Assembly: GCF_963676685.1 (NCBI RefSeq)
Contig: NC_092345.1
Coordinates: 70,308,001 to 70,372,000 of the forward strand
Direction: 5' to 3'
DNA from: Mytilus edulis
Lineage: Eukaryota
DNA length: 64,000 bases
In this document: positions 1 to 64,000 of the stretch, piece by piece
Numbering within the stretch: position 1 is the stretch's first letter
How the letters are laid out: the number at the start of each line of letters is the position of its first letter
Made by a program: the position numbers and the translations under genes
The notes under the pieces: generated by a model
Database searches by the model: none
Told to the model about the DNA's origin: nothing
Seen by the model: only the letters and a program-made list of their open reading frames with translations

Positions 1-234
1 TTATATCCTACAAAGTGAACAAAATATATACTAATAAGCACTAATTAGTATAATATATTCATTGATGATGACCATGATTTAAATTATTATGATAATATCA
101 TGAGGATACTATACAACTAATACGCATGTGAAAATGTTATACCCAAATGAATTTTGCCAGAAAATGTGCTAGCTATCAAAAATAGAAGAGTCTAATACAT
201 GTCACATTAATAGAATATTTACTCTTTGTTTTAG

Positions 235-3200
235 ATCTACAGTTGTCCAGGATCTTAGAACGATATACACCGATGTGATGTCAACAGAAATATCTCCTAC
301 CGGCAGTAAGTTGAACAAAAATGAAAACGCTTGCAATTGGTTTAATTAATTTAAATTAATTTGATTATCAATATGTTCTAGCTGCGCAATTAATTTCTAA
401 GAGTAGCGCAAATGACTCACAACAATATCAATACGTTGTTAACTACATGTATCAGTGTTGTGACGCTCCTCAAAATTTGAATAATTTTCGTAAAAAGCCA
501 TGTTTCAACTTTGTTACAAACTACATGGTGTATCTTTTTAGGCAATATGAATCACATCATAAATTTAAAATGGTTGATTGATGGTGATTTCAAATATACA
601 CCATATATCTGTAAATGATTATTCTTACATGCTCCCATCTAAAATAAGTATCAGGTCTTCGTACATGTATGTGCCTCGGGTAACAATATAGAATAGAGTA
701 TATTAAGTGCAAATAATTGATGATTTACTTACGGATGACATATTCTTCTTATCTTCCCATATGCAGAATTTAGAAAGTTATTCGTTCATTCAATTCGATG
801 GCGGGTCCATCAGACGGGTTTTGGGGGTCGGAACCCCCGCCCTTTTTTTGGACGATCAAGGCATTCGCATGGAGGCATATGGTTGGTAAACCCCCTTCAA
901 TAATGTCTGGATCCGCCCCTTCAATTTTGACGGCACTTGTTTTAAACAACTAATAATTGTACATATTTTGACAAATTTCAGTTTCGACAACACGGGATAA
1001 AAAAGGTATATTAGTGTGAATCATCATGTATGCAATATTAAAATACTAATTTACCTACCTTAACTATTAAACTTTAATAATTCTGCTTTTGGAAAGGAGT
1101 GACAGTATACTAAAACACAAATGCGGTATATAATCCATTAAGCCTTAACCGCCATTACATAATTTGTTCTGTTTATGTTCTCATTTGATTTTTTTGTCCC
1201 CTGAGTAGGAAAGAGTAGTTAATTTTGATTGTTTTCGAGGTAGCTATTACAACTACCTGCTGTGTTTATTTTCATTCGTCAATAGCTATTATTACATCTT
1301 AATATTAGCCAATCATCCGAATGTATAAACATTTTATAGGAGAAAGCAATTGTCAAAGATAAAAAATGAACTGGAAACAATTGGCCTGCCAAAATGTCAC
1401 AACTAATATTGATATGAGAAGTGAATGTCCTATATTACTGAATGTGTTTAAAATAAAAGTATTTTGGGGTATCACTGAACTGATGAAACAAATCGACAAA
1501 TTCACCAGGTCAAACTGAGAAACAACGCCTTTAAAGCTATGTAGTTTCTGTATTTGTAGTAAAAGAACATTAGATTTTATTTGTGATACTAATGTCAAAT
1601 AATAGGTTACAGTATATTCTTGTTTTCTGTAATATGCAGTTAAGAAAGAGTGTTTGAGACTTTGTAGTACTCCGTTTTATCTTCAAATAAAAGAAAATAA
1701 AAAAAAACAAGACAAATAAAGCACTGGTGTTTTTATTCAAATCCTGGCTGGTCCATATAGACACTCATGGACGTACTGTATATTATTATTGGTTCAAAGA
1801 AAAAAATAGAAACCGTATTGTAAATATTGTTTGAGATCAGTAATCAATAGTAAAAAATCATTATTTCCATATATAATAATTTCATATAAGCATTGTGAAA
1901 AATGTACCTGGGGAATTAAATGGTCAATTCTTCAAACATTTCAGGAACATGTAAAAAGAAAACAGATTCACAAAATTTTGCAGCAATCAAAATTTTAGAA
2001 TGTTAAAAATGAAAATAAAATCATAATTCCTTTGGCTTTTGTTGGATTAATTGAATTATTAGGAGGGTAGGGTTTAACAACTTTATAGAAAACCTATTAT
2101 ATATGATATTAACAGAGTTGCATGTGTATGAATGTATTTTAGTGAACCTATTTCAACACACGATTCATTAAGTAACAGATGGCCTAGCCCAGAACTGTGT
2201 TATAGTGAATACGTTATATACAATAAGTAGACGAGTAACTTTATTTATTTGGTACATTACGTATTTCAGTTGTACGCCAAGATAATGAACGAAAAACATC
2301 AAATGTTATTCAGCAACCGCCCTCTGGGCCTCGTAAAATGTTTATTCTAAAGGCGTCTCCTCAAGAACCATTTGATTACTCATGGAGCAGTAATCCGAAA
2401 AACGTTCCGGCATCTTCCGTGCGGCAGAATATTCAAAATCAACAAGTTAATCCTCAGTCGTTTAATCAACCAGGAAATCCGAATAACGCACCGTCATCTT
2501 CCGTGCGACAGATTATTCCAAATCAACAAATTAATACTCAGTCGTTTAATCAACCAGGAAATCCTAACAACGCTCCATCATCTTCCGTGCGGCAGATTAT
2601 TCCAAATCAACAAATTAATACTCAATCGTTTAATCAACCAGGAAATCCTAATGTACTTTCCTCTACTTTGCGGAGTCCGTCAAATCAGCAACCAAATAAT
2701 AGAGTTATTGGAAACGTCAGAAGTAATGTACAACAAATTGCTCCCCAAACGAATAACGGGGTGCAATTTCCACCAACGAACAATATTGTACAACCGTCGA
2801 ATAATATTGTACAACCGTCGTTGAATAGTTTAACCAATATGCAACGTTCACGACCGGCTCTTAACACAGGTCCATCTAATATAAGACCGGCACGTAATCA
2901 ATTGACAGGAGCGCAAACCTCCTTAATTTCTAGTAACCAACAAATAACAAACTCCAGAACTTCAATGATGAAAAATTTATCTTTACAAAGAAATCAGCAA
3001 CTTATGTTACCTGTGTCTACAAATATAAGTAATCAAAATGTGCCAATGCAATCACAATCAACAAGTATGCAACAACCTAAAAATGCACTAATATTAACAG
3101 GTGGGGCACAAATAAGTGATCCGAATATGAGATCAGTACCGGCTGATTTATTGAGTCCAGGAATGCTACCCGATATTCAACCAGAAATTGTAGCTCAGAA

Positions 3201-4220
3201 AATAGGAGTAAGAACGACAATTCGGACACCTTTGCCATTGCGAATTTCAAAAACAATATCAATGGGAGTAACCACTAATCCAGTAACTAAGATTAACCGT
3301 ATTAATAAAACTAATAAAGTAGCCATGCCAGTTAACAATATTGGAGAAAGGCAATCTAATAACTTAGCGACGTCTATGAAAAAGGACAATGAATTTCGTC
3401 AACTTAATGGTAAGTATGTTGTTTTACTGTCCTCGAAAAGCACTCGCCAACAAATGATCGGACTCTGTACAATAAGCTATAACAGGATAGTCAAACATGC
3501 ATATTATAACAGTTGTGAATTATCTATTATTTTTGTTAATTATATGAGTAATTATCAACTATAGAATTCCATTAATCATAACATATTACTTCCAATAAGC
3601 TTTGCTTTCTATTATACAACAGCTTTATCAGGATACGATGTGATGATAGTTATTATGTGCAGCACTGCGTCAATTGTTGTATTTTTCGTGTATAGGTCAG
3701 GCATTTCCTTTTCCTTTATTTGTCAGAGTCGTTTCGAAACGCCGCTAAGGTGTATATAAAAGACAATTATTCCTATTAAGCTCCTGGACACATATTTATT
3801 TGGTAAATGCAACACTTTTATGATTAAAGTTAAGCTGCAAGGTCAAATAAGATTAAAGATAATTTTATAACAGGAAATGCGATGGAACTGACATAAATTT
3901 AGTAGCAATAAAACATGTCAAGAAGGTTAGTGTTTTACCACGTTTGCAAACTACCAAAGCTAAATTCGCTTATGATAATGCTAACATAAAATTAAATCAA
4001 CCAATAGTATACATGACCATATTGCATACGTCTGAATAGCGATATTTTGTTTTCCAAACATCTATTGTAAGCCAATGTATTAAGTTAGAATACTTTGTGA
4101 GTTATAATAAGCTCAGTTTATATTTCTGGTTTTTTTTCAGATGACAAGAAGAATTCTGGATGCACAGCTGTGATATCTACCTTGATTATGTTAATACCTC
4201 TTGTTTTTATAATTCTGTAA
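235..4220 (+). CDS. 3' part of a multi-exon gene: putative GPI-anchored protein with N/Q/P/S-rich stalk, possibly Reeler-domain-containing (5' exons lie upstream of the window)
   Basis: Exons 235-305, 982-1005, 2270-3409 and 4141-4220 have AG/GT boundaries and join in frame (internal junctions all phase 1). The last exon encodes DDKKNSGCTAVISTLIMLIPLVFIIL*: small-residue omega site plus hydrophobic tail, as in GPI signals. The first visible exon, STVVQDLRTIYTDVMS, resembles the C-terminal strands of Reeler domains (inference). AATAAA motifs follow the stop. Confidence 0.75.
798..920. mobile_element. Short MITE-like element
   Basis: GC-rich island with imperfect inverted ends ggcgggtcca ... 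tggatccgcc inside an AT-rich intron. Confidence 0.5.
2407..2655 (+). repeat. Coding tandem repeat, 84 bp / 28 aa x3
   Basis: tcttccgtgcg recurs at 2413, 2497 and 2581; unit PSSSVRQIIPNQQINTQSFNQPGNPNNA. Confidence 0.9.
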
Positions 4221-5233
4221 TAAATACGAACAGTCTATTTAAGTTTATAATCATTCAGTCGTCATTATTTATACGACGAAGAGCTCCTGGCTTGTTTGGA
4301 GTTTGACACAACTTGTTGTAAATATATACCGTAGTTTTCCAAACTGTATGGGTCGTTTCCATATATGTTTTGTTTGTTACTTTGTTCTCCTTTAAATGTT
4401 TTTTGTTTTATATCTTCATTTTTGTCACGTGGTATACATTCAAATAGAAGTATAACGAAACTAGTTTGCTGATTCGACCAGTTGCCACGACGTCCTCATG
4501 GAAATAATAAAATTTTGTTTACTACATGTATTTGTATTGCAGTGAGAAGCAATTATACAATTATGGAATAAACATAATACAAACATAGAAAGGAGGGACA
4601 AAAAATACCAGAGGGACAGTCAAACTCATAAATCGAAAATAAGCCGTTTAAAAAATGACGTTCAATCTCTTTGTCGAATTTCATTTTTAAGTACTATGAC
4701 TTGTATATAAAACCAAGAGATGTAAGATGATTGACAGTGAGACCAATTGTCTACCAGAAATTAAATGATGTATATGTTAGCAACTGAGTAATTTTGTACC
4801 TGCTCTGCTCTTCAAATTGAACGAATGACGTTCAATAAACCGATGACTTCCAAATGATCGACGTTATCCACCTAAGTATGTAGGTCACATTTATATCAAG
4901 CGAAAAGTAATTAGAAGAAACTATTGTCAAATACTATCAAACAGACAGACATACATACACTACAGTTGTTGTCCATTCGTTCCATGTGTGTGAAATTTTT
5001 AATTTTGCCATTGATAAGGGACTTCCGTTTTGAATTTTCATCAGAGTTCAGTATTTTCGTGATTTTACTTTTTACTCTCTATACATTATCAGGTATGTAT
5101 AGAGAATTGAATACGAAATTGCTGTAAGTAATTTGTGAGAACTAATAACAGAAAACTGTATAGATTCAATCTTTTTATGTTTGAATATACCCTTCTCATA
5201 AAATAATGTATTTATATGTTAACCCCATGCTCT

Positions 5234-8200
5234 TTATTTTTTATTTGGTTCTAAGTATCTTGAAAGTAGAAGATTACTGATATCGAAATCTGCTCTGGTA
5301 ATATTTCCTCGCCTATGATTATCAGCAGAAAATTCTAAAACGGCGTTCATTGCAATTCCTAGCCTTCCAACAAACTCAACTGAAAAAGATGTAAAATTAT
5401 CTCTTGCAGTATACATAAAATACAGAAAGGGATGACGCCCGTCACCCTTTTTCAGTTTTAAAGATCCCTCGGGGCGAATTCGAATCCGTTGATGTGAAGG
5501 TAAAAAAAGATCTCCCGATCTGTATGCCAAGCTGTTTTTCTGTTCTTGATGCTCTAAAAGTACAGAGTCTACACGTTGTTTTAAGCAACATTCTGCAATG
5601 AAATAAATTGTTTTGTCCGTTTTCTTTAGAAAAAACACTAAGACTGTACACAGCATGCGGGTACCATAAAAAGCTTCTAATTCGTCCGTCAGTATTGTTG
5701 TTAGTTTCTTGTGGTCAAGCTGGTTCGGTTTAATTCTAGCAAAAAGCACACTGAAATAAAAATAATTATTGATAGTTTTAACAACCCAATAATCAAAACA
5801 CACAGTTCCAAAGATATATGTATTATTTCAGGAAAGCAGCGTGCCGAAACTATAACAGAAACGAAAGTATTTCAGTATTGCTTGATATTCTTTGAGACGA
5901 GTTTCAAGCTTCTAGTATTGCATATTGCAATAATGACAACTTAGTCAGCTTCAAACAGTGTACGTTATCTTTCTCTTTGAAGGTGTTTTGTCTTTATTAT
6001 AAGAATGGTATTTATTACTATTGATGATTTTAAACCATTTTTTTTTTCTCATGTAAATTTTGTGAGTACTAGATATGTTGAAGGTGATTATTTTTCTATT
6101 GATTCAGTACTTTGCAAATGTCTGATTAACATTAAGCTAAATAGTCACCAACACACTTCATGACTATTAATTATGTGTAACACATCATCATGTTCCAATT
6201 ACTGGTCATCTACACTGGACATATACTAATTAAACCATAAGGAAACAAGTAACGAAGTGATTTTATTTATATCACAGGAACTGACCGAAAGCGCATCAAA
6301 AAGCATCGAAAAAAAAATAGTAGAAAGTTAACGTTCGTTTGTTTCTTTTGACAAGTGTTTAATTGTGGTTGCTTTATAGTGATATTTTTCGTTGTTTGGT
6401 TGTGTTTTTTATAACTTTTTATGCCCCACCTAGGTATCCAGTATACAGATTGGGTGTTTTCATAGTATAACAAAGAAGAAACAAATTTATGATATATATA
6501 GATTTATAAGCTATATGACGACCACGGGCTGGAAAAATGAGAAAATATTTCGGTTTTATTTATAATATGACTTGCTAAGTAATATCATGACATTGCATAA
6601 TCGAAGCGTTGTGAAAATAACCATCATAAAAAATAAAATAAACTTATCGTTATTCTCCTGTGTCTTTAATATTTACCCATCAGAGTCTCGTATTTGACCA
6701 GTATACTCCTTTGTGTCAGTCTTTTTACCTGTTGGAAGAACTACGATTTCACTCTTATTGAAAACAATCATTTTTACGTGAGGATTATCTGAACCAACTA
6801 GTTCTTGGCTACTTTTCGGGTCACTGGTTAGTCTGGCAGAAACACTGATGGGTCCCTTTAGTTGTGTCTTGTTAAAATCTAATGTTATCTTGTGGCTCAC
6901 GGCTTCAACCAATGTCTTAGAATAAACGTCCTTGTTCTCAAGTTTTCCAATAGGTCTTTGTATCTAATAAATATGTTGTAGCAATATAATGTTCACAAAA
7001 GGAGGTGAAATGTTTTTAATTACATTTTTTTCGTGTTTCCAAAATTTCGATTTTGAAACAAAATCTAAGATATTCTGTGGTGTTTGTCGATGATTGAATA
7101 GTTCGTTGTTGTTCTGCGATTTGCATGTTGTGTCGACTATTGTATTATTTGTTTGTCCGTTTCTCTTTGATCACTGTTTTTGCCTGTATTTGTGCTGTAT
7201 TTCTGTCACGTAGTGTTTTCATTTTAACGATATTATTTAACATTGTCATGAAGCAGGAAGTTTGGTTAGCTATTCAACCAGATTCAACCCACCATGTTTT
7301 CTTAAATCGTCCTGTACCTAGTCAGTAATATTGCAGTTGTTATCAAATAGTTCATTTCTATGTATGTTGGCGTTGGTTCCGCTTCCTTTGTTTTCCTCTT
7401 ATAGTTGATGTGTTTTCCTCAGTTTAAGTTGGTAACCCGGACTTGTTTTCTCTCAATCGATTTATGACTTTTGAACTTTGGTATACTACTATTGCCTTTA
7501 TTTAAGATATCGTGTACATGATATAAACCCAGATGAAACATTTGTTTTTATGATATTGTTCTTAAAACACTGACAACAACGACGAACTTAGCAAACATAT
7601 ATTACGTAACGTTAAAGTCAAAACAAACGACTGTCAATCGAATTGACAATAATGGAATTTATGTATTATACTAGTACATGAATTCGGTTATTTTAGTGAA
7701 ACGTGTGTATTTCGTCGTTACAGTGCTTTCTTTGTCATATTTTATTTAGTTGTTAAGATGTACAGTTATGACGTCAAAATTTGAAGTAAACGTTCTTTTT
7801 AACTTTTAGCAGCGAGAGAGCAAAAATAATTAGATGGAAGACTTTTTCGAAAAAAAAACATCCTCCATCCAATATATATAGAAATAAAATAATAAAAGTG
7901 ATATATACATACCATATACTCTATTTTTAGTTCTACCTCTGTACAGCCTTTCGTAAAGTTAACTGTCATGCAATCATTCCCTCCAGTTTTTATCACAGAT
8001 CCCTCAGACTTCACGTCATGTTTAAATTTTTTTGGGCGGGCCACAAGCAAAAAGCTATTCATTCGACAGCATGGAAATTCAATATAGTCAAACTGTCATT
8101 ATAATGAACAATTAGCATTTAATTTCAAAACATCAGTATTTTCAAAAATTTTGTTACAGAATATTTTTTCGTAAAGTACTCGTATACATATACAGTGTTC

Positions 8201-10781
8201 GTAATAACTCGTTCCAACCAGCGTAAAACATCGTTACCTGACTCCGTGGACAATTTAGAGATGATGTTTGTCATTTATTCATTCATGCAGGCGATTGTAT
8301 TCGATCTTGCAAACCGTAAGGGTAAACCTGTGTATGTGTAGGCACAATTCGTAACATTCAGGCAAAAAATGGTGAACATGTTTAGCTTGTTCTAGAATTA
8401 AATACACACTAATCGTAATGTCGTCTAAGTACAGTTATTGCGTCATTATTTTGGTCTTGTTTGTCATTGTTTAGTTAAGTGTTTCTGAATATCAAAATGA
8501 ATTAACATTGTAATATGACCTTAAAGATGTTATGAAGATAAGGTAAGTGTTTTAAAGTGTTTAACTAATATGTGTGTACAAGCATTTGTTTTAATTATAT
8601 AGATACTGGTAATAAAGAAAATATAACGCTTGCCTACACAATTTAAAAGAAGGTAATACGGAGTCCTGTTTCTTTTTCCTGCGTGTTTCAACATATTATT
8701 TGTTATAATTTACAATTGCTTTTAAATATTATGAAAAATAGAAACTAATGAAAAAATTTCAATATGAAGATTTATTGTCATGGTTTGTTAAAGTAATGTC
8801 AAGCCGTTTTTAAAACATTTATGAATCATACATATAACCCAAAATGAAAGAAAAAGGGTATGACAAGGAGAGGCTTAAATATTATAGAAGTTTGTGCAAA
8901 CGTCCGACTTGTATTATGCTAAACTTTATGTGATGAGGTTACCAGTTAATTACCTTTACATATGCTGGCACCTCCTTCCATCTGTTCTCTGCATCTTCAA
9001 TTAGCGCCCAATAATCATTAATGTCGCTGTCCTTGACGAAGGAGTGGTATACCGGAACTTGAAGGTACACTTTCTTCTTATATTTATCGCGGACAGAAAA
9101 TACACACTGTTTTTCTTTAAAACGTTTACTTTCTGAAGGATCGGTCAATTCTTCCAATCCGGGTGTATCAGGTTGGCCTAATAGTCTATATATGTCCGAC
9201 ACCAGCGTGATATGATTTGGAAGACTTACATCATTAAGATAGTCGTCTCTTTCCTTAGATGTCCAATTTTCCACTTTAAAACATTTAAATGGTGCTGAGA
9301 GTTCTGGTTCTGTCCGTAATCTGATCCCCTGCCCTAAAACTACAATACCGTGTCCTTCAACGTAATACAAAAAATCATTCAAAACGTGTGGATCGGGTGA
9401 ATGGTCGACAATCCTGGGGGTGGGTGGTGTTGATGGTCGTTCTGGACTTTCTTCTCTCTTAAATCAAAAACATGACTTTTCAAATAATAATTTATACAAA
9501 TTATCAAATGAAACTTTTTATCGAATGCGTACTTGTCATCCTCCACCTGCTGTGTACCCTAGAGAAATAAGAATCCTTACATACCCGTTCTGATCACCTG
9601 AATCCCTGTCACTTTTAATAAATTTGCATTTCTAAATTGTTATGCCCCCGCATACTTGCATAAAAGGTGCATATCATTTCCGGATAGCATTTCCGGATAA
9701 CTCCCCCTACAGTTTGAATGCTAGGAAGTTTTCACTTTGTTGCTGTTAGTACATATATTGAAGGTGTGCATGTGGTCAGGGTTTTGATTTTTATTAATAT
9801 TTGCTCTTTTGGGAGATAGTTAGACTTTGTCATTTTTGGAGTATATATTACTTGCATAAGAGGTGCATAGCATTTCTGAATAACTCCTCCTACAGTTTGA
9901 ATGCTAGGAAGTTTTCCCTTTGCAGGTTGTATGTACATATATTTAAGGTGTGCATGTGGTCAGGGTTTTGATATTTATTAAAATTTGCTCTTTTGGGAGA
10001 TAGATAAAAAACTTTGTCATTTTTGGAGTATATCGTTATACTTGCATAATAAGTGTATAGAATTTCCGGTTAACTTTTTCATTAGTTTGAATGCTAGGAA
10101 GTTTTCACTATGCAAAAATAGAATTAACTGTAAAAAGTACATATTCCGAAGAACAAATTAAAGAAAATTATAACACGCGAATAAGATGATAATTTACCAT
10201 ATCACTATAGCACAATGACGGGATGTTTAAGTACAGAGACACGTCAAATGGATATTTCCACATATGAACTTAGCAGTAAAAGCTTTATTTATAAAGACAA
10301 ATTAAAGAATACTATAACAATTTATAAGGATGATAATTTATAAACTTGATATGAAAATCTAGAGTTTTGAGTATCGGTATATCATTGTTGATCCTTACTT
10401 ATTTAATTCAGCGTGTATTAAGTATTTGAGTAATTTACTGATATTTGTTTTCCGATATTTGTATTGTGGTAAAAAGTACTTGTTTTTAGTTTCGTACACT
10501 TTTTAAACTTATATATTTACTTTTTATTCCATAGGTCATTCTTAAAATTATGAAACGGTAGTTTTTTCTGCAAGAGCTATTCTAATACTTTATTGCATTT
10601 TATACAGGATTTTATACCGTTTCAAACTATATCATTTGCATATATTTGAAAGGCTGGATTTTTGTTTTACAATAATATTGTTTCCACTGTAAGAAAATAT
10701 TTGTACTTAAAATTAAAAATGATAATTCATTACCTTTTCTGGTCGCGGTTTTGAAGGTCCAAATATACGCGAAAACATCAT
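5234..10781 (-). CDS. Paralogue A: ZU5-ZU5-UPA protein, DTHD1/PIDD-like, no death domain (~511 aa)
   Basis: Exons 10781-10734 (MMFSRIFGPSKPRPEK), 9457-8954, 8092-7913, 6963-6677 and 5750-5234. All introns are GT-AG, phases 0,0,0,2, and the frame is open. Homologous exon by exon to B and C. LVSDIY..VPV..W..VP, EF..RMNSFLLVARP..G..I...V.F.KG and CTVLVFF..AECC..F.LP.HQRIRIRP.G resemble ZU5a, ZU5b and UPA. Confidence 0.8.
9638..10110. mobile_element. Helentron/HINE-like element with ~190-bp tandem core (about 2.5 units)
   Basis: Begins ttgttatgcccccg (DINE/Helentron-like end); the unit start tacttgcataa recurs at ~9653, 9849 and 10039. Lies in intron 1 of paralogue A. Confidence 0.55.
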
Positions 10782-11330
10782 ACAGTACTTAGAAGTTTAT
10801 CATTTGACATTACACGTCCAAAACCATATTCTTCCTGATTGTATGCGTAAATCGATGATTTAACATTAAGACATTGCTGAATAGCATTTTTAATTGATTG
10901 AATTATAACTGAGATAATGACTATTTAAATGACTATTGTAATCTATATATACTTTGTGTAAAACATCATGATAGTATGACGTCATTGCTCATAAGGTTCA
11001 AGTTTAAATTAACGATAGACAAATTGTGCTGATTAAATTCCGATAAGTTGAAGTATTTTTACAGTAAAATTATCATTTTATCATAACATGTTAGCGTTTA
11101 TGCTTACAATATTCGTTTTAATTCTTATGATCATTTCACAGCTCTCTGGTCAGTTCTTCGGACAATATCGACATTTTAAGATTAAGATAATAACACAATG
11201 TTGACTTCTGTCCCCCTATTTTTGACATTTTTACCTTTTATGCCTGTTTGTTTAGTTTACAAATCGTTCTCATTATAATGGAACTTGATACGACTGTCAT
11301 ACAAGTGAAAGTTGTAGCTAGCTATAAAAG

Positions 11331-12015
11331 CCAATCAGACATCTTTAAACTGATGTAATTTATTTCATCCTTCTTTATAATTTATAAATGAGGTACCAAA
11401 AGAAAGAAGAAAGAATAATCTTTCAAATTGTGATAATTTCATAATGACATAATTATTACATAATCAATTGTTATGTAATTAGTTGCTATATTGTGATGTC
11501 CACACTTGAATGAATTTAGCGTCTTTGTTCTTCATAGCATCCCAAAATATTTTATAGATTCTTGTACAACACAGCTTGACCTCAAAAACTTTGTCTCAGA
11601 TTTCCAAAAACATCAATAGAACAAGTTTTATACCAAATTGAGTTTAGTGATCTCTTATGAATTGATGTTGCAAACTTCATTGAAGATTTATGAGAGAATG
11701 AAATACAATAGAAAAAATCTGAGACACTGTTTTGGAGGTCAAACTGTGTTGTGCAAGAATCTATAAAATATTTTGGAATGCTATGAATAACAAAGAAACT
11801 AAATTCATTCAAGTATGGACATCACAATATAGCAACTAATTACATAACAATTGATTTTGTAATAATTATGTCATAATGAAATTATCACAATTTGAAAGAT
11901 TAATCATTCTTCTTTCTTTTGGTACCTCATTTATAAAATTTAAAGAAGGATGAGTGGAATTACATCAGTTTAAAGATGTCTGATTGGGGATGAAAAATCT
12001 TTGTATTGTGCTACC
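11331..12015. mobile_element. Foldback element with ~270-bp inverted arms
   Basis: 11331-11603 is the near reverse complement of ~11714-11987; the right end runs on to gtgctacc|ttaa (12008-12019). It interrupts a common dispersed repeat. Confidence 0.8.
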
Positions 12016-12783
12016 TTAATTTGCCGTTTTCTACATCTTGAATTGCCTGTACCAAGTCAGGAATATGACAGTTGTTATCCATTTGTTTGATGTATTTGAT
12101 TAGGGACTTTACGTGTTAAATTTTCCTCGGAGTTCACCATGTTTGTGATTTTATAAGTATTTTAATTTTATAGCCATTATTTCTTTAAATGCATTTGAAT
12201 CTTTGAAGTATATCAGGTGATATGTTGAAATTGAGAAAAACCAATACGTTTCCATTGTTTTTTAACGATTCTTTTTTATCAAGTTAGAGACTGTACAGAT
12301 ATATACTTATTTAATTATTGTTCTCAAAGTTTGACAGACACATACACACATACAATTGAGCTATTCTGATATTTAATATGTGTTTTCTTCATCACGAAAA
12401 TTTTGTAAAAAAGTAAGAACTGTCTATCGAACTTTTAATTCCGATTGTTTTATTGATAAAAAGAAAGAAAAAAAGACCGCGTGCTGAGGGTCTTATATTC
12501 AGCAGAATTGAAATATTATATAAATGTAGACATGTTTTCAGATACCAAGTTATCTATATAATGGATATACTTTTATTTTTTCTCCGACTTAATTTTTCAG
12601 ATAAAAAATTTAAATGATGCCATGAAAGTTAAAAACCCTTATGTGTACCTTTTTGATATAAAGCATAGCGATAATGTTTTTTTTCATACTTAATATAGAA
12701 GCAGGGAAAAAAACCAAATCAGTTATAAAATTGATAATCGACAAACATAACATGACAACAATTCTTTAAAAAAAATAATCCAT

Positions 12784-12827
12784 GCGTCCGAAGCGCTTTT
12801 CTAGATTTACCTTCATCAGGATCGCTC
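12784..12827 (-). ncRNA. Type I hammerhead ribozyme, minimal stem II variant (retrozyme fragment)
   Basis: Minus strand reads GAGCGATC-CTGATGA-AGGTAAATCTA-GAAA-AGCGCT-TC^GGACGC: intact CUGAUGA/GAAA core, palindromic stem III, stem I pairing. Confidence 0.7.
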
Positions 12828-13957
12828 AATGCTAAAAAATGATTTTGTTATTTAAAAAAACTGAAAAAGAAAGTTGCCATCCCTGTCTATTGTTACACAA
12901 TAACATTCACCCTCCGATTTGTCACACAGAGGGAAATTTTCAAAAAGTAAAGGTGAAACAAATAAATGATAAATTCGTCGAATCGATTGCAGAAGATTCA
13001 ATAACACTGACCAGAGCTTAAAAGTCCATATCAGATTGACATAAATCCGTTGGAAAGGGACGCTACCTAAAGTTTTATAAAATAAAGGTTGAATCAATTA
13101 TAGTATTTGTCAAGAAACTGACTGACAAAAGATAGAATCATAGGTATTAAATCTATTGGCAGGATTTTACTTGACCACCAACAAGAATACTTTTACATTA
13201 AAACTATTTTGAACAAAATATTTTTAAAACAGATGGATTAAGTGATCCGTGCTCTTGAATAATAGAATCCTATATCAACTTATCAGAAAATGATAAGCAC
13301 AGTAAAACAATATCAAACGAGTTAACCTATCACAGATTGTTGAACTATACGAGTTTTGCAAAATCGATTATTTTGTATGTTCCCTTTACAATATATGGTC
13401 TAATATAGGAACAGGGTAGATTTATGTTTTAACCACGCTGCAATTCCTTAAATGTTATTTTACATGCTTTCTAATTGAAAGGTAGAAGGTCTGTTTCTAT
13501 ACACATGCATTGAATGTAAGAAACAGATGATAAAACCCTTTCCCATGTTAAAAACCTATATAGAAATAATAAGATGTTGCATATTTACCATAAAACAGGT
13601 ATCCATCGTATAACCAAGACATAATCATCTACAGGGTACCATACATCCTTCAACAAGACTGATTATACTAATATTGAGCACCTACTAAAACTATTTTTTA
13701 AAGTATGATTTAATTCGTAGTACATATTGGTTTCATAATATTGTGTTGGCACACTTAACAATTATCTTATCTACTAATACAGCTTGAGTATACAGATCTT
13801 TTGTCAAAATATACTCGTTTGTTTCCACAGACAGCATAATGATGTAGGAATTGAAGTTATATCGAATTATTTAGGTAACATATTTTAATTAAAATATTGC
13901 TTATAGTATATGCATACATTGCATAGTTGATTCAAGTTTACATTAAAAGTCCATACG

Positions 13958-16900
13958 TTATTGTTCGTATCGTTCTAGTGTAGTGTTTGATAATATAAGA
14001 CCTCCGACATTTGGATGTTTACTTTCCGTCTCCGAAACGACAGTACTACAATCAGATGGACAATGAATCGAGGAAGCGACGTGATCTACACCTGCTTCTA
14101 TTGATTTCAAATCACTGCTTTTGATAATTTTAACAGTTTCTATTTTGGTGTCTGTTTTAGATGGGTTTTCTCCAGTGTCCAATCGATTTTGAAGAAAGCG
14201 CAAACTGTCTAGATTGAATTCTACTTTCGATATTTCTGTGTAGGTTTTGGTAATGGTGTCTGTTGAAAAGCATAATATTGCATTTGGTGATCCTCCCATT
14301 ATTCTATTTATTTGAACCTGGAAAGTTAAAGCATTTTCACTGGAGACTGACAAGAAAAGCATCCATAAATGAGCACCATTGCCTGGTTTTAATCCAATGC
14401 ATCCTGCCGGACGTATCTTGAATCGTTGGTATGGTGTTAAAAATAAATTCTTTGATTTATGAATAAGAAAGTGTCCTTCTTGTTGTTCCATATTTATCAG
14501 CACTTTGGTCTGGTCTGATCGACAACAATTAACCCTTAGCCGTAATGTTGATGAATTTCTCTTCAGAAAATGAACTAAAATGTTACATAATAGTCTACTG
14601 CCATAAAACAAATTCAATTCATTTGTCAATTTTATCTTAGTGATTTTGTCTTCTTTAATCTTAAGTACTACTGCAAAAGATACTCTGTAAAAATGTAATA
14701 AAGAAGATCAGTTATAATGGTCAAACACAAAACATACAAAAAAGATGAATATTCAAGCATAAACTAGAGTAAAAGCATTCACCCTGTTTAAGTCTACTAA
14801 CTATCTTTTTAAATTGAGTGTGAATTAATGATTTCATTCGACATTTCCATCAATCTCCTCTTTATTTGTATATCTAAATACAAATTTGTCTTTTGTTTTT
14901 TGTTGCACTTCAGTGTTTCTGTTGTTTTGTTGTTTTTCTTTTCTAGTTGATGTGTTTCCCTCGATATAAGTTTGCAACCTGGATTGTTTTCTCTCAATCA
15001 AATTATGCCAGCGAAATACTGCTGGAGCCTTTATATAGTACAACATATTTTAAAATAGGTTTTATTAGATCAATTACTTTAGTTTGTTTAATAAATTTCT
15101 TGCAAACCATGAAAAAGACTTTCAGAACCAAGCATATTACCGTTTGTATTCTTGTCAAATATAGTTAATCATTAAACGTGCTGTTTTCAATGTTTTACAT
15201 CACTGGGTCGATACCTCTGCTGGTGGACTATCAGTCCTCGAGGGTCTAATCAGATCAGTAATCAGTAACAAAATTTTCTAAAATTGTCCGTTTATAGATT
15301 TTGAAATTATCAAGAAACTAAGATTGCAACTCCCTCAAGCAAAGTTGACTTTAGATGAATTTGGCTATCAATTTTAGGTATTTTTGTCATATAGCTCTTC
15401 AACGGTTTCGGTACTTATACATCCTCGGATTTCAAATGTTTGGCTTTGAGCGTTCCTGGTGAAGGTACATCCAGAAAAGCGCTTCGGACGCATTGAAGTT
15501 ATTGAACGTGTTGTTTTCAATTTTTTATTGTATTGTTTTTACATTTTCGTCCTTTGGTTTATTAAAAAAATTGTCTCATTGGCAATTATATCATAAAAGT
15601 TTGAGAATCATAGAATCTTACTTAAGTCTGAAACTTTAAATGTTCGTGGTGATAAAGTACACAACATTTGAATAAAGTTATTATAGAAATCATAAATACC
15701 CGTCATATCCATGTAGAGAACCACTGTAAATATCATCTGCACTCTTCTGCCTGGATTCAACAGTAGAAGCTGATCCATCCTTGTAACCAACCAATATAAT
15801 TTCAATTTGTGACTTATTAGGAGGGTTTAGAGGAATGTTGGTGAGGGATACCACTACCTTTATTGGTTTTAAGAATTTCGACTCATCATATTCAAAGTTG
15901 ACTTTGTTGCTCACATGTTTGACATGTCGTGTAGATGTGTGAATAGTTCTGGAAAACTCAACGTCTGGGGTGTGTACCTAAAACAATTCAAGTACAAAAT
16001 GTTCAGTTATTTGCCAAAAGAGGGACGAAAGATACCAAAGGGACAGTCAAACTCATAAATCTAAAACAAACTGACAACGCCATGGCTAAAAATGAAAAAG
16101 AAAACAGAAAAACAATAGTACACATGACACAACATATAAAACTAAAGAATAAACAACACGAACCCCACCAAAAACTAGGGGTGATCTCAGGTGCTCCGGA
16201 AGGGTAAGCAGATCCTGCTCCACATGTGGCACCCGTCGTGTTGCTTAGGTAGCACTCCACAGTTAGAAAATAAAATTAAAAATGAGCCACAAAATGTTTT
16301 ATCATCTCCTATTCCTGGATTTCTAATACATTTACCTAACTGTTTGTGTTGTACATGTGCATATGTATGTAATCAGTATATTCCATAGATTTGATTTTCA
16401 AAAGTTAAAAGAGTGAAAATAAATTCCTTTTATGTGTATCCATGGCAACATTCTGCATTTATTTACCATAAAATATTGCAAAAAGGGGGGTGGACATGTC
16501 ACATATCCCCCCTAAATTTGGATCAAACTAAAATTTCAATGCCTTTGAGTAATACCTTTTTAGAAACTGTTTTCATAAATCTTCCTAATGATTAAATAAA
16601 AAATGGGGGTCTTTCGCCTCATTTTTTCGTAAAATCCAATCACAAAGTTCGTGCGATAAAAAGTTGGAAAAAAACATTACAATAATTGCTGGACCAATGT
16701 ATGGTAGGGACATGCAAATACGGACTGTCATACAGAAAACAGCCTATATTACATACATTACATACTCTTGATGTTCATATAAACCCAATACAAAGGCTAT
16801 TTTAATACTCAGCTATCCAAAAATTAATTTTATTGCACACTAGCTCTCATATTTGAAAAATCCACAGGGGCCAAAATGCTAAACTACACACCTAACTGTG

Positions 16901-19900
16901 GAGTGCTACCTTATGTAATTACAAATCCGGTAAATAGTCTAATTCGGTAGGTCACATTCATGAAAGGGAAGGGGATTGTAGTTACGACGTAAGGAACATA
17001 TCCGATATCATTTGTGAAACGGTTATTCCATAACGGTCAACAAACTCGTGATGGCGTCCGTAAAATTTACGAAGGGATGATTTCAACTTCACCATTTGGA
17101 ACTCTTGGTTTAATAGCTTCCTTGTGAGCAGTAACCCTCTATCAAGACAATCATGATAGGAAATGCAAGCACGGGAATATCCGATTCGTATCAATTGGGA
17201 GATATATACCCCGGATGCAGGTGCTGCTGGAATGTTGCTACTTAGAAATGGAAAGTTCACAATTGGAAAGCTGAAATCATCTCTTTTGTCGTAAAGTTTT
17301 GTTTTCAACCGACCCTCATTGTCAATTTCTAAATGTAAGTCAAGATATGAAGCCGACTTAACTGTATCCTTTATCTCCAATTCGATGGGATAGATGCGTT
17401 CCACATAGTCACCAAATTTTGCATTGTTCAAAGATGCATATACGATACCATTGAGCAAAATATGTTCATGAACAAAACATTTAGATTATGTATCATCAAT
17501 ATTATGTTGTGAGCTTTTGTTATTAGACCATTTAACCATACACATACCATTGCTTTCTTAAAGAAGTAGGTTAAGTAAGATCACGTTTTGGCCCCAAAAT
17601 ATATCTGTTTCACAAAATTGTTAAAATGTAAACTTTGAGATATTTATTGGAAACTAGATTGCTTCTGCTACATAAATATGGGCAGTTTTTGACAATACAA
17701 TGTACATATATCGGGTACTAGCATCATTAAGTCATGCTAAATTACTGAAATCTTCACAATTTTATCATTAAGTTTTTTTTTAGACGGTTTCCGTCTTAAA
17801 TGAAAGTGGCTGCATTTGTGTTCATTCGTTATATTGAAATGTAAGTTGTATTTGATGATAATACATAACATATATAAAGGTTGAGGATGAACACGGATGC
17901 GGCCACTTTCATTTTTGACAAAAACCATCTGAAAAGTTACATTTTTGGCATATTTGATAGATTTTTTTATATTTAAGCTAGAATCGGAGCGTTTTAAATG
18001 AGTAAATCAGTTAAAATCTTTAAAATAAACTAATCGAATCAACTGAAATAGACACTTAAGTGTTTAAAAAGTGTCTAAAATCGTTCGTCAGATGAACTTG
18101 AAATTTGAGGCCAAAATCGGCCCTTAACAAACCCACTCCTTTGTTGCTGATAGTCTTTCCAGAAAATAAATTAAGATTTATTAAATTGGGTTTACATTTA
18201 TGGTTTTCTACATTAAGTACAATCATAATTATGCCTCATTCAATGTACGGATGTGTGTCTGATTACATTAATAATTCAGAAAACAACGCATCTGATGGTA
18301 AGGTTTTAAAAAGTAAACATCTAATGACTCACATTCAATACTAACCGTATACCTAAAGTTTTCATTTGATTTCACACAATCTTTATCAAACTTTAAAATA
18401 GACGCACAGCTATTCCCAATTTCTATTTCAGTTCCCAATGGATTGATAATCACATTCATCCGCTTTGACTGAATAACTATTCCAAAACTGTTAAGTCGAC
18501 AGCAGTAGAATTCAGCAAAACCATCCTAAATATAAATATATGTTATATGAGTTAGGGTGAGGGCATCAGAGGTATTATACTAGCCATGTTTTGCCTGGAA
18601 CAACAAGACGTATGTCCATTTTCAAATTAAACTTTGAACTGAAAATAACCCTTAGATAAAAAATAAGATGTGATATGATAGCCATGAGACAGCTCACCAT
18701 CCAATTCTTGATGAGTAAAAAGTAAACAATTATTCAAATAGGAAACCAACGGTCTAATCTATATGAAAAATACTTTGATACTCGATTTTGTTTGATAATA
18801 TTTAACAATGGAAGAACTAAATTATTTCATATTTTATAAAACTCAAATACAAAAATACTAAAACTATCAAAGCAACACAAACAAAAGCATACAAAAATTA
18901 TGCCAAAACATGGCAAGTAAAAAAACCATACCGTTCTAAATCTTATAACATTCTTACAGAATTTATTTTGTTTTTAATATTGAAAAAATTGAATTACAAA
19001 AATTTTTAATAAACATGTTTTTTTTATTAAAATAGACAAATCGTTTTTGGAGGACAATACATGTAACTAAAAAAAGATAGTTTCAATTACATTACATTTT
19101 GGGAATGTTCTATTGCTGATAATATCTGTCGATTTATTAGAGAATTAAAGATAAAAAGCATAACTTACAGTAGATTGATTTTAAAATACTTCATGAAAAA
19201 TAAATTCACAATTTCTTAGCACCTAAAATATAAACTAAACTATCTAAGCTATTTAAAATTTGTTGCTGTTCAAATTGTATAAGGCAAATAACCAAAAAAT
19301 GTTTTAATCGATTACTGAACACATTTCATAAAATGAATGAAAATGTTGTGGTCATTACATTGTATTCTATTTTAGAAATTTAATCATAACATTTTGTTTT
19401 GATTCATGACAATAATTGATCATTCAATATGACTTTCTTCAATTACCTTTTTAACTAGTTTTATACTTGTATAGATGTTAGTGAAACGTTTATATTTTCA
19501 TAGTTTAATTTTCAATAGAATCAACAGCTTCAAGAACAACTTATTGCGATAAATCTGAACAAGAAATGCTAAACTACAAACAGGAGGACATTTGGGTATA
19601 TTTTAGTAAGACATTAACCCAAATATTCAAAGACAACAAAATACTTTTATAAGTATAGGTATGTAGCAAAATTTACCTTAACCGTGGCTGGAAGCATTTT
19701 CCATACTAATCCGTCATTTATCCAAGCAAAAGCCTCGTAAAATTGACTCCCAGTTTTTTCAAAGAAAGTATTTATAATGTTGACACTAAAACACACTTTG
19801 TCATTAAACTGGGAGGGTAAATTGAATTTATCTAATTTTTCCTTCTGAATTTTAACACAAGGGTTTCCTGTTTCTCCTTTCTGTCGTTGAACAGTTCTGA

Positions 19901-22808
19901 AGATATCAGACACAAATATTGACTCCAAAGGAAGGTTTAGGAATTTGAGTGAATTATTTTTCTCATCTGCTGTCCATTTGGTGGTTATAAATCCATTTAA
20001 AATACTATATAAACTGCTTGGACCTGTAATACTAACATCATTTCCCAAGTTGATATTACATGTAGTAGTGCATGTTGTAAGTTCTGAATCATCTTGTTCA
20101 AAGTCGGATGAATAGCAGTCATCACTTGAGTTTCTATCTTCCATTCCAATTATTCTTATCTTTTATCAAAATAAAGGAATGAAGTAAGATTGACAATGAA
20201 CAAACTTTTTATACATGTAAGATCCATATACAAATATATGAACATATATTCTAGATCATCATATGGTATATAACAATTAGAAAACTCATATAGTAATGTA
20301 AGCTATTATAATGAATAAATATAACAAAAGGCCCCTGCCAGAATGACAAAATTTGGTAAAAAAAACCAAATGAGAATTAAAAACTAATTGTTCAAAGAAC
20401 AATTGAAGGTCTTTCCATCCCCAAATGATCATATTTTGATACGAGATTACCAAAAGCTAGTTTAAATAGTCATATGTGGTGTCAGACGATAGCTTACTTG
20501 AAGCGTGTCCCAAAAATATATGATTTGTATATGTTGTGTACAAGTTATCATTTTGTACAAAAAAATTGTACAAATTATAATTTGTATTTTGACTGTGTAC
20601 ATATTGTAATTTGTACAAAAAGTGCCTGTACAAATTATAATTTGTACAAAATAAGGCTTAATTTCACTTATAGCTTATACAATATTGTATATATAATAAA
20701 TTTCAAATTAAATGATAAAAAATATTTTCAATTTTAATTACTAAATTACTTGAATCAATATGAAACACACTTGATAACTCTATTTACAATACTATACAAT
20801 ACTATACAATAATATACAATGCTCTTATTTGTTGGAGCAGGTGAGCGAACTATGACACCTTGAATTACACAATACATTCTGTTTTTTTGCATTTACACTT
20901 CGAATTGTTACAACCTCCTTTACATTTGCAATAGAGAAAACCCTGTCCACCAGTTCTTGAATTTTTTTTCACAGCTTCCCTTAGAGAAAGTTGCAAATCT
21001 GGAATTTGTGTAACGGACAAAGAAGAGACACAACTTGATTCTACTTGGTTTCTGCTTAAGACTACTGATAAATTACCAGCTATTGTCCCAACACAGTGAT
21101 CAAAATTTCCTACTTCTACAACAACAACACCTTGTATATTTCTCGGGTCGGTTGGTGCTCGGTCATATTGTGGTATTGGAATAATAACATTGTCTCCAAC
21201 AGCTAATTCACTCAGTTTCTGTTTTGTATTTTTTGTAAGGACATCTGCTTGTATTTGTTGGCCCGACAATGCATGTTTTCTTGCACGAATGATCGGTGTT
21301 TCCACTTCCTCTGATACAACTTCAATGGTTGTACTAGTTGACCCAGAATCGTTCAGTTCTCTTTCTGATTCTACCGATTCAGCATCTGTGTTTTCATCCG
21401 TACAATCATCTCAATTTTACTGTTCTCCTCTGAAACCTCTTTAAACACTTTCTCCAAATCTTCCCCAGTTTCACGATTTGGCAAAAGTTCCTTTGGCAAA
21501 GAAGATGAAGATAAACCTATCTTTGGGTCAGAACCAAACAGAGCGTTATAAGGTGATTGATCAATTACTCTGTGATATGATCTATTTTTCTGAAATTGCA
21601 CGAAGCGCAAACCTTCAGACCACTGTTGTGTGTCATTGTCATCCATGATATGAGCATTTCTTTAATGTCAGCATTTGCTCTTTCTACAGACCCTTGACTT
21701 TAGGGATGTCTTGGTCGGCCATGAACTATGACTAATTCTGACCATAACGATTTTAGTTCTGTGATTATATGTGCACTGAACTCTCTCCCATTATCGCTTT
21801 GGAGGATATGGGGTGCACCAAAGAGAAGAATAATGTCAAGTAATTGATACGAAACTTAAGCAGCTCTCTTATTTCAGAGCTCTAAGCACGCTAAATTTGG
21901 TGAGATGATCTTGATAGTGCATTATCCAATTAAATTCATGGTCAGGGACAGATTGATGGTCTACAAGGTCAACCTGCCCTCTAAAGTTGAAGTCATCAGA
22001 AATTATAGGTTTAACAACAAGTTTTGATATGTCAGAACGTTTTCGTTTCAAGATACATTGTTCACAATTGGTTGTGAGTATGCGTATTGCTTCCTGGATA
22101 ATGTTAGAAAAATGTTTTTTGAGTTCTTTGTTAGTTTTATGGAGACCTCCATGACCGACCCTTTTCAATATCAGAAACTTCAATAACATCATATTTCTTT
22201 AGCAAATGTCTGTCTTGGTCACTTTTCTTCAGTGCCTCTATTGCATTTTTAACTTTAGAAATTAACTCATTCAATTTGTCCCTGGTATACAGATATTTGT
22301 GCTTAGATGTGTTATTCTCAGCAAATTGCTGAACTTCTTGGTAAAATTTATCATGTTGATCAACAATACTAGCCATTTTTTTAACACCTTAACTTTTACT
22401 TTTGTTAATGACCATATGAAGGACCATTGAACAAGAGTCCAATTTATAACCTCAAGGCAATATAAATGAATCAATTTATGACTTTAAAAATAGCACTGAA
22501 AAGTTTTAAAGTGGGTATCAACACTTTTGTTATCACAATATCCATATGATAAATTATTGTACAAGTTATAAGTGAAATTAAGCCTTATTTTGTACAAATT
22601 GTAATTTGTACAAGCACTTTTTGTACAAATTATAATTTGTACAAAATGATAACTTGTACACAACATATACACTTTTGCTTAAAAAAAAAGTCATGTGTAT
22701 TTCTAAATGCAAAAGACCCTACGTCACACACTTCTGGAAATAAAAAAATATTACCTTATAGTGTACAGGTATTTTATCAGAGACAAGCGCCTCTGTATAT
22801 AGGCACAT
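13958..22808 (-). CDS. Paralogue B: ZU5-ZU5-UPA protein, DTHD1/PIDD-like, no death domain (~550-573 aa)
   Basis: Exons 20159-19677, 18525-18346 (180 nt), 15977-15700 and 14684-13958, GT-AG, with the same phases as A. The candidate first exon 22808-22755 (MCLYTEALVSDKIPVHYK, phase 0) is less certain; the alternative start is ATG 20144. Confidence 0.75.
15171..15525 (+). mobile_element. Non-LTR retrozyme copy (~330-nt unit) with type I hammerhead at 15448-15492 (core mutated to CTGGTGA)
   Basis: Direct repeat attaaacgtgctgttttcaat (15171) / attgaacgtgttgttttcaat (15501); HHR GCGTTC-CTGGTGA-AGGTACATCCA-GAAA-AGCGCT-TC^GGACGC; shares the cactgggtcgat..ggtgga motif with the 24306 retrozyme. Confidence 0.7.
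16016..17430 (-). mobile_element. 5'-truncated Penelope-like retroelement (RT C-terminus plus 3' terminal region), interrupted by a MITE
   Basis: ORF 16982-17458 has SASYLDL..KLYDKRDDFSFPIVNFPFLSSNIP..GVYISQLIR (PLE-type RT). Near-identical copies at 51770-52636 and 63370-63870. Confidence 0.85.
16248..16910. mobile_element. MITE with 19-bp TIR GGTAGCACTCCACAGTTAG and TTA duplication
   Basis: TIRs at both ends; flanks tta|...|tta; uninterrupted host site at ~63601-63630; second copy at 38939-39604. Confidence 0.85.
17575..18127. mobile_element. Probable non-autonomous DNA transposon
   Basis: Imperfect inverted ends taagatcacgttttggcc / ggccaaaatcggccctta; no clear TSD. Confidence 0.4.
20526..22671 (-). 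mobile_element. Decayed Ginger2/TDD-type DNA transposon (KRBA2/SCAND3-like DDE integrase)
   Basis: TIRs of ~120-160 bp with TGT...ACA termini. Frameshifted minus-strand coding (~20825-22376) has GHGG...CxxC, RGQVDLVD, YQDHLTKF, FGAPHILQSDNGREF, SQGSVERAN, WSEGLRFVQF..N and a C-terminal CxCxxxCxxxxCxC motif. Confidence 0.85.
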
Positions 22809-24305
22809 TATGCAGTTATTTTTGTAAAAATAAAACTAATAGTTGTGGTGTGTTGATTTTTACTTCCTTCAAAAGCCAGTTATACAGTCATGAGTTGATG
22901 GTAGTTGTGTTTGCCCCACCAGATTTGATCCTAGTTTTGTATTGTGCAATCTTATTTTGTTTGTGTAATTTTTCGTGAAATGTTGAAATTCGTACTGTTG
23001 TTCTTTATTAATGGCCATATCTGTTTTCCTCGTCTTATGGTTTGCTTGTCTGCGTGAAATCTTATCCCTCTTTCAATTACTTAACCAATAGCAGGTGTTT
23101 AATCATTGCAAGCAGATAGATTTTGTTTTCATCCCATTACTTTCTTATACGTTTGAACATTAAAACTCAGAGGCACCAGGTTTACAATTGTGTATGCCAG
23201 ATAAAAATAAAAGGTTCACAGATACTATTACTATATTGGTTGATCGTTATGGAATTCACAGATGACGACGGATATGTCCATATTATTGTACCAACAACAA
23301 TCCCATCCTATTTTCTTCAAATGTGACTATAATAGATTTATCACCGAGGTTGTACTTACCAGAGCATTACGACAGTACCACATGTAATACATGATTTCTT
23401 TACACTTCCAGAGGATATGAGATAACCACAGGTTTTTGATGTGGTTCGTGTAGATCCGTTTTCAGGTTTCTTTGTTGTGTTTTGTGTACTGTTGTTTGTC
23501 TTTTAATTGTTTTTCTTTCTTCTTATGCTACTAATTATGAGTTTGTTTTTCCACCTGAAAGTTTGAATACACTCATTCGCCTAGCTCTCTTTGCAATGCT
23601 GTTTTAGTCATTTTGCATCATCAATGTAAATATATACCTGATATATGTTAACATATATCTATTTATTTAATAAAATGCGATATAATTATATTATTGAACT
23701 TAGATGTATATAAAATTTAAAACTTACCAACGTGATTTAAAAAGTGTAAGGTTTGAATTATTTTAAACCTAACAAAACAAAGACTTTTACTATTCTGTTT
23801 AAATGTAACTTGATATTTATTAATCGTCAAATCCACTAACAATATAAAACGTATTGTTATTTGAAACAATAAAAAAGATATACAATATCCTTATTGTTTA
23901 CCAATAAGATCATGGTCTCTAAACATAGCGGGTATTGTCTTAATCCTTGTAAACCATAGGCATAACTCTGTGCCTCCCTCGAGATTTGAAGTTAAGGTGT
24001 ACCTATCTACAATGCATTAATTCATGCTGAACTTTGCAAGCCAAACATTTCTCTGTAGTTCATCAATACACGTTAAGCTAGTTATTTGTTTAATGAAAAA
24101 AATATTTTAATGATAATAGTTAACACAGTGATATGTGCCGTCTATGTAATCTATTTATAAATTATTAAAACAATTGTTGGTTTTGACGACCACTTCGATG
24201 CTGAAAAAAAACCTGCCAACGTATTGTCAAAAGGTGGGAAAAACAAAAAGTATATCAATGCCAATATAGGAAGTTGCCTAGTTACTTTTAGTACAATGAA
24301 TATTT

Positions 24306-24693
24306 ACGCGTCTGGCGTACTAAATTATAATCCTGATACCTTTGAAAACTATATTCACCACTGGGTCGATGCCACTGTTAGTGGACGTTTCATCCCCAAG
24401 GCTTCCACCAGCCCAGTAGTCAACATTGAAGTGTTGACATGAATATAAATAATGTGGTCATTTCTTATAAATTTCCTGTGAACAAAACTTGGAATTTTCC
24501 GAAAAACTAAGGATTTTCTTATACCAGGCATAGATTACCTTAGCAATATTTGGCACAACTTTTTGGAATATTGGATCCTCAATGCTCTTCAACTTTGTAC
24601 GTGTTTGGCTGTATAAATATTCTTGATATGAGCGTCACTGATGAGTCTTATGTAGACGAAACGCGCGTCCTGGTATCTTTGATAACTATTTAC
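24306..24693 (+). mobile_element. Complete non-LTR retrozyme monomer (357 nt between cleavage sites 24312 and 24669)
   Basis: Starts acgcgtc^tggcgt (3' half of a HHR) and ends gcgtca-CTGATGA-gtcttatgtagac-GAAA-cgcgcg-TC^; post-cleavage sequence is partly repeated after 24669. Confidence 0.85.
24630..24669 (+). ncRNA. Type I hammerhead ribozyme
   Basis: Intact CUGAUGA and GAAA boxes, stem II GUC/GAC, palindromic stem III CGCGCG, GUC triplet. The stem I partner uggcgu is present at 24313 (circular form) but deleted after 24669. Confidence 0.85.
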
Positions 24694-25361
24694 ATACTTA
24701 ATTTATTTTGAAATTGTCTGAACGCATCTGTGTATCATGCCATTACCGAACATGGATACATATGTTTATAATGACTATTAAAGTGGTCAAAAGATAACAA
24801 ATGGACATTTAAACTCATAGGACGAAGATAAATTGATAATGCCACAATAGTATACTAACAAAACATAGAAAATTCAAAGTGACAAACTGAGTTACATGAA
24901 TCACACAAAATAAAAAAACAGGGTAATATCAGGGCTATCAAAAGGGTATATGTAGATCCCTCTCATCACGTTTCACTGTTGTGCTGCTCATGCAAATACA
25001 AACTCAGTGAACAGTCTAAATTGGTAATTCGGGGCAAAGGAGTACTGCAATGTGGTCTAGACGGTTGGAACATTCTCGTCGTCATCTGTGAAAAAGATAT
25101 TTTATATATCCAAAAGTTCATGATTATTATAATAAATACAAGTCATGGAATATCGTTGCAATTGAGAGATATATGATTCGTATACAGGCGTTGCTGGAAA
25201 GTTATTACAAAGAAAATACAGTTTTGTAAATGTTGTCATATGCTGTTCAGTGTTACATGTATAGTAAATAAAAAATTAATCATTATATAAAAAAAAATGC
25301 GTAAGGGAGTAGAATTTCAATTAAAAGGTTTAAGGTAAGGGTTGAGTGCCCATATGTTTAA

Positions 25362-25953
25362 GGTAGATTAATGGTATACCGCCATCTTGGATTGAACAAT
25401 CACAGTAAAAAATCGGTTTAGTTATTTGCCTAAATCTGCAAATTTGGAGACAGATTTGCAATTTGATGGTAAGACTGTTTAATAATATAAAGAAAACTTG
25501 GCAATTTATTGTATAATTCAAAATAATTAAACAAATATCATTTTATTTTGCTTTTTGAATCATTTTTTTCAAATGAGCCATTTAAGGGAAGATAACTCTT
25601 TTAGTAAAAAATTTATACTGGACAGATAGGGAATTTGTTTCTTTTTACTTGTAGCAAGAAAACAAGTTCGGTGACACCATTTTTTCTTTTTATTTTCTTA
25701 AAACATATTACAAAACCTATCTTTTCACAATTTATTTCAAAATTCTATCTCATAGATTATTTTTTATGCACACAATTGTGTTTTTCCATTAACAATCTAA
25801 CCAAATTTAGGCAATTTTCAACGACTCATAGCTTGAAAAATAGCACGGTGACCCCTACTTTTTATTATATTTTTGAAAAGAGCATATTAAAATCTTCATT
25901 CTGGCTAAGTATAAGAAAATTCTGTCTCAAAAAAGATTTACTTATGATCTACC
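25362..25953. mobile_element. TTAA-flanked MITE (Kolobok-like)
   Basis: TTAA|GGTAGAT...ATCTACC|TTAA; internal motifs ccatcttggattg and cggtgacc shared with 29714-30309. Confidence 0.7.
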
Positions 25954-26469
25954 TTAAGCCCGCTATTATCAGCCTGTCTCAAGCAAGGAGTCAGTAATCC
26001 TGTAGCGGCTATAAATAAAAGCAACTGTAGTATACTGCTGTTCGAAATTCATAAATCGATTGAGAAAAAACAATCCGGGTTACAAACAAAACCTGAGGGA
26101 AAAGTATCAAATATAAGAGAACTACGACACAACAGAAATGTACCACACATAGAAACGTACTATAATGTAACAATCGCCATTTTCCTTACTTGTACAGGGC
26201 ATTTTATGAAAAAAGTGGTGGGTTGAACCTGGTTTTGTGGCATGCCAAACCTCCCGCTTTAATGGCAATGTTTGTTATAACATTAAAATGACACGACAGG
26301 GTTACAATAAATAAATGGGAGAAAATATAGGACAGAGAAACAAACGAATTATACCCATTAAAAGGTAACAGGTTAAAAAAGAATGCAAACGCCAGACGCG
26401 CGCTACGTCCACACAAAACTATGCTCAGATGAAAAAAGTTTGAAAGCCATAACAACTACAAAGTTGAAG

Positions 26470-27016
26470 ATCGCCGAGGATCTAACACGTGGTAAAAATG
26501 TCCATAGTTAGTTTGGACAAAGATACATCGTATTGATCAACCAATTAGTGATGGTGTCTGTAAAATTGACGAAGTGTCATTTTTAATCTGTCCTCCTCAT
26601 AACTTTGTTGTAGCAGTTTCGGAGTTAGGAGCACACTCCTGTATATGAAGTCCGTATAGTGTGAACATGCACTAGAATAACGTATCAATTGAGATATGTA
26701 AACACCATACGAAGGGGCAGAGGGTATGTTACTGCTGAGAAATGAGAAATTGATAATTGGGAAGTTGAAATCGTCCCGTTTATCATAGATTTTCGTGTGA
26801 AGTCGTCCATCTGTGTCAATATTGAGGACAAGATCAGGGTATGAAGCAGTCCTTCTAGTATCAGTAGTATCCTTAATTTCAAGTTCACTGGGATATATGA
26901 GATGCAAGTATTGGCTGAAATATGGGTTATTAAATGATAGGACATCATCAATATATTAGAAAGTAAAATTAAACAATTTCGCAAGGTACTTTTTCTGTTT
27001 GTCTTTTAGAAGGGTT
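26470..27016 (-). mobile_element. Penelope-like RT fragment (second subfamily)
   Basis: ORF 26545-26907 IYPSELEIKDTTD..KIYDKRDDFNFPIINF..GVYISQLIRY; the upstream frame retains an IDDVLS-type motif. Confidence 0.8.
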
Positions 27017-27356
27017 GCCGTCTTCAATTGGTGTTTTTATGATATTATGCAGCATCAAACTGGCAGTTTGTTCTATTTCCTGTTCGATCTGTTCACAATT
27101 TTTTATTATGGAACTTTTATAGCTTACTTTTCGGTTTCAATTTTGTGTCAAATGTTATGGTGAAAAACTATTCGTAAATAAAACGTATTATTTTTAACCT
27201 TAGGATATATTAAACTGAGAAACAAATGTCTCATTGAAGCCTTTTTAAGTCAAATCTTTATTATGCTTATACAATTTGTATGGTCTACATTCGAAATGCC
27301 AGTGTTTTCACTGTTTCCTTATAATGCACAGACGTTTTGGTTTCTTGAAAATAGAA

Positions 27357-30300
27357 TTAAATTGTGTTTTTTAAACCCCGGATATTTGAGGGAGAACTTG
27401 GTTGTGTTTTAAAGATATCACTCAGTGTTGAGTTTGCTCGACTCATAGTTTGTCTTTGATTCCTACTTGACAGAAAATCTAAACTGAAGTCCGCCTTTGT
27501 AATTTCTCCTCTTCTTTGGTTATCCGCTGAAAATTCTATTATAGCATTCGTTGATCTGCCCATTCCTCTATTCAATTCAACAGAAAACAACGTGTTATTC
27601 TCTTCAGTAATATACATGAAGAAAAGAAATGGATGATTTTTTATTCCAGGTTTGAGTCCTACACAACCAGTTGGCCGAATTCGAATTCGCTGATGCGGAG
27701 GTAGTAAAATATCCATAGATTCGAAAACTAGTTTGTGATCTTTATGTTTAGAAATTATGTCTGCTAAATTTCGCTGCAAACAACATTCAGCTTTAAAATA
27801 AAGAGTTGTATTTTCTTTCAAGGTGTAGAATAACAAGACTTTGCACACCTTTCGATTTCCGTAAAATAAATCCAGTTCGTTTTTTAACGTTTCTGCAAAA
27901 TTTTCATTTTCCCTCTTTCCACGTTTAATTGCAACTAAGGCTGCCCTGAAAAAGACCAATATTGAGTAAAACTAGTACAATCCTATGTCTATAGATATAA
28001 TATTCAATACAAACAAAGTGAAATGAGTATCTCATAAACATGTTTAAAAGAGGGACGAAAGATACCAAAGAGACAGTTTAACCCCGCCGCATTTTTGCGC
28101 CTGTCCCAAGTCAGGAGCCTCTGGCCTTTGTTAGTCTTGTATTATTTTTATTTTAGTTTTTTGTGTACAATTTGGAGTTTAGTATGGCGTTCATTATCAC
28201 TGAACTAGTATATATTTGTTAAGGGGGAAGCTGAAGGACGCCTCCGGGTGCGGAAATTTCTCGCTACATTGAAGACCTGTTGGTGACCTTCTGCTGTTGT
28301 CTTTTCTATGGTCGGTGTGTTGTCATTTGACATATTCCCAATTTCCATTTTCAATTTTATACATCTATAAAACCGCAGCACAGTATACGCCAATGATGCA
28401 GAAGTAGAACATACGTCTATGAAACATCAGCAGAGTATACGTCAATGATACAGCAGTATAGAATAGGTTAATCAGACATCAGTAGAGTATACGTCGATTA
28501 GACAGCAGTATATTCTACGCAAATGATACATCAGTAGAGTATCTCTGGCCCGATAACCCAGTTATTTTGTAGTGCAATTCTTTTAGACAATAAATTCAAA
28601 TAAAAAAAATCGTACCTGCTCCCTCAATTATTATTTTTACAGTGTAGTGTACTATTATTTGGACAAATAATATAAAAATTATCGAAACTTCTACTACCTC
28701 TTACTCAAAGAATATTGACAATTTTGTGTCAAAGGGGGTCTAAAATTAAGTCTGACAGCTTCAGACGTACTAAAATATGACCTTTTGTAACTGGACCAAA
28801 TAACTACTTAACATAAAGATTAGCACCCAATTTTTTTAACATGTAATTTTCATTCCCTTACTTAATATTTCATTGATTAAATATCAAGAAAAAGATTAGG
28901 AAACTGTATAAAAAAATGCAAGTTATACATGCTCAAATTATGGATACAAAAAAACAAAAGACGATAATTGTGTCCTTGGACAGTATGTCGATGAAACAGT
29001 CGACGAGACAGCAGTAGGGTATACGTCAACTAGGCAGTAAAAGAGTTTATTCTTATACTAGTAAAACAGCTGTAGGATAAACATCAATAAGACAGCCGTA
29101 GAACTACCTGTGAAAAGCATTTATTTTGTTTATTTTCTTTGGTTACAACTTCTGACATCAGACTCGGACTTCTCTTGAACTGAATTTTAATGTGCGTATT
29201 GTTATGCGTTTACTTTTCTACATTGGTTAGAGGTATAGGGGGAGGGTTGAGATCTCACAAACATGTTTAACCCCGCCGCATTTTTGCGCCTGTCCCAAGT
29301 CAGGAGCCTCTGGCCTTTGTTAGTCTTGTATTATTTTAATTTTAGTTTTTTGTGTACAATTTGGAAATTAGTATGGCGTTCATTATCACTGGACTAGTAT
29401 ATATTTGTTTTGGGGCCAGCTGGAGGACGCCTCCGGGTGCGGGAATTCCTCGCTACATTGAAGACCTGTTGATGACCCTTTGCTGTTGTTTTTTATTTGG
29501 TCGGGTTGTTGTCTCTTTGACACATTCCCCATTTCCATTCTCAATTTTATTATAAGGCAGACATTACCTGTGAAAGGGGACGAAGTCTGTATGATATATT
29601 TTTTTAATTCAAACCTTTCTTAACGTCAAAATCTGTTAAAAAAGAAACGGAAATTACGTAACGTTTCCGATTTTGGTTCTGTTGTTATGGATTTTAGTTG
29701 TGATGTTATTTAAGGTGGTATGGGTGTCTTCCTCCATCTTGGATTGTAAAAAACAGAGAACCAAAGGTCCAGATTTGCCATCAAGTTAGCAAAATTTGAT
29801 GCAGGAATGCAGATATTTAATGTGAATTTTCATTTATAAGAACCAATTTATAAGAATATAACTTATAAATATAAATATTTTTGTAAATGTTAATTACTTT
29901 TGGTTGTTTTTAAAAAAATTTAAATTGGCATTTTAAGGGGAGGTAACTCTAAAACAGTACAGTTTCTGAAGGATTAATTCTACATGGAATTTTTTTATTT
30001 TGTATTTTAGCCGGAAAAAACGTACGGTGACCCTATCTTTTCTTTTGATATTCTCAAAGCAGTGTCTGAAAGCTATCTTTTCCTGAAGTATTTAACAATT
30101 CTATCATTTTGTTTAGTTTCTAATTACAAAATGGTGCTTTTTCCTGTATAACCCATACAAAATGTGTCATTTTGTCCCGTCCTGTAGCTTTAGAAAATGC
30201 GTGGTGACCTATCATTTTTATTTTATTTTTCAACATGTATCAATAGATACTACATTTTGGCAAAGTATGAACAAATTCTATCATTTTTATTTTAGACTCC

Positions 30301-33300
30301 CATACCACCTTAAATTGACGTTATATTCAATGTAAACAAAGAAACGCAATCATCAGATGCCGTTTTTTTTTCATATCAAGGAATCATTAAAAATGAAATT
30401 GGTATTGCTTTCCTTCATATATTTTACTAGCCTGACAAAAATATATTTTACCCAGTCTCATGCAATAAAATTAACGGTACCAATTTTCTTGCACCAGATG
30501 CGCATTTCGACAGTACATGTCTCTTTAGTGATGCTCGTGGCCAAAATATTTGAAATCCAAAGCTTATATGAAACAAACGAGACAGGAAAAAGGAAGTAGA
30601 TTTCTGCACAAATGCGGGAAAACACAAAAGTCTGAAAATAAAAAAGTTTACGACTTTGATTTTTCCCGATTTTTTCCCCGTTTTTTTTTTTATTATTATC
30701 ATTTTGTTGATTTTACAACTGTAATAGGGGACTTCGTCCTTTAATTCTCTTCTATGTTCATACTACCTTTGTGCAAATGATAGAAATGAATGAAATGCAT
30801 TGGTTAATCCCCATTATCATAACCATTGATTCGCCTTTTTACACTTACTTTCAGTTCACTATTTTATAGACAAACATATTTATATGATGTAACATTATAA
30901 TGCACCGAGACTCATAATGCATATAATTACCCATCATAACCTTCCAATTTTCCAGCAAACCTTCCAGCTGTCATCCGTTCTGCTTTTGTATCTAGGATAG
31001 TAGGTTTTTCATCTTGGTAGCCGACAACCTTGATATCGAACTCCTCAAAATCAGATCCTTTATCTTCATTACAAGTGAGTGTTCCACTTAAATGTATTGG
31101 CTTTTTGAATTGTGATTTTTCATAATTCAATCTGATTTTGTCGCTGACAGATGCCACCAATGTTTTGGAGTTTAACGAATGCTTTGCATATTCCATGTCA
31201 GGTCTTTGTATCTGCAGAAAAGATTAAATACAACTTGCATCCGTTTATTAGCGTCAGCAAAGACACCATTACATTCTATTATCTTTTAAATAGTATTAAT
31301 ATTTTCTATGCGTGAAACTTATGTGTGTTCTACTTTATGGGGCATATTTCTCAATGTTCTTTTTATGCCGGCGTCGTTAATGATTTCAGTTATTCAACGA
31401 CGTTACGTTTGTGGACTTAGATTTATGCACGCCGTCATACGACTTATCAGTGACGATCAGATCAATATAGTTGTAAATCCAAACAAGTACACAGTTAGAG
31501 AGCATTGAGGACCCAAAATTTCAAAAAATTGTGCCAAATACGGCTAAGATAATCTATTCATGGAATAAGAAAATCTTTAGTTTTTCGAAAAATTCAAAGT
31601 TTTGTAACAGGATTTATAAAAATGACCATATACTCATCCATTATGTTTTACTAAACTTACAGTATATCCCTTTTCAAAACAAAATAAAGAAACCAGCCTG
31701 TGTGTTTTGTCAAATTGCTTCTTATTGAAGTTTATAAACACATACATGTGTATTGATACACATGTTCATGTAATTATTAATTTAGACAAAACTCGAGAAA
31801 AAACATACCCTTGTCATTCTTTTATGTTCAATCTTCAACATGTGGAAAATAAATTTACAACAGTGAAAAGATGGTACTGATTCAACGGTTAGTTTGTCAC
31901 TTTAATGAACATTATTTCAAAGTGAGAGAAATTATTTCATTTTCATATCTATGAATCGTTTTCACGTCTAACTGAGACAATGATTACATACATGCACATG
32001 TAGTTCAAAAATAAAAGTAAAATTGATTTTTTTTCTTTCTTTTTATCCTTTTCATATTTGGGGTCTGAAAATTTATCCATTGCATACAAAGCTGATTTGG
32101 GGCTTCCAAGGTTGTTTATTTCGCTTCATTCAGTTTTGTTCGATCACTTAAATCGATTGGTTAAATAGAGAATAATACATAGCAAAATCCGTATCATATG
32201 TCGTATCATCCCGAGACATCAATATCAGCCCAAGGGCCTTTAGGCCCAAGGGATGATATTGGTCGAGGGTGATACGGCATGTGACACGGATTTTGCCATG
32301 TATTATATCAGATTATCATATACTTAGACTAAATAACATATGATTTTTACCGTATGATGATAGCATTAAATAAAAGTATTTTCCATATCTTTCGAATTGG
32401 TGCTTAGCGGGCTGATATGGAAAGTTTATCACATGCTTCGATTGTTATCACATGCCTTTCCGTAACGTTATCACATGGCATTCCGGTGATACTCGGCAAA
32501 TTCCGGAAATTACACCTCAATGCTACGTTTTCAGTGAAAAACATTACAAGTAGTGTACAAAACAATAATTTATTTGAATACTGGAAAGTGTATTGTATAA
32601 AATATTTAAATTAAATTAAAAAAAAAACAATTATTAATAAATGCATTTTTTAAGTTTGTCTGAAACATAATTTAGAAAGTTACTTTTAAAAAGTTGACTT
32701 TTCCAAACAATGTTCATTATGTATATTGTTGAATTATTTTTTTTTGTCGATTCGTCCATATTAAAATGTGTGTGGTTTTTTTTTCTCTGTTGAGGCATAT
32801 GATAGAAAGATTTCATATTGAATGTATCAAATTTGGGGTCCGACGTCCGTGAACTTTTTACTCTTTCAACTTCTTTTCGGGAACCACGTAAAAGGATCAA
32901 TATATGAATCTATTATTTTTCTCTACTATTGAAGCATATGATAAAAAGATCATGACATGTCATTTTTCATATCGCATGTATTATCAGCCCTAGGTTCAAT
33001 ATCAGCCTAAGAGCCCATATGCAAAACTACTGTATTTACTACTAAACATATGATAAATAGAGAATAATACATGCCAAAATCCGTATCATATGCCGTATGA
33101 TCCCGAGATACCAATATCAGCCAGAGGGCCTTTAGGCCCGAGGGATGATATTGGGCGAGGGTGATACGGCATGTGATACGGATTTTACCATGTTTTATAC
33201 GCTTTATCATATATTTCAAAAGGAGAGTATAGTATGAAATTCAAAACAGTGTGGTTGTGGCCATTGATTGACACATTAAATTCATTCATTGACTGGGACA

Positions 33301-36300
33301 ATTTAGGTGAACGTTTGTCTGTAACGACCATTGCTCACTGTGTACTTTTTAAAGACACTTAAACTATGGGGTCACCAAAGGTTCTCAACACCTTAATAAA
33401 GTAATTCGAAAAAATTAATCAGAAATAACTCGATGTTTTGATTTATATCAATTATATAAATCAAAACATAAAGGTTATTCCTGATTAATTTTTCGAATTA
33501 TTTTATAATTAAAGGCGTTAAGAAACCTTGGTGACCCTACAGTTTAAATGTCTATCGTAGGTACGTCGTGAGTAGTGGTCGTTACATACAAACGTTCACG
33601 TAATTTGTCCCAGTAAATGGATGAATTGTATTTGTCAATCAATGGCCACAGCCACACTGTTTTGAATTTCATTCTATTTGAAATACTTTCTGATCCCTAG
33701 CACCTGGGTTACCTTCAGTTCTATTTTTGTCTTGTTTTAAAAGCTTTAAAAGAAATGCTCAATTACTCATCTGAAGCACCTAGGTTACCTTACAATTTGC
33801 GTGCTGTTGTTTCAAAAATATTTTGTTTATTGTATTTTTTTTTTGTGGGTTTTGTATGGTATTTCATTGAGTTCTTTTTTATAGTTGCATTTCGTGTGTC
33901 AGAAATATGAACACTCGACGTTTGTGACGTCACATTCCAAACAATGACGTCATTAAGTGTATTGCGTCATGTCCGAATGACCGTTCATTTACGGGATCAA
34001 TTTTGAGGAAAAATTTTTAAATTTTTTTTTCTAGAGAAGCTTGCATAAATTAAAACGGAGTTTTAAAATTGAGTAGGGGTGTGATAAAGGGTGCGATAAA
34101 GAGTCGGGGAGAGTATGATAAAGGGTGCGCATCAAAATTGCGCGATATGGATCAAACAGCAGGCTATTTATCAAATATCCAGAACTACAGTACTTATGAT
34201 AAATTATAAATCTCAACCATGTGTACTATATACATTTGTATAATATACCGAATATTTAAGAGTTTGTTCTTTGTCCACGCTTCCTTTATCAAACTGTAAA
34301 ACCAGCCGACCATCGCTACCAGTAGAAATAGTTGTTCCAGAAGGATGTACAATATTTTGTATCATCTTTGGGCCGTAAATTATTCCAAAACTGTTCATCC
34401 GATCGCAGGAAAATTCGACATAACCATTCTGAAGGAAAATATAATTGTTCTCACTATAGACATATTTGTAATGTGTATTGAACTTTAAATTTCCTCAACT
34501 GCTGTGGTACGAACGAGCTAGGTATACATGTGTAGTATACCTGGATATGTATACAGAAAAATATAGTTTTTTTTAATAACTGTATGCTTCAAATCATTAC
34601 AAAATTGCCGTATTTCAATTTTTATATACCGGAATTGAGAATAAACAGCAGGGACCAATTTCCTAAATTTGTGTTAAGACCAAAGTAATTTTAAGTAAAA
34701 ATTCATATTCGAATTTTCTCAAAACTAATAGCATTACATCTACATATATGTTTAGCATACTTTTTTTAAGTGAAGTATTTTTTTTTCTATATATTTTATT
34801 GACAAATTATACTATATTTGTATAGAAGGTCCTACATTTGTTTAGTTCGTCTTCTTCAATACATACATACTTTTCGTTTTTTTTTGCCAATGCAGTTTTG
34901 TGCGTTTTGGGATGCTAAATTCACCAAACACTCAACGATTCTAGTATTTTGGAAACAGATTCAAAATCCCCATGTCGTCATATATTTTTAAAAGAAAAGA
35001 CTGTAAGTACAAACAATACAAAAATAAAACGTACCATGTTGGCTGTATAATTTAAAAAAAAAGACACGGTAAGAAATATTTTACACATTTGTTTTAATGT
35101 GCACGGCCGACACTCGGCTAACCGAGAGATAGGTCGGTTAATCTATATTGAGTATGCGGCTATATCGGCGGTGGGTCTGTTAATCGGGTTGGCTAAAGTC
35201 TGTTAATCAGGTGTTATCGTGAAAATCAGTGCAAGGTCAGCACGTTTTATTGTATTACTTTTTAATTATATTTATATCATAAAAACTATTCATGTCTGAC
35301 AAAATGATTTGGAGTACTGAATACAGTGGTGTAATTATTTTTTTTCTAGCTTCAATAAACGATCTATAAAATGAAAAGGCGAGTTACTCATCAATAAATT
35401 TATACACATTTTACACACACAAAATGTACACAAAAATGACAAGTTGGTTGAGTTTACTTGCATGCAATCTTTTGAACATCGAAAAAAGACTGGCATTATG
35501 TTTGTTTACCATATAAACATCAATATGTGAAAAACGTACACGAAAAACTGTATTTTGGTGACATAAATCAATATTTGATAAAAATATGGTCTGTTAATGG
35601 GTCGGATGTATAAAACTCGGTCTGTTAATTGGTCTGTTAAGAGTTATGAATGACATTACAAGTATAATTTAATTGCTATATGGGATGTTATCTGAATAAG
35701 GAGATAGGCCAAAGATTAGTGGCTAGAATAAATGGAAACAACACATGAAAAATGAAACATAAGTTTAGACAATGGAATCTGAAAATTGATAGAAATGATT
35801 TTAAAAAGTGTAAAATAAAAGTAATATTAATTTCATCAAAGAATGGTCGCATATATCATGTGGATTCTGTTTCAATGATATAAATGGCACTAATTTGTCA
35901 TTTACATAGTTAACAAGTACATACATCAGAGATAAACTTCGTAATGTTTTGATTTTTTTTATCAAATGAACTGAAATATGTTTATAATGCAAACAAATAT
36001 AGACAAACCTTTCAACATCAACCTTTCTCTACACCACCTTGAAGGTCACTTGATAGAAAAACAAGCACGTTTGCGGACTGCGAGTCGGCTAAATGACTTA
36101 CGATATCATAGGAATACATCATTACTCGAAAAATAAAATTAATATTATGCATTTATTGTGATTTACAGGAATATAAAATGGTCTTGTTGTTACACATTAA
36201 ATCAGCACCCAACACTAATAAAAAAAACTTACTAATGTCTATTTCTTGTTTAGAACCACGGTTTAAAACTTGGTACAGACATTTCCTTAGGCGGCAGAAA

Positions 36301-39300
36301 ATGAGAATGATGACTCGGTACAAAGGAAAATACATACCGGAAATAAACTTCTCATGGATACCAGGATTGAAATTTGATATTCGCGCCTTGTATTTACGCC
36401 AGACACGCGTTTCGTCTACGAAAACTCATCAGTGACGCTCGAAAAAGATGTTTTAAAGGCCAAAAACAAAGTTGAAAAGCATTCAGGAAATACAACTAAT
36501 ACCGGCGTCACACATCAGCGTATACATTTGTAGCTCCGGCGTGTTAAAAATCATTTACGCTGCCAATATGCTTTAAGCGTGTATTGAGCGTACTAGAAGC
36601 GTACCTAAGGCTAAGCGTTTATCCGGCGTTCAAGAAACGTATGTTGGCGTATGTTGTATGTTTTTTATGCTGCATACACATTTCCTCGGGTTGTAGCGTT
36701 CATCAAGCTTATTTACTTCCCTTCAGTGGCTTGAGGTATAGGGGGAGGGTTGATATCTCATAAACATGTTTATCCCCTCCGCAATTTTGCGCTGTCCCAA
36801 GTCAGGAGCCTCTGGCCTTTGTTAGTCTTATATGCTTTTTAATTTTAGTTTCTTGTGTATGATTCGGAGTTTATAATGACGTCCATTATCACTGTACTAG
36901 TATGCATATTTTTTAAGGGGCCAGCTGAAGGACGCCTACGGGTGCGGGAGTTTCTTTCTACATTGAAGACCCATTGGTGGCCTTTGTCTGTTGCCTATTC
37001 TATGGTCGGGTTGTTGTCGCTTTGACACGTTCCCCATTTTCTTTCTCAATTTTACCTTTGTTTTTCGATGTACTTCAAACTTATGCAACGCGCTTTGAAC
37101 GATTGCTAAACGTTCCCATGGCGTGCAACTAACGTATACCGACTTTGTCAGTTTTCTCTGTACGTTTGATGCACGCTGGTCTATCCGCCAATGTGTGACG
37201 CCGGCATAAGGTAAGGTAGAAAAGCCTTAGTATTCCAAAGAAAACGCATGGAATTTAACCAGCTGAATTGCAACACATGACAGATTCATAGATGTTACAG
37301 ACTTTGAAAAGAAAACAAAATAAGGCTGATTGATAACTTGGCGTAAATAATAAATTCATGCGAATTCGAGCGGCCAATCAGTCCATATAACGCTAATTTG
37401 AAATGACACACCCTTTTAATGAAATGTAGAGAATTTTTTTTAAAATAAAAGTGCTCTTTCTATAAGGATAGTTATTATTACTGTTGCACCGTATTGTAAT
37501 TTTTTCGTTATAAGTACATCTCTTTTTTTTCAATTGTGAAATATAAACTCAAGGTAGTAAGACTATTGTCGTGGCTAAATAACTCTTAACTGACACGATT
37601 TAAATTGTCCAACCCATTAACAGACTGTATTCCCCTAATATTCATTAAAATGTGATATAACTCAATTTATATAACAATTATGAAATATTTATCAATGACA
37701 ATTGATTTTTTAGAACCAAAGTACTACTTTGTGTCCTTTAAATCATATCTAAAAATGGTTTTAGGCCTTTTATCTAAAATATTGCTATGCGTACAAGCAT
37801 AAAAACCACATACTTGCGCGACGCCTTTTCGTTTTACTTAAAATTGCGCAGACTATGCATTTTTTTTAATGGTGGAAAATGTTCTATGATAGATATCATT
37901 TTGTCAGACACTTTTCTTTTTTTGATGTGATTCTCATAATGTGCCAAAAAATCTGTATATTTAACAGAGTTTAACATTAAATTGTGAGTTTTACTCTTAA
38001 CAGACGTATAACCAACCCGATTAACAGACCCAACGCCGATATAGCCGCATACTCAATATAGATTAACCGACCTATCTCTCGGTTAGCCGAGTGTCGGCCG
38101 TGATGTGGTTGAGCAATTTTTCACTGGCGTACACACTCACATTTCATCAATGCATATATATATCTCCATGTTAATTTAACTGTAACTTATGATTAAAAAA
38201 AATGAAAATAACACGGTACATTTTGTATCCGTCTGAAGCGCTTTTCTTGTTGTACCTATCCTATGAACGTTCAATATAAAAAAAAAAAAGAAGACGTTTT
38301 ATGATTGCAAATGAGACAACTCACAACAAGAGACGAAATGACATAGAAATTAACAGATATAGGTCATCAATGGGCCTTTAACAATGAGCCAAGCCCATAC
38401 CGCATAGTCAGATTGAAAAGGATACAAAATCACAAATGTAAAACAGTTCAAACGAGAAAAGTAACGACTTAAAAAATGTACATTTTTGTTAACGAAAAAC
38501 AAGTATACAACAAACGACAACAACTGAATTTCTTACTTGTGACAGACAAATACATACAGAATGTGGCGGGGTTACCTTAGATGTATTTGGCAAAACTTTT
38601 AGGAAATTTGGTTCTCAATGCTCTTCAACTTCGTACTTTATTTGGCCTTTTTAATTTTTTTGGATTCGAGCGTCGATGATGAGTCTTTTGTAGACGAAAT
38701 GCGCATCTGGCGTAGATACAAAATTTAGTCCTGGTGTCTATTATGAGTTTATATTAAACAGGCCATATATTTGAAAGTCAAGGTAAACACCAAAATATCG
38801 GAAGAGGTATTTTACCGAAATATGGCAAGCAATAAAATCAAGATACAATGGAATTTGATGCGACTATAATACAAGTGAGATATTTAGCTAGCTATAAAAC
38901 CAGGTTCAATCCAGCATTTTTCCTAGGAAAATGCCTGTGGTAGCACTCCACAGTTAGAAAATAAAATTAAAAATGAACCACAAAATGTTGTATCATCTCC
39001 TATTCCTAAATTCATTAACCTAACTGTTTGTGTTGTACATGTGCATATGTATGTGACTAGCATCATCCATAGATTTGATTTTCAAAAGTCAAAAGGGTGA
39101 AATATAATTCTGTTTATGTGTATCCATGGCAACATTCTGCATTTATTTACCATAAAATATTGCAGAAAGGGGATTTAAAATATCACACAGCCCCCTAAAA
39201 TTTGGATCAAACTAGAATTTAAATGCCTATGAGTGAGAAACTGTTGAAATTAATCTTCCTAATGATCAAATAAAAAATGGGTGTTTGGTTGGGTTTTTTT

Positions 39301-42300
39301 TTGCCTCATATTTCGTAAAATTTTATCACAAAGTTTGGGCGTCAAAAACTTAGAAAAACATTACAATAATTGCCGGACCAATGTATGGTATGGATAAGCA
39401 AATACGGACTGTCATACATAAAACAGCCTAATTATATTACATGCATTACATAATCTTGTCGTTCATATCAACCCAATATGAACTTCCAGGCTATTTTAAT
39501 CCTCACCTTTCCAAAAACTAATTTTATTGCACATTAGCTCTTATATTTGAAAAATCCCCAGGGGCAAAAATGCGAAACTACACACCTAACTGTGGAGTGC
39601 TACCTTTTAAGAATAAATTTGTCCCCTCCTGCCTCGAATTTTAATACATTGTCTGTGTTTTACCATCTGTTACGATTAAAATGGTACCCTATTTTTTAAA
39701 ATTGGTTCAGTAATAAAGATTTAATGAAGATAATTATCATAAAATTACATTAAAATAGAAACATTGTTCGATTGTTAGGTATTTAAAAGCCCTAATAGGT
39801 CAATTTTGCTGTAAATAGCATACGTAATCTTGGTTTAGAAGCTCTAAGGCAGGGTATAAATTTCTAACAGTACTGGCGTCATTAAATTTAATAAATGCCA
39901 AATTATAATATAAAATCCTGCTTAAATTATTCGCATTCCAAAATATAAAGCGATACATTCTGAGGATATCATATAAAGTGCAGCGCAATATTTGGTTATA
40001 AGGGCGAAGCTAATGGAGTACAAATTTAAGACCGCAACATGTGTTAGTGTCAAAATGTGTATATTTAGTTGCTAAGGACAGTAAACAATAAAATAAACAT
40101 GATTGCAATCCTAGCAAATTTTTTAACTTCAGAACTAAGTCAAGAACATAAAAGGACCAATATATGTATGGTATGGATATGCAAATACGGACTGTCATAC
40201 AGAAAAAAGCCTGTTTTACATACATTACATAGTCTTGATGTTCATATAAACCCAATATGAAGGCTATTTTAATCCTCAGCTATCCAAAAAATCTCATGTT
40301 TGAAAATCGACATGTGCCAAAATGCATAGAGTCAGGCAATATGACATTTGGTATCTATTCGTTTGGTGTGTTTGAGCATTTGATTAGGGACTTTCCTTTT
40401 CTGAATTTTCCTTTGAGTTCAGTATTTTTACTTTATACATCTGAGGTCAATATACAAGTATAAAACGTTGGTATCATTGCCATTGAGAAAACTTTCATTA
40501 GGGACCGAAATGTCGGTAAAAACTATATTTCACCATACCGCCTTCAACAATGACATGAAGTATGTAAAACAAGTTAAACAAGAAATCTAACGGCAGGATT
40601 TGTGTACAACATTATGACCGAAAAACAGATATGATATTTGGCAACAAACAATAACCACTGAATTACAGTCTCCTGACTATGGACAAGCACATGCATCATA
40701 TGCAACGGTTAAGCATGGTTGTTGTGTCACAGTTCTCACCTAATATAGGAAAGAAATTTAACAGCACAGCATTAGAGAAAACTATCAAATTAAGCTTGAA
40801 AGTATTTGACTCTTAAGATCGACACAGAGTACAAAGATAATAATTTGCCTTTGACAGTTTGAACCTTAGTTTCGTTTAAAAATTATAAACGTGGTATTTT
40901 ATAAATCATATCAGTACTACATTGGTGATGATAATAATTTTGAAAGACTAATAGTTCACTATATGTGGTATCTACCCTATGATACTGCAAGGCATATAAC
41001 AAAGTTTAACTTGTATGCGTCCGATGAGCTTTTCTTGATTTATATTCATCAGTAATTCACATGGCCAATTAATTGAAAGCCAAGCATGTATAAGTGCCGA
41101 AACAGCAGTAACTGTTGAAGTGCTATGAGACCAAAAGACTCCTTAACATTTCAAGACACATTTTAAAGAGTAAAAAGTATGTCGAAACGGTGCTTTCAAC
41201 AGTCATTTATAATGTATTAATAACTGTACATGTCTTAGTACAATGTAGAATGGTTTTAAATTGATATTTCAATGAAAACACTAACTGTTGCATATAAAAA
41301 CCGTGCGACTAAACGGTTAACATCTGTAATTGTCTGCTGCCTCTTAGTTGACTTTTATGTACAATTTCAGTTTTATTAATGTTTTTACAAAGTGCAATAT
41401 GCTGGAGCAGTTTGATAAGTTACTTTAATCTATCATTATTGTATAAGGGACCAATTCAAAACAAAAACAAAAAGAAAACAAACAGAAATTGAACTGATTG
41501 TTCTCTGAAGGTTTTTAACTTAAAATGATGATAATTAAGATTTAAATGAACTTAAGTTCTTTTTCTTTAATCACAAACAGAAAATACGTTGTCAGATAAC
41601 TTATCTTAACTTTAATACTCGAATAAGAACCTATATAATTCTATCAAATGATATATTTTACCACTGATATTATACAATGTATTGAAATTCTGAATATTTA
41701 TTTTTCTATCTAAACATGTTTACGTGAAATAACACTGCGATAACAGACAGTGTAATTCAGCTACGAATGTCTTTATATAATACTGAATTAAATTGAAGTT
41801 TTATTTGTTAGTTATCACTCTTTCGAACATAAATACATAATTGACCTAAACAAACATTACCCTCAAAGATGCAGGTATGGCTGTCCAAGTATTACCACAT
41901 TCTACCCATGCCCAGTAAGTATTTATGTCTTTATCTTTGATGGGAAATTTGTTTTCATCCACTGGGACCTGGAAGGAAACTTGTCCATGATGTTTATGAA
42001 CTAAAGAAAATGAACACTGATTTTTCTTTATGTGTTTCTTTTCGTCAGGATTAGTGATGGTTTGCGAAGATTTTGTTGATGACGTGGTACAAAGATTATA
42101 AATATTTGTCACAAATTTTATATTCCTTTGGTTACTTGGTGGTTTTAAGCCTTTATTTCGTGCTTCAGCGCTCCAAACAGTTGTGTTATAATGTTTTAAC
42201 GCCCCTATTAGTTCTTCTGATGTTTTAACTCTAATACCATTTCCTATCTCTAAATATTGGAATTGTTCGTCGGAAGTTTCTTCCTCAGAACTATAATAAT

Positions 42301-43658
42301 AGTCGTTTAATCCCTCGTCTGAATCCGATTCAAATTCCTCCCCAGAGTATGTTTCACCAAGACAATCATCAAGTCTGAAGTCGTCGTCTACCTCGTCGTT
42401 GACAACTACACCGTCTTCTTCTTCACGTATTGCCCTGAAAATTATAATCTAAATGCAAAATCATTTCATCTGATGGCTATTATTTTTATTAGCACGAACA
42501 TGATGAAATTAAGATCTGTCTTTTATTTTACAAAATTTAACGACTATATTTAAAAATAAGAAGTATGATCTGAGACAACTCTCAATCAGTGATGTTAGAA
42601 TTACAAAAAAGAGTATCATTTCACTATTTGTGTATCATCCAACTGCTGTCTCCATCATATAATGGCACGACTTAATTATGTAATATGAACGTTTGACGAA
42701 TCAGGGGAAAAGTTTTAAAATAATCTTATTAACATGACATCAGCGAATGAGTCTTATCGTAGTGTTTGTAACTACAAGCTTAAGACACATGACGAATGTC
42801 TCTAGTGGAGCAGGATCTGTTTACTTTTCCAGAGCACATGGAAATTGCTGGTGGCGTCGTGATCCTTAGTCTTTAAAATAATAATTAGTTTTCTGTGTTG
42901 TGTTTTTTCGATTTGACTGGTTTTTCGTCGTTTTTTATTACGTTTTGTATCTTCTGTATCTGAGCTATTAAAAGTCTCTTTTGTAAACTTCTATCTTTTT
43001 TTTAAACAAAATACTCATATATTAAAAGAAAAAAGATAAGGTCATCTATTCTTTAGACACAAACAAAAACTAATAATTTCTTTCTATAAACATGACATTT
43101 GATTTAATGCTGAAATCAACAATATTTCAAGTCAGCAGAAGAGTGCTTACGAGTGGTGATATTTTTGCAACGAAACATCTAAACGCAGTGGCAACAACCA
43201 ATTTGTTTCCATATACTATATCAAAATACATATGATCATGATTTAGTACGTAAGACTCGTTCTAAATTGTAACTGTGGAGTTGTATTTTAAGATGCTCGT
43301 TTTTATACCGTGTGGAACATCGATCACACATGGCCAAAAAAACACTGTCCCGTTCTATGAAATACCTGTGTTTCTTATATTTATATTTGGTTCGTGTGTC
43401 GTAATCTTTCGGTCCTTATCAGTGTTTTTTGCATTGTCCGTTTAAACGATCTTCTGTTCTAAATATAAATAAAATGAATCAGTTAGTTTCTGTTTCCAAA
43501 ACAAGTACTCAGATAGCAAATATCTCAATAACAAATAAGATAACTTACTGTTGCACCATGTACGGCTGATGTGATTGTATGTTGACAAGACTTCCTCTAA
43601 AAATATTTCTTGGTGTTCTAACAATTTGTCCCAGTTTCCTAGCGGAACTCTCCGCCAT
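27357..43658 (-). CDS. Paralogue C: ZU5-ZU5-UPA protein, DTHD1/PIDD-like, acidic N-terminus, no death domain (~577 aa)
   Basis: Exons 43658-43549, 42434-41861, 34428-34249 (180 nt), 31211-30931 and 27945-27357; all GT-AG, phases 2,0,0,2, open frame; homologous to A, B and D. Confidence 0.8.
28030..28360. repeat. Abundant dispersed SINE-like repeat, copy 1
   Basis: Near-identical to 29140-29551 and 36732-37053 (ccccgccgcatttttgcgcctgtcccaagtcaggagcctctggcc...). Confidence 0.8.
28375..29105. repeat. Degenerate 26-bp minisatellite, split by a MITE
   Basis: Units such as gatacagcagta..tacgtcaat at 28375-28545 and 28990-29105 match the 61830-63270 array. Confidence 0.65.
28547..28981. mobile_element. 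MITE (same family as 53197-53649)
   Basis: Ends ggcccgataacccagttat / ataattgtgtccttggac; collinear similarity to 53197-53649. Confidence 0.75.
29140..29551. repeat. Abundant dispersed SINE-like repeat, copy 2
   Basis: Collinear with copies at 28030 and 36732. Confidence 0.8.
29714..30309. mobile_element. TTAA-flanked MITE (Kolobok-like)
   Basis: TTAA|GGTGGTATGGGTGTCT...AGACTCCCATACCACC|TTAA. Confidence 0.8.
30491..30536 (-). ncRNA. Type I hammerhead ribozyme, third sequence type, core mutated (CTAAAGA)
   Basis: Minus strand GAGCATCA-CTAAAGA-GACATGTACTGTC-GAAA-TGCGCA-TC^TGGTGC; stems I-III pair with covariation relative to the 24630 copy. Confidence 0.65.
32163..33215. mobile_element. Element bounded by two direct copies of a ~140-bp palindrome
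   Basis: 32163-32306 and 33055-33198 are direct repeats, each an imperfect hairpin centred on gggcctttaggccc. Confidence 0.65.
33229..33677. mobile_element. ~450-bp foldback MITE (palindromic over its full length)
   Basis: atagtatgaaattcaaaacagtgtgg... pairs with ...ccacactgttttgaatttcattctat all the way to a centre at ~33452. Confidence 0.85.
36396..36440 (-). ncRNA. Type I hammerhead ribozyme (intact core) in a retrozyme fragment
   Basis: Minus strand GAGCGTCA-CTGATGA-GTTTTCGTAGAC-GAAA-CGCGTG-TC^TGGCGT; both strands of stem I present. Confidence 0.85.
36500..37206. mobile_element. PIF/Harbinger-like MITE (TAA TSD) containing a SINE-like repeat
   Basis: TAA|TACCGGCGTCACACAT...ATGTGTGACGCCGGCA|TAA; SINE-like copy inside at 36732-37053. 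Confidence 0.75.
38572..38752 (+). mobile_element. Retrozyme fragment with decayed hammerhead (38668-38713)
   Basis: gagcgtcg-ATGATGA-gtcttttgtagac-GAAA-tgcgca-TC^tggcgt; collinear with the 3' half of 24306-24693. Confidence 0.7.
38939..39604. mobile_element. MITE, second copy of the 16248-16910 family
   Basis: Same TIRs and collinear interior. Confidence 0.85.
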
Positions 43659-45448
43659 TATACTGCAGTGAATAATATCTAACTAACTTATCTTATATAA
43701 ATTAAATGAACGAATTTAAGTGTAGAGAAGTATTTAAAGTTTTAAATTAGTGAAACCCGTACCAGTGTTAAATGTTCAAATAAATCATGAAATATATTAT
43801 ATTTTTAAAGTTGATTCGCTACAATTTATATAATATTAGGTATTTAATATATATATCATTTTATGTAAAATTGCATGTGAATACACAATGAGCAGATATA
43901 TATCGGATCATGTCATAACGTTATTTTTCATTGTTGGATTTTATTCCAAGGCGCTCACAATCCAGAATTATTAACAGGTTATCAATTTCTGAGTTGACTT
44001 GAAATTTATTTGCTATGCGTAATGATTCGATAAGTTAATTCATCTGTCACACTGTTAATAACTTCGTCATAAGAAGGCGCGTTTAGTCTAGTGATTTTGT
44101 CATTTTGTAAAAATCTTATTTTCATTGTTAAATTTGGCAAAATCGTAGTTAAGTCGCTTTAAAAAATACGAAAATTATTTGCAAAATGGTTCCTTCTGAT
44201 TGTAAAAGCAATTGACATCGTACACGAGCATTCAATAAAGTAAAAATACTTTCGCTACTGACTGCACAATTTTAGTTTCTGTAGTAATCTGTTGACCTTC
44301 AAAAATATGAAATGCTGAGTTCGAGAGAATGTAAACCCAAAATGACAACATTAAATCATCTTTGCCAAAGCAATGTGCACTTTTATGTGACTTATAAACC
44401 ACAATTAGCAGATCCAATGCTATTTAAAAAAAATGTTTAAAAGTTGTTCACTAGAAATTGTAGCTGCTTTCTTGGCATTAAAGTGACGGTTTCAAGTAAA
44501 TACATTAACATTCCCATATCTTTTAAACTTTGGAGTTTATAGCATATGCAGGTGTACCCATGTTAGAAACTATACAATCAAGTGCTTATTTTCCATGTTT
44601 TTTCGTCATTTTAAGGCATAATCTTTAAGGTGTGAAATTTTCGACTGTTTTTCAAATTTAATTGTGGAGAGTAACCAAATTACATTATAAAATGGCTGAA
44701 TTCATTATACTTTAAAGTATTACATTGTGAAAATATGTAAAAGGTGAGTATAAAATGCAAAAGTGAGGGTTATGTTAGCTGTAATAAAATCAAAATAAGG
44801 TTTAACTCAATATTTTTTCTCGAAAAATGTCTGTATCAAGTCAGGAATATGGTAGTTGTTAGTCACATGTTCTGTTTATTGAATAATTCGTAAGTCCTTA
44901 TAAATACATGCAGGAGTTATATAAACTATTATTTGCATTTTAAATGATACAGTGTAACTGCACATTACATTTTAATAAGGAAATTAATATATACTTTTTT
45001 ATAACAAGTGTTTGAAAGACTTGATGTGAGATATTTTGGAAATAGTGTTATCAAAAACCCACCTGTTTACATACGTCTGGTTCTTTTTTCAACGTACACC
45101 ACCTTGTCTGTTTGTTTACTTGTCTTGCTCTATTTGTAGTGTGTCATTTTGTGATTTGTATTTATTTGTTTATCAGTTGTGCTCAGAGTGCTTTGTTAGT
45201 AGATATAATGTTAACATTGAAGGTGCAATTGTCTGTTGGTATGGTTCATTTGAGAATATGATTTAAAAGTGAGGTTTTATTTTCAAATACATAAAATTAA
45301 AATATTAAGTAAATAATTGGTATTTGATCGAACAATTATCTAAAGGAATTTAAAAAATCTTACAACTTGTAGAAGGTTAGATACACTTAATCGTTTTAAA
45401 GACCGTAGTTCTTTCGTATGAAATATTTGTACTACACATACATACTTC

Positions 45449-45450
45449 AA

Positions 45451-45492
<42 letters not shown>
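45449..45492. repeat. (TA)n microsatellite
   Basis: About 20 TA units directly visible. Confidence 0.95.
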
Positions 45493-45495
<3 letters not shown>

Positions 45496-45852
45496 GTAAC
45501 ACACGGCCACTGAAAGCTTTATTTTTAGTAGACCCCAGGTGGTCGTGTGGTCTAGCGGGACGGCTGCAGTGCAGGCGATTTGGTGTCACGATATAACAGT
45601 AGCATGGGTTCGAATCCCGGCGAGGGAAGAACAAAAAATTTGCGAAAGCAAATTTACAGATCTAACATTATCGGGATTCAAACCCATGCTACTAGGTATC
45701 ATGACACCAAAGCTCCTGCACTCTAACCGGCGGTAAACCACACGACCACCTGGGCTTCATAAAAATAAAGCTTTCGGTGGCCTGGTGTTACCTTTCCACG
45801 TCAGTTTAAATCTAGCGTCGTACTACAGTACGTGATATATAAGGCATGAAGA
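45493..45852. mobile_element. Two inverted copies of a tRNA-derived repeat
   Basis: A box TGGTCTAGCGG (45548-45558) and B box GGTTCGAATCCC (45607-45618); inverted diverged copy at 45672-45852; partial third copy at ~46950-47063; acceptor stem does not close. Confidence 0.65.
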
Positions 45853-47477
45853 TTTTATACAAAATGTACACAGTCATGTATCACCATCACTGCTGGTGAT
45901 CCGATGGATAAATCTGTTGTAGAGTTATTACTGGTTCAGATGTACTTATAAATATAATTATTTTTTTTTTTATTTTTTTTTAACGTAACAATATCTTTAT
46001 TGCATATTTGCTGTAACAATTTACTAAGTTTACAGCTTTAACTTAGTATCCCTCATGTTAGCTTACCTAATAGTTAAGGGAAGCACTATTTGGCAAGATA
46101 TATTTATTCATAATATTAGTATTCATAACATAAGACATTTCACAAAATATATTTGATAAATCATTGTGATTATACGCATACATTACATCAAGGATTTGTA
46201 TAGTAAGTCTTACTATACAAATCCTTGATTACATTTTGTTTCTTTTTCTCTTTTTCATAGTATTTATTTTTTCCGGAATAAACTCCGTTATCGGTATGAT
46301 CCGTGTTTCCATTGATATTGGGCACAGTGTTGTTTTTAGCATGTGCGTTATCGGGTATAGTTTTGATGTGTGTCGTCTAAATATAAATATTATCCACTGG
46401 ATTTAACGATTATATATGGTGAGTTTACTATTCAAGTTTTCTTTAGTTATCTACTGATCTTTTTTCGTCGAAATGTATGTGTGTATTGCACAAATAATTA
46501 AAGTTTAACAAGTTGGAGCACTCATCCGAAATGATACATTATTTTCCCACATTAATTAATAAACGTACGGATTCATTTATACCACAACCATTCTTTTTAT
46601 CTTTTGTAAATACACATTTTAAAATATAAAAAATGCAGTATAATTTACATGCGGTGACTCATGCATGATTGAACTTGATCATAAATGAGGGTGGTGTAAA
46701 GGGTTATTTTCGTGCAACGTTTTCGGCCTTTTTATTTCACGTATTTTCGTGTTTTAACGTTTTATTTCTCGTTTTCTCGTGTTTGGCTCGATTTACGTGC
46801 TTCGTGTTTCCCCTTATTTATTTTCCGTGTTTCGTGTCAGTGCTCTTAATTTCTCGTGCAGGTCCCGAATTTGATAATTATTTCTGTGATTGTATCTTGC
46901 ATTATTTGTAGAATCCTTTACAATAGATAATTCAGCTGATCTGTAACAATAACATCTTCATGCCTTATATATCATGTACTGTATTACGACGCTAGATTTA
47001 AACTGATGATGAAAGGTAACACCCGGCTACCGAAAGCTTTATTATTGTGAAGCCCAGGTGGTTGAGGTAAGACATCTGAGTTTAAATGATAAAAAAAAAC
47101 AGGTCAATAAAGGCAAAAGCAGTACTGTTCGAAAGTCATAAAGCGATTGAGAGAAGAATAATCCGAGTAACAAACTCAAACTAGGGTAAGCATATCAACG
47201 ATAAGAGGAAAACAACAAAACAACAGAAACACTGAAATTAAAACCGACCATGCAACGCACACAGAAACGAACTATAAGATGACAACTGCTTTTTACATGA
47301 TTTGGTACAGGACATTTTAAGAAACAAATGGTGAATATTGGTTAAACCTCTGACTTGGATGACAGCCTTAACGAATTATAGTAATGCGAAATCACACTCA
47401 TCAAAACAGTCAAATTCGGGAATAGGTCATGTTCGGTACTTAAAAGACTCCAATACGTAAATGGAAAACAACCATCT

Positions 47478-47790
47478 AAAAGAGGAGCGAAAGATACCAG
47501 AGGAACAATCAAACATAAAAGTCATAAATCGAAAATAAACAGACCACGCAATTGTTTAAAATGAAAAAGACAAACAGACAAATAAAAGTACACAAGAAAC
47601 AACATAGAAAACTAAAGACTGAGCAACACGAACCCCACTAAACATTTGGGGTGATCGCAGGTGCACCTGAAGTGTTAGCAGATCCTGCTCCACAGTTGAC
47701 ACCCGACGTGTTGCTCATGTTTTTACAAACCCGGTAAAAAGTCTAATTCGGAAGGTCACATCCATGAAAGGGAAGGGGAGGGGATTGTAA
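47478..47790 (-). mobile_element. Penelope-like element, 3' terminal fragment
   Basis: Diverged match to 16016-16247 plus 16911-16980. Confidence 0.75.
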
Positions 47791-48333
47791 AATGAAAAAT
47801 ACCATTACATAAAAGTTGATATTTTTCTACTTTGTGTATATTTGCATTTTTTTTTTATTTTTTTTTTTTGGTTTGTTATCAATGTGCAGTGGTATTTGTG
47901 TTTCAAATACAAAAGAAAAAAATCAGCATAATGGTTTAAAATAAACAAAAACGATTTCTTAGTCTATATATCACAGTAGCAAAACAAGGCAGATGTGCAA
48001 ACGCAACAACAAAACTATTCATTAAAAGATGCAAACAAATGTAGGAAATATAATAAACAAGAATACCGAATCGAAGGTTAGTTCAAATCGTAAAGTCCCG
48101 TATTAAAGGGCTATATCGAAAGCTCAAACACATCAAGCAAATGTAAAACAACTGTCCTATTCCAGAATTGGCACAGGCATATTCATGTAGAAAATAGTGG
48201 ATTAAACCTGGTTTTAATCTAGCTTAAACATTGACTTGTATTACAGTGGCATAAAATCTTATCATATTACCAACACATGAACAAAACAAACAGGCATAGG
48301 CGGTAAAAAGACCAAAAATAGGGGTACAGCAAC

Positions 48334-49878
48334 CAGGGATGGGCACGATTACATGAAGGTATTTTGTGCAATCGATTAATAATCGATTACTCAGATTTTT
48401 GTATGTAATCGATTGCAATCGATTACTTTTTCAAAAGTAATTACATTACTTTTGGATTACTGTCAATTACATGCTTCAAAATTTTAAAAAATAAAAAAGT
48501 AAGTTAAACACAATTATGTTGATCAACATTTGTATAGTGGAAATTTAGAACTTTACCAAAAAACAGCTTGTTAAGCATTGTTTCCATATTATAAGTTGAC
48601 AGTTGCTATCTAGATGAAATCTCTTACTGAGGATCAGAAATATTAAAAAAAAAAGCTTGAAATTTTTACTTACTTTCAACATGAATGACAGATGACATCA
48701 CATTCCATTAATTACTTATATATATGTTAAAGGTTTTTCAATAATTTTGCTTTCGTACTGACTTAAGTTAGCTGTTTTGTTTTTATTCATTAAAAGCAAG
48801 ACTGGTATATTTTAGCATAGTTATTTACAATGTTTGAAGTTTTCTTGGTAGAAAATATAAAAACAGTAAAATTATTAATTAGTTCATCTAATTTTAAAGA
48901 TCAAGATTTATAATTATAATGACAGGCATGATTTAATCCTTTTGTTGGATAACCCTAATTATAGGTTATAAAACTGCCAATGGAGTAAAATTTATAACCT
49001 GGGGCAAAACAATGTAAATCTCATTCTTAATTAGACAAACAGTAATTGAAATGAAAAAAAAGAATGTGTCTTATATGGTGATTAGAAGACTTTGATCATC
49101 TGATTAGTAAAGACACGAAGTTTTTTCAGATTTTTTTTATTCTCTAATAAAATTATAAACAGTATATGTGTACAGTGTCAAAGAGGGAGACATGTATCTT
49201 TTTCTGAAAAGAATTTCATGGCATCGGCATTGGTTCATTGTTAAAAGGTTTTTGTGTACTTTCTTATTTTTTATATACATGTATGTCATAACATTATCAG
49301 AAATCAACTGTTTATCTATTCTTAGCTTAACTCTTATTAAAAATTATGCTTTTGGGTATTTTAATTCAAATAAGCTTACTTCTTCAAGGAAGTACAGAAC
49401 TTAACTTAAGACACATTTCTTATTTAAATCTATTTTCATATTCCAAATCTATTTTCTTATTTTGATATAAAAGGTGTTGAGTTATTGACAAGCACATAAA
49501 TCCAAAATTTCAAAAACTTGATATAAAGTAAATTATGGTAGGGGATCTGGTTGATTATAATATTAATGCAGCTGGAGACAATAGATAGAAATATAAAGGC
49601 ATTTTATAAACTCTTTAATAATATCAGTACTTCAAAGTGATGAATACATACATGTTTTCATTTAAAATAGATTATATTTCATCAAACTATTTTACTAAAG
49701 TAATTGAAATGTAATCGAAAGTAATCGATGATTAGATCATGTTTTTTGCTGTAATTGATTAAATTACGATTACATGTAATCGAAAATGTCTTCGATTACA
49801 GATTACTGTCGATTACTGGAAAAAAATGTAATCAATTACAATCGATTACGATTACTGATTACGATTACCCCATCCCTG
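48334..49878. mobile_element. Non-autonomous hAT-type element, 8-bp TSD ACAGCAAC
   Basis: ACAGCAAC|CAGGGATGGG...CCCATCCCTG|ACAGCAAC; subterminal GATTAC arrays. Confidence 0.9.
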
Positions 49879-51769
49879 ACAGCAACTATATAAAAACTAT
49901 ATAAAAACCAGCAAATATGTCAACAAAGAAAAACAAATAATAAAAATTAGTCTTTTTTGTCGAAAAAAAGTATAACAAAAATATCGAACTACAAGAAAAA
50001 TTCAAATCGTAATGTCCCTCATCGAGAAGCAAAATCAAAAGCCTAAACTCATTAAAAGAGCAGAAAACAACTTTCATATTCATGACTTGTTAAGGCATTT
50101 TTGTATGTGAATAAAACCTAGTTTTAATGCTAGTAATACCGGTCTCTGACTTGTATAACAGTCGTATAGCAGAATAAAATTAGCACTATTTTTGTCCTCT
50201 CATTAACTTCGCGCAACCCATTCAAAAAGTACAGAGGAAGATGATCTTTCATTAACAAATTGCGACACAAAATAGTGAAAGAGTAAGTTCTTCTGTTGAA
50301 TATTAGTTTCTATGTATGTTGGCGTTTATTCGTTGCACTTCAGTGTTCCTGTTATTACTTTGTTTTACTCTTACAGTCAATGTGTGTCCTTCTGTTTAAG
50401 TTTGAAGCCGGATTTGTTTTTTCTCTCAATTTATTTATTACTTTTGAACGCCGGTATACTACTGTTGCATTTATATAGTGGAGATAATAATTGTACAAAG
50501 CAATCTAAAGCAAGACATTTAACTAATAAAATGAATAAAGACAACAGAAGTATACCACTGTTCGATAGTCATAAATATTCATGCCGTTAGGATCGAAACT
50601 AGTATATTTTTCAGGGACAGGACAAGTCCACCAGCAAGAAATCCGATCCAGTATTGATAAAATAAAGGTTATAATGGTAAACTTTTAATCAATAGTCATG
50701 GATATTTATGATGTTGGTCTAACGGACTGGTACCTTTTTTGTTGATTATATTACTGATCAGTTTTTTTTCTTGTATCTTTTTCTCTCTTTTTACTTAAGT
50801 TTTTGCATTTATACAATAGAGTGACAATATATATTAAAGGATTATTCAAACTCATAAGTGGAAAACGAGCCGAAAATGCCATGGCGCAAACTATAAGAAA
50901 AACAACCGTCTATACAAAAAATAACACAAGAAACTAAAGAAAACATAGACCAGCATGAACAAATGTTAGGTATTGCATAAACTAATAATAAAGAAACTAT
51001 TGCAAATATTGTAAAATTAAGTTTTGGTTTTATCATATTTCAAAATTATGCGAATTGTATATTAAAAAAAAGTTAAACATAGGTTTCTTGTTATTGTTTT
51101 TGACCTTTTTTGGTTAAGAATCATCATAATTTGCAATAACTTCTATTGAAGTCGTCAACTGAAATGGCAACCTTGTTGATAAGTTTTCAGTTCTTTTCTC
51201 TATTATAATTTTCGTTGTTACAATTTTCATGACCTTCTATAGTAATGACCAAATAATGATCAACAATAACTTTTTGAAAGAGTCAAGAGATGATTTCTTC
51301 CATTTATATAATTTCCTGTTTACATTTTTCTTTGTCAGTATTGAGCATATTGACAAACCATCCTTCTAAATTTTAAAGCTGTGAGGCAAATAATCTCAAT
51401 AAAGCAGTTTTCAAAAAGATTTTTGAAGTTCATGCGTTTCCCTCATTTTCGTTTTCCGCCTCGATTGTTTTATATGCAGGGATGCCATTCTCCGGAAATC
51501 GTCACCAAGAAATTTAGAATTTTATGCGAAAATGAGCGCGAACTTGGTCAACAGCCAATCACCAGCAGAAGCAGATACGATGTCTACAGATTGACCCACA
51601 ATGATCCCAGCCGCCCCTAAAATGAAGGTAGACAAAGAGATGAATTTGCATTACCATGTGTATCTACATGACCACACGATCGTTGTATTGAGAGTGTGAT
51701 GCTTTCGATTTGTGACTTTTAAATACAGGTGGTAAACTACTGTTGGCCTTATTTATCAATCTATGCAGG

Positions 51770-52636
51770 GAGTTGTCAAGTATCTAACTCTCTTTCATCT
51801 TGTAACAGTATTAAACATTTGACTTTTCTACTCTGTACACAAGTATTCCACATTCCAAACTAAAAGACAAATTGAAAGAGTTGGTATTACTTTGCTTCAT
51901 AAAAAAGAATGGCCAACGCAGATACAAGTATCTTGTCTTAGGGAGGGATAAATCCTACTTTGTAAAGAATCACTCTGATTCAAACAAAAAATTCTCTGAA
52001 ACTGATATTATCAAGATGTTTGATTTCTTGATTGACAACATATTTGTTACGTTCGGAGGACGTGTTTTTCAACAGACTGTCGGCATTCCAATGGGAACAA
52101 ACTGTGCCCCTCTACTCGACGACTTGTATCTTTATTATTATGAGGCTGACTTCATGCAGGAACTTCTTAGGAAGAAAGATAAGAAGTTAGCAATATTCTT
52201 TAACTCTACTTTCCGCTATATAGATGATGTTCTTTCACTAAACAATTCAAAATTTGGTGACTATGTGGAACGCATCCATCCAATCGAACTAGAGATAAAG
52301 GATACTACAGATACAGTTAAGTCGGCTTCATATCTTGACTTACATCTAGAAATTGACAATGAGGGTCGGTTGAAAACAAAACTTTACGACAAAAGAGATG
52401 ATTTCAGCTTTCCAATTGTGAACTTTCCGTTTCTAAGTAGCAACATTCCAGCAGCACCTGCATACTCGGTATATATCTCCCAATTGATACGATATTCCCG
52501 TGCTTGCATTTCCTATCATGATTTTCACCCCTAGTTTTTGATGGGGTTCGTGTTGTTTATTCTTTAGTTTTCTATATTGTGTCGTGTGTACTATTGTTTT
52601 TCTGTTTGTCTTTTTAATTTTTAGCCATGGCGTTGT
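51770..52636 (+). mobile_element. Penelope-like retroelement RT fragment with internal deletion
   Basis: ORF 51872-52534 with QTVGIPMGTNCAP, FRYIDDV and YLDL; at ~52525 it jumps to 3' terminal sequence. Confidence 0.9.
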
Positions 52637-53196
52637 CAGTTTGTTTTAGATTTGTCGGAAATACAGTACAAAAATAACACAGAAACAAATAATATAATAG
52701 TCGACACAACATGCAAGTCACAAACAACAACGAGCATATTCTATCAACAATAAACACCACAGATTATTTAAATCAATGACGCGCTAACGCAACTAATATG
52801 CAATCTCGAACTTATAAATTTTTTTTGACAATGATGGTAGGTAAAGGCAATTTAATAATTATTTGGACTACACAATAAGACTTAACAGATAATCCAATCG
52901 AAACCATAACAGAAACATAAAAAATAAACCCATGAATGTTGGATGTACAAAATATCGAAACACGTCGCACAGTAATGCACATTAACATTCAGTAGAACTA
53001 GTGTTGTCAATGGTTAACCGGTCGAATGACCGAATACCGAATACCAAAAACGCTAACCGGTTAACCGGACTTTTTCAATTTTAACAGATTTGATATAAAT
53101 TTGTGTTGAAATCGTTAAATAGTTATGTTTTATTTAAAAATTGTCGTCGTGGTTATTAATGTAACAGATTAATTGTCCAGTATATTGATTGCTATT

Positions 53197-53649
53197 GGCC
53201 CGAGAACACAGTTATTTCGTAGTGCATTTCTTTTAGACAATAAATTCAAATAAAGAAAATCACACCTGCTCTTTCTCAAAAAGATTTTTAAAGTGTAGCG
53301 TACTACCAGTGAGACAAATCATATCTAAATTATAGAAACTTCTACCAACTCTTACTCAAAATATTGACAATTCTGTGTTAAGGGGGTGTAAAATTCAGTT
53401 TGACAGCTTCAGACGTGATAAAATTTGACCTTTTTGAACTGGAACAAATCACTACTTAACATAAAGATTAGGCATCCAAATTTTTTTAACATGTAATTAC
53501 ATCCTCCTGCTTAATATTTCATGCATCTAATATCGAGAAATAAATTGGGAAAGTGTATCAAATTGAACATGCAAGTTATATACTGTTTACACTAGGGAAT
53601 ATATTCGTAGACAACGAAAACCAAAGGACGATAACTATTTCCTTGGACC
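53197..53649. mobile_element. MITE with 4-bp TSD TATT
   Basis: TATT|GGCCCGAGAAC...TCCTTGGACC|TATT; second copy at 28547-28981. Confidence 0.8.
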
Positions 53650-54099
53650 TATTGAATCTAAAAAAAAACATAAAATTAATTAGAACTTGTCTCAGCTCGA
53701 GGCAAGATCTTAAGGAAACATAATTAGTATAATTACATCTTTTTTACAGTAACTTGAAATCGGTTTAATTTAAGATTTAAATTATTTAATTAGCAAAACA
53801 GTGAAATTTATATTTTACACCTCAGTAATCACACTGGTTCAAACTAGATTTTCGTTAGTATAAACTCTTGCATTAAATTTACTCACTATATTATTTCGCT
53901 CTTTTTATTGGATATAAACTTTTCCTTTGTTGTTAATTGTTTATTTATACTATTGCAAAGTGTTTTCTTTACATTTTTGAATTTGATGTTACGTTGAAAT
54001 TAGATATTACGTAAAAGCTACTTGGAATTTTTTGATTGCCTTTTTTGAGGTAAAGTGACTTTTTAAGTTGATAGTAATGAACTTTTCCGCCGTTAAAGT

Positions 54100-55256
54100 A
54101 TGTCTCGGGAATTAAGGGAAAGTAAGAACGTTAACTATAAACAATTGCATTGTGTGGGAATGTCTAGCCCTAATGTTACGGAGGATGTGTTCAGTTTGGA
54201 GAAGGAGATGACTCCAGTGAAGTCAAGAAGACTACAGAAAGTGGAGGAAATTGAGTCGGAGGTCGACAGCAATGACAGTGGTGAAAGCAGCGATGAAGAT
54301 GAGGAGTTGCAGAGGTTAAAGAAGGAGTTGGCGAAAGTAAAGCGGAAAAAGAAGGAACAAAAGTCGAAGGAGAAGAAAGAAAAGATCAGGAAGGAAATAG
54401 AGAAGGAGAAAAAAGAGTTAAAGAAGAAAACGGAGAAACAAAAAGGTACTGCTAAAATAGATGATTCTCTTAACATTAATTCTTTAAGAAAATGTCCTTC
54501 AATTAAGAAAAAGGCAGAATCGGCTGTTAAGAAAATTTTAGAAATTGATTCAGATGATTCGTCTGATGAAAGTGGGGATACCACTTCTAGCTGTGAGTCT
54601 GATGAATTAAGTGATTCTATAAAAAAAAATCCAAAAGACACAAAAACAAAAGCAAGAAAACGTCTGGTATATTTGATCATCCGTCAGATGAAGTAGTAAA
54701 AAAGCAATTGTGGCCGCAATCAAAATTGCAGTTTGAATATGCGGGGTCTAAAATCAATTTTGATGATCTTGAGTTTAACTTATTTGTGGCTGGAGAATTG
54801 GAAATTTTGTCCTCTTCAAAGATAGGCGATAATGAAAGAATTGGTAGAACAAAGCTGTTGAAAAAAATAGCGTATTATACAGAATTGTATGAGTGGAAGG
54901 GTCTGAAAAAAATGTATGCTCATATAATAAGGCAGATTGAAAATGGTTTGGCTGATTGGTCCAAAGATTTCAGTGAGATTGAAACTCCCATTTTGATTAA
55001 ATATGTTAAATCAGATGTCAAGTCTAAAAAATCTATTCAGTATGGGGAAAACACAAAACCAGTAAAGAAAGAAGAGACTGTGTTTTATTGTTCGCATTTT
55101 CAAAGGAAAAAATGTGTGCATACTGATTCACATTATGGCAAAATCCGAGGTGTCGATAAGTACCTTCAACATATTTGTGCGACTTGCTGGAGAGAAGATA
55201 ACAGAAAGGCTTATCATCCGGAATCGTCAGAAATTTGTCCAAATCAAACTAAATGA
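54100..55256 (+). pseudogene. Ngaro ORF1 (gag-like: coiled coil plus Cys/His zinc finger), one frameshift in the A-run at ~54621-54629
   Basis: ORFs 54100-54696 and 54708-55256 join via KTSGIF..VVKKQLWPQ; C-terminal CSHFQRKKC..H..HICATC..H.....CP. Confidence 0.75.
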
Positions 55257-55271
55257 CTAGCAATAAAAAAT

Positions 55272-57230
55272 GTGTTTGGTAAATGTACAATGTTAAATCC
55301 ACTAGCAGAAGTTTTTTTACCAAGTTATATGAAATCGTCGGAAAGTGATGACAAACTTGATAATGATAAGGTTGATAATCTTGACAAGGGAAATGCATTT
55401 ATTAATAAGTGTACACATTTTTGTAAAAAATACAAGAAAGATTTATTGTGTGATGTAAATGTAGACACATTGAATATTAAGATTAAAAAGGTTGGTTTAG
55501 TTGCTCAGGATAAACTGAACGATACTGAGTTTAAAAATACTATTGAAATACATAATCAAATTGTTCAATCAGGTTACCCAAATTATTTGGGTTGTAGAAT
55601 TCCAGTTAAATCTGGAATTAATGTAGATTTTTTTAGGGAAAATTTGATAGACTATGACGATGAAATCATTTGCGAGTTTTTACAGTTTGGTGCTCCGATT
55701 GGATATCAGGGAGAAATGTTAAATGAAGGTTCATCTAAAGTTAAGAATCATAAAGGGGCTACAGATTTCCATGATGAAATTTTGGCTTAATTATTAAAGG
55801 AAGCTACATATGGAGCAATAATTGGACCGTTTGACAAAAATCCTTTTTCTTGTCATTTCAAAATTTCACCGTTAAATTCGGTGTATAAAAAAAGACTCGG
55901 TGGAACGAAGGGTCATTTTAGACTTAAGTTTCCCACCTGGAAGATCCGTAAATGATTTTATCTCAAAGGATGTTTATTTAGGTGAAAGAGTTCAATTATC
56001 GTATCCGAAAGTTGATGATTTAGTCGGAATAATTAAGGATAAAGGTGGTAAGTGTCTGGTTTTTAAGAAGGATTTGAAAAGGGCCTACAGGCAAATTCCA
56101 ATTGATCCAGGTGATTTGCATTTAGTTGGTTTTCAGTAGGATAATAAGCTCTTTGCGGATCGTGTTCTTCCTATGGGTTTACGGTCTAGTGCTTTGATTT
56201 GTCAAAGAATCACTACAGCTGTTAGTTTTATGTTTTATAAGATGGGATACATGGTTATCAATTATCTAGATGATTTTGGTGGTGCGGATACGGTGGATAA
56301 AGCTGATGAAGCTTATATTGCTTTAGGTGCATTACTAGATAGTTGTGGGCTAGAGGAGTCAAAGCAAAAAGGAGTAGCTCCTACTACGAGGATGGAATTT
56401 TTAGGAATCACAGTTGACACTGTGAAGTTGACTTTGGAAGTTACTTCAGATCGTGTTCTAGAGATTCCGTTGTTAGTTCAGGCTTGGTTAAGAAAGAAAA
56501 AAGCTTCTTTAAGAGAGTTACAGTCAATACTTGGGAAACTTCATTTTGTGTCCACCTGTGTACGACCCGGTAGATTATTTGTCAGTCGTTTGTTGAACTG
56601 GCTTCGTAGTGCTTTCCCTTCAAATGTCGTGGGCAGTGGACATAAGATATATAGAAAGATTCCGGTAGAGGTACAGAAAGACTTATTGTGGTGGCATAGG
56701 TTTCTGTCGAGCTATAATGGTATCTCTATGATGTCTCTTGAAGATTGGTCGTCTCCAGATGAGATTTTTTCAAGCGATGCTTGTTTAGAAGGGTTTGGAG
56801 CTATTACTTCAAATCAGTATTTTCATGCTGTTTTTCCTTCTGATATCACAAAAGATCAATTACATATCAATTGTTTGGAGTTACTTGCTATTGTAGTTGC
56901 GGTTAAAATTTGGGGGAAAACATTTTGCTGGAAAAAAAAATTCTGATCTTTTGTGATAATGAGGCGTCTGTTCAGGTCATCAATTCAGGTTCATCTAAGG
57001 ATGCTTTTATGCAAAGTTGTTTGAGAGAGCTTTGTTTTATTCAAGCAAGTTTTCAGTTTGAAGTTCAAGCCAGACACATTTTAGGTGTAGAAAATAGACT
57101 TGCTGACTATTTGTCTCGATGACATTGTAGTCATAAATACAGAGAGTTATTTAAGTCAGCTATTTCAGTAGATAGATATGAAGAGGTACCAGTTCTCATG
57201 TCAGATTTTTCATTTTTAAATAATTGGTAA
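55272..57230 (+). pseudogene. Ngaro RT / RNase H, with several stops and frameshifts
   Basis: RRVILDLSFP, KKDLKRAYRQIP, PMGLRSS, YLDDF, FLGI, SDAC, HINCLEL, FCDN, HILGVENRLADYLSR. Confidence 0.9.
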
Positions 57231-57242
57231 TTTATTTTACAG

Positions 57243-58006
57243 AGTTAGAGGTTCTGCGGTTTCAATGTAAAGATTCTGCTAAACATGCTTTTGCGGAGAG
57301 TACTCATAAAAATAAGAAAACTCAGTTAGAATCACATTTTATGTTTGTATATATTTTGAAAGTATTCCCGTTCCTGCTACAGTTCATGTTTTGACACCAT
57401 ATGCACAGTTTCTAAGTAGAAGTTTTAAATCTGTTGAATATAAAGAATTATATTAGTTCAGTAAGATATCTGCATTTATTATTAGATTTAGAATATCCAC
57501 AGTTTGGAGCTTTTCATTTTAGATTAGTATTAAGAGGTTTATGTAGAATTAAGGCACATTGTCTAAAACAGGCCTTGCCAATTACTCCTCACATTTTCCT
57601 TCAAATTTATAAGAACTTATATATGAATAGTGCATATGATGCTACTATATGGTGTTTATTTTTACATGCCTTTTTTCTAATGTTTAAAATCTAAATTCGT
57701 AGATACTATTATGTCATATTTCGGAAATTTAATTCACAAGTTAAAAAGATGACATTTGCTAAGTTGATATTTACTTCTATTCTTCCTAGACCAGTTGATC
57801 ACATAAAAACTGGAGCTAAAGTTAATAAAGTTAATACTGAGTTAAGAAATAATTTATTATATTGTAATTTGTATAGGAGTTTCTTACTCGACAATATTCC
57901 AGATTCTTCCTTATTTGCTCCGAGAGATGGGCTTCGTTTAAATTTTGCTGGTACAGAACTTTTCAGAAAAAAGATAATCAATATTATTAAGCATCAGAGT
58001 ATATAA
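57243..58006 (+). pseudogene. Ngaro tyrosine-recombinase N-terminal part joined by deletion to an SGNH-hydrolase C-terminal remnant
   Basis: YR-like AFAEST..FC, IKNYISSVRYLH, KQALPITP and AFFLMF end at ~57694. Then IFTSILPRPVD..VN..L..LFAPRDGLRLN..G follows (SGNH DxxH block with H replaced by R). Confidence 0.7.
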
Positions 58007-61000
58007 ATTGTAATGTGTTACAATTGGTTTTTTTAATTTACTTCATGCATGTGAATGTTTGCCAAAAAATTTGGTTATATATCTATGTTTATGTATTTTC
58101 ATTTGTGTATTTAATTATTTATGATATATTGTATTTTGTAATATATTGAAAAAATATTTATATCAGGCAATACAAATTATACCTATTGACTTCCTTTTAT
58201 TTCACTCACTTGATAATTGGTTTAATTTAAGATTTAAATTATTTAATTAGCAAAACAGTGAAATTTATATTTTACACCTCAGTAATCACACTGGTTCAAA
58301 CTAGATTTTCGTTAGTATAAACTCTTGCATTAAATTTACTCACTATATTATTTCGCTCTTTTTATTGGATATAAACTTTTCCTTTGTTGATAATTGTTTA
58401 TTTATACTATTGCAAAGTGTTTTCTTTACATTTTTGAATTTGATGTTACGTTGAAATTACCCACCCTCCCTCCCTTGTTAACTTTTTTTTTCCCCTTTTA
58501 TAAATTTATAGCGGCGGATGTTTGCCAAAAAATTTGGTTATATATCTATGTTTATGTATTTTCATTTGTGTATTTAATTATTTATGATATATTGTATTTT
58601 GTAATATATTGAAAAAATATTTATATCAGGCAATACAAATTATACCTATTGACTTCCTTTTATTTCACTCACTTGATAATTAGTAATACGATTAATTTTG
58701 CGATTTACTTTATTATTTCGTTTTTGATCAAATATTCTGTAGGCCTACGTCTGAATATGCAACCTCCGTTGTGTAAGGACTTCTCTAACTTTAAACGAAA
58801 TGCTAACCCAAAAATTGTGAAATGTAGACAAACGTGAATGTACTCAATGTATGCGTGATAGTACGAGTGACATGCTTAGTAATCATTTCAAATTGAAACC
58901 CTCCACAATAATTTCGAAGACAACAAGAGAAAGGAAAGAATAACCGGTTTCAGACATATTCAATTCTACGAGATCAAGAAGGTTTCTTTTATTTTTCAAT
59001 CTGAATTTGGTAAAAACGATATAGATGATAAGGTGTTTTTGATTATTAAAAGTCAACCTTCGCCAGGAATCTGACAGACAAGCCTTATAATGCCAACAAA
59101 GGACAAACTTCAATTCTAAAAGCATAAATTTATGACTTGGATGGAAGGTTGTCATATTGAGACTCATACCACATCTTATATCTATGTGTAGGGTGATATA
59201 GATAAATAGACTTTCAAACACCAATTTAAAAAACTACCGGTGAACCGGTTAATCGGTCGAACGATTATCCGAGTAACAGGTTAGGCAAAAGTGTCCGTTT
59301 TGACAACACTAAGTAGAACATTTCTTTTTAAATTAATAAAATTTCAGGATGTGACCAATTTCATAACTTAAGGCATAAATAAAGGCAGCAGTAGTATACC
59401 GCTGTTCAAAACTCGTAAATCTATGAACAAAAAACAAAGTTGGGGTAACAAACTAAACCTGAGAGAAACGCATTAAATATAAGAAGAGAACAAACATAGT
59501 TTTTTTTTTTAATTTCTGAATCGAAAGAAAAGGGGAAAAATCCAGGAATCTGAAAAAAAATCATCATGACTGGGTTTTCCCCGACGTTTGCTAATTGGTA
59601 CTTGTGACTATTTATCAACTTGGTGGGTTTTTTTCAACAAATCTAGAATATGAAATTTTTATTTTTTTAACTGTTTCTTTAGATAAACTTTGATAACATT
59701 CCAAATGAAAATTGTATAATTCCGTAAGTAGTCTCTTTTATTTTCTTTGCTGGTCTATTGGTTCGTTAGCATTACCGGACAAATTTTATCATTTTTTACC
59801 GTCCCACTACATCCATCAATAGGCGTTTATCTCCCCGTTGAAAGTATTATTATATTGAAAATAAATTTCATGCATTAAGCAGTTTTGTCTGACGTGAAAA
59901 TAAGTTCCCCAACATCCCATGTCTTCATTTACACACACAGTGTACTTAGTCTTTATAACATTTTTACGGGTACAATAGACATACTTAGAATACGTCGACA
60001 TGCCGCTGCATGATAATTAATCATTTTATGAAGGCATGTCTAACTATCACTACTCTCCAATTAGCTTTTCTATCGGACAAATATTGACGTGCAGCAGAAA
60101 AATAGTTGAGTGTAAATCAATTTAAAAATCTATAAACCGAAAAACACGAACCTCAAAAAACACGGAATGATCTCATGTGCTTCAGAAAAGTAAGCAGATC
60201 CTTCTTCACACGTGAACCGCATCGTGTTGCTCATTTAAGTACACACCTGGTGATAAGTCGATATTGGTTGGTCTTTTCCGGGGTTGAGGAGTACGGTTAT
60301 TGGGACATATTCGTCGTAATCTACGAAACAGATATCCCATAACGGTCAACGAACTCGTGATTGCGTCCGTACAATTTTCGGGAGAAAGATTTAATCGTCA
60401 CTACTTTTGATTTAATACCTTCTTTGTGTGCAGCAACCATCCATCGATGAAATAATTGTTTGAAACGCATGCCATCGAATATCGTATCAACTAGGAGATA
60501 TATACTCCATATGCAGGCGTTGCTTGAATATTAATACATTTAACACACATTGCTGTAAATGATGTCGTATAACTGTCCGTATAATTCATGCTTTGTCAAA
60601 CAGAAATTGGATAATCATCATAATAAAATTTGGTAAAGGAGTATCTTGGAAACGATCCAGTATAGGCTTCAGTGCCCAGAAATATAATTAAAAATGCCAT
60701 TTTTCAATTATTGTTGTAGCGTAAGTATTTTCGTTTTTGATTGCTTCATAAATTTTTCATTTTGTGTCTTTTATAGCTAGTTATTTGGTTTGAAATGTTC
60801 TCTTTGTTGAATGGCGTACGGTACTTGCTGTTGTTCTAATATTTTTCGTTAAGTTTTAACAGATAGTTGTGTCATAAACAATATTACAACATATCCTTAC
60901 TATAAATTTTACTTAAAGCAAACATATTAAGCTTACCTATGCCTGTTTAAAAGAATTGCTTTGTACAAAACGATTCACTCAGCCGTCAATTCATTTATAA

Positions 61001-61212
61001 ATAGTAACATTGTCATATGTATTGATGAAAATTGAAAACATATCATCATCCAATGAAATTTGTTTATAAGTTCTATACTAGAAATATGTTTACGCTGCAA
61101 TATTTCCTTACAATGCACATACATTTTATTTTCTCGAAAGTAGAATTAAACAGTGTTTTTTAAACGACAGATGTAAAAGTAGGATTTTTTGGTTTTGTTC
61201 TAAAAACATCCC

Positions 61213-61738
61213 TTAATGGATAGAGTTTGCTCGACTCAAATTCTGTCTTTGATTCCCACTTGACAGAAAATCTAAACTGAAGTCCGCTTTTGTAATTTCT
61301 CCTCTTCTTTGGTTATCTGCTGAAAATTCTATAACAGCATTCGTTGGTTTGCCCATTCCTCTGTTTAATTCAACGGAAAACAACGTGTTATTCTCTTTTG
61401 CGACATACATGAAGAACAGAAATGGATGATTTGTTCTTCCAGGTTTGAGTCCTAAACAACCAGTTGGCCAAATACGAATCCTTTGATGTGGAGGTAGTAA
61501 AATATCCCCAGATTCGAAAATAAGTTTGTGGTCCTTGTGTTTAGCAATTATGTCATCAGAATTTCGTTGCAAACAGCACTCAGCTTTAAAATATAAAGTT
61601 GTATTATTTTTCTCGTGATAGAATAATAAAACTTTGCACAACTTTCGATTTCCGTAAATTAAATCCAGTTCGTTTTTTAATCTTTCAGCAAAATTTTCAT
61701 CTTCCTTCTGTCCACGTTTAATTGCAACAAAGGCTGCC
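61213..61738 (-). CDS. Paralogue D: last exon (UPA-like domain); remaining exons are beyond the window end
   Basis: Acceptor ggtctttttcag| identical to paralogue C, phase 2; protein highly similar to the last exon of C; earlier stop. Confidence 0.75.
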
Positions 61739-61829
61739 CTGAAAAAGACCGATAACGAGAAATAAATTCGTCTGTATTGAGCAGTATTTAATACGAACAA
61801 AATAGTGAAGTTAAATGAGCTGTACAGTA

Positions 61830-63270
61830 TAACGCAATGAGACAGCCGAGGGATATACGCCAATGAGACAGTCGAGGAATATACACCAATAAGGCAGCTG
61901 TAGGATGTACGTCAATGAGACAGCAGTAAAGTATGCGTCAATGACACAGCAGTAGGATGTACGCCAACGCGACAGCACTAAGATATATGTCAATGATACG
62001 GCAATAGGATTTACGCCAATGAGTCAATAGTAGTGTGTACGCCAATGAGACAGTAGTAGGATGTATGGCAAGGAGACAGCAGTAGGATGTACGCCAATGA
62101 AACAGCAGTAGGATGTACGCCAATGAGACAGTTGTAGGATGTACGTCAATGATACAGCAATAGGATGTACACCAATGAGACAGCAGTAGGATGTACGACA
62201 ATGAGACAGCACTAGGATGTACGCCAATAAGACAGCAGTAGAGTATACCCCCCAACAACACAGCAATAGGATGAACACCAATGAGACAGTAGTATGATGA
62301 AACGCCAATGAGACAGCAGTAGGATGTACGCGAATTATACAGCAATAGGATGTACGCCAATGAGACAGCAGTAGGATGAACGCAAATGAGACAGTAGGAG
62401 AATGTACGCCAATAAGACAGCAGTAGGATGTACGCAAATGAGGCAGGATTAAGATGTACACAAATGAAACAGCAGTACGATATACGCCAATGAAACAGCA
62501 ATAGTTATGTACGCCAATGAGACAGCATTATGATGTACGCAAATGAGACAGCAGTACGATATACGCCAATGAGACAGCAGTCGGATGTAAGTCAATGAGA
62601 CAGCAGTAAGACATACGCAAATGAACCAGGAATTGGATATTCGCTAATGAGACAGTAGTAGGATGTTCGCAAACGAGACAGCAGTAGGATGTACGCGAAT
62701 AAGACAGTAGTAGGATGTTCGCCAATGATAAATCAGTAAGATGTACGCCAATGATACAGCAGTAGGATGTACGCAAATGAAACAGCAATAGAATGTACTC
62801 GAATGATACAGCAATATGATGTACGCGAATGAGACAGCAATCAGATGTACGCCAATGAGAGAGCAGTAGGATGTACGCGAATGAGAGAGCAGTAGGATGT
62901 ACGCAAATGATACATCAATAAGATGTACGCAAATTATACAGCAATAGCATATATGCCAATGAGACAGGAGTAAGATGTACGGAATGATACAGCAGTACGA
63001 GGTACGCGATTGAGAGAGCAGTAAGATTTACGCAAATGAGACAGTAATAGAATGTACGCGAAAAGGACAGCAGTAGGATGTACGCCAATGATACAGCAAT
63101 AGGATGTACGCGAATTATACAGTAATAAGATGTACGCGAATTATACAACAATAGGGTGTACGCGAATGAGACAGCAGTAGGATGTACGCAAATGACACAG
63201 CAATAGGATGTACGCAAATTATACAGCAATAGCATGTACGCGAATTATAAAGCAATAGGATGTACGCTTA
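61830..63270. repeat. 26-bp minisatellite, ~55 units (GAGACAGCAGTAGGATGTACGCCAAT)
   Basis: Directly visible tandem array in the last intron of paralogue D. Confidence 0.95.
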
Positions 63271-63369
63271 TATACAACATTTCTGATAACCACAAATATA
63301 ATGTAAAGTAGGTTGTTCTGTTATGGCATAATACATTTCGTTTTTATATAAATATAAAAAAAACACCTT

Positions 63370-63870
63370 AAAAGAGGGACGAAACATACCAAAGGGACAG
63401 TCAAACTCATAAATCTAAAATAAACTGACAACGCCATGGCTAAAAATGAAAAAGACATACAGACAAACAATAGTACACATAACACAACACAGAAAACTAA
63501 AGAATAAACAACATGAAAACGACATGAACCCCACAAAAAACTAGGGGTGATCTCAGGTGCTCCGGAAGGGTAAACAGATCCTGCTCCACATGTGGCACCC
63601 GTCGTGTTGCGTATGTGATAACAAATCCGGTAAATAGTCTAATTCGGTAGGTCACATTCATGAAAGGGAAGGGGATTGTAGTTACGACGTAAGGAACATA
63701 TCCGATATCATTTGGTCAGCAAACTCGTGATGGCGTCCATAAAATTTACGAAGGGATGATTTCAACTTCACCATTTGGAACTCTTGGTTTTAGAGCTTCC
63801 TTGTGAGCAGCAACCCTCTATCAAGAAAATCATGATATGAAATGCAAGCACGGGAATATCGTATCAATTT
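63370..63870 (-). mobile_element. 5'-truncated Penelope-like element
   Basis: Near-identical to the 3' part of 16016-17430 but without the MITE. Confidence 0.85.
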
Positions 63871-64000
63871 GGGAATTAACGAATACTCTGAAACTGTAAA
63901 ATATTAACTAAATCTCTTTTTGATCATAAATAGAAATGTTTTAATCGAATCATACTTTTTTATATATGTGTAGATGGAAGACTAGAATTTAAACACATCA

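What the first reader, a model, noticed from the sequence alone, without database searches (positions are those of the whole stretch)
5234..61738. Tandem array of at least four divergent ZU5-ZU5-UPA genes that all lack a death domain
Seen: three complete co-oriented genes and the last exon of a fourth. They share intron positions and phases (an invariant 180-nt phase 0-0 exon, then a phase 0-2 exon) and have open frames, although A, B and C have diverged strongly. Known: the ZU5/UPA supramodule of ankyrins, PIDD1, UNC5 and DTHD1 is normally followed by a death domain. Inference: these proteins stop shortly after the UPA-like domain and have no LRR, ankyrin or TM region. They may be an expanded, uncharacterised family of stand-alone ZU5-ZU5-UPA scaffolds, sensors or decoys, possibly in bivalve immune or cell-death signalling.
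Basis: partly seen in the sequence, partly recalled or inferred. Interest (0 to 1): 0.78.

Follow-up and report, generated by a model that had tools for sequence, protein, structure and literature searches.

The report
Mussel ZU5-ZU5-UPA genes without death domain
Four neighbouring mussel genes encode proteins with the three-domain ZU5-ZU5-UPA core known from ankyrins and the cell-death protein PIDD, but they have lost the death domain that normally passes the signal on, so they probably act as scaffolds or brakes, which is untested.

Summary
On the minus strand lie three complete paralogous genes (A, B, C) and the last exon of a fourth (D). D's other exons lie just past the window's right end. 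All share a 180-nt phase 0-0 exon followed by a phase 0-2 exon, canonical splice sites and open frames.

Pfam and single-sequence searches do not recognise the proteins. Three other lines show a ZU5-ZU5-UPA core:
- A Mytilus-only profile finds 71 relatives; all 20 whose names I looked up are molluscan.
- The enlarged profile hits the ankyrin-B ZU5-ZU5-UPA-DD structure 4D8O at E 6e-24.
- A confident AlphaFold2 model of a full-length orthologue (pLDDT 83.8, pTM 0.81) matches 4D8O (Foldseek E 5e-18; VIA-align Z 15.7). It also matches ankyrin-R ZU5A-ZU5B, UNC5b and the NLRP1/CARD8 FIIND.

No death domain follows. All four genes stop 10-75 residues after the UPA. No death-domain-like frame lies in the window or 50 kb of flanks. 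Transcript contigs of gene C run through the stop to a poly(A) signal. Seventeen relatives in other clades keep a death domain, so loss is likely. The autoproteolysis serine is also absent.

C and D are under purifying selection (dN/dS 0.29). The family is small, about ten loci in this genome. Function is untested. This is a new variant of a known kind.

The parts
10734..10778 (-). Gene A exon 0 (ATG at 10778, 45 nt)
   Evidence: Exact match to the first 14 residues of P0014, a M. galloprovincialis model of gene A. GT donor.
8954..9457 (-). Gene A exon 1: short disordered N-terminal region plus most of ZU5-1
   Evidence: Paralogous to C E1 at 35%. P0014 matches at 98.8%. AG acceptor and GT donor.
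7913..8092 (-). Gene A exon 2: 180 nt, phase 0-0; end of ZU5-1 and start of ZU5-2
6677..6963 (-). Gene A exon 3: 287 nt, phase 0-2; body of ZU5-2
5234..5750 (-). Gene A exon 4 with TAA stop at 5236-5234: last strand of ZU5-2, the UPA, and a tail of about 10 residues
   Evidence: P0014 is 100% identical here. Family profile E 1e-53.
19677..20144 (-). Gene B exon 1 (ATG at 20144): N-terminal region plus most of ZU5-1
   Evidence: Relative P0013 (M. galloprovincialis LOC143064400, 554 aa) starts at the same Met. GT donor.
18346..18525 (-). Gene B exon 2: 180 nt, phase 0-0
15700..15977 (-). Gene B exon 3: 278 nt, phase 0-2
13958..14684 (-). Gene B exon 4 with TAA stop: UPA plus a Ser/Thr-rich tail of about 75 residues
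   Evidence: Family profile E 2e-45. The family DD HMM does not hit the tail.
43549..43658 (-). Gene C exon 0 (ATG at 43658, 110 nt)
   Evidence: 100% identical to P0007 residues 1-37. GT donor.
41861..42434 (-). Gene C exon 1: acidic disordered region plus most of ZU5-1
   Evidence: P0007 matches at 95%. AG acceptor and GT donor.
34249..34428 (-). Gene C exon 2: 180 nt, phase 0-0; absent from RefSeq isoform X2 (P0007)
   Evidence: The equivalent exon is joined to E3 in the Logan contig product P0001.
30931..31211 (-). Gene C exon 3: 281 nt, phase 0-2
   Evidence: P0007 matches at 99%. It is spliced to E4 in contigs of 3 of 4 runs.
27357..27945 (-). Gene C exon 4 with TAA stop at 27359-27357: UPA plus a tail of about 30 residues
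   Evidence: P0007 matches at 99%. Joint 27944->30930 in contigs.
27240..27356 (-). Gene C 3' UTR, with an AATAAA signal near 27255
   Evidence: Contigs of the four runs end at 27240-27379, and depth is about 0 in bin 27096-27241. Sequence read.
61213..61738 (-). Gene D exon 4 with TAA stop; the other exons lie beyond the window's right end
   Evidence: 82% identical to C E4 and 92% to P0006. Upstream exons found in L001.

Best explanation
The window holds a four-gene tandem array. It comes from a Mytilus genome, probably the M. edulis reference assembly.

Protein layout. Each gene encodes a cytosolic protein of about 510-580 residues. A disordered N-terminal region comes first; in the C/D type it is about 90 residues and strongly acidic. 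Two ZU5 beta-sandwich domains and a UPA domain follow, then a short tail and a stop. Exon 1 plus the first third of the 180-nt exon make ZU5-1. The rest of that exon, exon 3 and the first roughly 20 codons of exon 4 make ZU5-2. The remainder of exon 4 is the UPA.

Origin (inferred). The genes belong to a family found so far only in molluscs. Many members in other clades carry a C-terminal death domain. The mussel clade most likely lost that domain once, before the A/B/(C,D) duplications.

Cleavage (inferred). The residue after the buried Phe at the end of each ZU5 is Gly, Leu, Val or Ala, not Ser. The proteins should therefore stay in one piece, unlike PIDD, NLRP1 and CARD8.

Shown here: gene structure, fold, absence of a death domain in the DNA and in gene C's transcript contigs, and purifying selection on C and D.

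Function (inferred, about 35% likely in this form). With the ZU5/UPA binding and oligomerising surfaces but no death-fold output, the proteins act as non-signalling adaptors or competitive brakes. They would bind the partners or the UPA/ZU5 surfaces of death-domain-bearing relatives and limit assembly of death-domain platforms.
For: Gene structure and paralogy.

Fold:
- AlphaFold2 model of P0006 with a 78-row alignment: mean pLDDT 83.8, pTM 0.81, residues about 90-550 mostly above 90.
- Foldseek: 4D8O E 5e-18, 6M3Q 1e-17, UNC5b 3G5B 5e-9, 3UD2 8e-8, NLRP1 7CRW 9e-8.
- VIA-align: 4D8O Z 15.7 (383 aligned, model 91-542 against chain 976-1423); 3UD2 Z 13.8 (model 92-408); 7CRV_B Z 11.9; 3F59 Z 9.2 (model 245-387); 6X6A_G Z 8.7 (model 410-534).

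Sequence:
- The Mytilus-only profile A1 finds 71 proteins at E<=1e-3 and 34 at E<=1e-10 among 1.84 billion.
- All 20 that I looked up by name are molluscan.
- The enlarged profile A3 hits ankyrin-B 4D8O at E 6.4e-24 and ankyrin-1 at 2e-21.
- ESM Atlas neighbours are ZU5/UPA, DTHD1 and FIIND clusters at 0.94-0.90.

No death domain:
- Searches find none in the DNA.
- The stops lie 10-75 residues after the UPA.
- Spliced contigs of 3 of 4 runs join E3 to E4, and contigs run through the stop to about 27240, next to an AATAAA.

Death domain in relatives:
- Pfam Death in 4 of 34 scanned.
- The family DD HMM hits 17 representatives and none of the Mytilus A-D clade.

Clade: 8 of 8 A-D-type proteins form one 100/100 clade, all without a death domain.

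Selection: C against D, dN/dS 0.29 at dS 0.47 over 508 codons.

No nucleophile: alignment columns. The motif requirement comes from passages of PMC3210808.

UPA oligomerisation: abstract and passages of PMC7794386.
Against: - Pfam's ZU5, UPA and UPA_2 models do not reach threshold on any exon or on P0001-P0006.
- The Mytilus-only profile alone finds nothing in the PDB, so the sequence link to ankyrin is transitive.
- Global superposition on ankyrin-B is poor (TM 0.35-0.40, rmsd about 10-11 A). The three domains may be packed differently.
- The folded protein is an orthologue of gene D, 82-95% identical per exon.
- RNA was examined only for gene C, only as assembled contigs, in runs whose RNA status is a guess. 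Contigs cannot exclude a rare isoform, and 41 further joints were not shown.
- Some relatives scored as lacking a death domain may be truncated gene models.
- Nothing bears directly on function.
Confidence: 0.82

Rival explanations
1. The death domain is present but missed. It would be encoded by a distant or very divergent downstream exon and used in some isoforms, so the genes would be ordinary ZU5-ZU5-UPA-DD genes.
For: - Seventeen relatives carry a death domain.
- Contigs cannot show absence, and 41 joints were not listed.
- The genome-wide Death scan scored 150 of 217 candidates.
- A non-significant DD-HMM match (E 0.48) lies on the minus strand in L005, about 9.5 kb beyond gene A's stop.
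Against: - Four diverged paralogues all reach an in-frame stop 10-75 residues after the UPA.
- The models of M. galloprovincialis, M. trossulus, M. edulis, M. coruscus and M. californianus examined here also end there (named).
- Contigs read through gene C's stop to a poly(A) signal.
- Nothing reaches significance in the window's 2,087 six-frame segments or the 50 kb of flanks. This holds for the profile with DD columns and for the DD HMM.
- No Pfam Death match lies within 3.7 Mb on this contig.
Confidence: 0.05
2. The array consists of decaying relics (pseudogenes) of death-domain genes, transcribed but without function.
For: - The death domain and the cleavage serine are gone.
- A related copy on contig C797 has a frameshift in exon 4.
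- Several gene models skip the 180-nt exon.
Against: - Fourteen of 14 coding exons in the window, and D's 3 further core exons outside it, are open; D's exon 0 was located only by tblastn.
- All 23 splice sites checked are canonical.
- C against D gives dN/dS 0.29 with dS 0.47.
- A, B and C are saturated at silent sites yet keep 32-39% protein identity and a confidently predicted fold.
- M. galloprovincialis has close relatives of A (P0014), B (P0013, P0085) and C (P0007); the A and B models lie on one contig.
Confidence: 0.05
3. The proteins are cytoskeletal adaptors of the ankyrin type. They would bind spectrin or membrane proteins through ZU5-1 and have nothing to do with immune or death signalling.
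For: - The best structural and profile matches are ankyrin ZU5-ZU5-UPA.
- Ankyrin's ZU5 domains do not self-cleave, as these probably do not (recalled for ankyrin; for the mussel proteins).
Against: - No ankyrin repeats are present.
- Identity to ankyrin is only 11-13%.
- The nearest sequence relatives are small death-domain proteins, not ankyrins.
- Conservation of the spectrin-binding surface was not tested.
Confidence: 0.12

Closest known systems
Ankyrin-B/G/R ZU5N-ZU5C-UPA(-DD) supramodule (PDB 4D8O, 6M3Q, 6M3R, 3UD2)
   Same: Same order of three domains. It is the best structural match (Z 15.7, 383 residues aligned) and the best profile match (E 6e-24). No cleavage serine (for the mussel proteins; recalled for ankyrin).
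   Different: No ankyrin repeats in front and no death domain or regulatory tail behind. Sequence identity is 11-13%. The global fit is poor (rmsd about 10 A), so the domain packing may differ.
PIDD1 (LRR-ZU5-ZU5-UPA-DD)
   Same: A ZU5-ZU5-UPA core. Sequence relatives of the mussel proteins in other molluscs carry a C-terminal death domain as PIDD1 does.
   Different: No LRR and no death domain. The HFS cleavage motifs are replaced by SF-G or SF-L at ZU5-1 and by (F/L)-(V/A) at ZU5-2 (motif from PMC3210808 passages). No PIDD1 ZU5-UPA structure appeared among the listed matches; only its death domain did.
FIIND of NLRP1 and CARD8 (ZU5-UPA-CARD)
   Same: The ZU5 and UPA folds match (7CRV_B Z 11.9; 6X6A_G UPA Z 8.7; 7JN7_B Z 9.7). 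CARD8 also has a disordered N-terminus before its ZU5 (abstract of PMC9213247, search listing).
   Different: Two ZU5 domains, not one. No CARD. The second serine of SF/S, which is required for cleavage, is absent.
UNC5 cytoplasmic ZU5-UPA-DD (PDB 3G5B)
   Same: ZU5-2 plus UPA align (Foldseek E 5e-9; Z 8.2 over model 250-537).
   Different: No ectodomain or transmembrane segment, an extra ZU5, and no death domain.
Molluscan 'uncharacterized' or 'Death domain-containing' proteins (Haliotis XP_046573588.1, Lottia XP_009053806.1, Mizuhopecten XP_021373777.1, Potamilus KAK3607505.1, M. galloprovincialis VDI43617.1)
   Same: True sequence relatives. E-values run from 1e-25 to 1e-4 against the Mytilus-only profile over ZU5-1 (C-terminal part), ZU5-2 and UPA. 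Names.
   Different: These keep a death domain of about 90 residues after the UPA. The window clade does not.

Membership tests
ZU5-ZU5-UPA supramodule proteins (ankyrin/PIDD type) | Two consecutive ZU5 beta-sandwich domains followed by a UPA domain | tested here: met
   AlphaFold2 model of P0006 (pLDDT 83.8, pTM 0.81). Matches: 4D8O Z 15.7 over model 91-542; 3UD2 (ZU5A-ZU5B) Z 13.8 over 92-408; isolated ZU5 3F59 Z 9.2 over 245-387; NLRP1 UPA 6X6A_G Z 8.7 over 410-534. Foldseek E 5e-18.
ZU5-ZU5-UPA supramodule proteins (ankyrin/PIDD type) | Sequence homology to known ZU5/UPA domains | tested here: inconclusive
   Met only transitively. Profile A3 (78 rows, with distant relatives) hits ankyrin-B at E 6.4e-24. 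Not met directly: Pfam ZU5, UPA and UPA_2 give no hit on exons or on P0001-P0006. PF00791 does not match the window. The Mytilus-only profile finds nothing in the PDB.
ZU5-ZU5-UPA supramodule proteins (ankyrin/PIDD type) | Death domain directly after the UPA | tested here: not met
   Stops lie 10-75 residues after the UPA. There is no Pfam Death match in the window. Nothing significant comes from the DD columns of A3 or the family DD HMM in the window or flanks. Contigs read through gene C's stop.
ZU5-ZU5-UPA supramodule proteins (ankyrin/PIDD type) | Compact three-lobed packing as in ankyrin-B | tested here: inconclusive
   pTM 0.81 suggests a defined packing. The global fit to 4D8O is poor, however (TMq 0.35, rmsd 9.9-11.2 A).
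Autoproteolytic ZU5 proteins (PIDD1, NLRP1/CARD8 FIIND, UNC5CL) | HFS or SFS motif, with the serine after the buried Phe as nucleophile | tested here: not met
   At the end of ZU5-1: NSF-L in A's exon-2 product (P0038), and xSF-G in P0013 (B-type) and in P0006, P0010 and P0011 (C/D-type). At the end of ZU5-2: F/L followed by V or A. The window's own exon translations show the same residues. The requirement for the second serine is from PMC3210808 passages. The correspondence of positions comes from sequence alignment, not from a residue-level structural alignment.
Ankyrins | N-terminal ankyrin-repeat membrane-binding domain | tested here: not met
   Pfam finds no Ank in P0006. Residues 1-90 of the model are disordered.
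UNC5 netrin receptors | Ig/TSP ectodomain and a transmembrane helix before the ZU5 | tested here: not met
   No Pfam domains. The maximum 19-residue Kyte-Doolittle mean is 1.24 in six family proteins.
Pfam PF00791 (ZU5), PF17217/PF17809 (UPA) | Score above the curated gathering threshold | tested here: not met
   The only UPA_2 hits are in Haliotis relatives and fall below the cut-off (17.3 and 14.6 bits against 22.7).

The most novel reading that the evidence does not exclude
The A-D clade is a set of dedicated, non-cleavable, death-domain-less decoys. Through UPA-UPA or ZU5-UPA contacts they would cap or sequester the death-domain-bearing ZU5-UPA-DD sensors that mussels still encode (for example the M. 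galloprovincialis relative VDI43617.1). That would set the threshold for assembly of a PIDDosome-like platform. It would be a genome-encoded counterpart of the way full-length FIIND plus DPP9 restrains free UPA-CARD in vertebrates. The divergence of A, B and C (32-39% identity) would then reflect specialisation for different sensor partners.
Probability: 0.15. Interest if true: 0.72.

Novelty: new variant of a known kind. Interest (0 to 1): 0.5.

Why it matters
ZU5-UPA modules are known as the regulatory front end of a death-fold output: a death domain in ankyrin, UNC5 and PIDD1, or a CARD in NLRP1 and CARD8. Here an expressed and conserved clade keeps the whole ZU5-ZU5-UPA core but has dropped both the output domain and the self-cleavage serine.

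That makes it a natural separation-of-function experiment. It can show what the ZZU core does alone: binding, oligomerisation or inhibition. It also adds a candidate negative regulator to the much-enlarged death-fold signalling repertoire of bivalves.

In practice, these proteins carry no Pfam domain and the named database entries for them read 'uncharacterized', 'hypothetical' or 'unnamed'. The profile built here can annotate them and their molluscan relatives.

Tried and rejected
Searches that found nothing useful:
- Pfam on single exon ORFs (6, 8) and on P0001-P0004. There were no ZU5, UPA or Death hits, only chance hits below cut-off. The domains are split across exons, so exon-wise scans are weak.
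- phmmer of P0001 against PDB sequences: nothing.
- The Mytilus-only profile A1 against the PDB: one chance hit at E 1.7. Only the enlarged profile A3 reaches ankyrin.
- Word search with exon 4 and with P0001: only Mytilus proteins, none with a Pfam domain.
- Pfam on nine other ORFs of the window: one weak RVT_1 hit only.

Literature:
- The first search was too loose, because it did not require ZU5, and was useless.
- 'ZU5' with 'bivalve' (3 papers), with 'Mytilus' (1 paper) and with 'mollus' (7 papers) returned no paper that describes a death-domain-less ZU5-ZU5-UPA family, judged from titles and abstracts in the listings and from the ZU5 passages of PMC8195603 and PMC6641155.
- In PMC6641155 the single ZU5 mention is a 'titin-like' ZU5+DEATH shell-proteome entry.
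- In PMC8195603 the ZU5 passages concern TRADD-N fusions.
- These searches cover only the held library. Supplementary files were not requested.

Readings considered and rejected:
- Pseudogenes, a hidden death-domain exon, and an ankyrin-type cytoskeletal role are treated under the rivals.
- The family DD HMM does not hit gene B's longer tail (about 75 residues). It could not be folded.

dN/dS for A-B, A-C and B-C is not interpretable, because silent sites are saturated.

The tree used 36 of the 82 proteins then held. I dropped rows whose match to profile A1 did not span positions <=170 to >=425, and the three cluster members P0080-P0082. The root is at the midpoint only, so 'loss' rests on the death domain in the ankyrin/PIDD/UNC5 outgroups, not on the tree.

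Full report
**What is in the sequence**

All four genes are on the minus strand. The ORF list shows four long last-exon ORFs at 5234-5803, 13958-14629, 27357-27959 and 61213-61863. I ran an all-against-all BLASTP of the minus-strand stop-free segments. It finds four exon families shared by three genes, plus the last exon of a fourth:
- E4: C-D 82%, A-C 45%, B-C 37%, A-B 33%.
- E1: A-C 35%, B-C 24%, A-B 27%.
- E2: B-C 39%, A-C 37%, A-B 30%.
- E3: A-C 30%, B-C 29%.

I read the splice sites from the DNA and checked them against database proteins. E2 is 180 nt, phase 0-0, in A (8092-7913), B (18525-18346) and C (34428-34249). E3 is 287, 278 and 281 nt, phase 0-2. Twelve of 12 acceptors are AG and 11 of 11 donors are GT. 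The exons sum to 510 (A), 550 (B) and 577 (C) codons without a stop.

A and C also have a short first coding exon (10778-10734 and 43658-43549). B starts at an ATG inside E1, as does its M. galloprovincialis counterpart P0013 (LOC143064400).

Gene D's E3, E2, E1 and E0 lie in the first 6 kb beyond the window and are open. The array has exactly four members in this assembly.

**Which organism**

- P0007 (M. galloprovincialis LOC143064403 isoform X2) is 95-100% identical to gene C's exons.
- P0014 (M. galloprovincialis) is 100% identical to gene A's E4.
- A family member on a 34,685-nt contig is named as M. edulis XP_071151335.1. Contig C797 of this genome has exactly that length.
- Earlier notes of this scan call the genome blue mussel.

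I take it as a Mytilus edulis-complex genome. In M. galloprovincialis the A and B models carry adjacent accessions on one contig (VDI76835.1 and VDI76836.1). The B and C RefSeq loci lie on one chromosome-scale record. The array is therefore at least partly conserved.

**How the proteins were identified**

Pfam sees nothing on single exons or on partial or full proteins. The Pfam ZU5 model has ten matches in the genome and none in the window.

The word search gave Mytilus proteins that serve as full-length stand-ins.
- P0006 (M. edulis, 561 aa) has all exons. It is 92%, 82%, 95% and 86% identical to gene D's E4, E3, E2 and E1.
- P0001 is the product of a 1,416-nt Logan contig. It reads without a break from the second half of E2 through E3 into E4, which supports those junctions.

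I built profile A1 from Mytilus proteins plus the window's exons as separate rows (505 positions). I searched it against 1.84 billion representatives. It found 71 proteins at E<=1e-3, 34 at E<=1e-10 and 10 at E<=1e-30.

All 20 that I looked up by name are molluscan: Haliotis, Lottia, Mizuhopecten, Ylistrum, Pinctada, Saccostrea, Tegillarca, Potamilus, Sinanodonta and Mytilus. They are named 'uncharacterized', 'hypothetical', 'unnamed' or, for a few, 'Death domain-', 'ZU5 domain-' or 'SAM domain-containing'.

**Link to known domains**

There are three lines of evidence.

1. Sequence profile. A1 alone finds nothing in PDB sequences. The 78-row profile A3 hits ankyrin-B ZU5-ZU5-UPA-DD 4D8O at E 6.4e-24, with profile positions 99-478 aligned to chain positions 171-578. 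It also hits ankyrin-1 at 2e-21 and ankyrin-B/G at about 1e-18. The link is transitive. The death-domain columns of A3 come from the distant relatives, not from the mussel clade.

2. Structure. AlphaFold2 on P0006 with A3 gives mean pLDDT 83.8 and pTM 0.81. Ten-residue block means over residues 90-540 are above 85, apart from one dip to 70. Residues 1-90 and 552-561 are disordered.
   - Foldseek ranks 4D8O first (E 5e-18, 486 columns). Next come AnkB and AnkG complexes, UNC5b 3G5B (5e-9), ankyrin-R ZU5A-ZU5B (8e-8), NLRP1 FIIND (9e-8) and CARD8 (6e-4). Unrelated beta-rich proteins appear only from about 5e-4.
   - VIA-align gives 4D8O Z 15.7 (383 aligned, rmsd 9.9, model 91-542 against chain 976-1423). 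3UD2 scores Z 13.8 (model 92-408).
   - NLRP1 FIIND 7CRV_B scores Z 11.9 (rmsd 2.9). Isolated ZU5 3F59 scores Z 9.2 (model 245-387). NLRP1 UPA 6X6A_G scores Z 8.7 (model 410-534), and UNC5b scores Z 8.2 (model 250-537).
   - The domains are therefore ZU5-1 at about 91-245, ZU5-2 at about 248-408 and UPA at about 410-541.
   - Global TM-scores are low (0.35-0.40), so the mutual packing may differ from ankyrin-B.

3. Language-model neighbours. The nearest ESM Atlas clusters of P0006 are ZU5/UPA, UNC5B, DTHD1 and FIIND clusters at 0.94-0.90. This is a lead only.

Mapped onto exons:
- E1 carries the disordered head and most of ZU5-1.
- The 180-nt E2 carries the last strands of ZU5-1 and the first strands of ZU5-2.
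- E3 is the body of ZU5-2.
- E4 carries the last strand of ZU5-2, the whole UPA and a short tail.

**No death domain**

- The four E4s reach a stop about 10 (A), 75 (B), 30 (C) and 15 (D) residues after the UPA.
- Pfam Death has 139 matches in the genome, with 150 of 217 candidates scored. None lies in the window. The nearest on this contig are about 4 Mb and 3.7 Mb away.
- The A3 profile, which contains death-domain columns, was run against all 2,087 six-frame segments of the window. It finds exactly the 13 expected exons (E 4e-64 to 1e-10). The next hit is at E 0.4, inside gene C's first intron.
- The same profile finds only gene D's three exons in the 50 kb of flanks.
- I seeded a family-specific death-domain HMM from the four Pfam-recognised domains. 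It finds a death domain in 20 of 82 family proteins. These are 17 representatives plus 3 cluster members; two hits are partial. It finds none in the Mytilus A-D clade. Its best hits in the window and flanks are E 0.29 and E 0.48, which are not significant.

**RNA**

Twenty runs hold gene C's E4. Fourteen of them have contig totals typical of transcriptomes but are only guessed to be RNA. I laid four of these runs, from four studies, on 26950-31300.
- Contigs of 3 of the 4 runs (X1, X3, X7) join 27944 to 30930. They skip 2,985 nt with CT..AC ends, which is GT..AG on the minus strand. This is exactly the E3/E4 junction.
- Contigs cover E4, and in three of the four runs (X1, X2, X3) they pass through the stop (27359-27357). 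They end at 27240-27379.
- The next bin (27096-27241) has about zero depth.
- An AATAAA lies near 27255.
- No joint leaving E4 downstream is listed, but 41 joints were not shown. Contigs cannot exclude rare isoforms.
- Genes A, B and D were not examined.

**Are they functional genes?**

For C against D, per-exon Nei-Gojobori counts give dN/dS of 0.22-0.36 per exon. The figure is 0.29 overall, at dS 0.47 over 508 codons.

The other pairs are saturated at silent sites. Those duplications are old, yet frames, splice sites and fold-defining residues persist. Pseudogenes are therefore unlikely.

**History**

A maximum-likelihood tree of 36 family proteins puts all eight A-D-type Mytilus proteins in one clade (100/100). 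None of them has a death domain. The clade sits on a long stem among relatives with and without the domain. The trait needs at least 8 changes on the tree, and 4 by well-supported branches alone.

The homologous modules of ankyrin, UNC5 and PIDD carry a death domain, and death-domain-bearing members occur on both sides of the tree. I therefore infer one loss before the A/B/(C,D) duplications. The tree itself is unrooted. Some rows scored as lacking the domain may be truncated models.

**Family size in this genome**

E4 has 11 six-frame matches:
- four in the array;
- two C/D-like copies on the unplaced contig C797, one of them frameshifted and so counted twice;
- two A-like copies at C2:32.90 and 32.97 Mb, 90% identical to each other and 58% to A;
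- two distant ones at C2:101.2 Mb and C5:35.7 Mb.

That makes about ten loci, a modest family.

**Cleavage**

PIDD and Nup98 cleave at HFS, and CARD8 and NLRP1 at SF/S. The serine after the buried Phe is required. This comes from the abstract and passages of PMC3210808.

In the family alignment, the strand that ends ZU5-1 reads SF-G in the B-, C- and D-type proteins and SF-L in the A type. The strand that ends ZU5-2 reads F or L followed by V or A. No family member shows HFS.

I infer that the proteins do not self-cleave. The equivalence of positions rests on sequence alignment, not on a residue-level structural superposition.

**How it most likely works**

Shown: a soluble protein with a disordered head and a ZU5-ZU5-UPA core. 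In P0006 the head has 26 Asp+Glu against 5 Lys+Arg in the first 92 residues. No hydrophobic stretch looks like a membrane helix. There is no death-fold output.

From the literature: the UPA of NLRP1 and CARD8 self-oligomerises and lowers the threshold for CARD filament formation (abstract and passages of PMC7794386).

Inferred: the mussel proteins keep the binding and oligomerising surfaces but cannot nucleate a death-domain assembly. They would act as adaptors or competitive inhibitors of death-domain-bearing relatives. Mytilus still has such a relative: P0032, VDI43617.1, with a death domain by the family HMM at E 4e-27. I put this at about 35%, an ankyrin-like cytoskeletal role at about 12%, and leave the rest open.

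**Novelty**

The library searches I ran returned no paper that describes such a family. The named database entries for the A-D clade are 'uncharacterized', 'hypothetical' or 'unnamed' and carry no Pfam domain.

The domains and the supramodule are known. What is new is a conserved, expressed clade that keeps ZU5-ZU5-UPA and has lost both the death domain and the cleavage serine. It is a new variant of a known kind.

**Limits**

- The folded protein is an orthologue, not a window gene.
- RNA evidence is from contigs, for gene C only.
- Function is untested.

Noticed in passing
window 61835-63267: A satellite with a 26-bp unit, 55 copies, 78% matches. It fills most of the window's part of gene D's last intron, just upstream of its exon 4, and creates long spurious minus-strand ORFs.
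   Followed up: partly
window 34249-34428 (and 7913-8092): The 180-nt phase 0-0 exon is missing from RefSeq isoform X2 of gene C (P0007), from the M. trossulus model P0008 and from the gene A model P0014. In the model it encodes six beta-strands that span the ZU5-1/ZU5-2 boundary. Skipping it would break both domains. Whether skipping really happens was not tested.
   Followed up: partly
G000 contig C797 (L006 753-1373; L007 664-1346): An unplaced 34.7-kb contig carries two more C/D-like last exons. One is intact (84% to C) and belongs to XP_071151335.1. The other is split by a frameshift (89% to D). It could be a divergent haplotype or a presence/absence variant of the array.
   Followed up: partly
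window 27972-28409, 29140-29577, 30454-30599: Stretches inside gene C's E3-E4 intron collect contig depths in the thousands in all four runs, with many loose ends and odd joints. They are probably highly expressed or high-copy repeats.
   Followed up: no
window 51872-52534 (+), 16982-17458 (-), 26545-26907 (-): Three ORFs share a near-identical peptide stretch. The first has a weak, below-threshold RVT_1 hit (E 0.0098). They are probably retroelement fragments scattered between and inside the genes.
   Followed up: partly
window 54100-56946 (+): A run of four plus-strand ORFs of 172-257 aa lies in a stretch with strong GC skew (0.30 and 0.21). The first is a Lys/Glu/Ser-rich ORF. Pfam found nothing in the three that were scanned. 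It is possibly a mobile element between genes C and D.
   Followed up: partly
window 2338-3564 (+): A 408-aa ORF rich in Gln, Asn, Pro and Ser with internal repeats. It lies downstream of gene A on the other strand and has no Pfam hit.
   Followed up: no
window 24306-24693: An earlier first-stage note (s1-838944) reports a 357-nt hammerhead retrozyme monomer here, between genes B and C. I did not check it.
   Followed up: no
G000 C2:101225564-101226274 (+) and C5:35746397-35747044 (+): Two distant UPA-type exons (25-34% identical to the array's E4). They may belong to relatives in this genome that keep a death domain. Their downstream exons were not examined.
   Followed up: no

Follow-up and report, generated by a model that had tools for sequence, protein, structure and literature searches.

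The 64,000-nt stretch of Mytilus edulis DNA analysed here (the window) carries on its plus strand a single retrozyme unit at 24313–24669, a decayed member of subfamily A that is 87–92% alike to the best genomic copies. Sequence inspection and pair checks confirm the proposal of an earlier note on this DNA that a real 357-nt unit with a type I hammerhead core runs from GTC to GTC, the two sites lying at 24310–24312 and 24667–24669. The first six nucleotides of the unit (24313–24318) form the 3′ strand of stem I and pair at all six positions, two of them G-U, with 24632–24637, in agreement with the stem I proposed in the note. The core itself (24632–24669) comprises the 5′ strand of stem I, CUGAUGA (24638–24644), a stem II of 4 bp, GAAA (24658–24661), a stem III that is palindromic at 24661–24668, as also claimed, and the second GUC. 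Immediately upstream, the 5′-truncated end of a preceding unit (24307–24312) supplies a stem III 3′ strand and the first GUC, with five of six positions pairing with 24661–24666. Within the unit, fold and alignment place a predicted bulged hairpin at 24360–24417, resembling the one at the 5′ starts of Naiad elements and destabilised in this copy. It holds the motif GGGTCGATGCC at 24363–24373, labelled B-box-like after the B-box consensus. A T5 run at 24560–24564 is a possible Pol III stop. Past the second GUC, a 20-nt deletion (unit +1 to +20, with TC microhomology; breakpoint 24669/24670) has removed the stem I strand of the second site, and a tail at 24670–24693 (unit +21 to +44) leads to the fixed 3′ end of the family, likely the point where reverse transcription started. 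The insertion begins about 6 nt 5′ of the first GTC and extends to 24693, the usual end of family insertions. TATTTAC at 24301–24307 recurs at 24687–24693 on the same strand, which may mark a 7-bp target duplication or microhomology used in priming; repeats of 7 nt also turned up in 8 of 124 mismatched flank pairs, so the repeat is within chance and a duplication unproven.

The Rfam Hammerhead_1 model (RF00163) matches 24632–24676 at 28.9 bits (E 5e-5), which bears out the check suggested in the note as far as a match goes, although the score lies below the gathering score of 34. An intact genomic junction of the family likewise falls short, at 33, and no Rfam family matched anywhere in the window at the gathering threshold. 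The copy has a type I hammerhead core inside a non-coding unit in the range of 170–400 nt. It lacks the pair of complete hammerheads that flank the unit in other arrays of the family, there being no core 5′ of its first site and no stem I after its second.

Around the copy, four similar exon-like open frames on the minus strand (5234–5827, 13958–14707, 27357–27971 and 61213–61911) suggest a cluster of paralogous host genes, and the copy may lie between or inside these frames. A Pfam search with one of the four gave no clear match. Farther downstream, a broken retroelement with several open frames, possibly of DIRS-like type, occupies 54097–56946 on the plus strand, with an RVT_1 match at 56140–56946.

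The copy is badly worn. Its mean identity to 58 subfamily-A units is 89.7%, against 95.0% between A units (sample of 25), from which its divergence appears to be about twice that of typical copies. At the second cleavage site only one of six stem I pairs is left, and the hairpin has a predicted stability of −17.4 kcal/mol against −28.4 in an intact copy. The exact deletion junction occurs 5 times in the genome, compared with 17,612 intact junctions. Breakpoints of many kinds, often at short repeats, were seen among 62 shortened junctions, and this variety rules out the idea that the 20-nt deletion is a special ligation product of the cleavage site. The right end is bridged by contigs from all of four sequencing runs (three species labels, kind unrecorded), so the copy is no assembly error and is probably old. 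Bridging here requires 31 letters; at the left junction and at the deletion point the contigs extend only 20–27 letters further, so neither counts as bridged. No empty-site allele was seen among the 15 of 152 joints listed for these four runs.

The earlier note held that the copy is intact, is transcribed by Pol III and gives a 357-nt circle through dimer cleavage. In favour of this, the copy retains an intact catalytic core, which could act in cis on the 5′ site upstream of it (six stem I and five stem III pairs); the B-box-like motif is rare by chance, and the GCGC-looped palindrome is conserved. We nevertheless give this reading very little credence. The insertion ends differ from the cleavage sites, and the deletion has removed a stem I strand, so “complete monomer” does not describe the copy. 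With 20 nt lost and the rest decayed, no release of a 357-nt monomer from it is expected. Its circular fold is no more stable than those of shuffled sequences (−68.3 versus −69.6 ± 6.7 over 30 shuffles), and each of the units examined is interrupted by T5 runs. The left flank of the copy has no RNA coverage, and at most a few reads lie beyond its right end, in runs from other individuals that may lack the copy. The reads of these four runs carry family letters at most of the positions private to it. The suggested dimer dependence also fits poorly with the available text of PMC7229834, in which a single cloned mussel repeat cleaves at about 0.1/min; the self-complementarity of stem III is kept in all four related families, so dimers may still help. 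We conclude that the copy is a worn member of a known family, itself probably incapable of making a circle, and that as a single locus it is ordinary: a decayed retrozyme.

The family to which it belongs is large. The intact 21-nt junction has 17,612 exact genomic matches, with none for the reversed control, and a DNA search returned 4455 candidates, 40 of which were scored at 87–92% alike. Among 61 distinct family units, 46 are 354–356 nt long and one is 357 nt long. We examined array ends in 67 arrays, namely 70 loci taken by junction in order along one contig (C1) minus the overlapping L075, L077 and L093. In 63 of these 67, the 3′ end falls at unit +36 to +52, which means that insertions end about 40 nt past the cleavage site and not at it; the 5′ ends are scattered from +28 to +331. 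Units within an array are 98.4% identical (58 pairs, 11 arrays), compared with 95.5% between arrays (55 pairs). For target duplications we set aside L110, a duplicate, and four arrays that end elsewhere. No regular duplication of the kind expected for a LINE-type insertion emerged from comparing the resulting 62 arrays with 600 mismatched pairs: flank repeats of at least 7 nt occur in 6 of 62 arrays versus 1.8% of mismatched pairs, and those of at least 5 nt in 23 of 62 versus 29.5%. Two arrays on contig C1, L071 (by eye) and L085 (57 nt, scored), appear to have long flanking duplications, unlike most copies.

We saw four related families that differ in their hammerhead stems; all four have the GCGC-looped palindromic stem III. 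The window holds further pieces of this kind. A fourth-family copy at 15190–15530 (+) has the same hairpin and a mutated core, with related cores at 12798–12819 (−) and 41031–41052 (−). A fragment at 36394–36488 (−) retains a near-intact hammerhead with extra tail bases, and other retrozyme fragments lie at 31436–31631 (−) and 38572–38707 (+). At 47003–47035 (+), a CTGATGA...GAAA core has a longer paired stem II, unlike all four families. The numerous, dispersed, low-GC copies in tandem arrays are those of a metazoan non-LTR retrozyme. By description rather than by sequence comparison, the family is almost certainly the Mytilus galloprovincialis retrozyme of Cervera and de la Peña 2020 (PMC7229834), for which the available text gives a type I hammerhead, repeats of 350–390 bp, thousands of copies, tandem arrays and abundant RNA. 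That text counts about 5000 motifs in two families, whereas we find 17,612 exact junctions and four families, and our copy differs from the retrozyme described there in being damaged.

The family is transcribed in all four RNA runs, in which 3073–8853 reads mapped out of 7–13 million records. The main junction is spanned by 476–1468 reads per run; circles and tandem read-through look alike in such reads. Three of the four runs show strand bias, which under the usual library convention favours the ribozyme strand. Read ends did not accumulate at the cleavage site in any of the four runs. Mussel retrozyme circles have been reported in the available portion of PMC7229834.

The earlier note had taken the B-box-like motif as a hint of Pol III transcription. 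The motif itself stands, at a frequency of 1.7% in 2000 shuffles, and it is present in 51 of 61 units, with a similar form in Naiad 2; the Pol III reading was not supported. Pol III terminates at T4–T5, and in a tRNA-type Pol III SINE the B box belongs to a T-arm fold and T-run terminators are absent from the interior. All 61 units have at least one T5 run between +51 and +325, 5′ of the ribozyme. A T-arm fold around the motif is 67.5% paired and has no covariation. These two results speak against the tRNA T-arm or Pol III SINE interpretation. The motif is instead one strand of a covarying predicted hairpin. Across nine sequences, 91.6% of hairpin cells are paired, and 10 of 23 pairs have changed on both sides, a count equalled in 0 of 500 shuffles. 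The nine are hand-picked related sequences, one of them 5′-truncated, with the structure predicted from an overlapping alignment, and the shuffle control ignores kinship. In Naiad family 1 the sequence differs at the motif and the pairs are preserved. Rfam matches over the hairpin are at chance level only, with no ribozyme among them. Retrozymes seem to be promoter-less in the accessible part of a review (PMC7761336).

The same hairpin stands at the start of Naiads, Penelope-like elements that encode their own enzyme. All three Naiad families seen in the genome begin with it, as do 10 named published Naiad consensuses: in the available portion of File S1 of PMC8557442, the 11-nt core of the hairpin occurs 11 times, and 10 of these occurrences open a named Naiad consensus. 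In Naiad 1, the hairpin follows directly after the repeat end and precedes the ATG at 30 of 30 loci (the query held the hairpin), and the Naiad 1 start resembles unit +40 to +108 with an alignment score of 74.5, against a shuffle maximum of 48.5. The start of the young Naiad 2 shares 84% identity with the retrozyme across 74 nt (E 2e-17). Naiad 3 has the same start element plus an inserted hairpin, and one of its loci (L284) matches the published Naiad_Mgal. The ends of insertions are also in register. Retrozyme and Naiad insertions mostly end 1–8 nt 5′ of the hairpin, with ends at most 8 nt before it in 28 of 32 cases for Naiad 1, 8 of 10 for Naiad 2, 38 of 42 for retrozyme A and 26 of 32 for retrozyme B; the anchors of this count lie 14 nt upstream, and ends farther upstream fall outside it. 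The mussel retrozymes thus share both a terminal cis element and an end register with Naiads.

The identity of these elements as Naiads is supported by their proteins. Full Naiad 1 copies have an N-terminal GIY-YIG domain, CxC, DKA and a C-terminal RT, which the available text of PMC8557442 lists as Naiad marks. In Pfam searches GIY-YIG scores 23.4 bits near the N terminus (cut-off 22.6), and RVT_1 falls below its own cut-off. Open frames of about 1000 aa are found in dozens of Naiad copies. Selenocysteine read-through was considered for one locus (L138) and rejected, the internal stop being TAA. A decayed stretch of retrozyme, its core broken, lies in the 3′ UTR of Naiad 1. Within the window, a 3′ piece of Naiad 1 lies at 26200–26955 (−), 2 kb from the copy, and its Penelope-like fragment at 26380–26955 ends in a retrozyme-like piece. 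A native joining of these two was discarded, as other copies have 600–700 nt between them and the arrangement reflects an internal deletion, by which the end of the ORF came to abut the decayed retrozyme stretch of the 3′ UTR. An orphan Naiad-like start hairpin at 50585–50664 (−) ends in ATG and is followed immediately by a Naiad 1-like 3′ end; it may be what is left of a very small non-autonomous Naiad. Two RT fragments, at 16982–17485 (−) and 51815–52534 (+), resemble the young Naiad 2 by eye, the second with an RVT_1 match.

Might the retrozyme be mobilised instead by a LINE or by a canonical Penelope element that bears a hammerhead, with the likeness to Naiads mere ancestry? Canonical Penelope families with open frames of 755–959 aa are present here, some with hammerhead-like cores just 3′ of the ORF, and Xenopus retrozymes match terminal repeats of canonical Penelope elements in the accessible part of a recent preprint (10.64898/2026.07.22.740005). 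We regard this explanation as highly improbable, because the hairpin is absent from all five canonical Penelope families examined (C-terminal GIY-YIG, DKG), its pairing is maintained in four retrozyme families and the ends lie in the Naiad register, which ancestry alone would not preserve. The survey of GIY-YIG elements covered the best-scoring 150 of 858 candidates, and 42 loci were examined for the hairpin; the hairpin model matched 1 of 30 and 1 of 12, in both cases the same Naiad 3 locus. In one canonical family (L281, L286, L287 and L290; about 791 aa), we observed a hammerhead-like core about 90 nt past the stop codon.

A different function for the hairpin itself, as an internal promoter, a translation element or an RNA-processing site, with the fixed 3′ ends arising from an RNA cut or start, strikes us as unlikely, if less so than the involvement of a canonical element. 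HDV-type ribozymes have a topology in which the outer helix does not join the first and last strands, unlike the hairpin, whose outer helix links exactly these, and this difference adds to the lack of an Rfam ribozyme match. Arrays of several units pass through the hairpin uncut. The position of the hairpin at the exact start of the Naiad unit, a few nucleotides 5′ of the ATG, would suit such a function, and so would the occurrence of the B-box-like motif in most units and in Naiad 2. Ribozymes at 5′ ends process other retrotransposons, according to the available portion of PMC7761336. The hairpin is, however, maintained in four retrozyme families that encode no protein, which makes a translation role moot, and the paired changes indicate an RNA structure rather than a DNA motif.

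We therefore return to the Naiad enzyme. The reading that we consider probable is that the copy is an old, damaged mussel retrozyme, likely inserted by a Naiad Penelope-like reverse transcriptase that is predicted to bind the shared hairpin and to start a few bases upstream of it on circular or multimeric RNA. On this comparison of sequences, the Naiad reverse transcriptase is the likely enzyme that copies retrozyme circles into the genome. In this respect the note is borne out in reading the unit as a mussel-type non-LTR hammerhead retrozyme for which a Penelope-like enzyme did the inserting, with a circle (or, as we would add, a multimer) as template. The family has many genomic copies and is transcribed, and some reads span its junction. 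Transcripts of this kind are known to cut themselves and to be closed into circles, likely by tRNA ligase (available text of PMC7229834). The hairpin sequence, its covarying pairs and the fixed position of the 3′ end are common to retrozymes and Naiads. A Naiad protein would then bind the hairpin, nick AT-rich DNA and prime by short microhomology 1–8 nt 5′ of the hairpin. A start at that point leaves the hairpin on its 3′ side, and the copies extend back across the cleavage site, so only a circle or an uncut multimer could serve as template. For the present copy, synthesis would have started at about +44, completed a single turn and ended 6 nt beyond the cleavage site that it met next; the 20-nt deletion at the 3′ site and the decay would have come later.

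The proposed start role of the Naiad protein draws on analogy with a canonical Penelope-like protein that starts internally and needs downstream RNA. In the accessible portion of its description (Frangieh et al. 2024, PMC11167929), this protein, Poseidon PAc of Anolis, begins reverse transcription internally at fixed sites that correspond to genomic ends, with a requirement for RNA downstream of them and AT-rich DNA as its target. It differs in having the canonical domain order and two start sites, with a 30–40-nt tail between them, whereas the mussel system would have one end zone on a non-coding, circle-forming RNA. Naiads as described in the available text of Craig et al. 2021 (PMC8557442) resemble the retrozyme in 5′ truncation, partial tandems and unclear target duplications and, in our comparison, in the 5′ hairpin and end register. 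They encode an enzyme and are described without canonical hammerheads, whereas the retrozyme has no ORF and, as a family, an intact hammerhead. The hairpin is not described for Naiads in that text. The Xenopus retrozymes (Li, Clavereau and Pollet, bioRxiv 10.64898/2026.07.22.740005) are likewise non-autonomous, with Penelope-like partners shown by sequence likeness. In the part of that preprint available to us, the focus is on vertebrates, with no mollusc, Naiads in one coral only and neither a cis signal nor a start site. In the mussel, unlike Xenopus, the partner lacks a working hammerhead, and a 5′ hairpin forms the link. The available portion of PMC7229834 names Penelope-like elements merely as candidate helpers and does not report the fixed 3′ end, the hairpin or the Naiad link. 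Our literature search, which extended to few subscription journals and to only some supplements, found no retrozyme–Naiad link in print. The retrozyme family is thus already known, and the Naiad helper link is, as far as we found, unpublished and testable.

More broadly, and with somewhat less assurance than for the insertion of this copy, we favour the idea that the bulged hairpin of about 60 nt, conserved at the start of Naiads from distantly related animals, is what a telomerase-related reverse transcriptase binds and takes as its start signal, and that mussel hammerhead circles captured it and are copied round into the genome as viroid-like parasites. The hairpin is the first candidate cis element for Naiads. 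The Naiad link upsets the expectation that a hammerhead-bearing Penelope element would be the helper, and addresses in testable form which enzyme inserts animal retrozyme circles and what signal it recognises: the helper is predicted to be a Naiad, the signal the covarying hairpin and the start 1–8 nt upstream. For genome writing, a transferable tag of 60 nt able to bring a reverse transcriptase to an RNA circle would be of interest. If the link is true, the reverse transcription of a natural animal circular RNA would have an enzyme, a signal and a starting point that can all be named.
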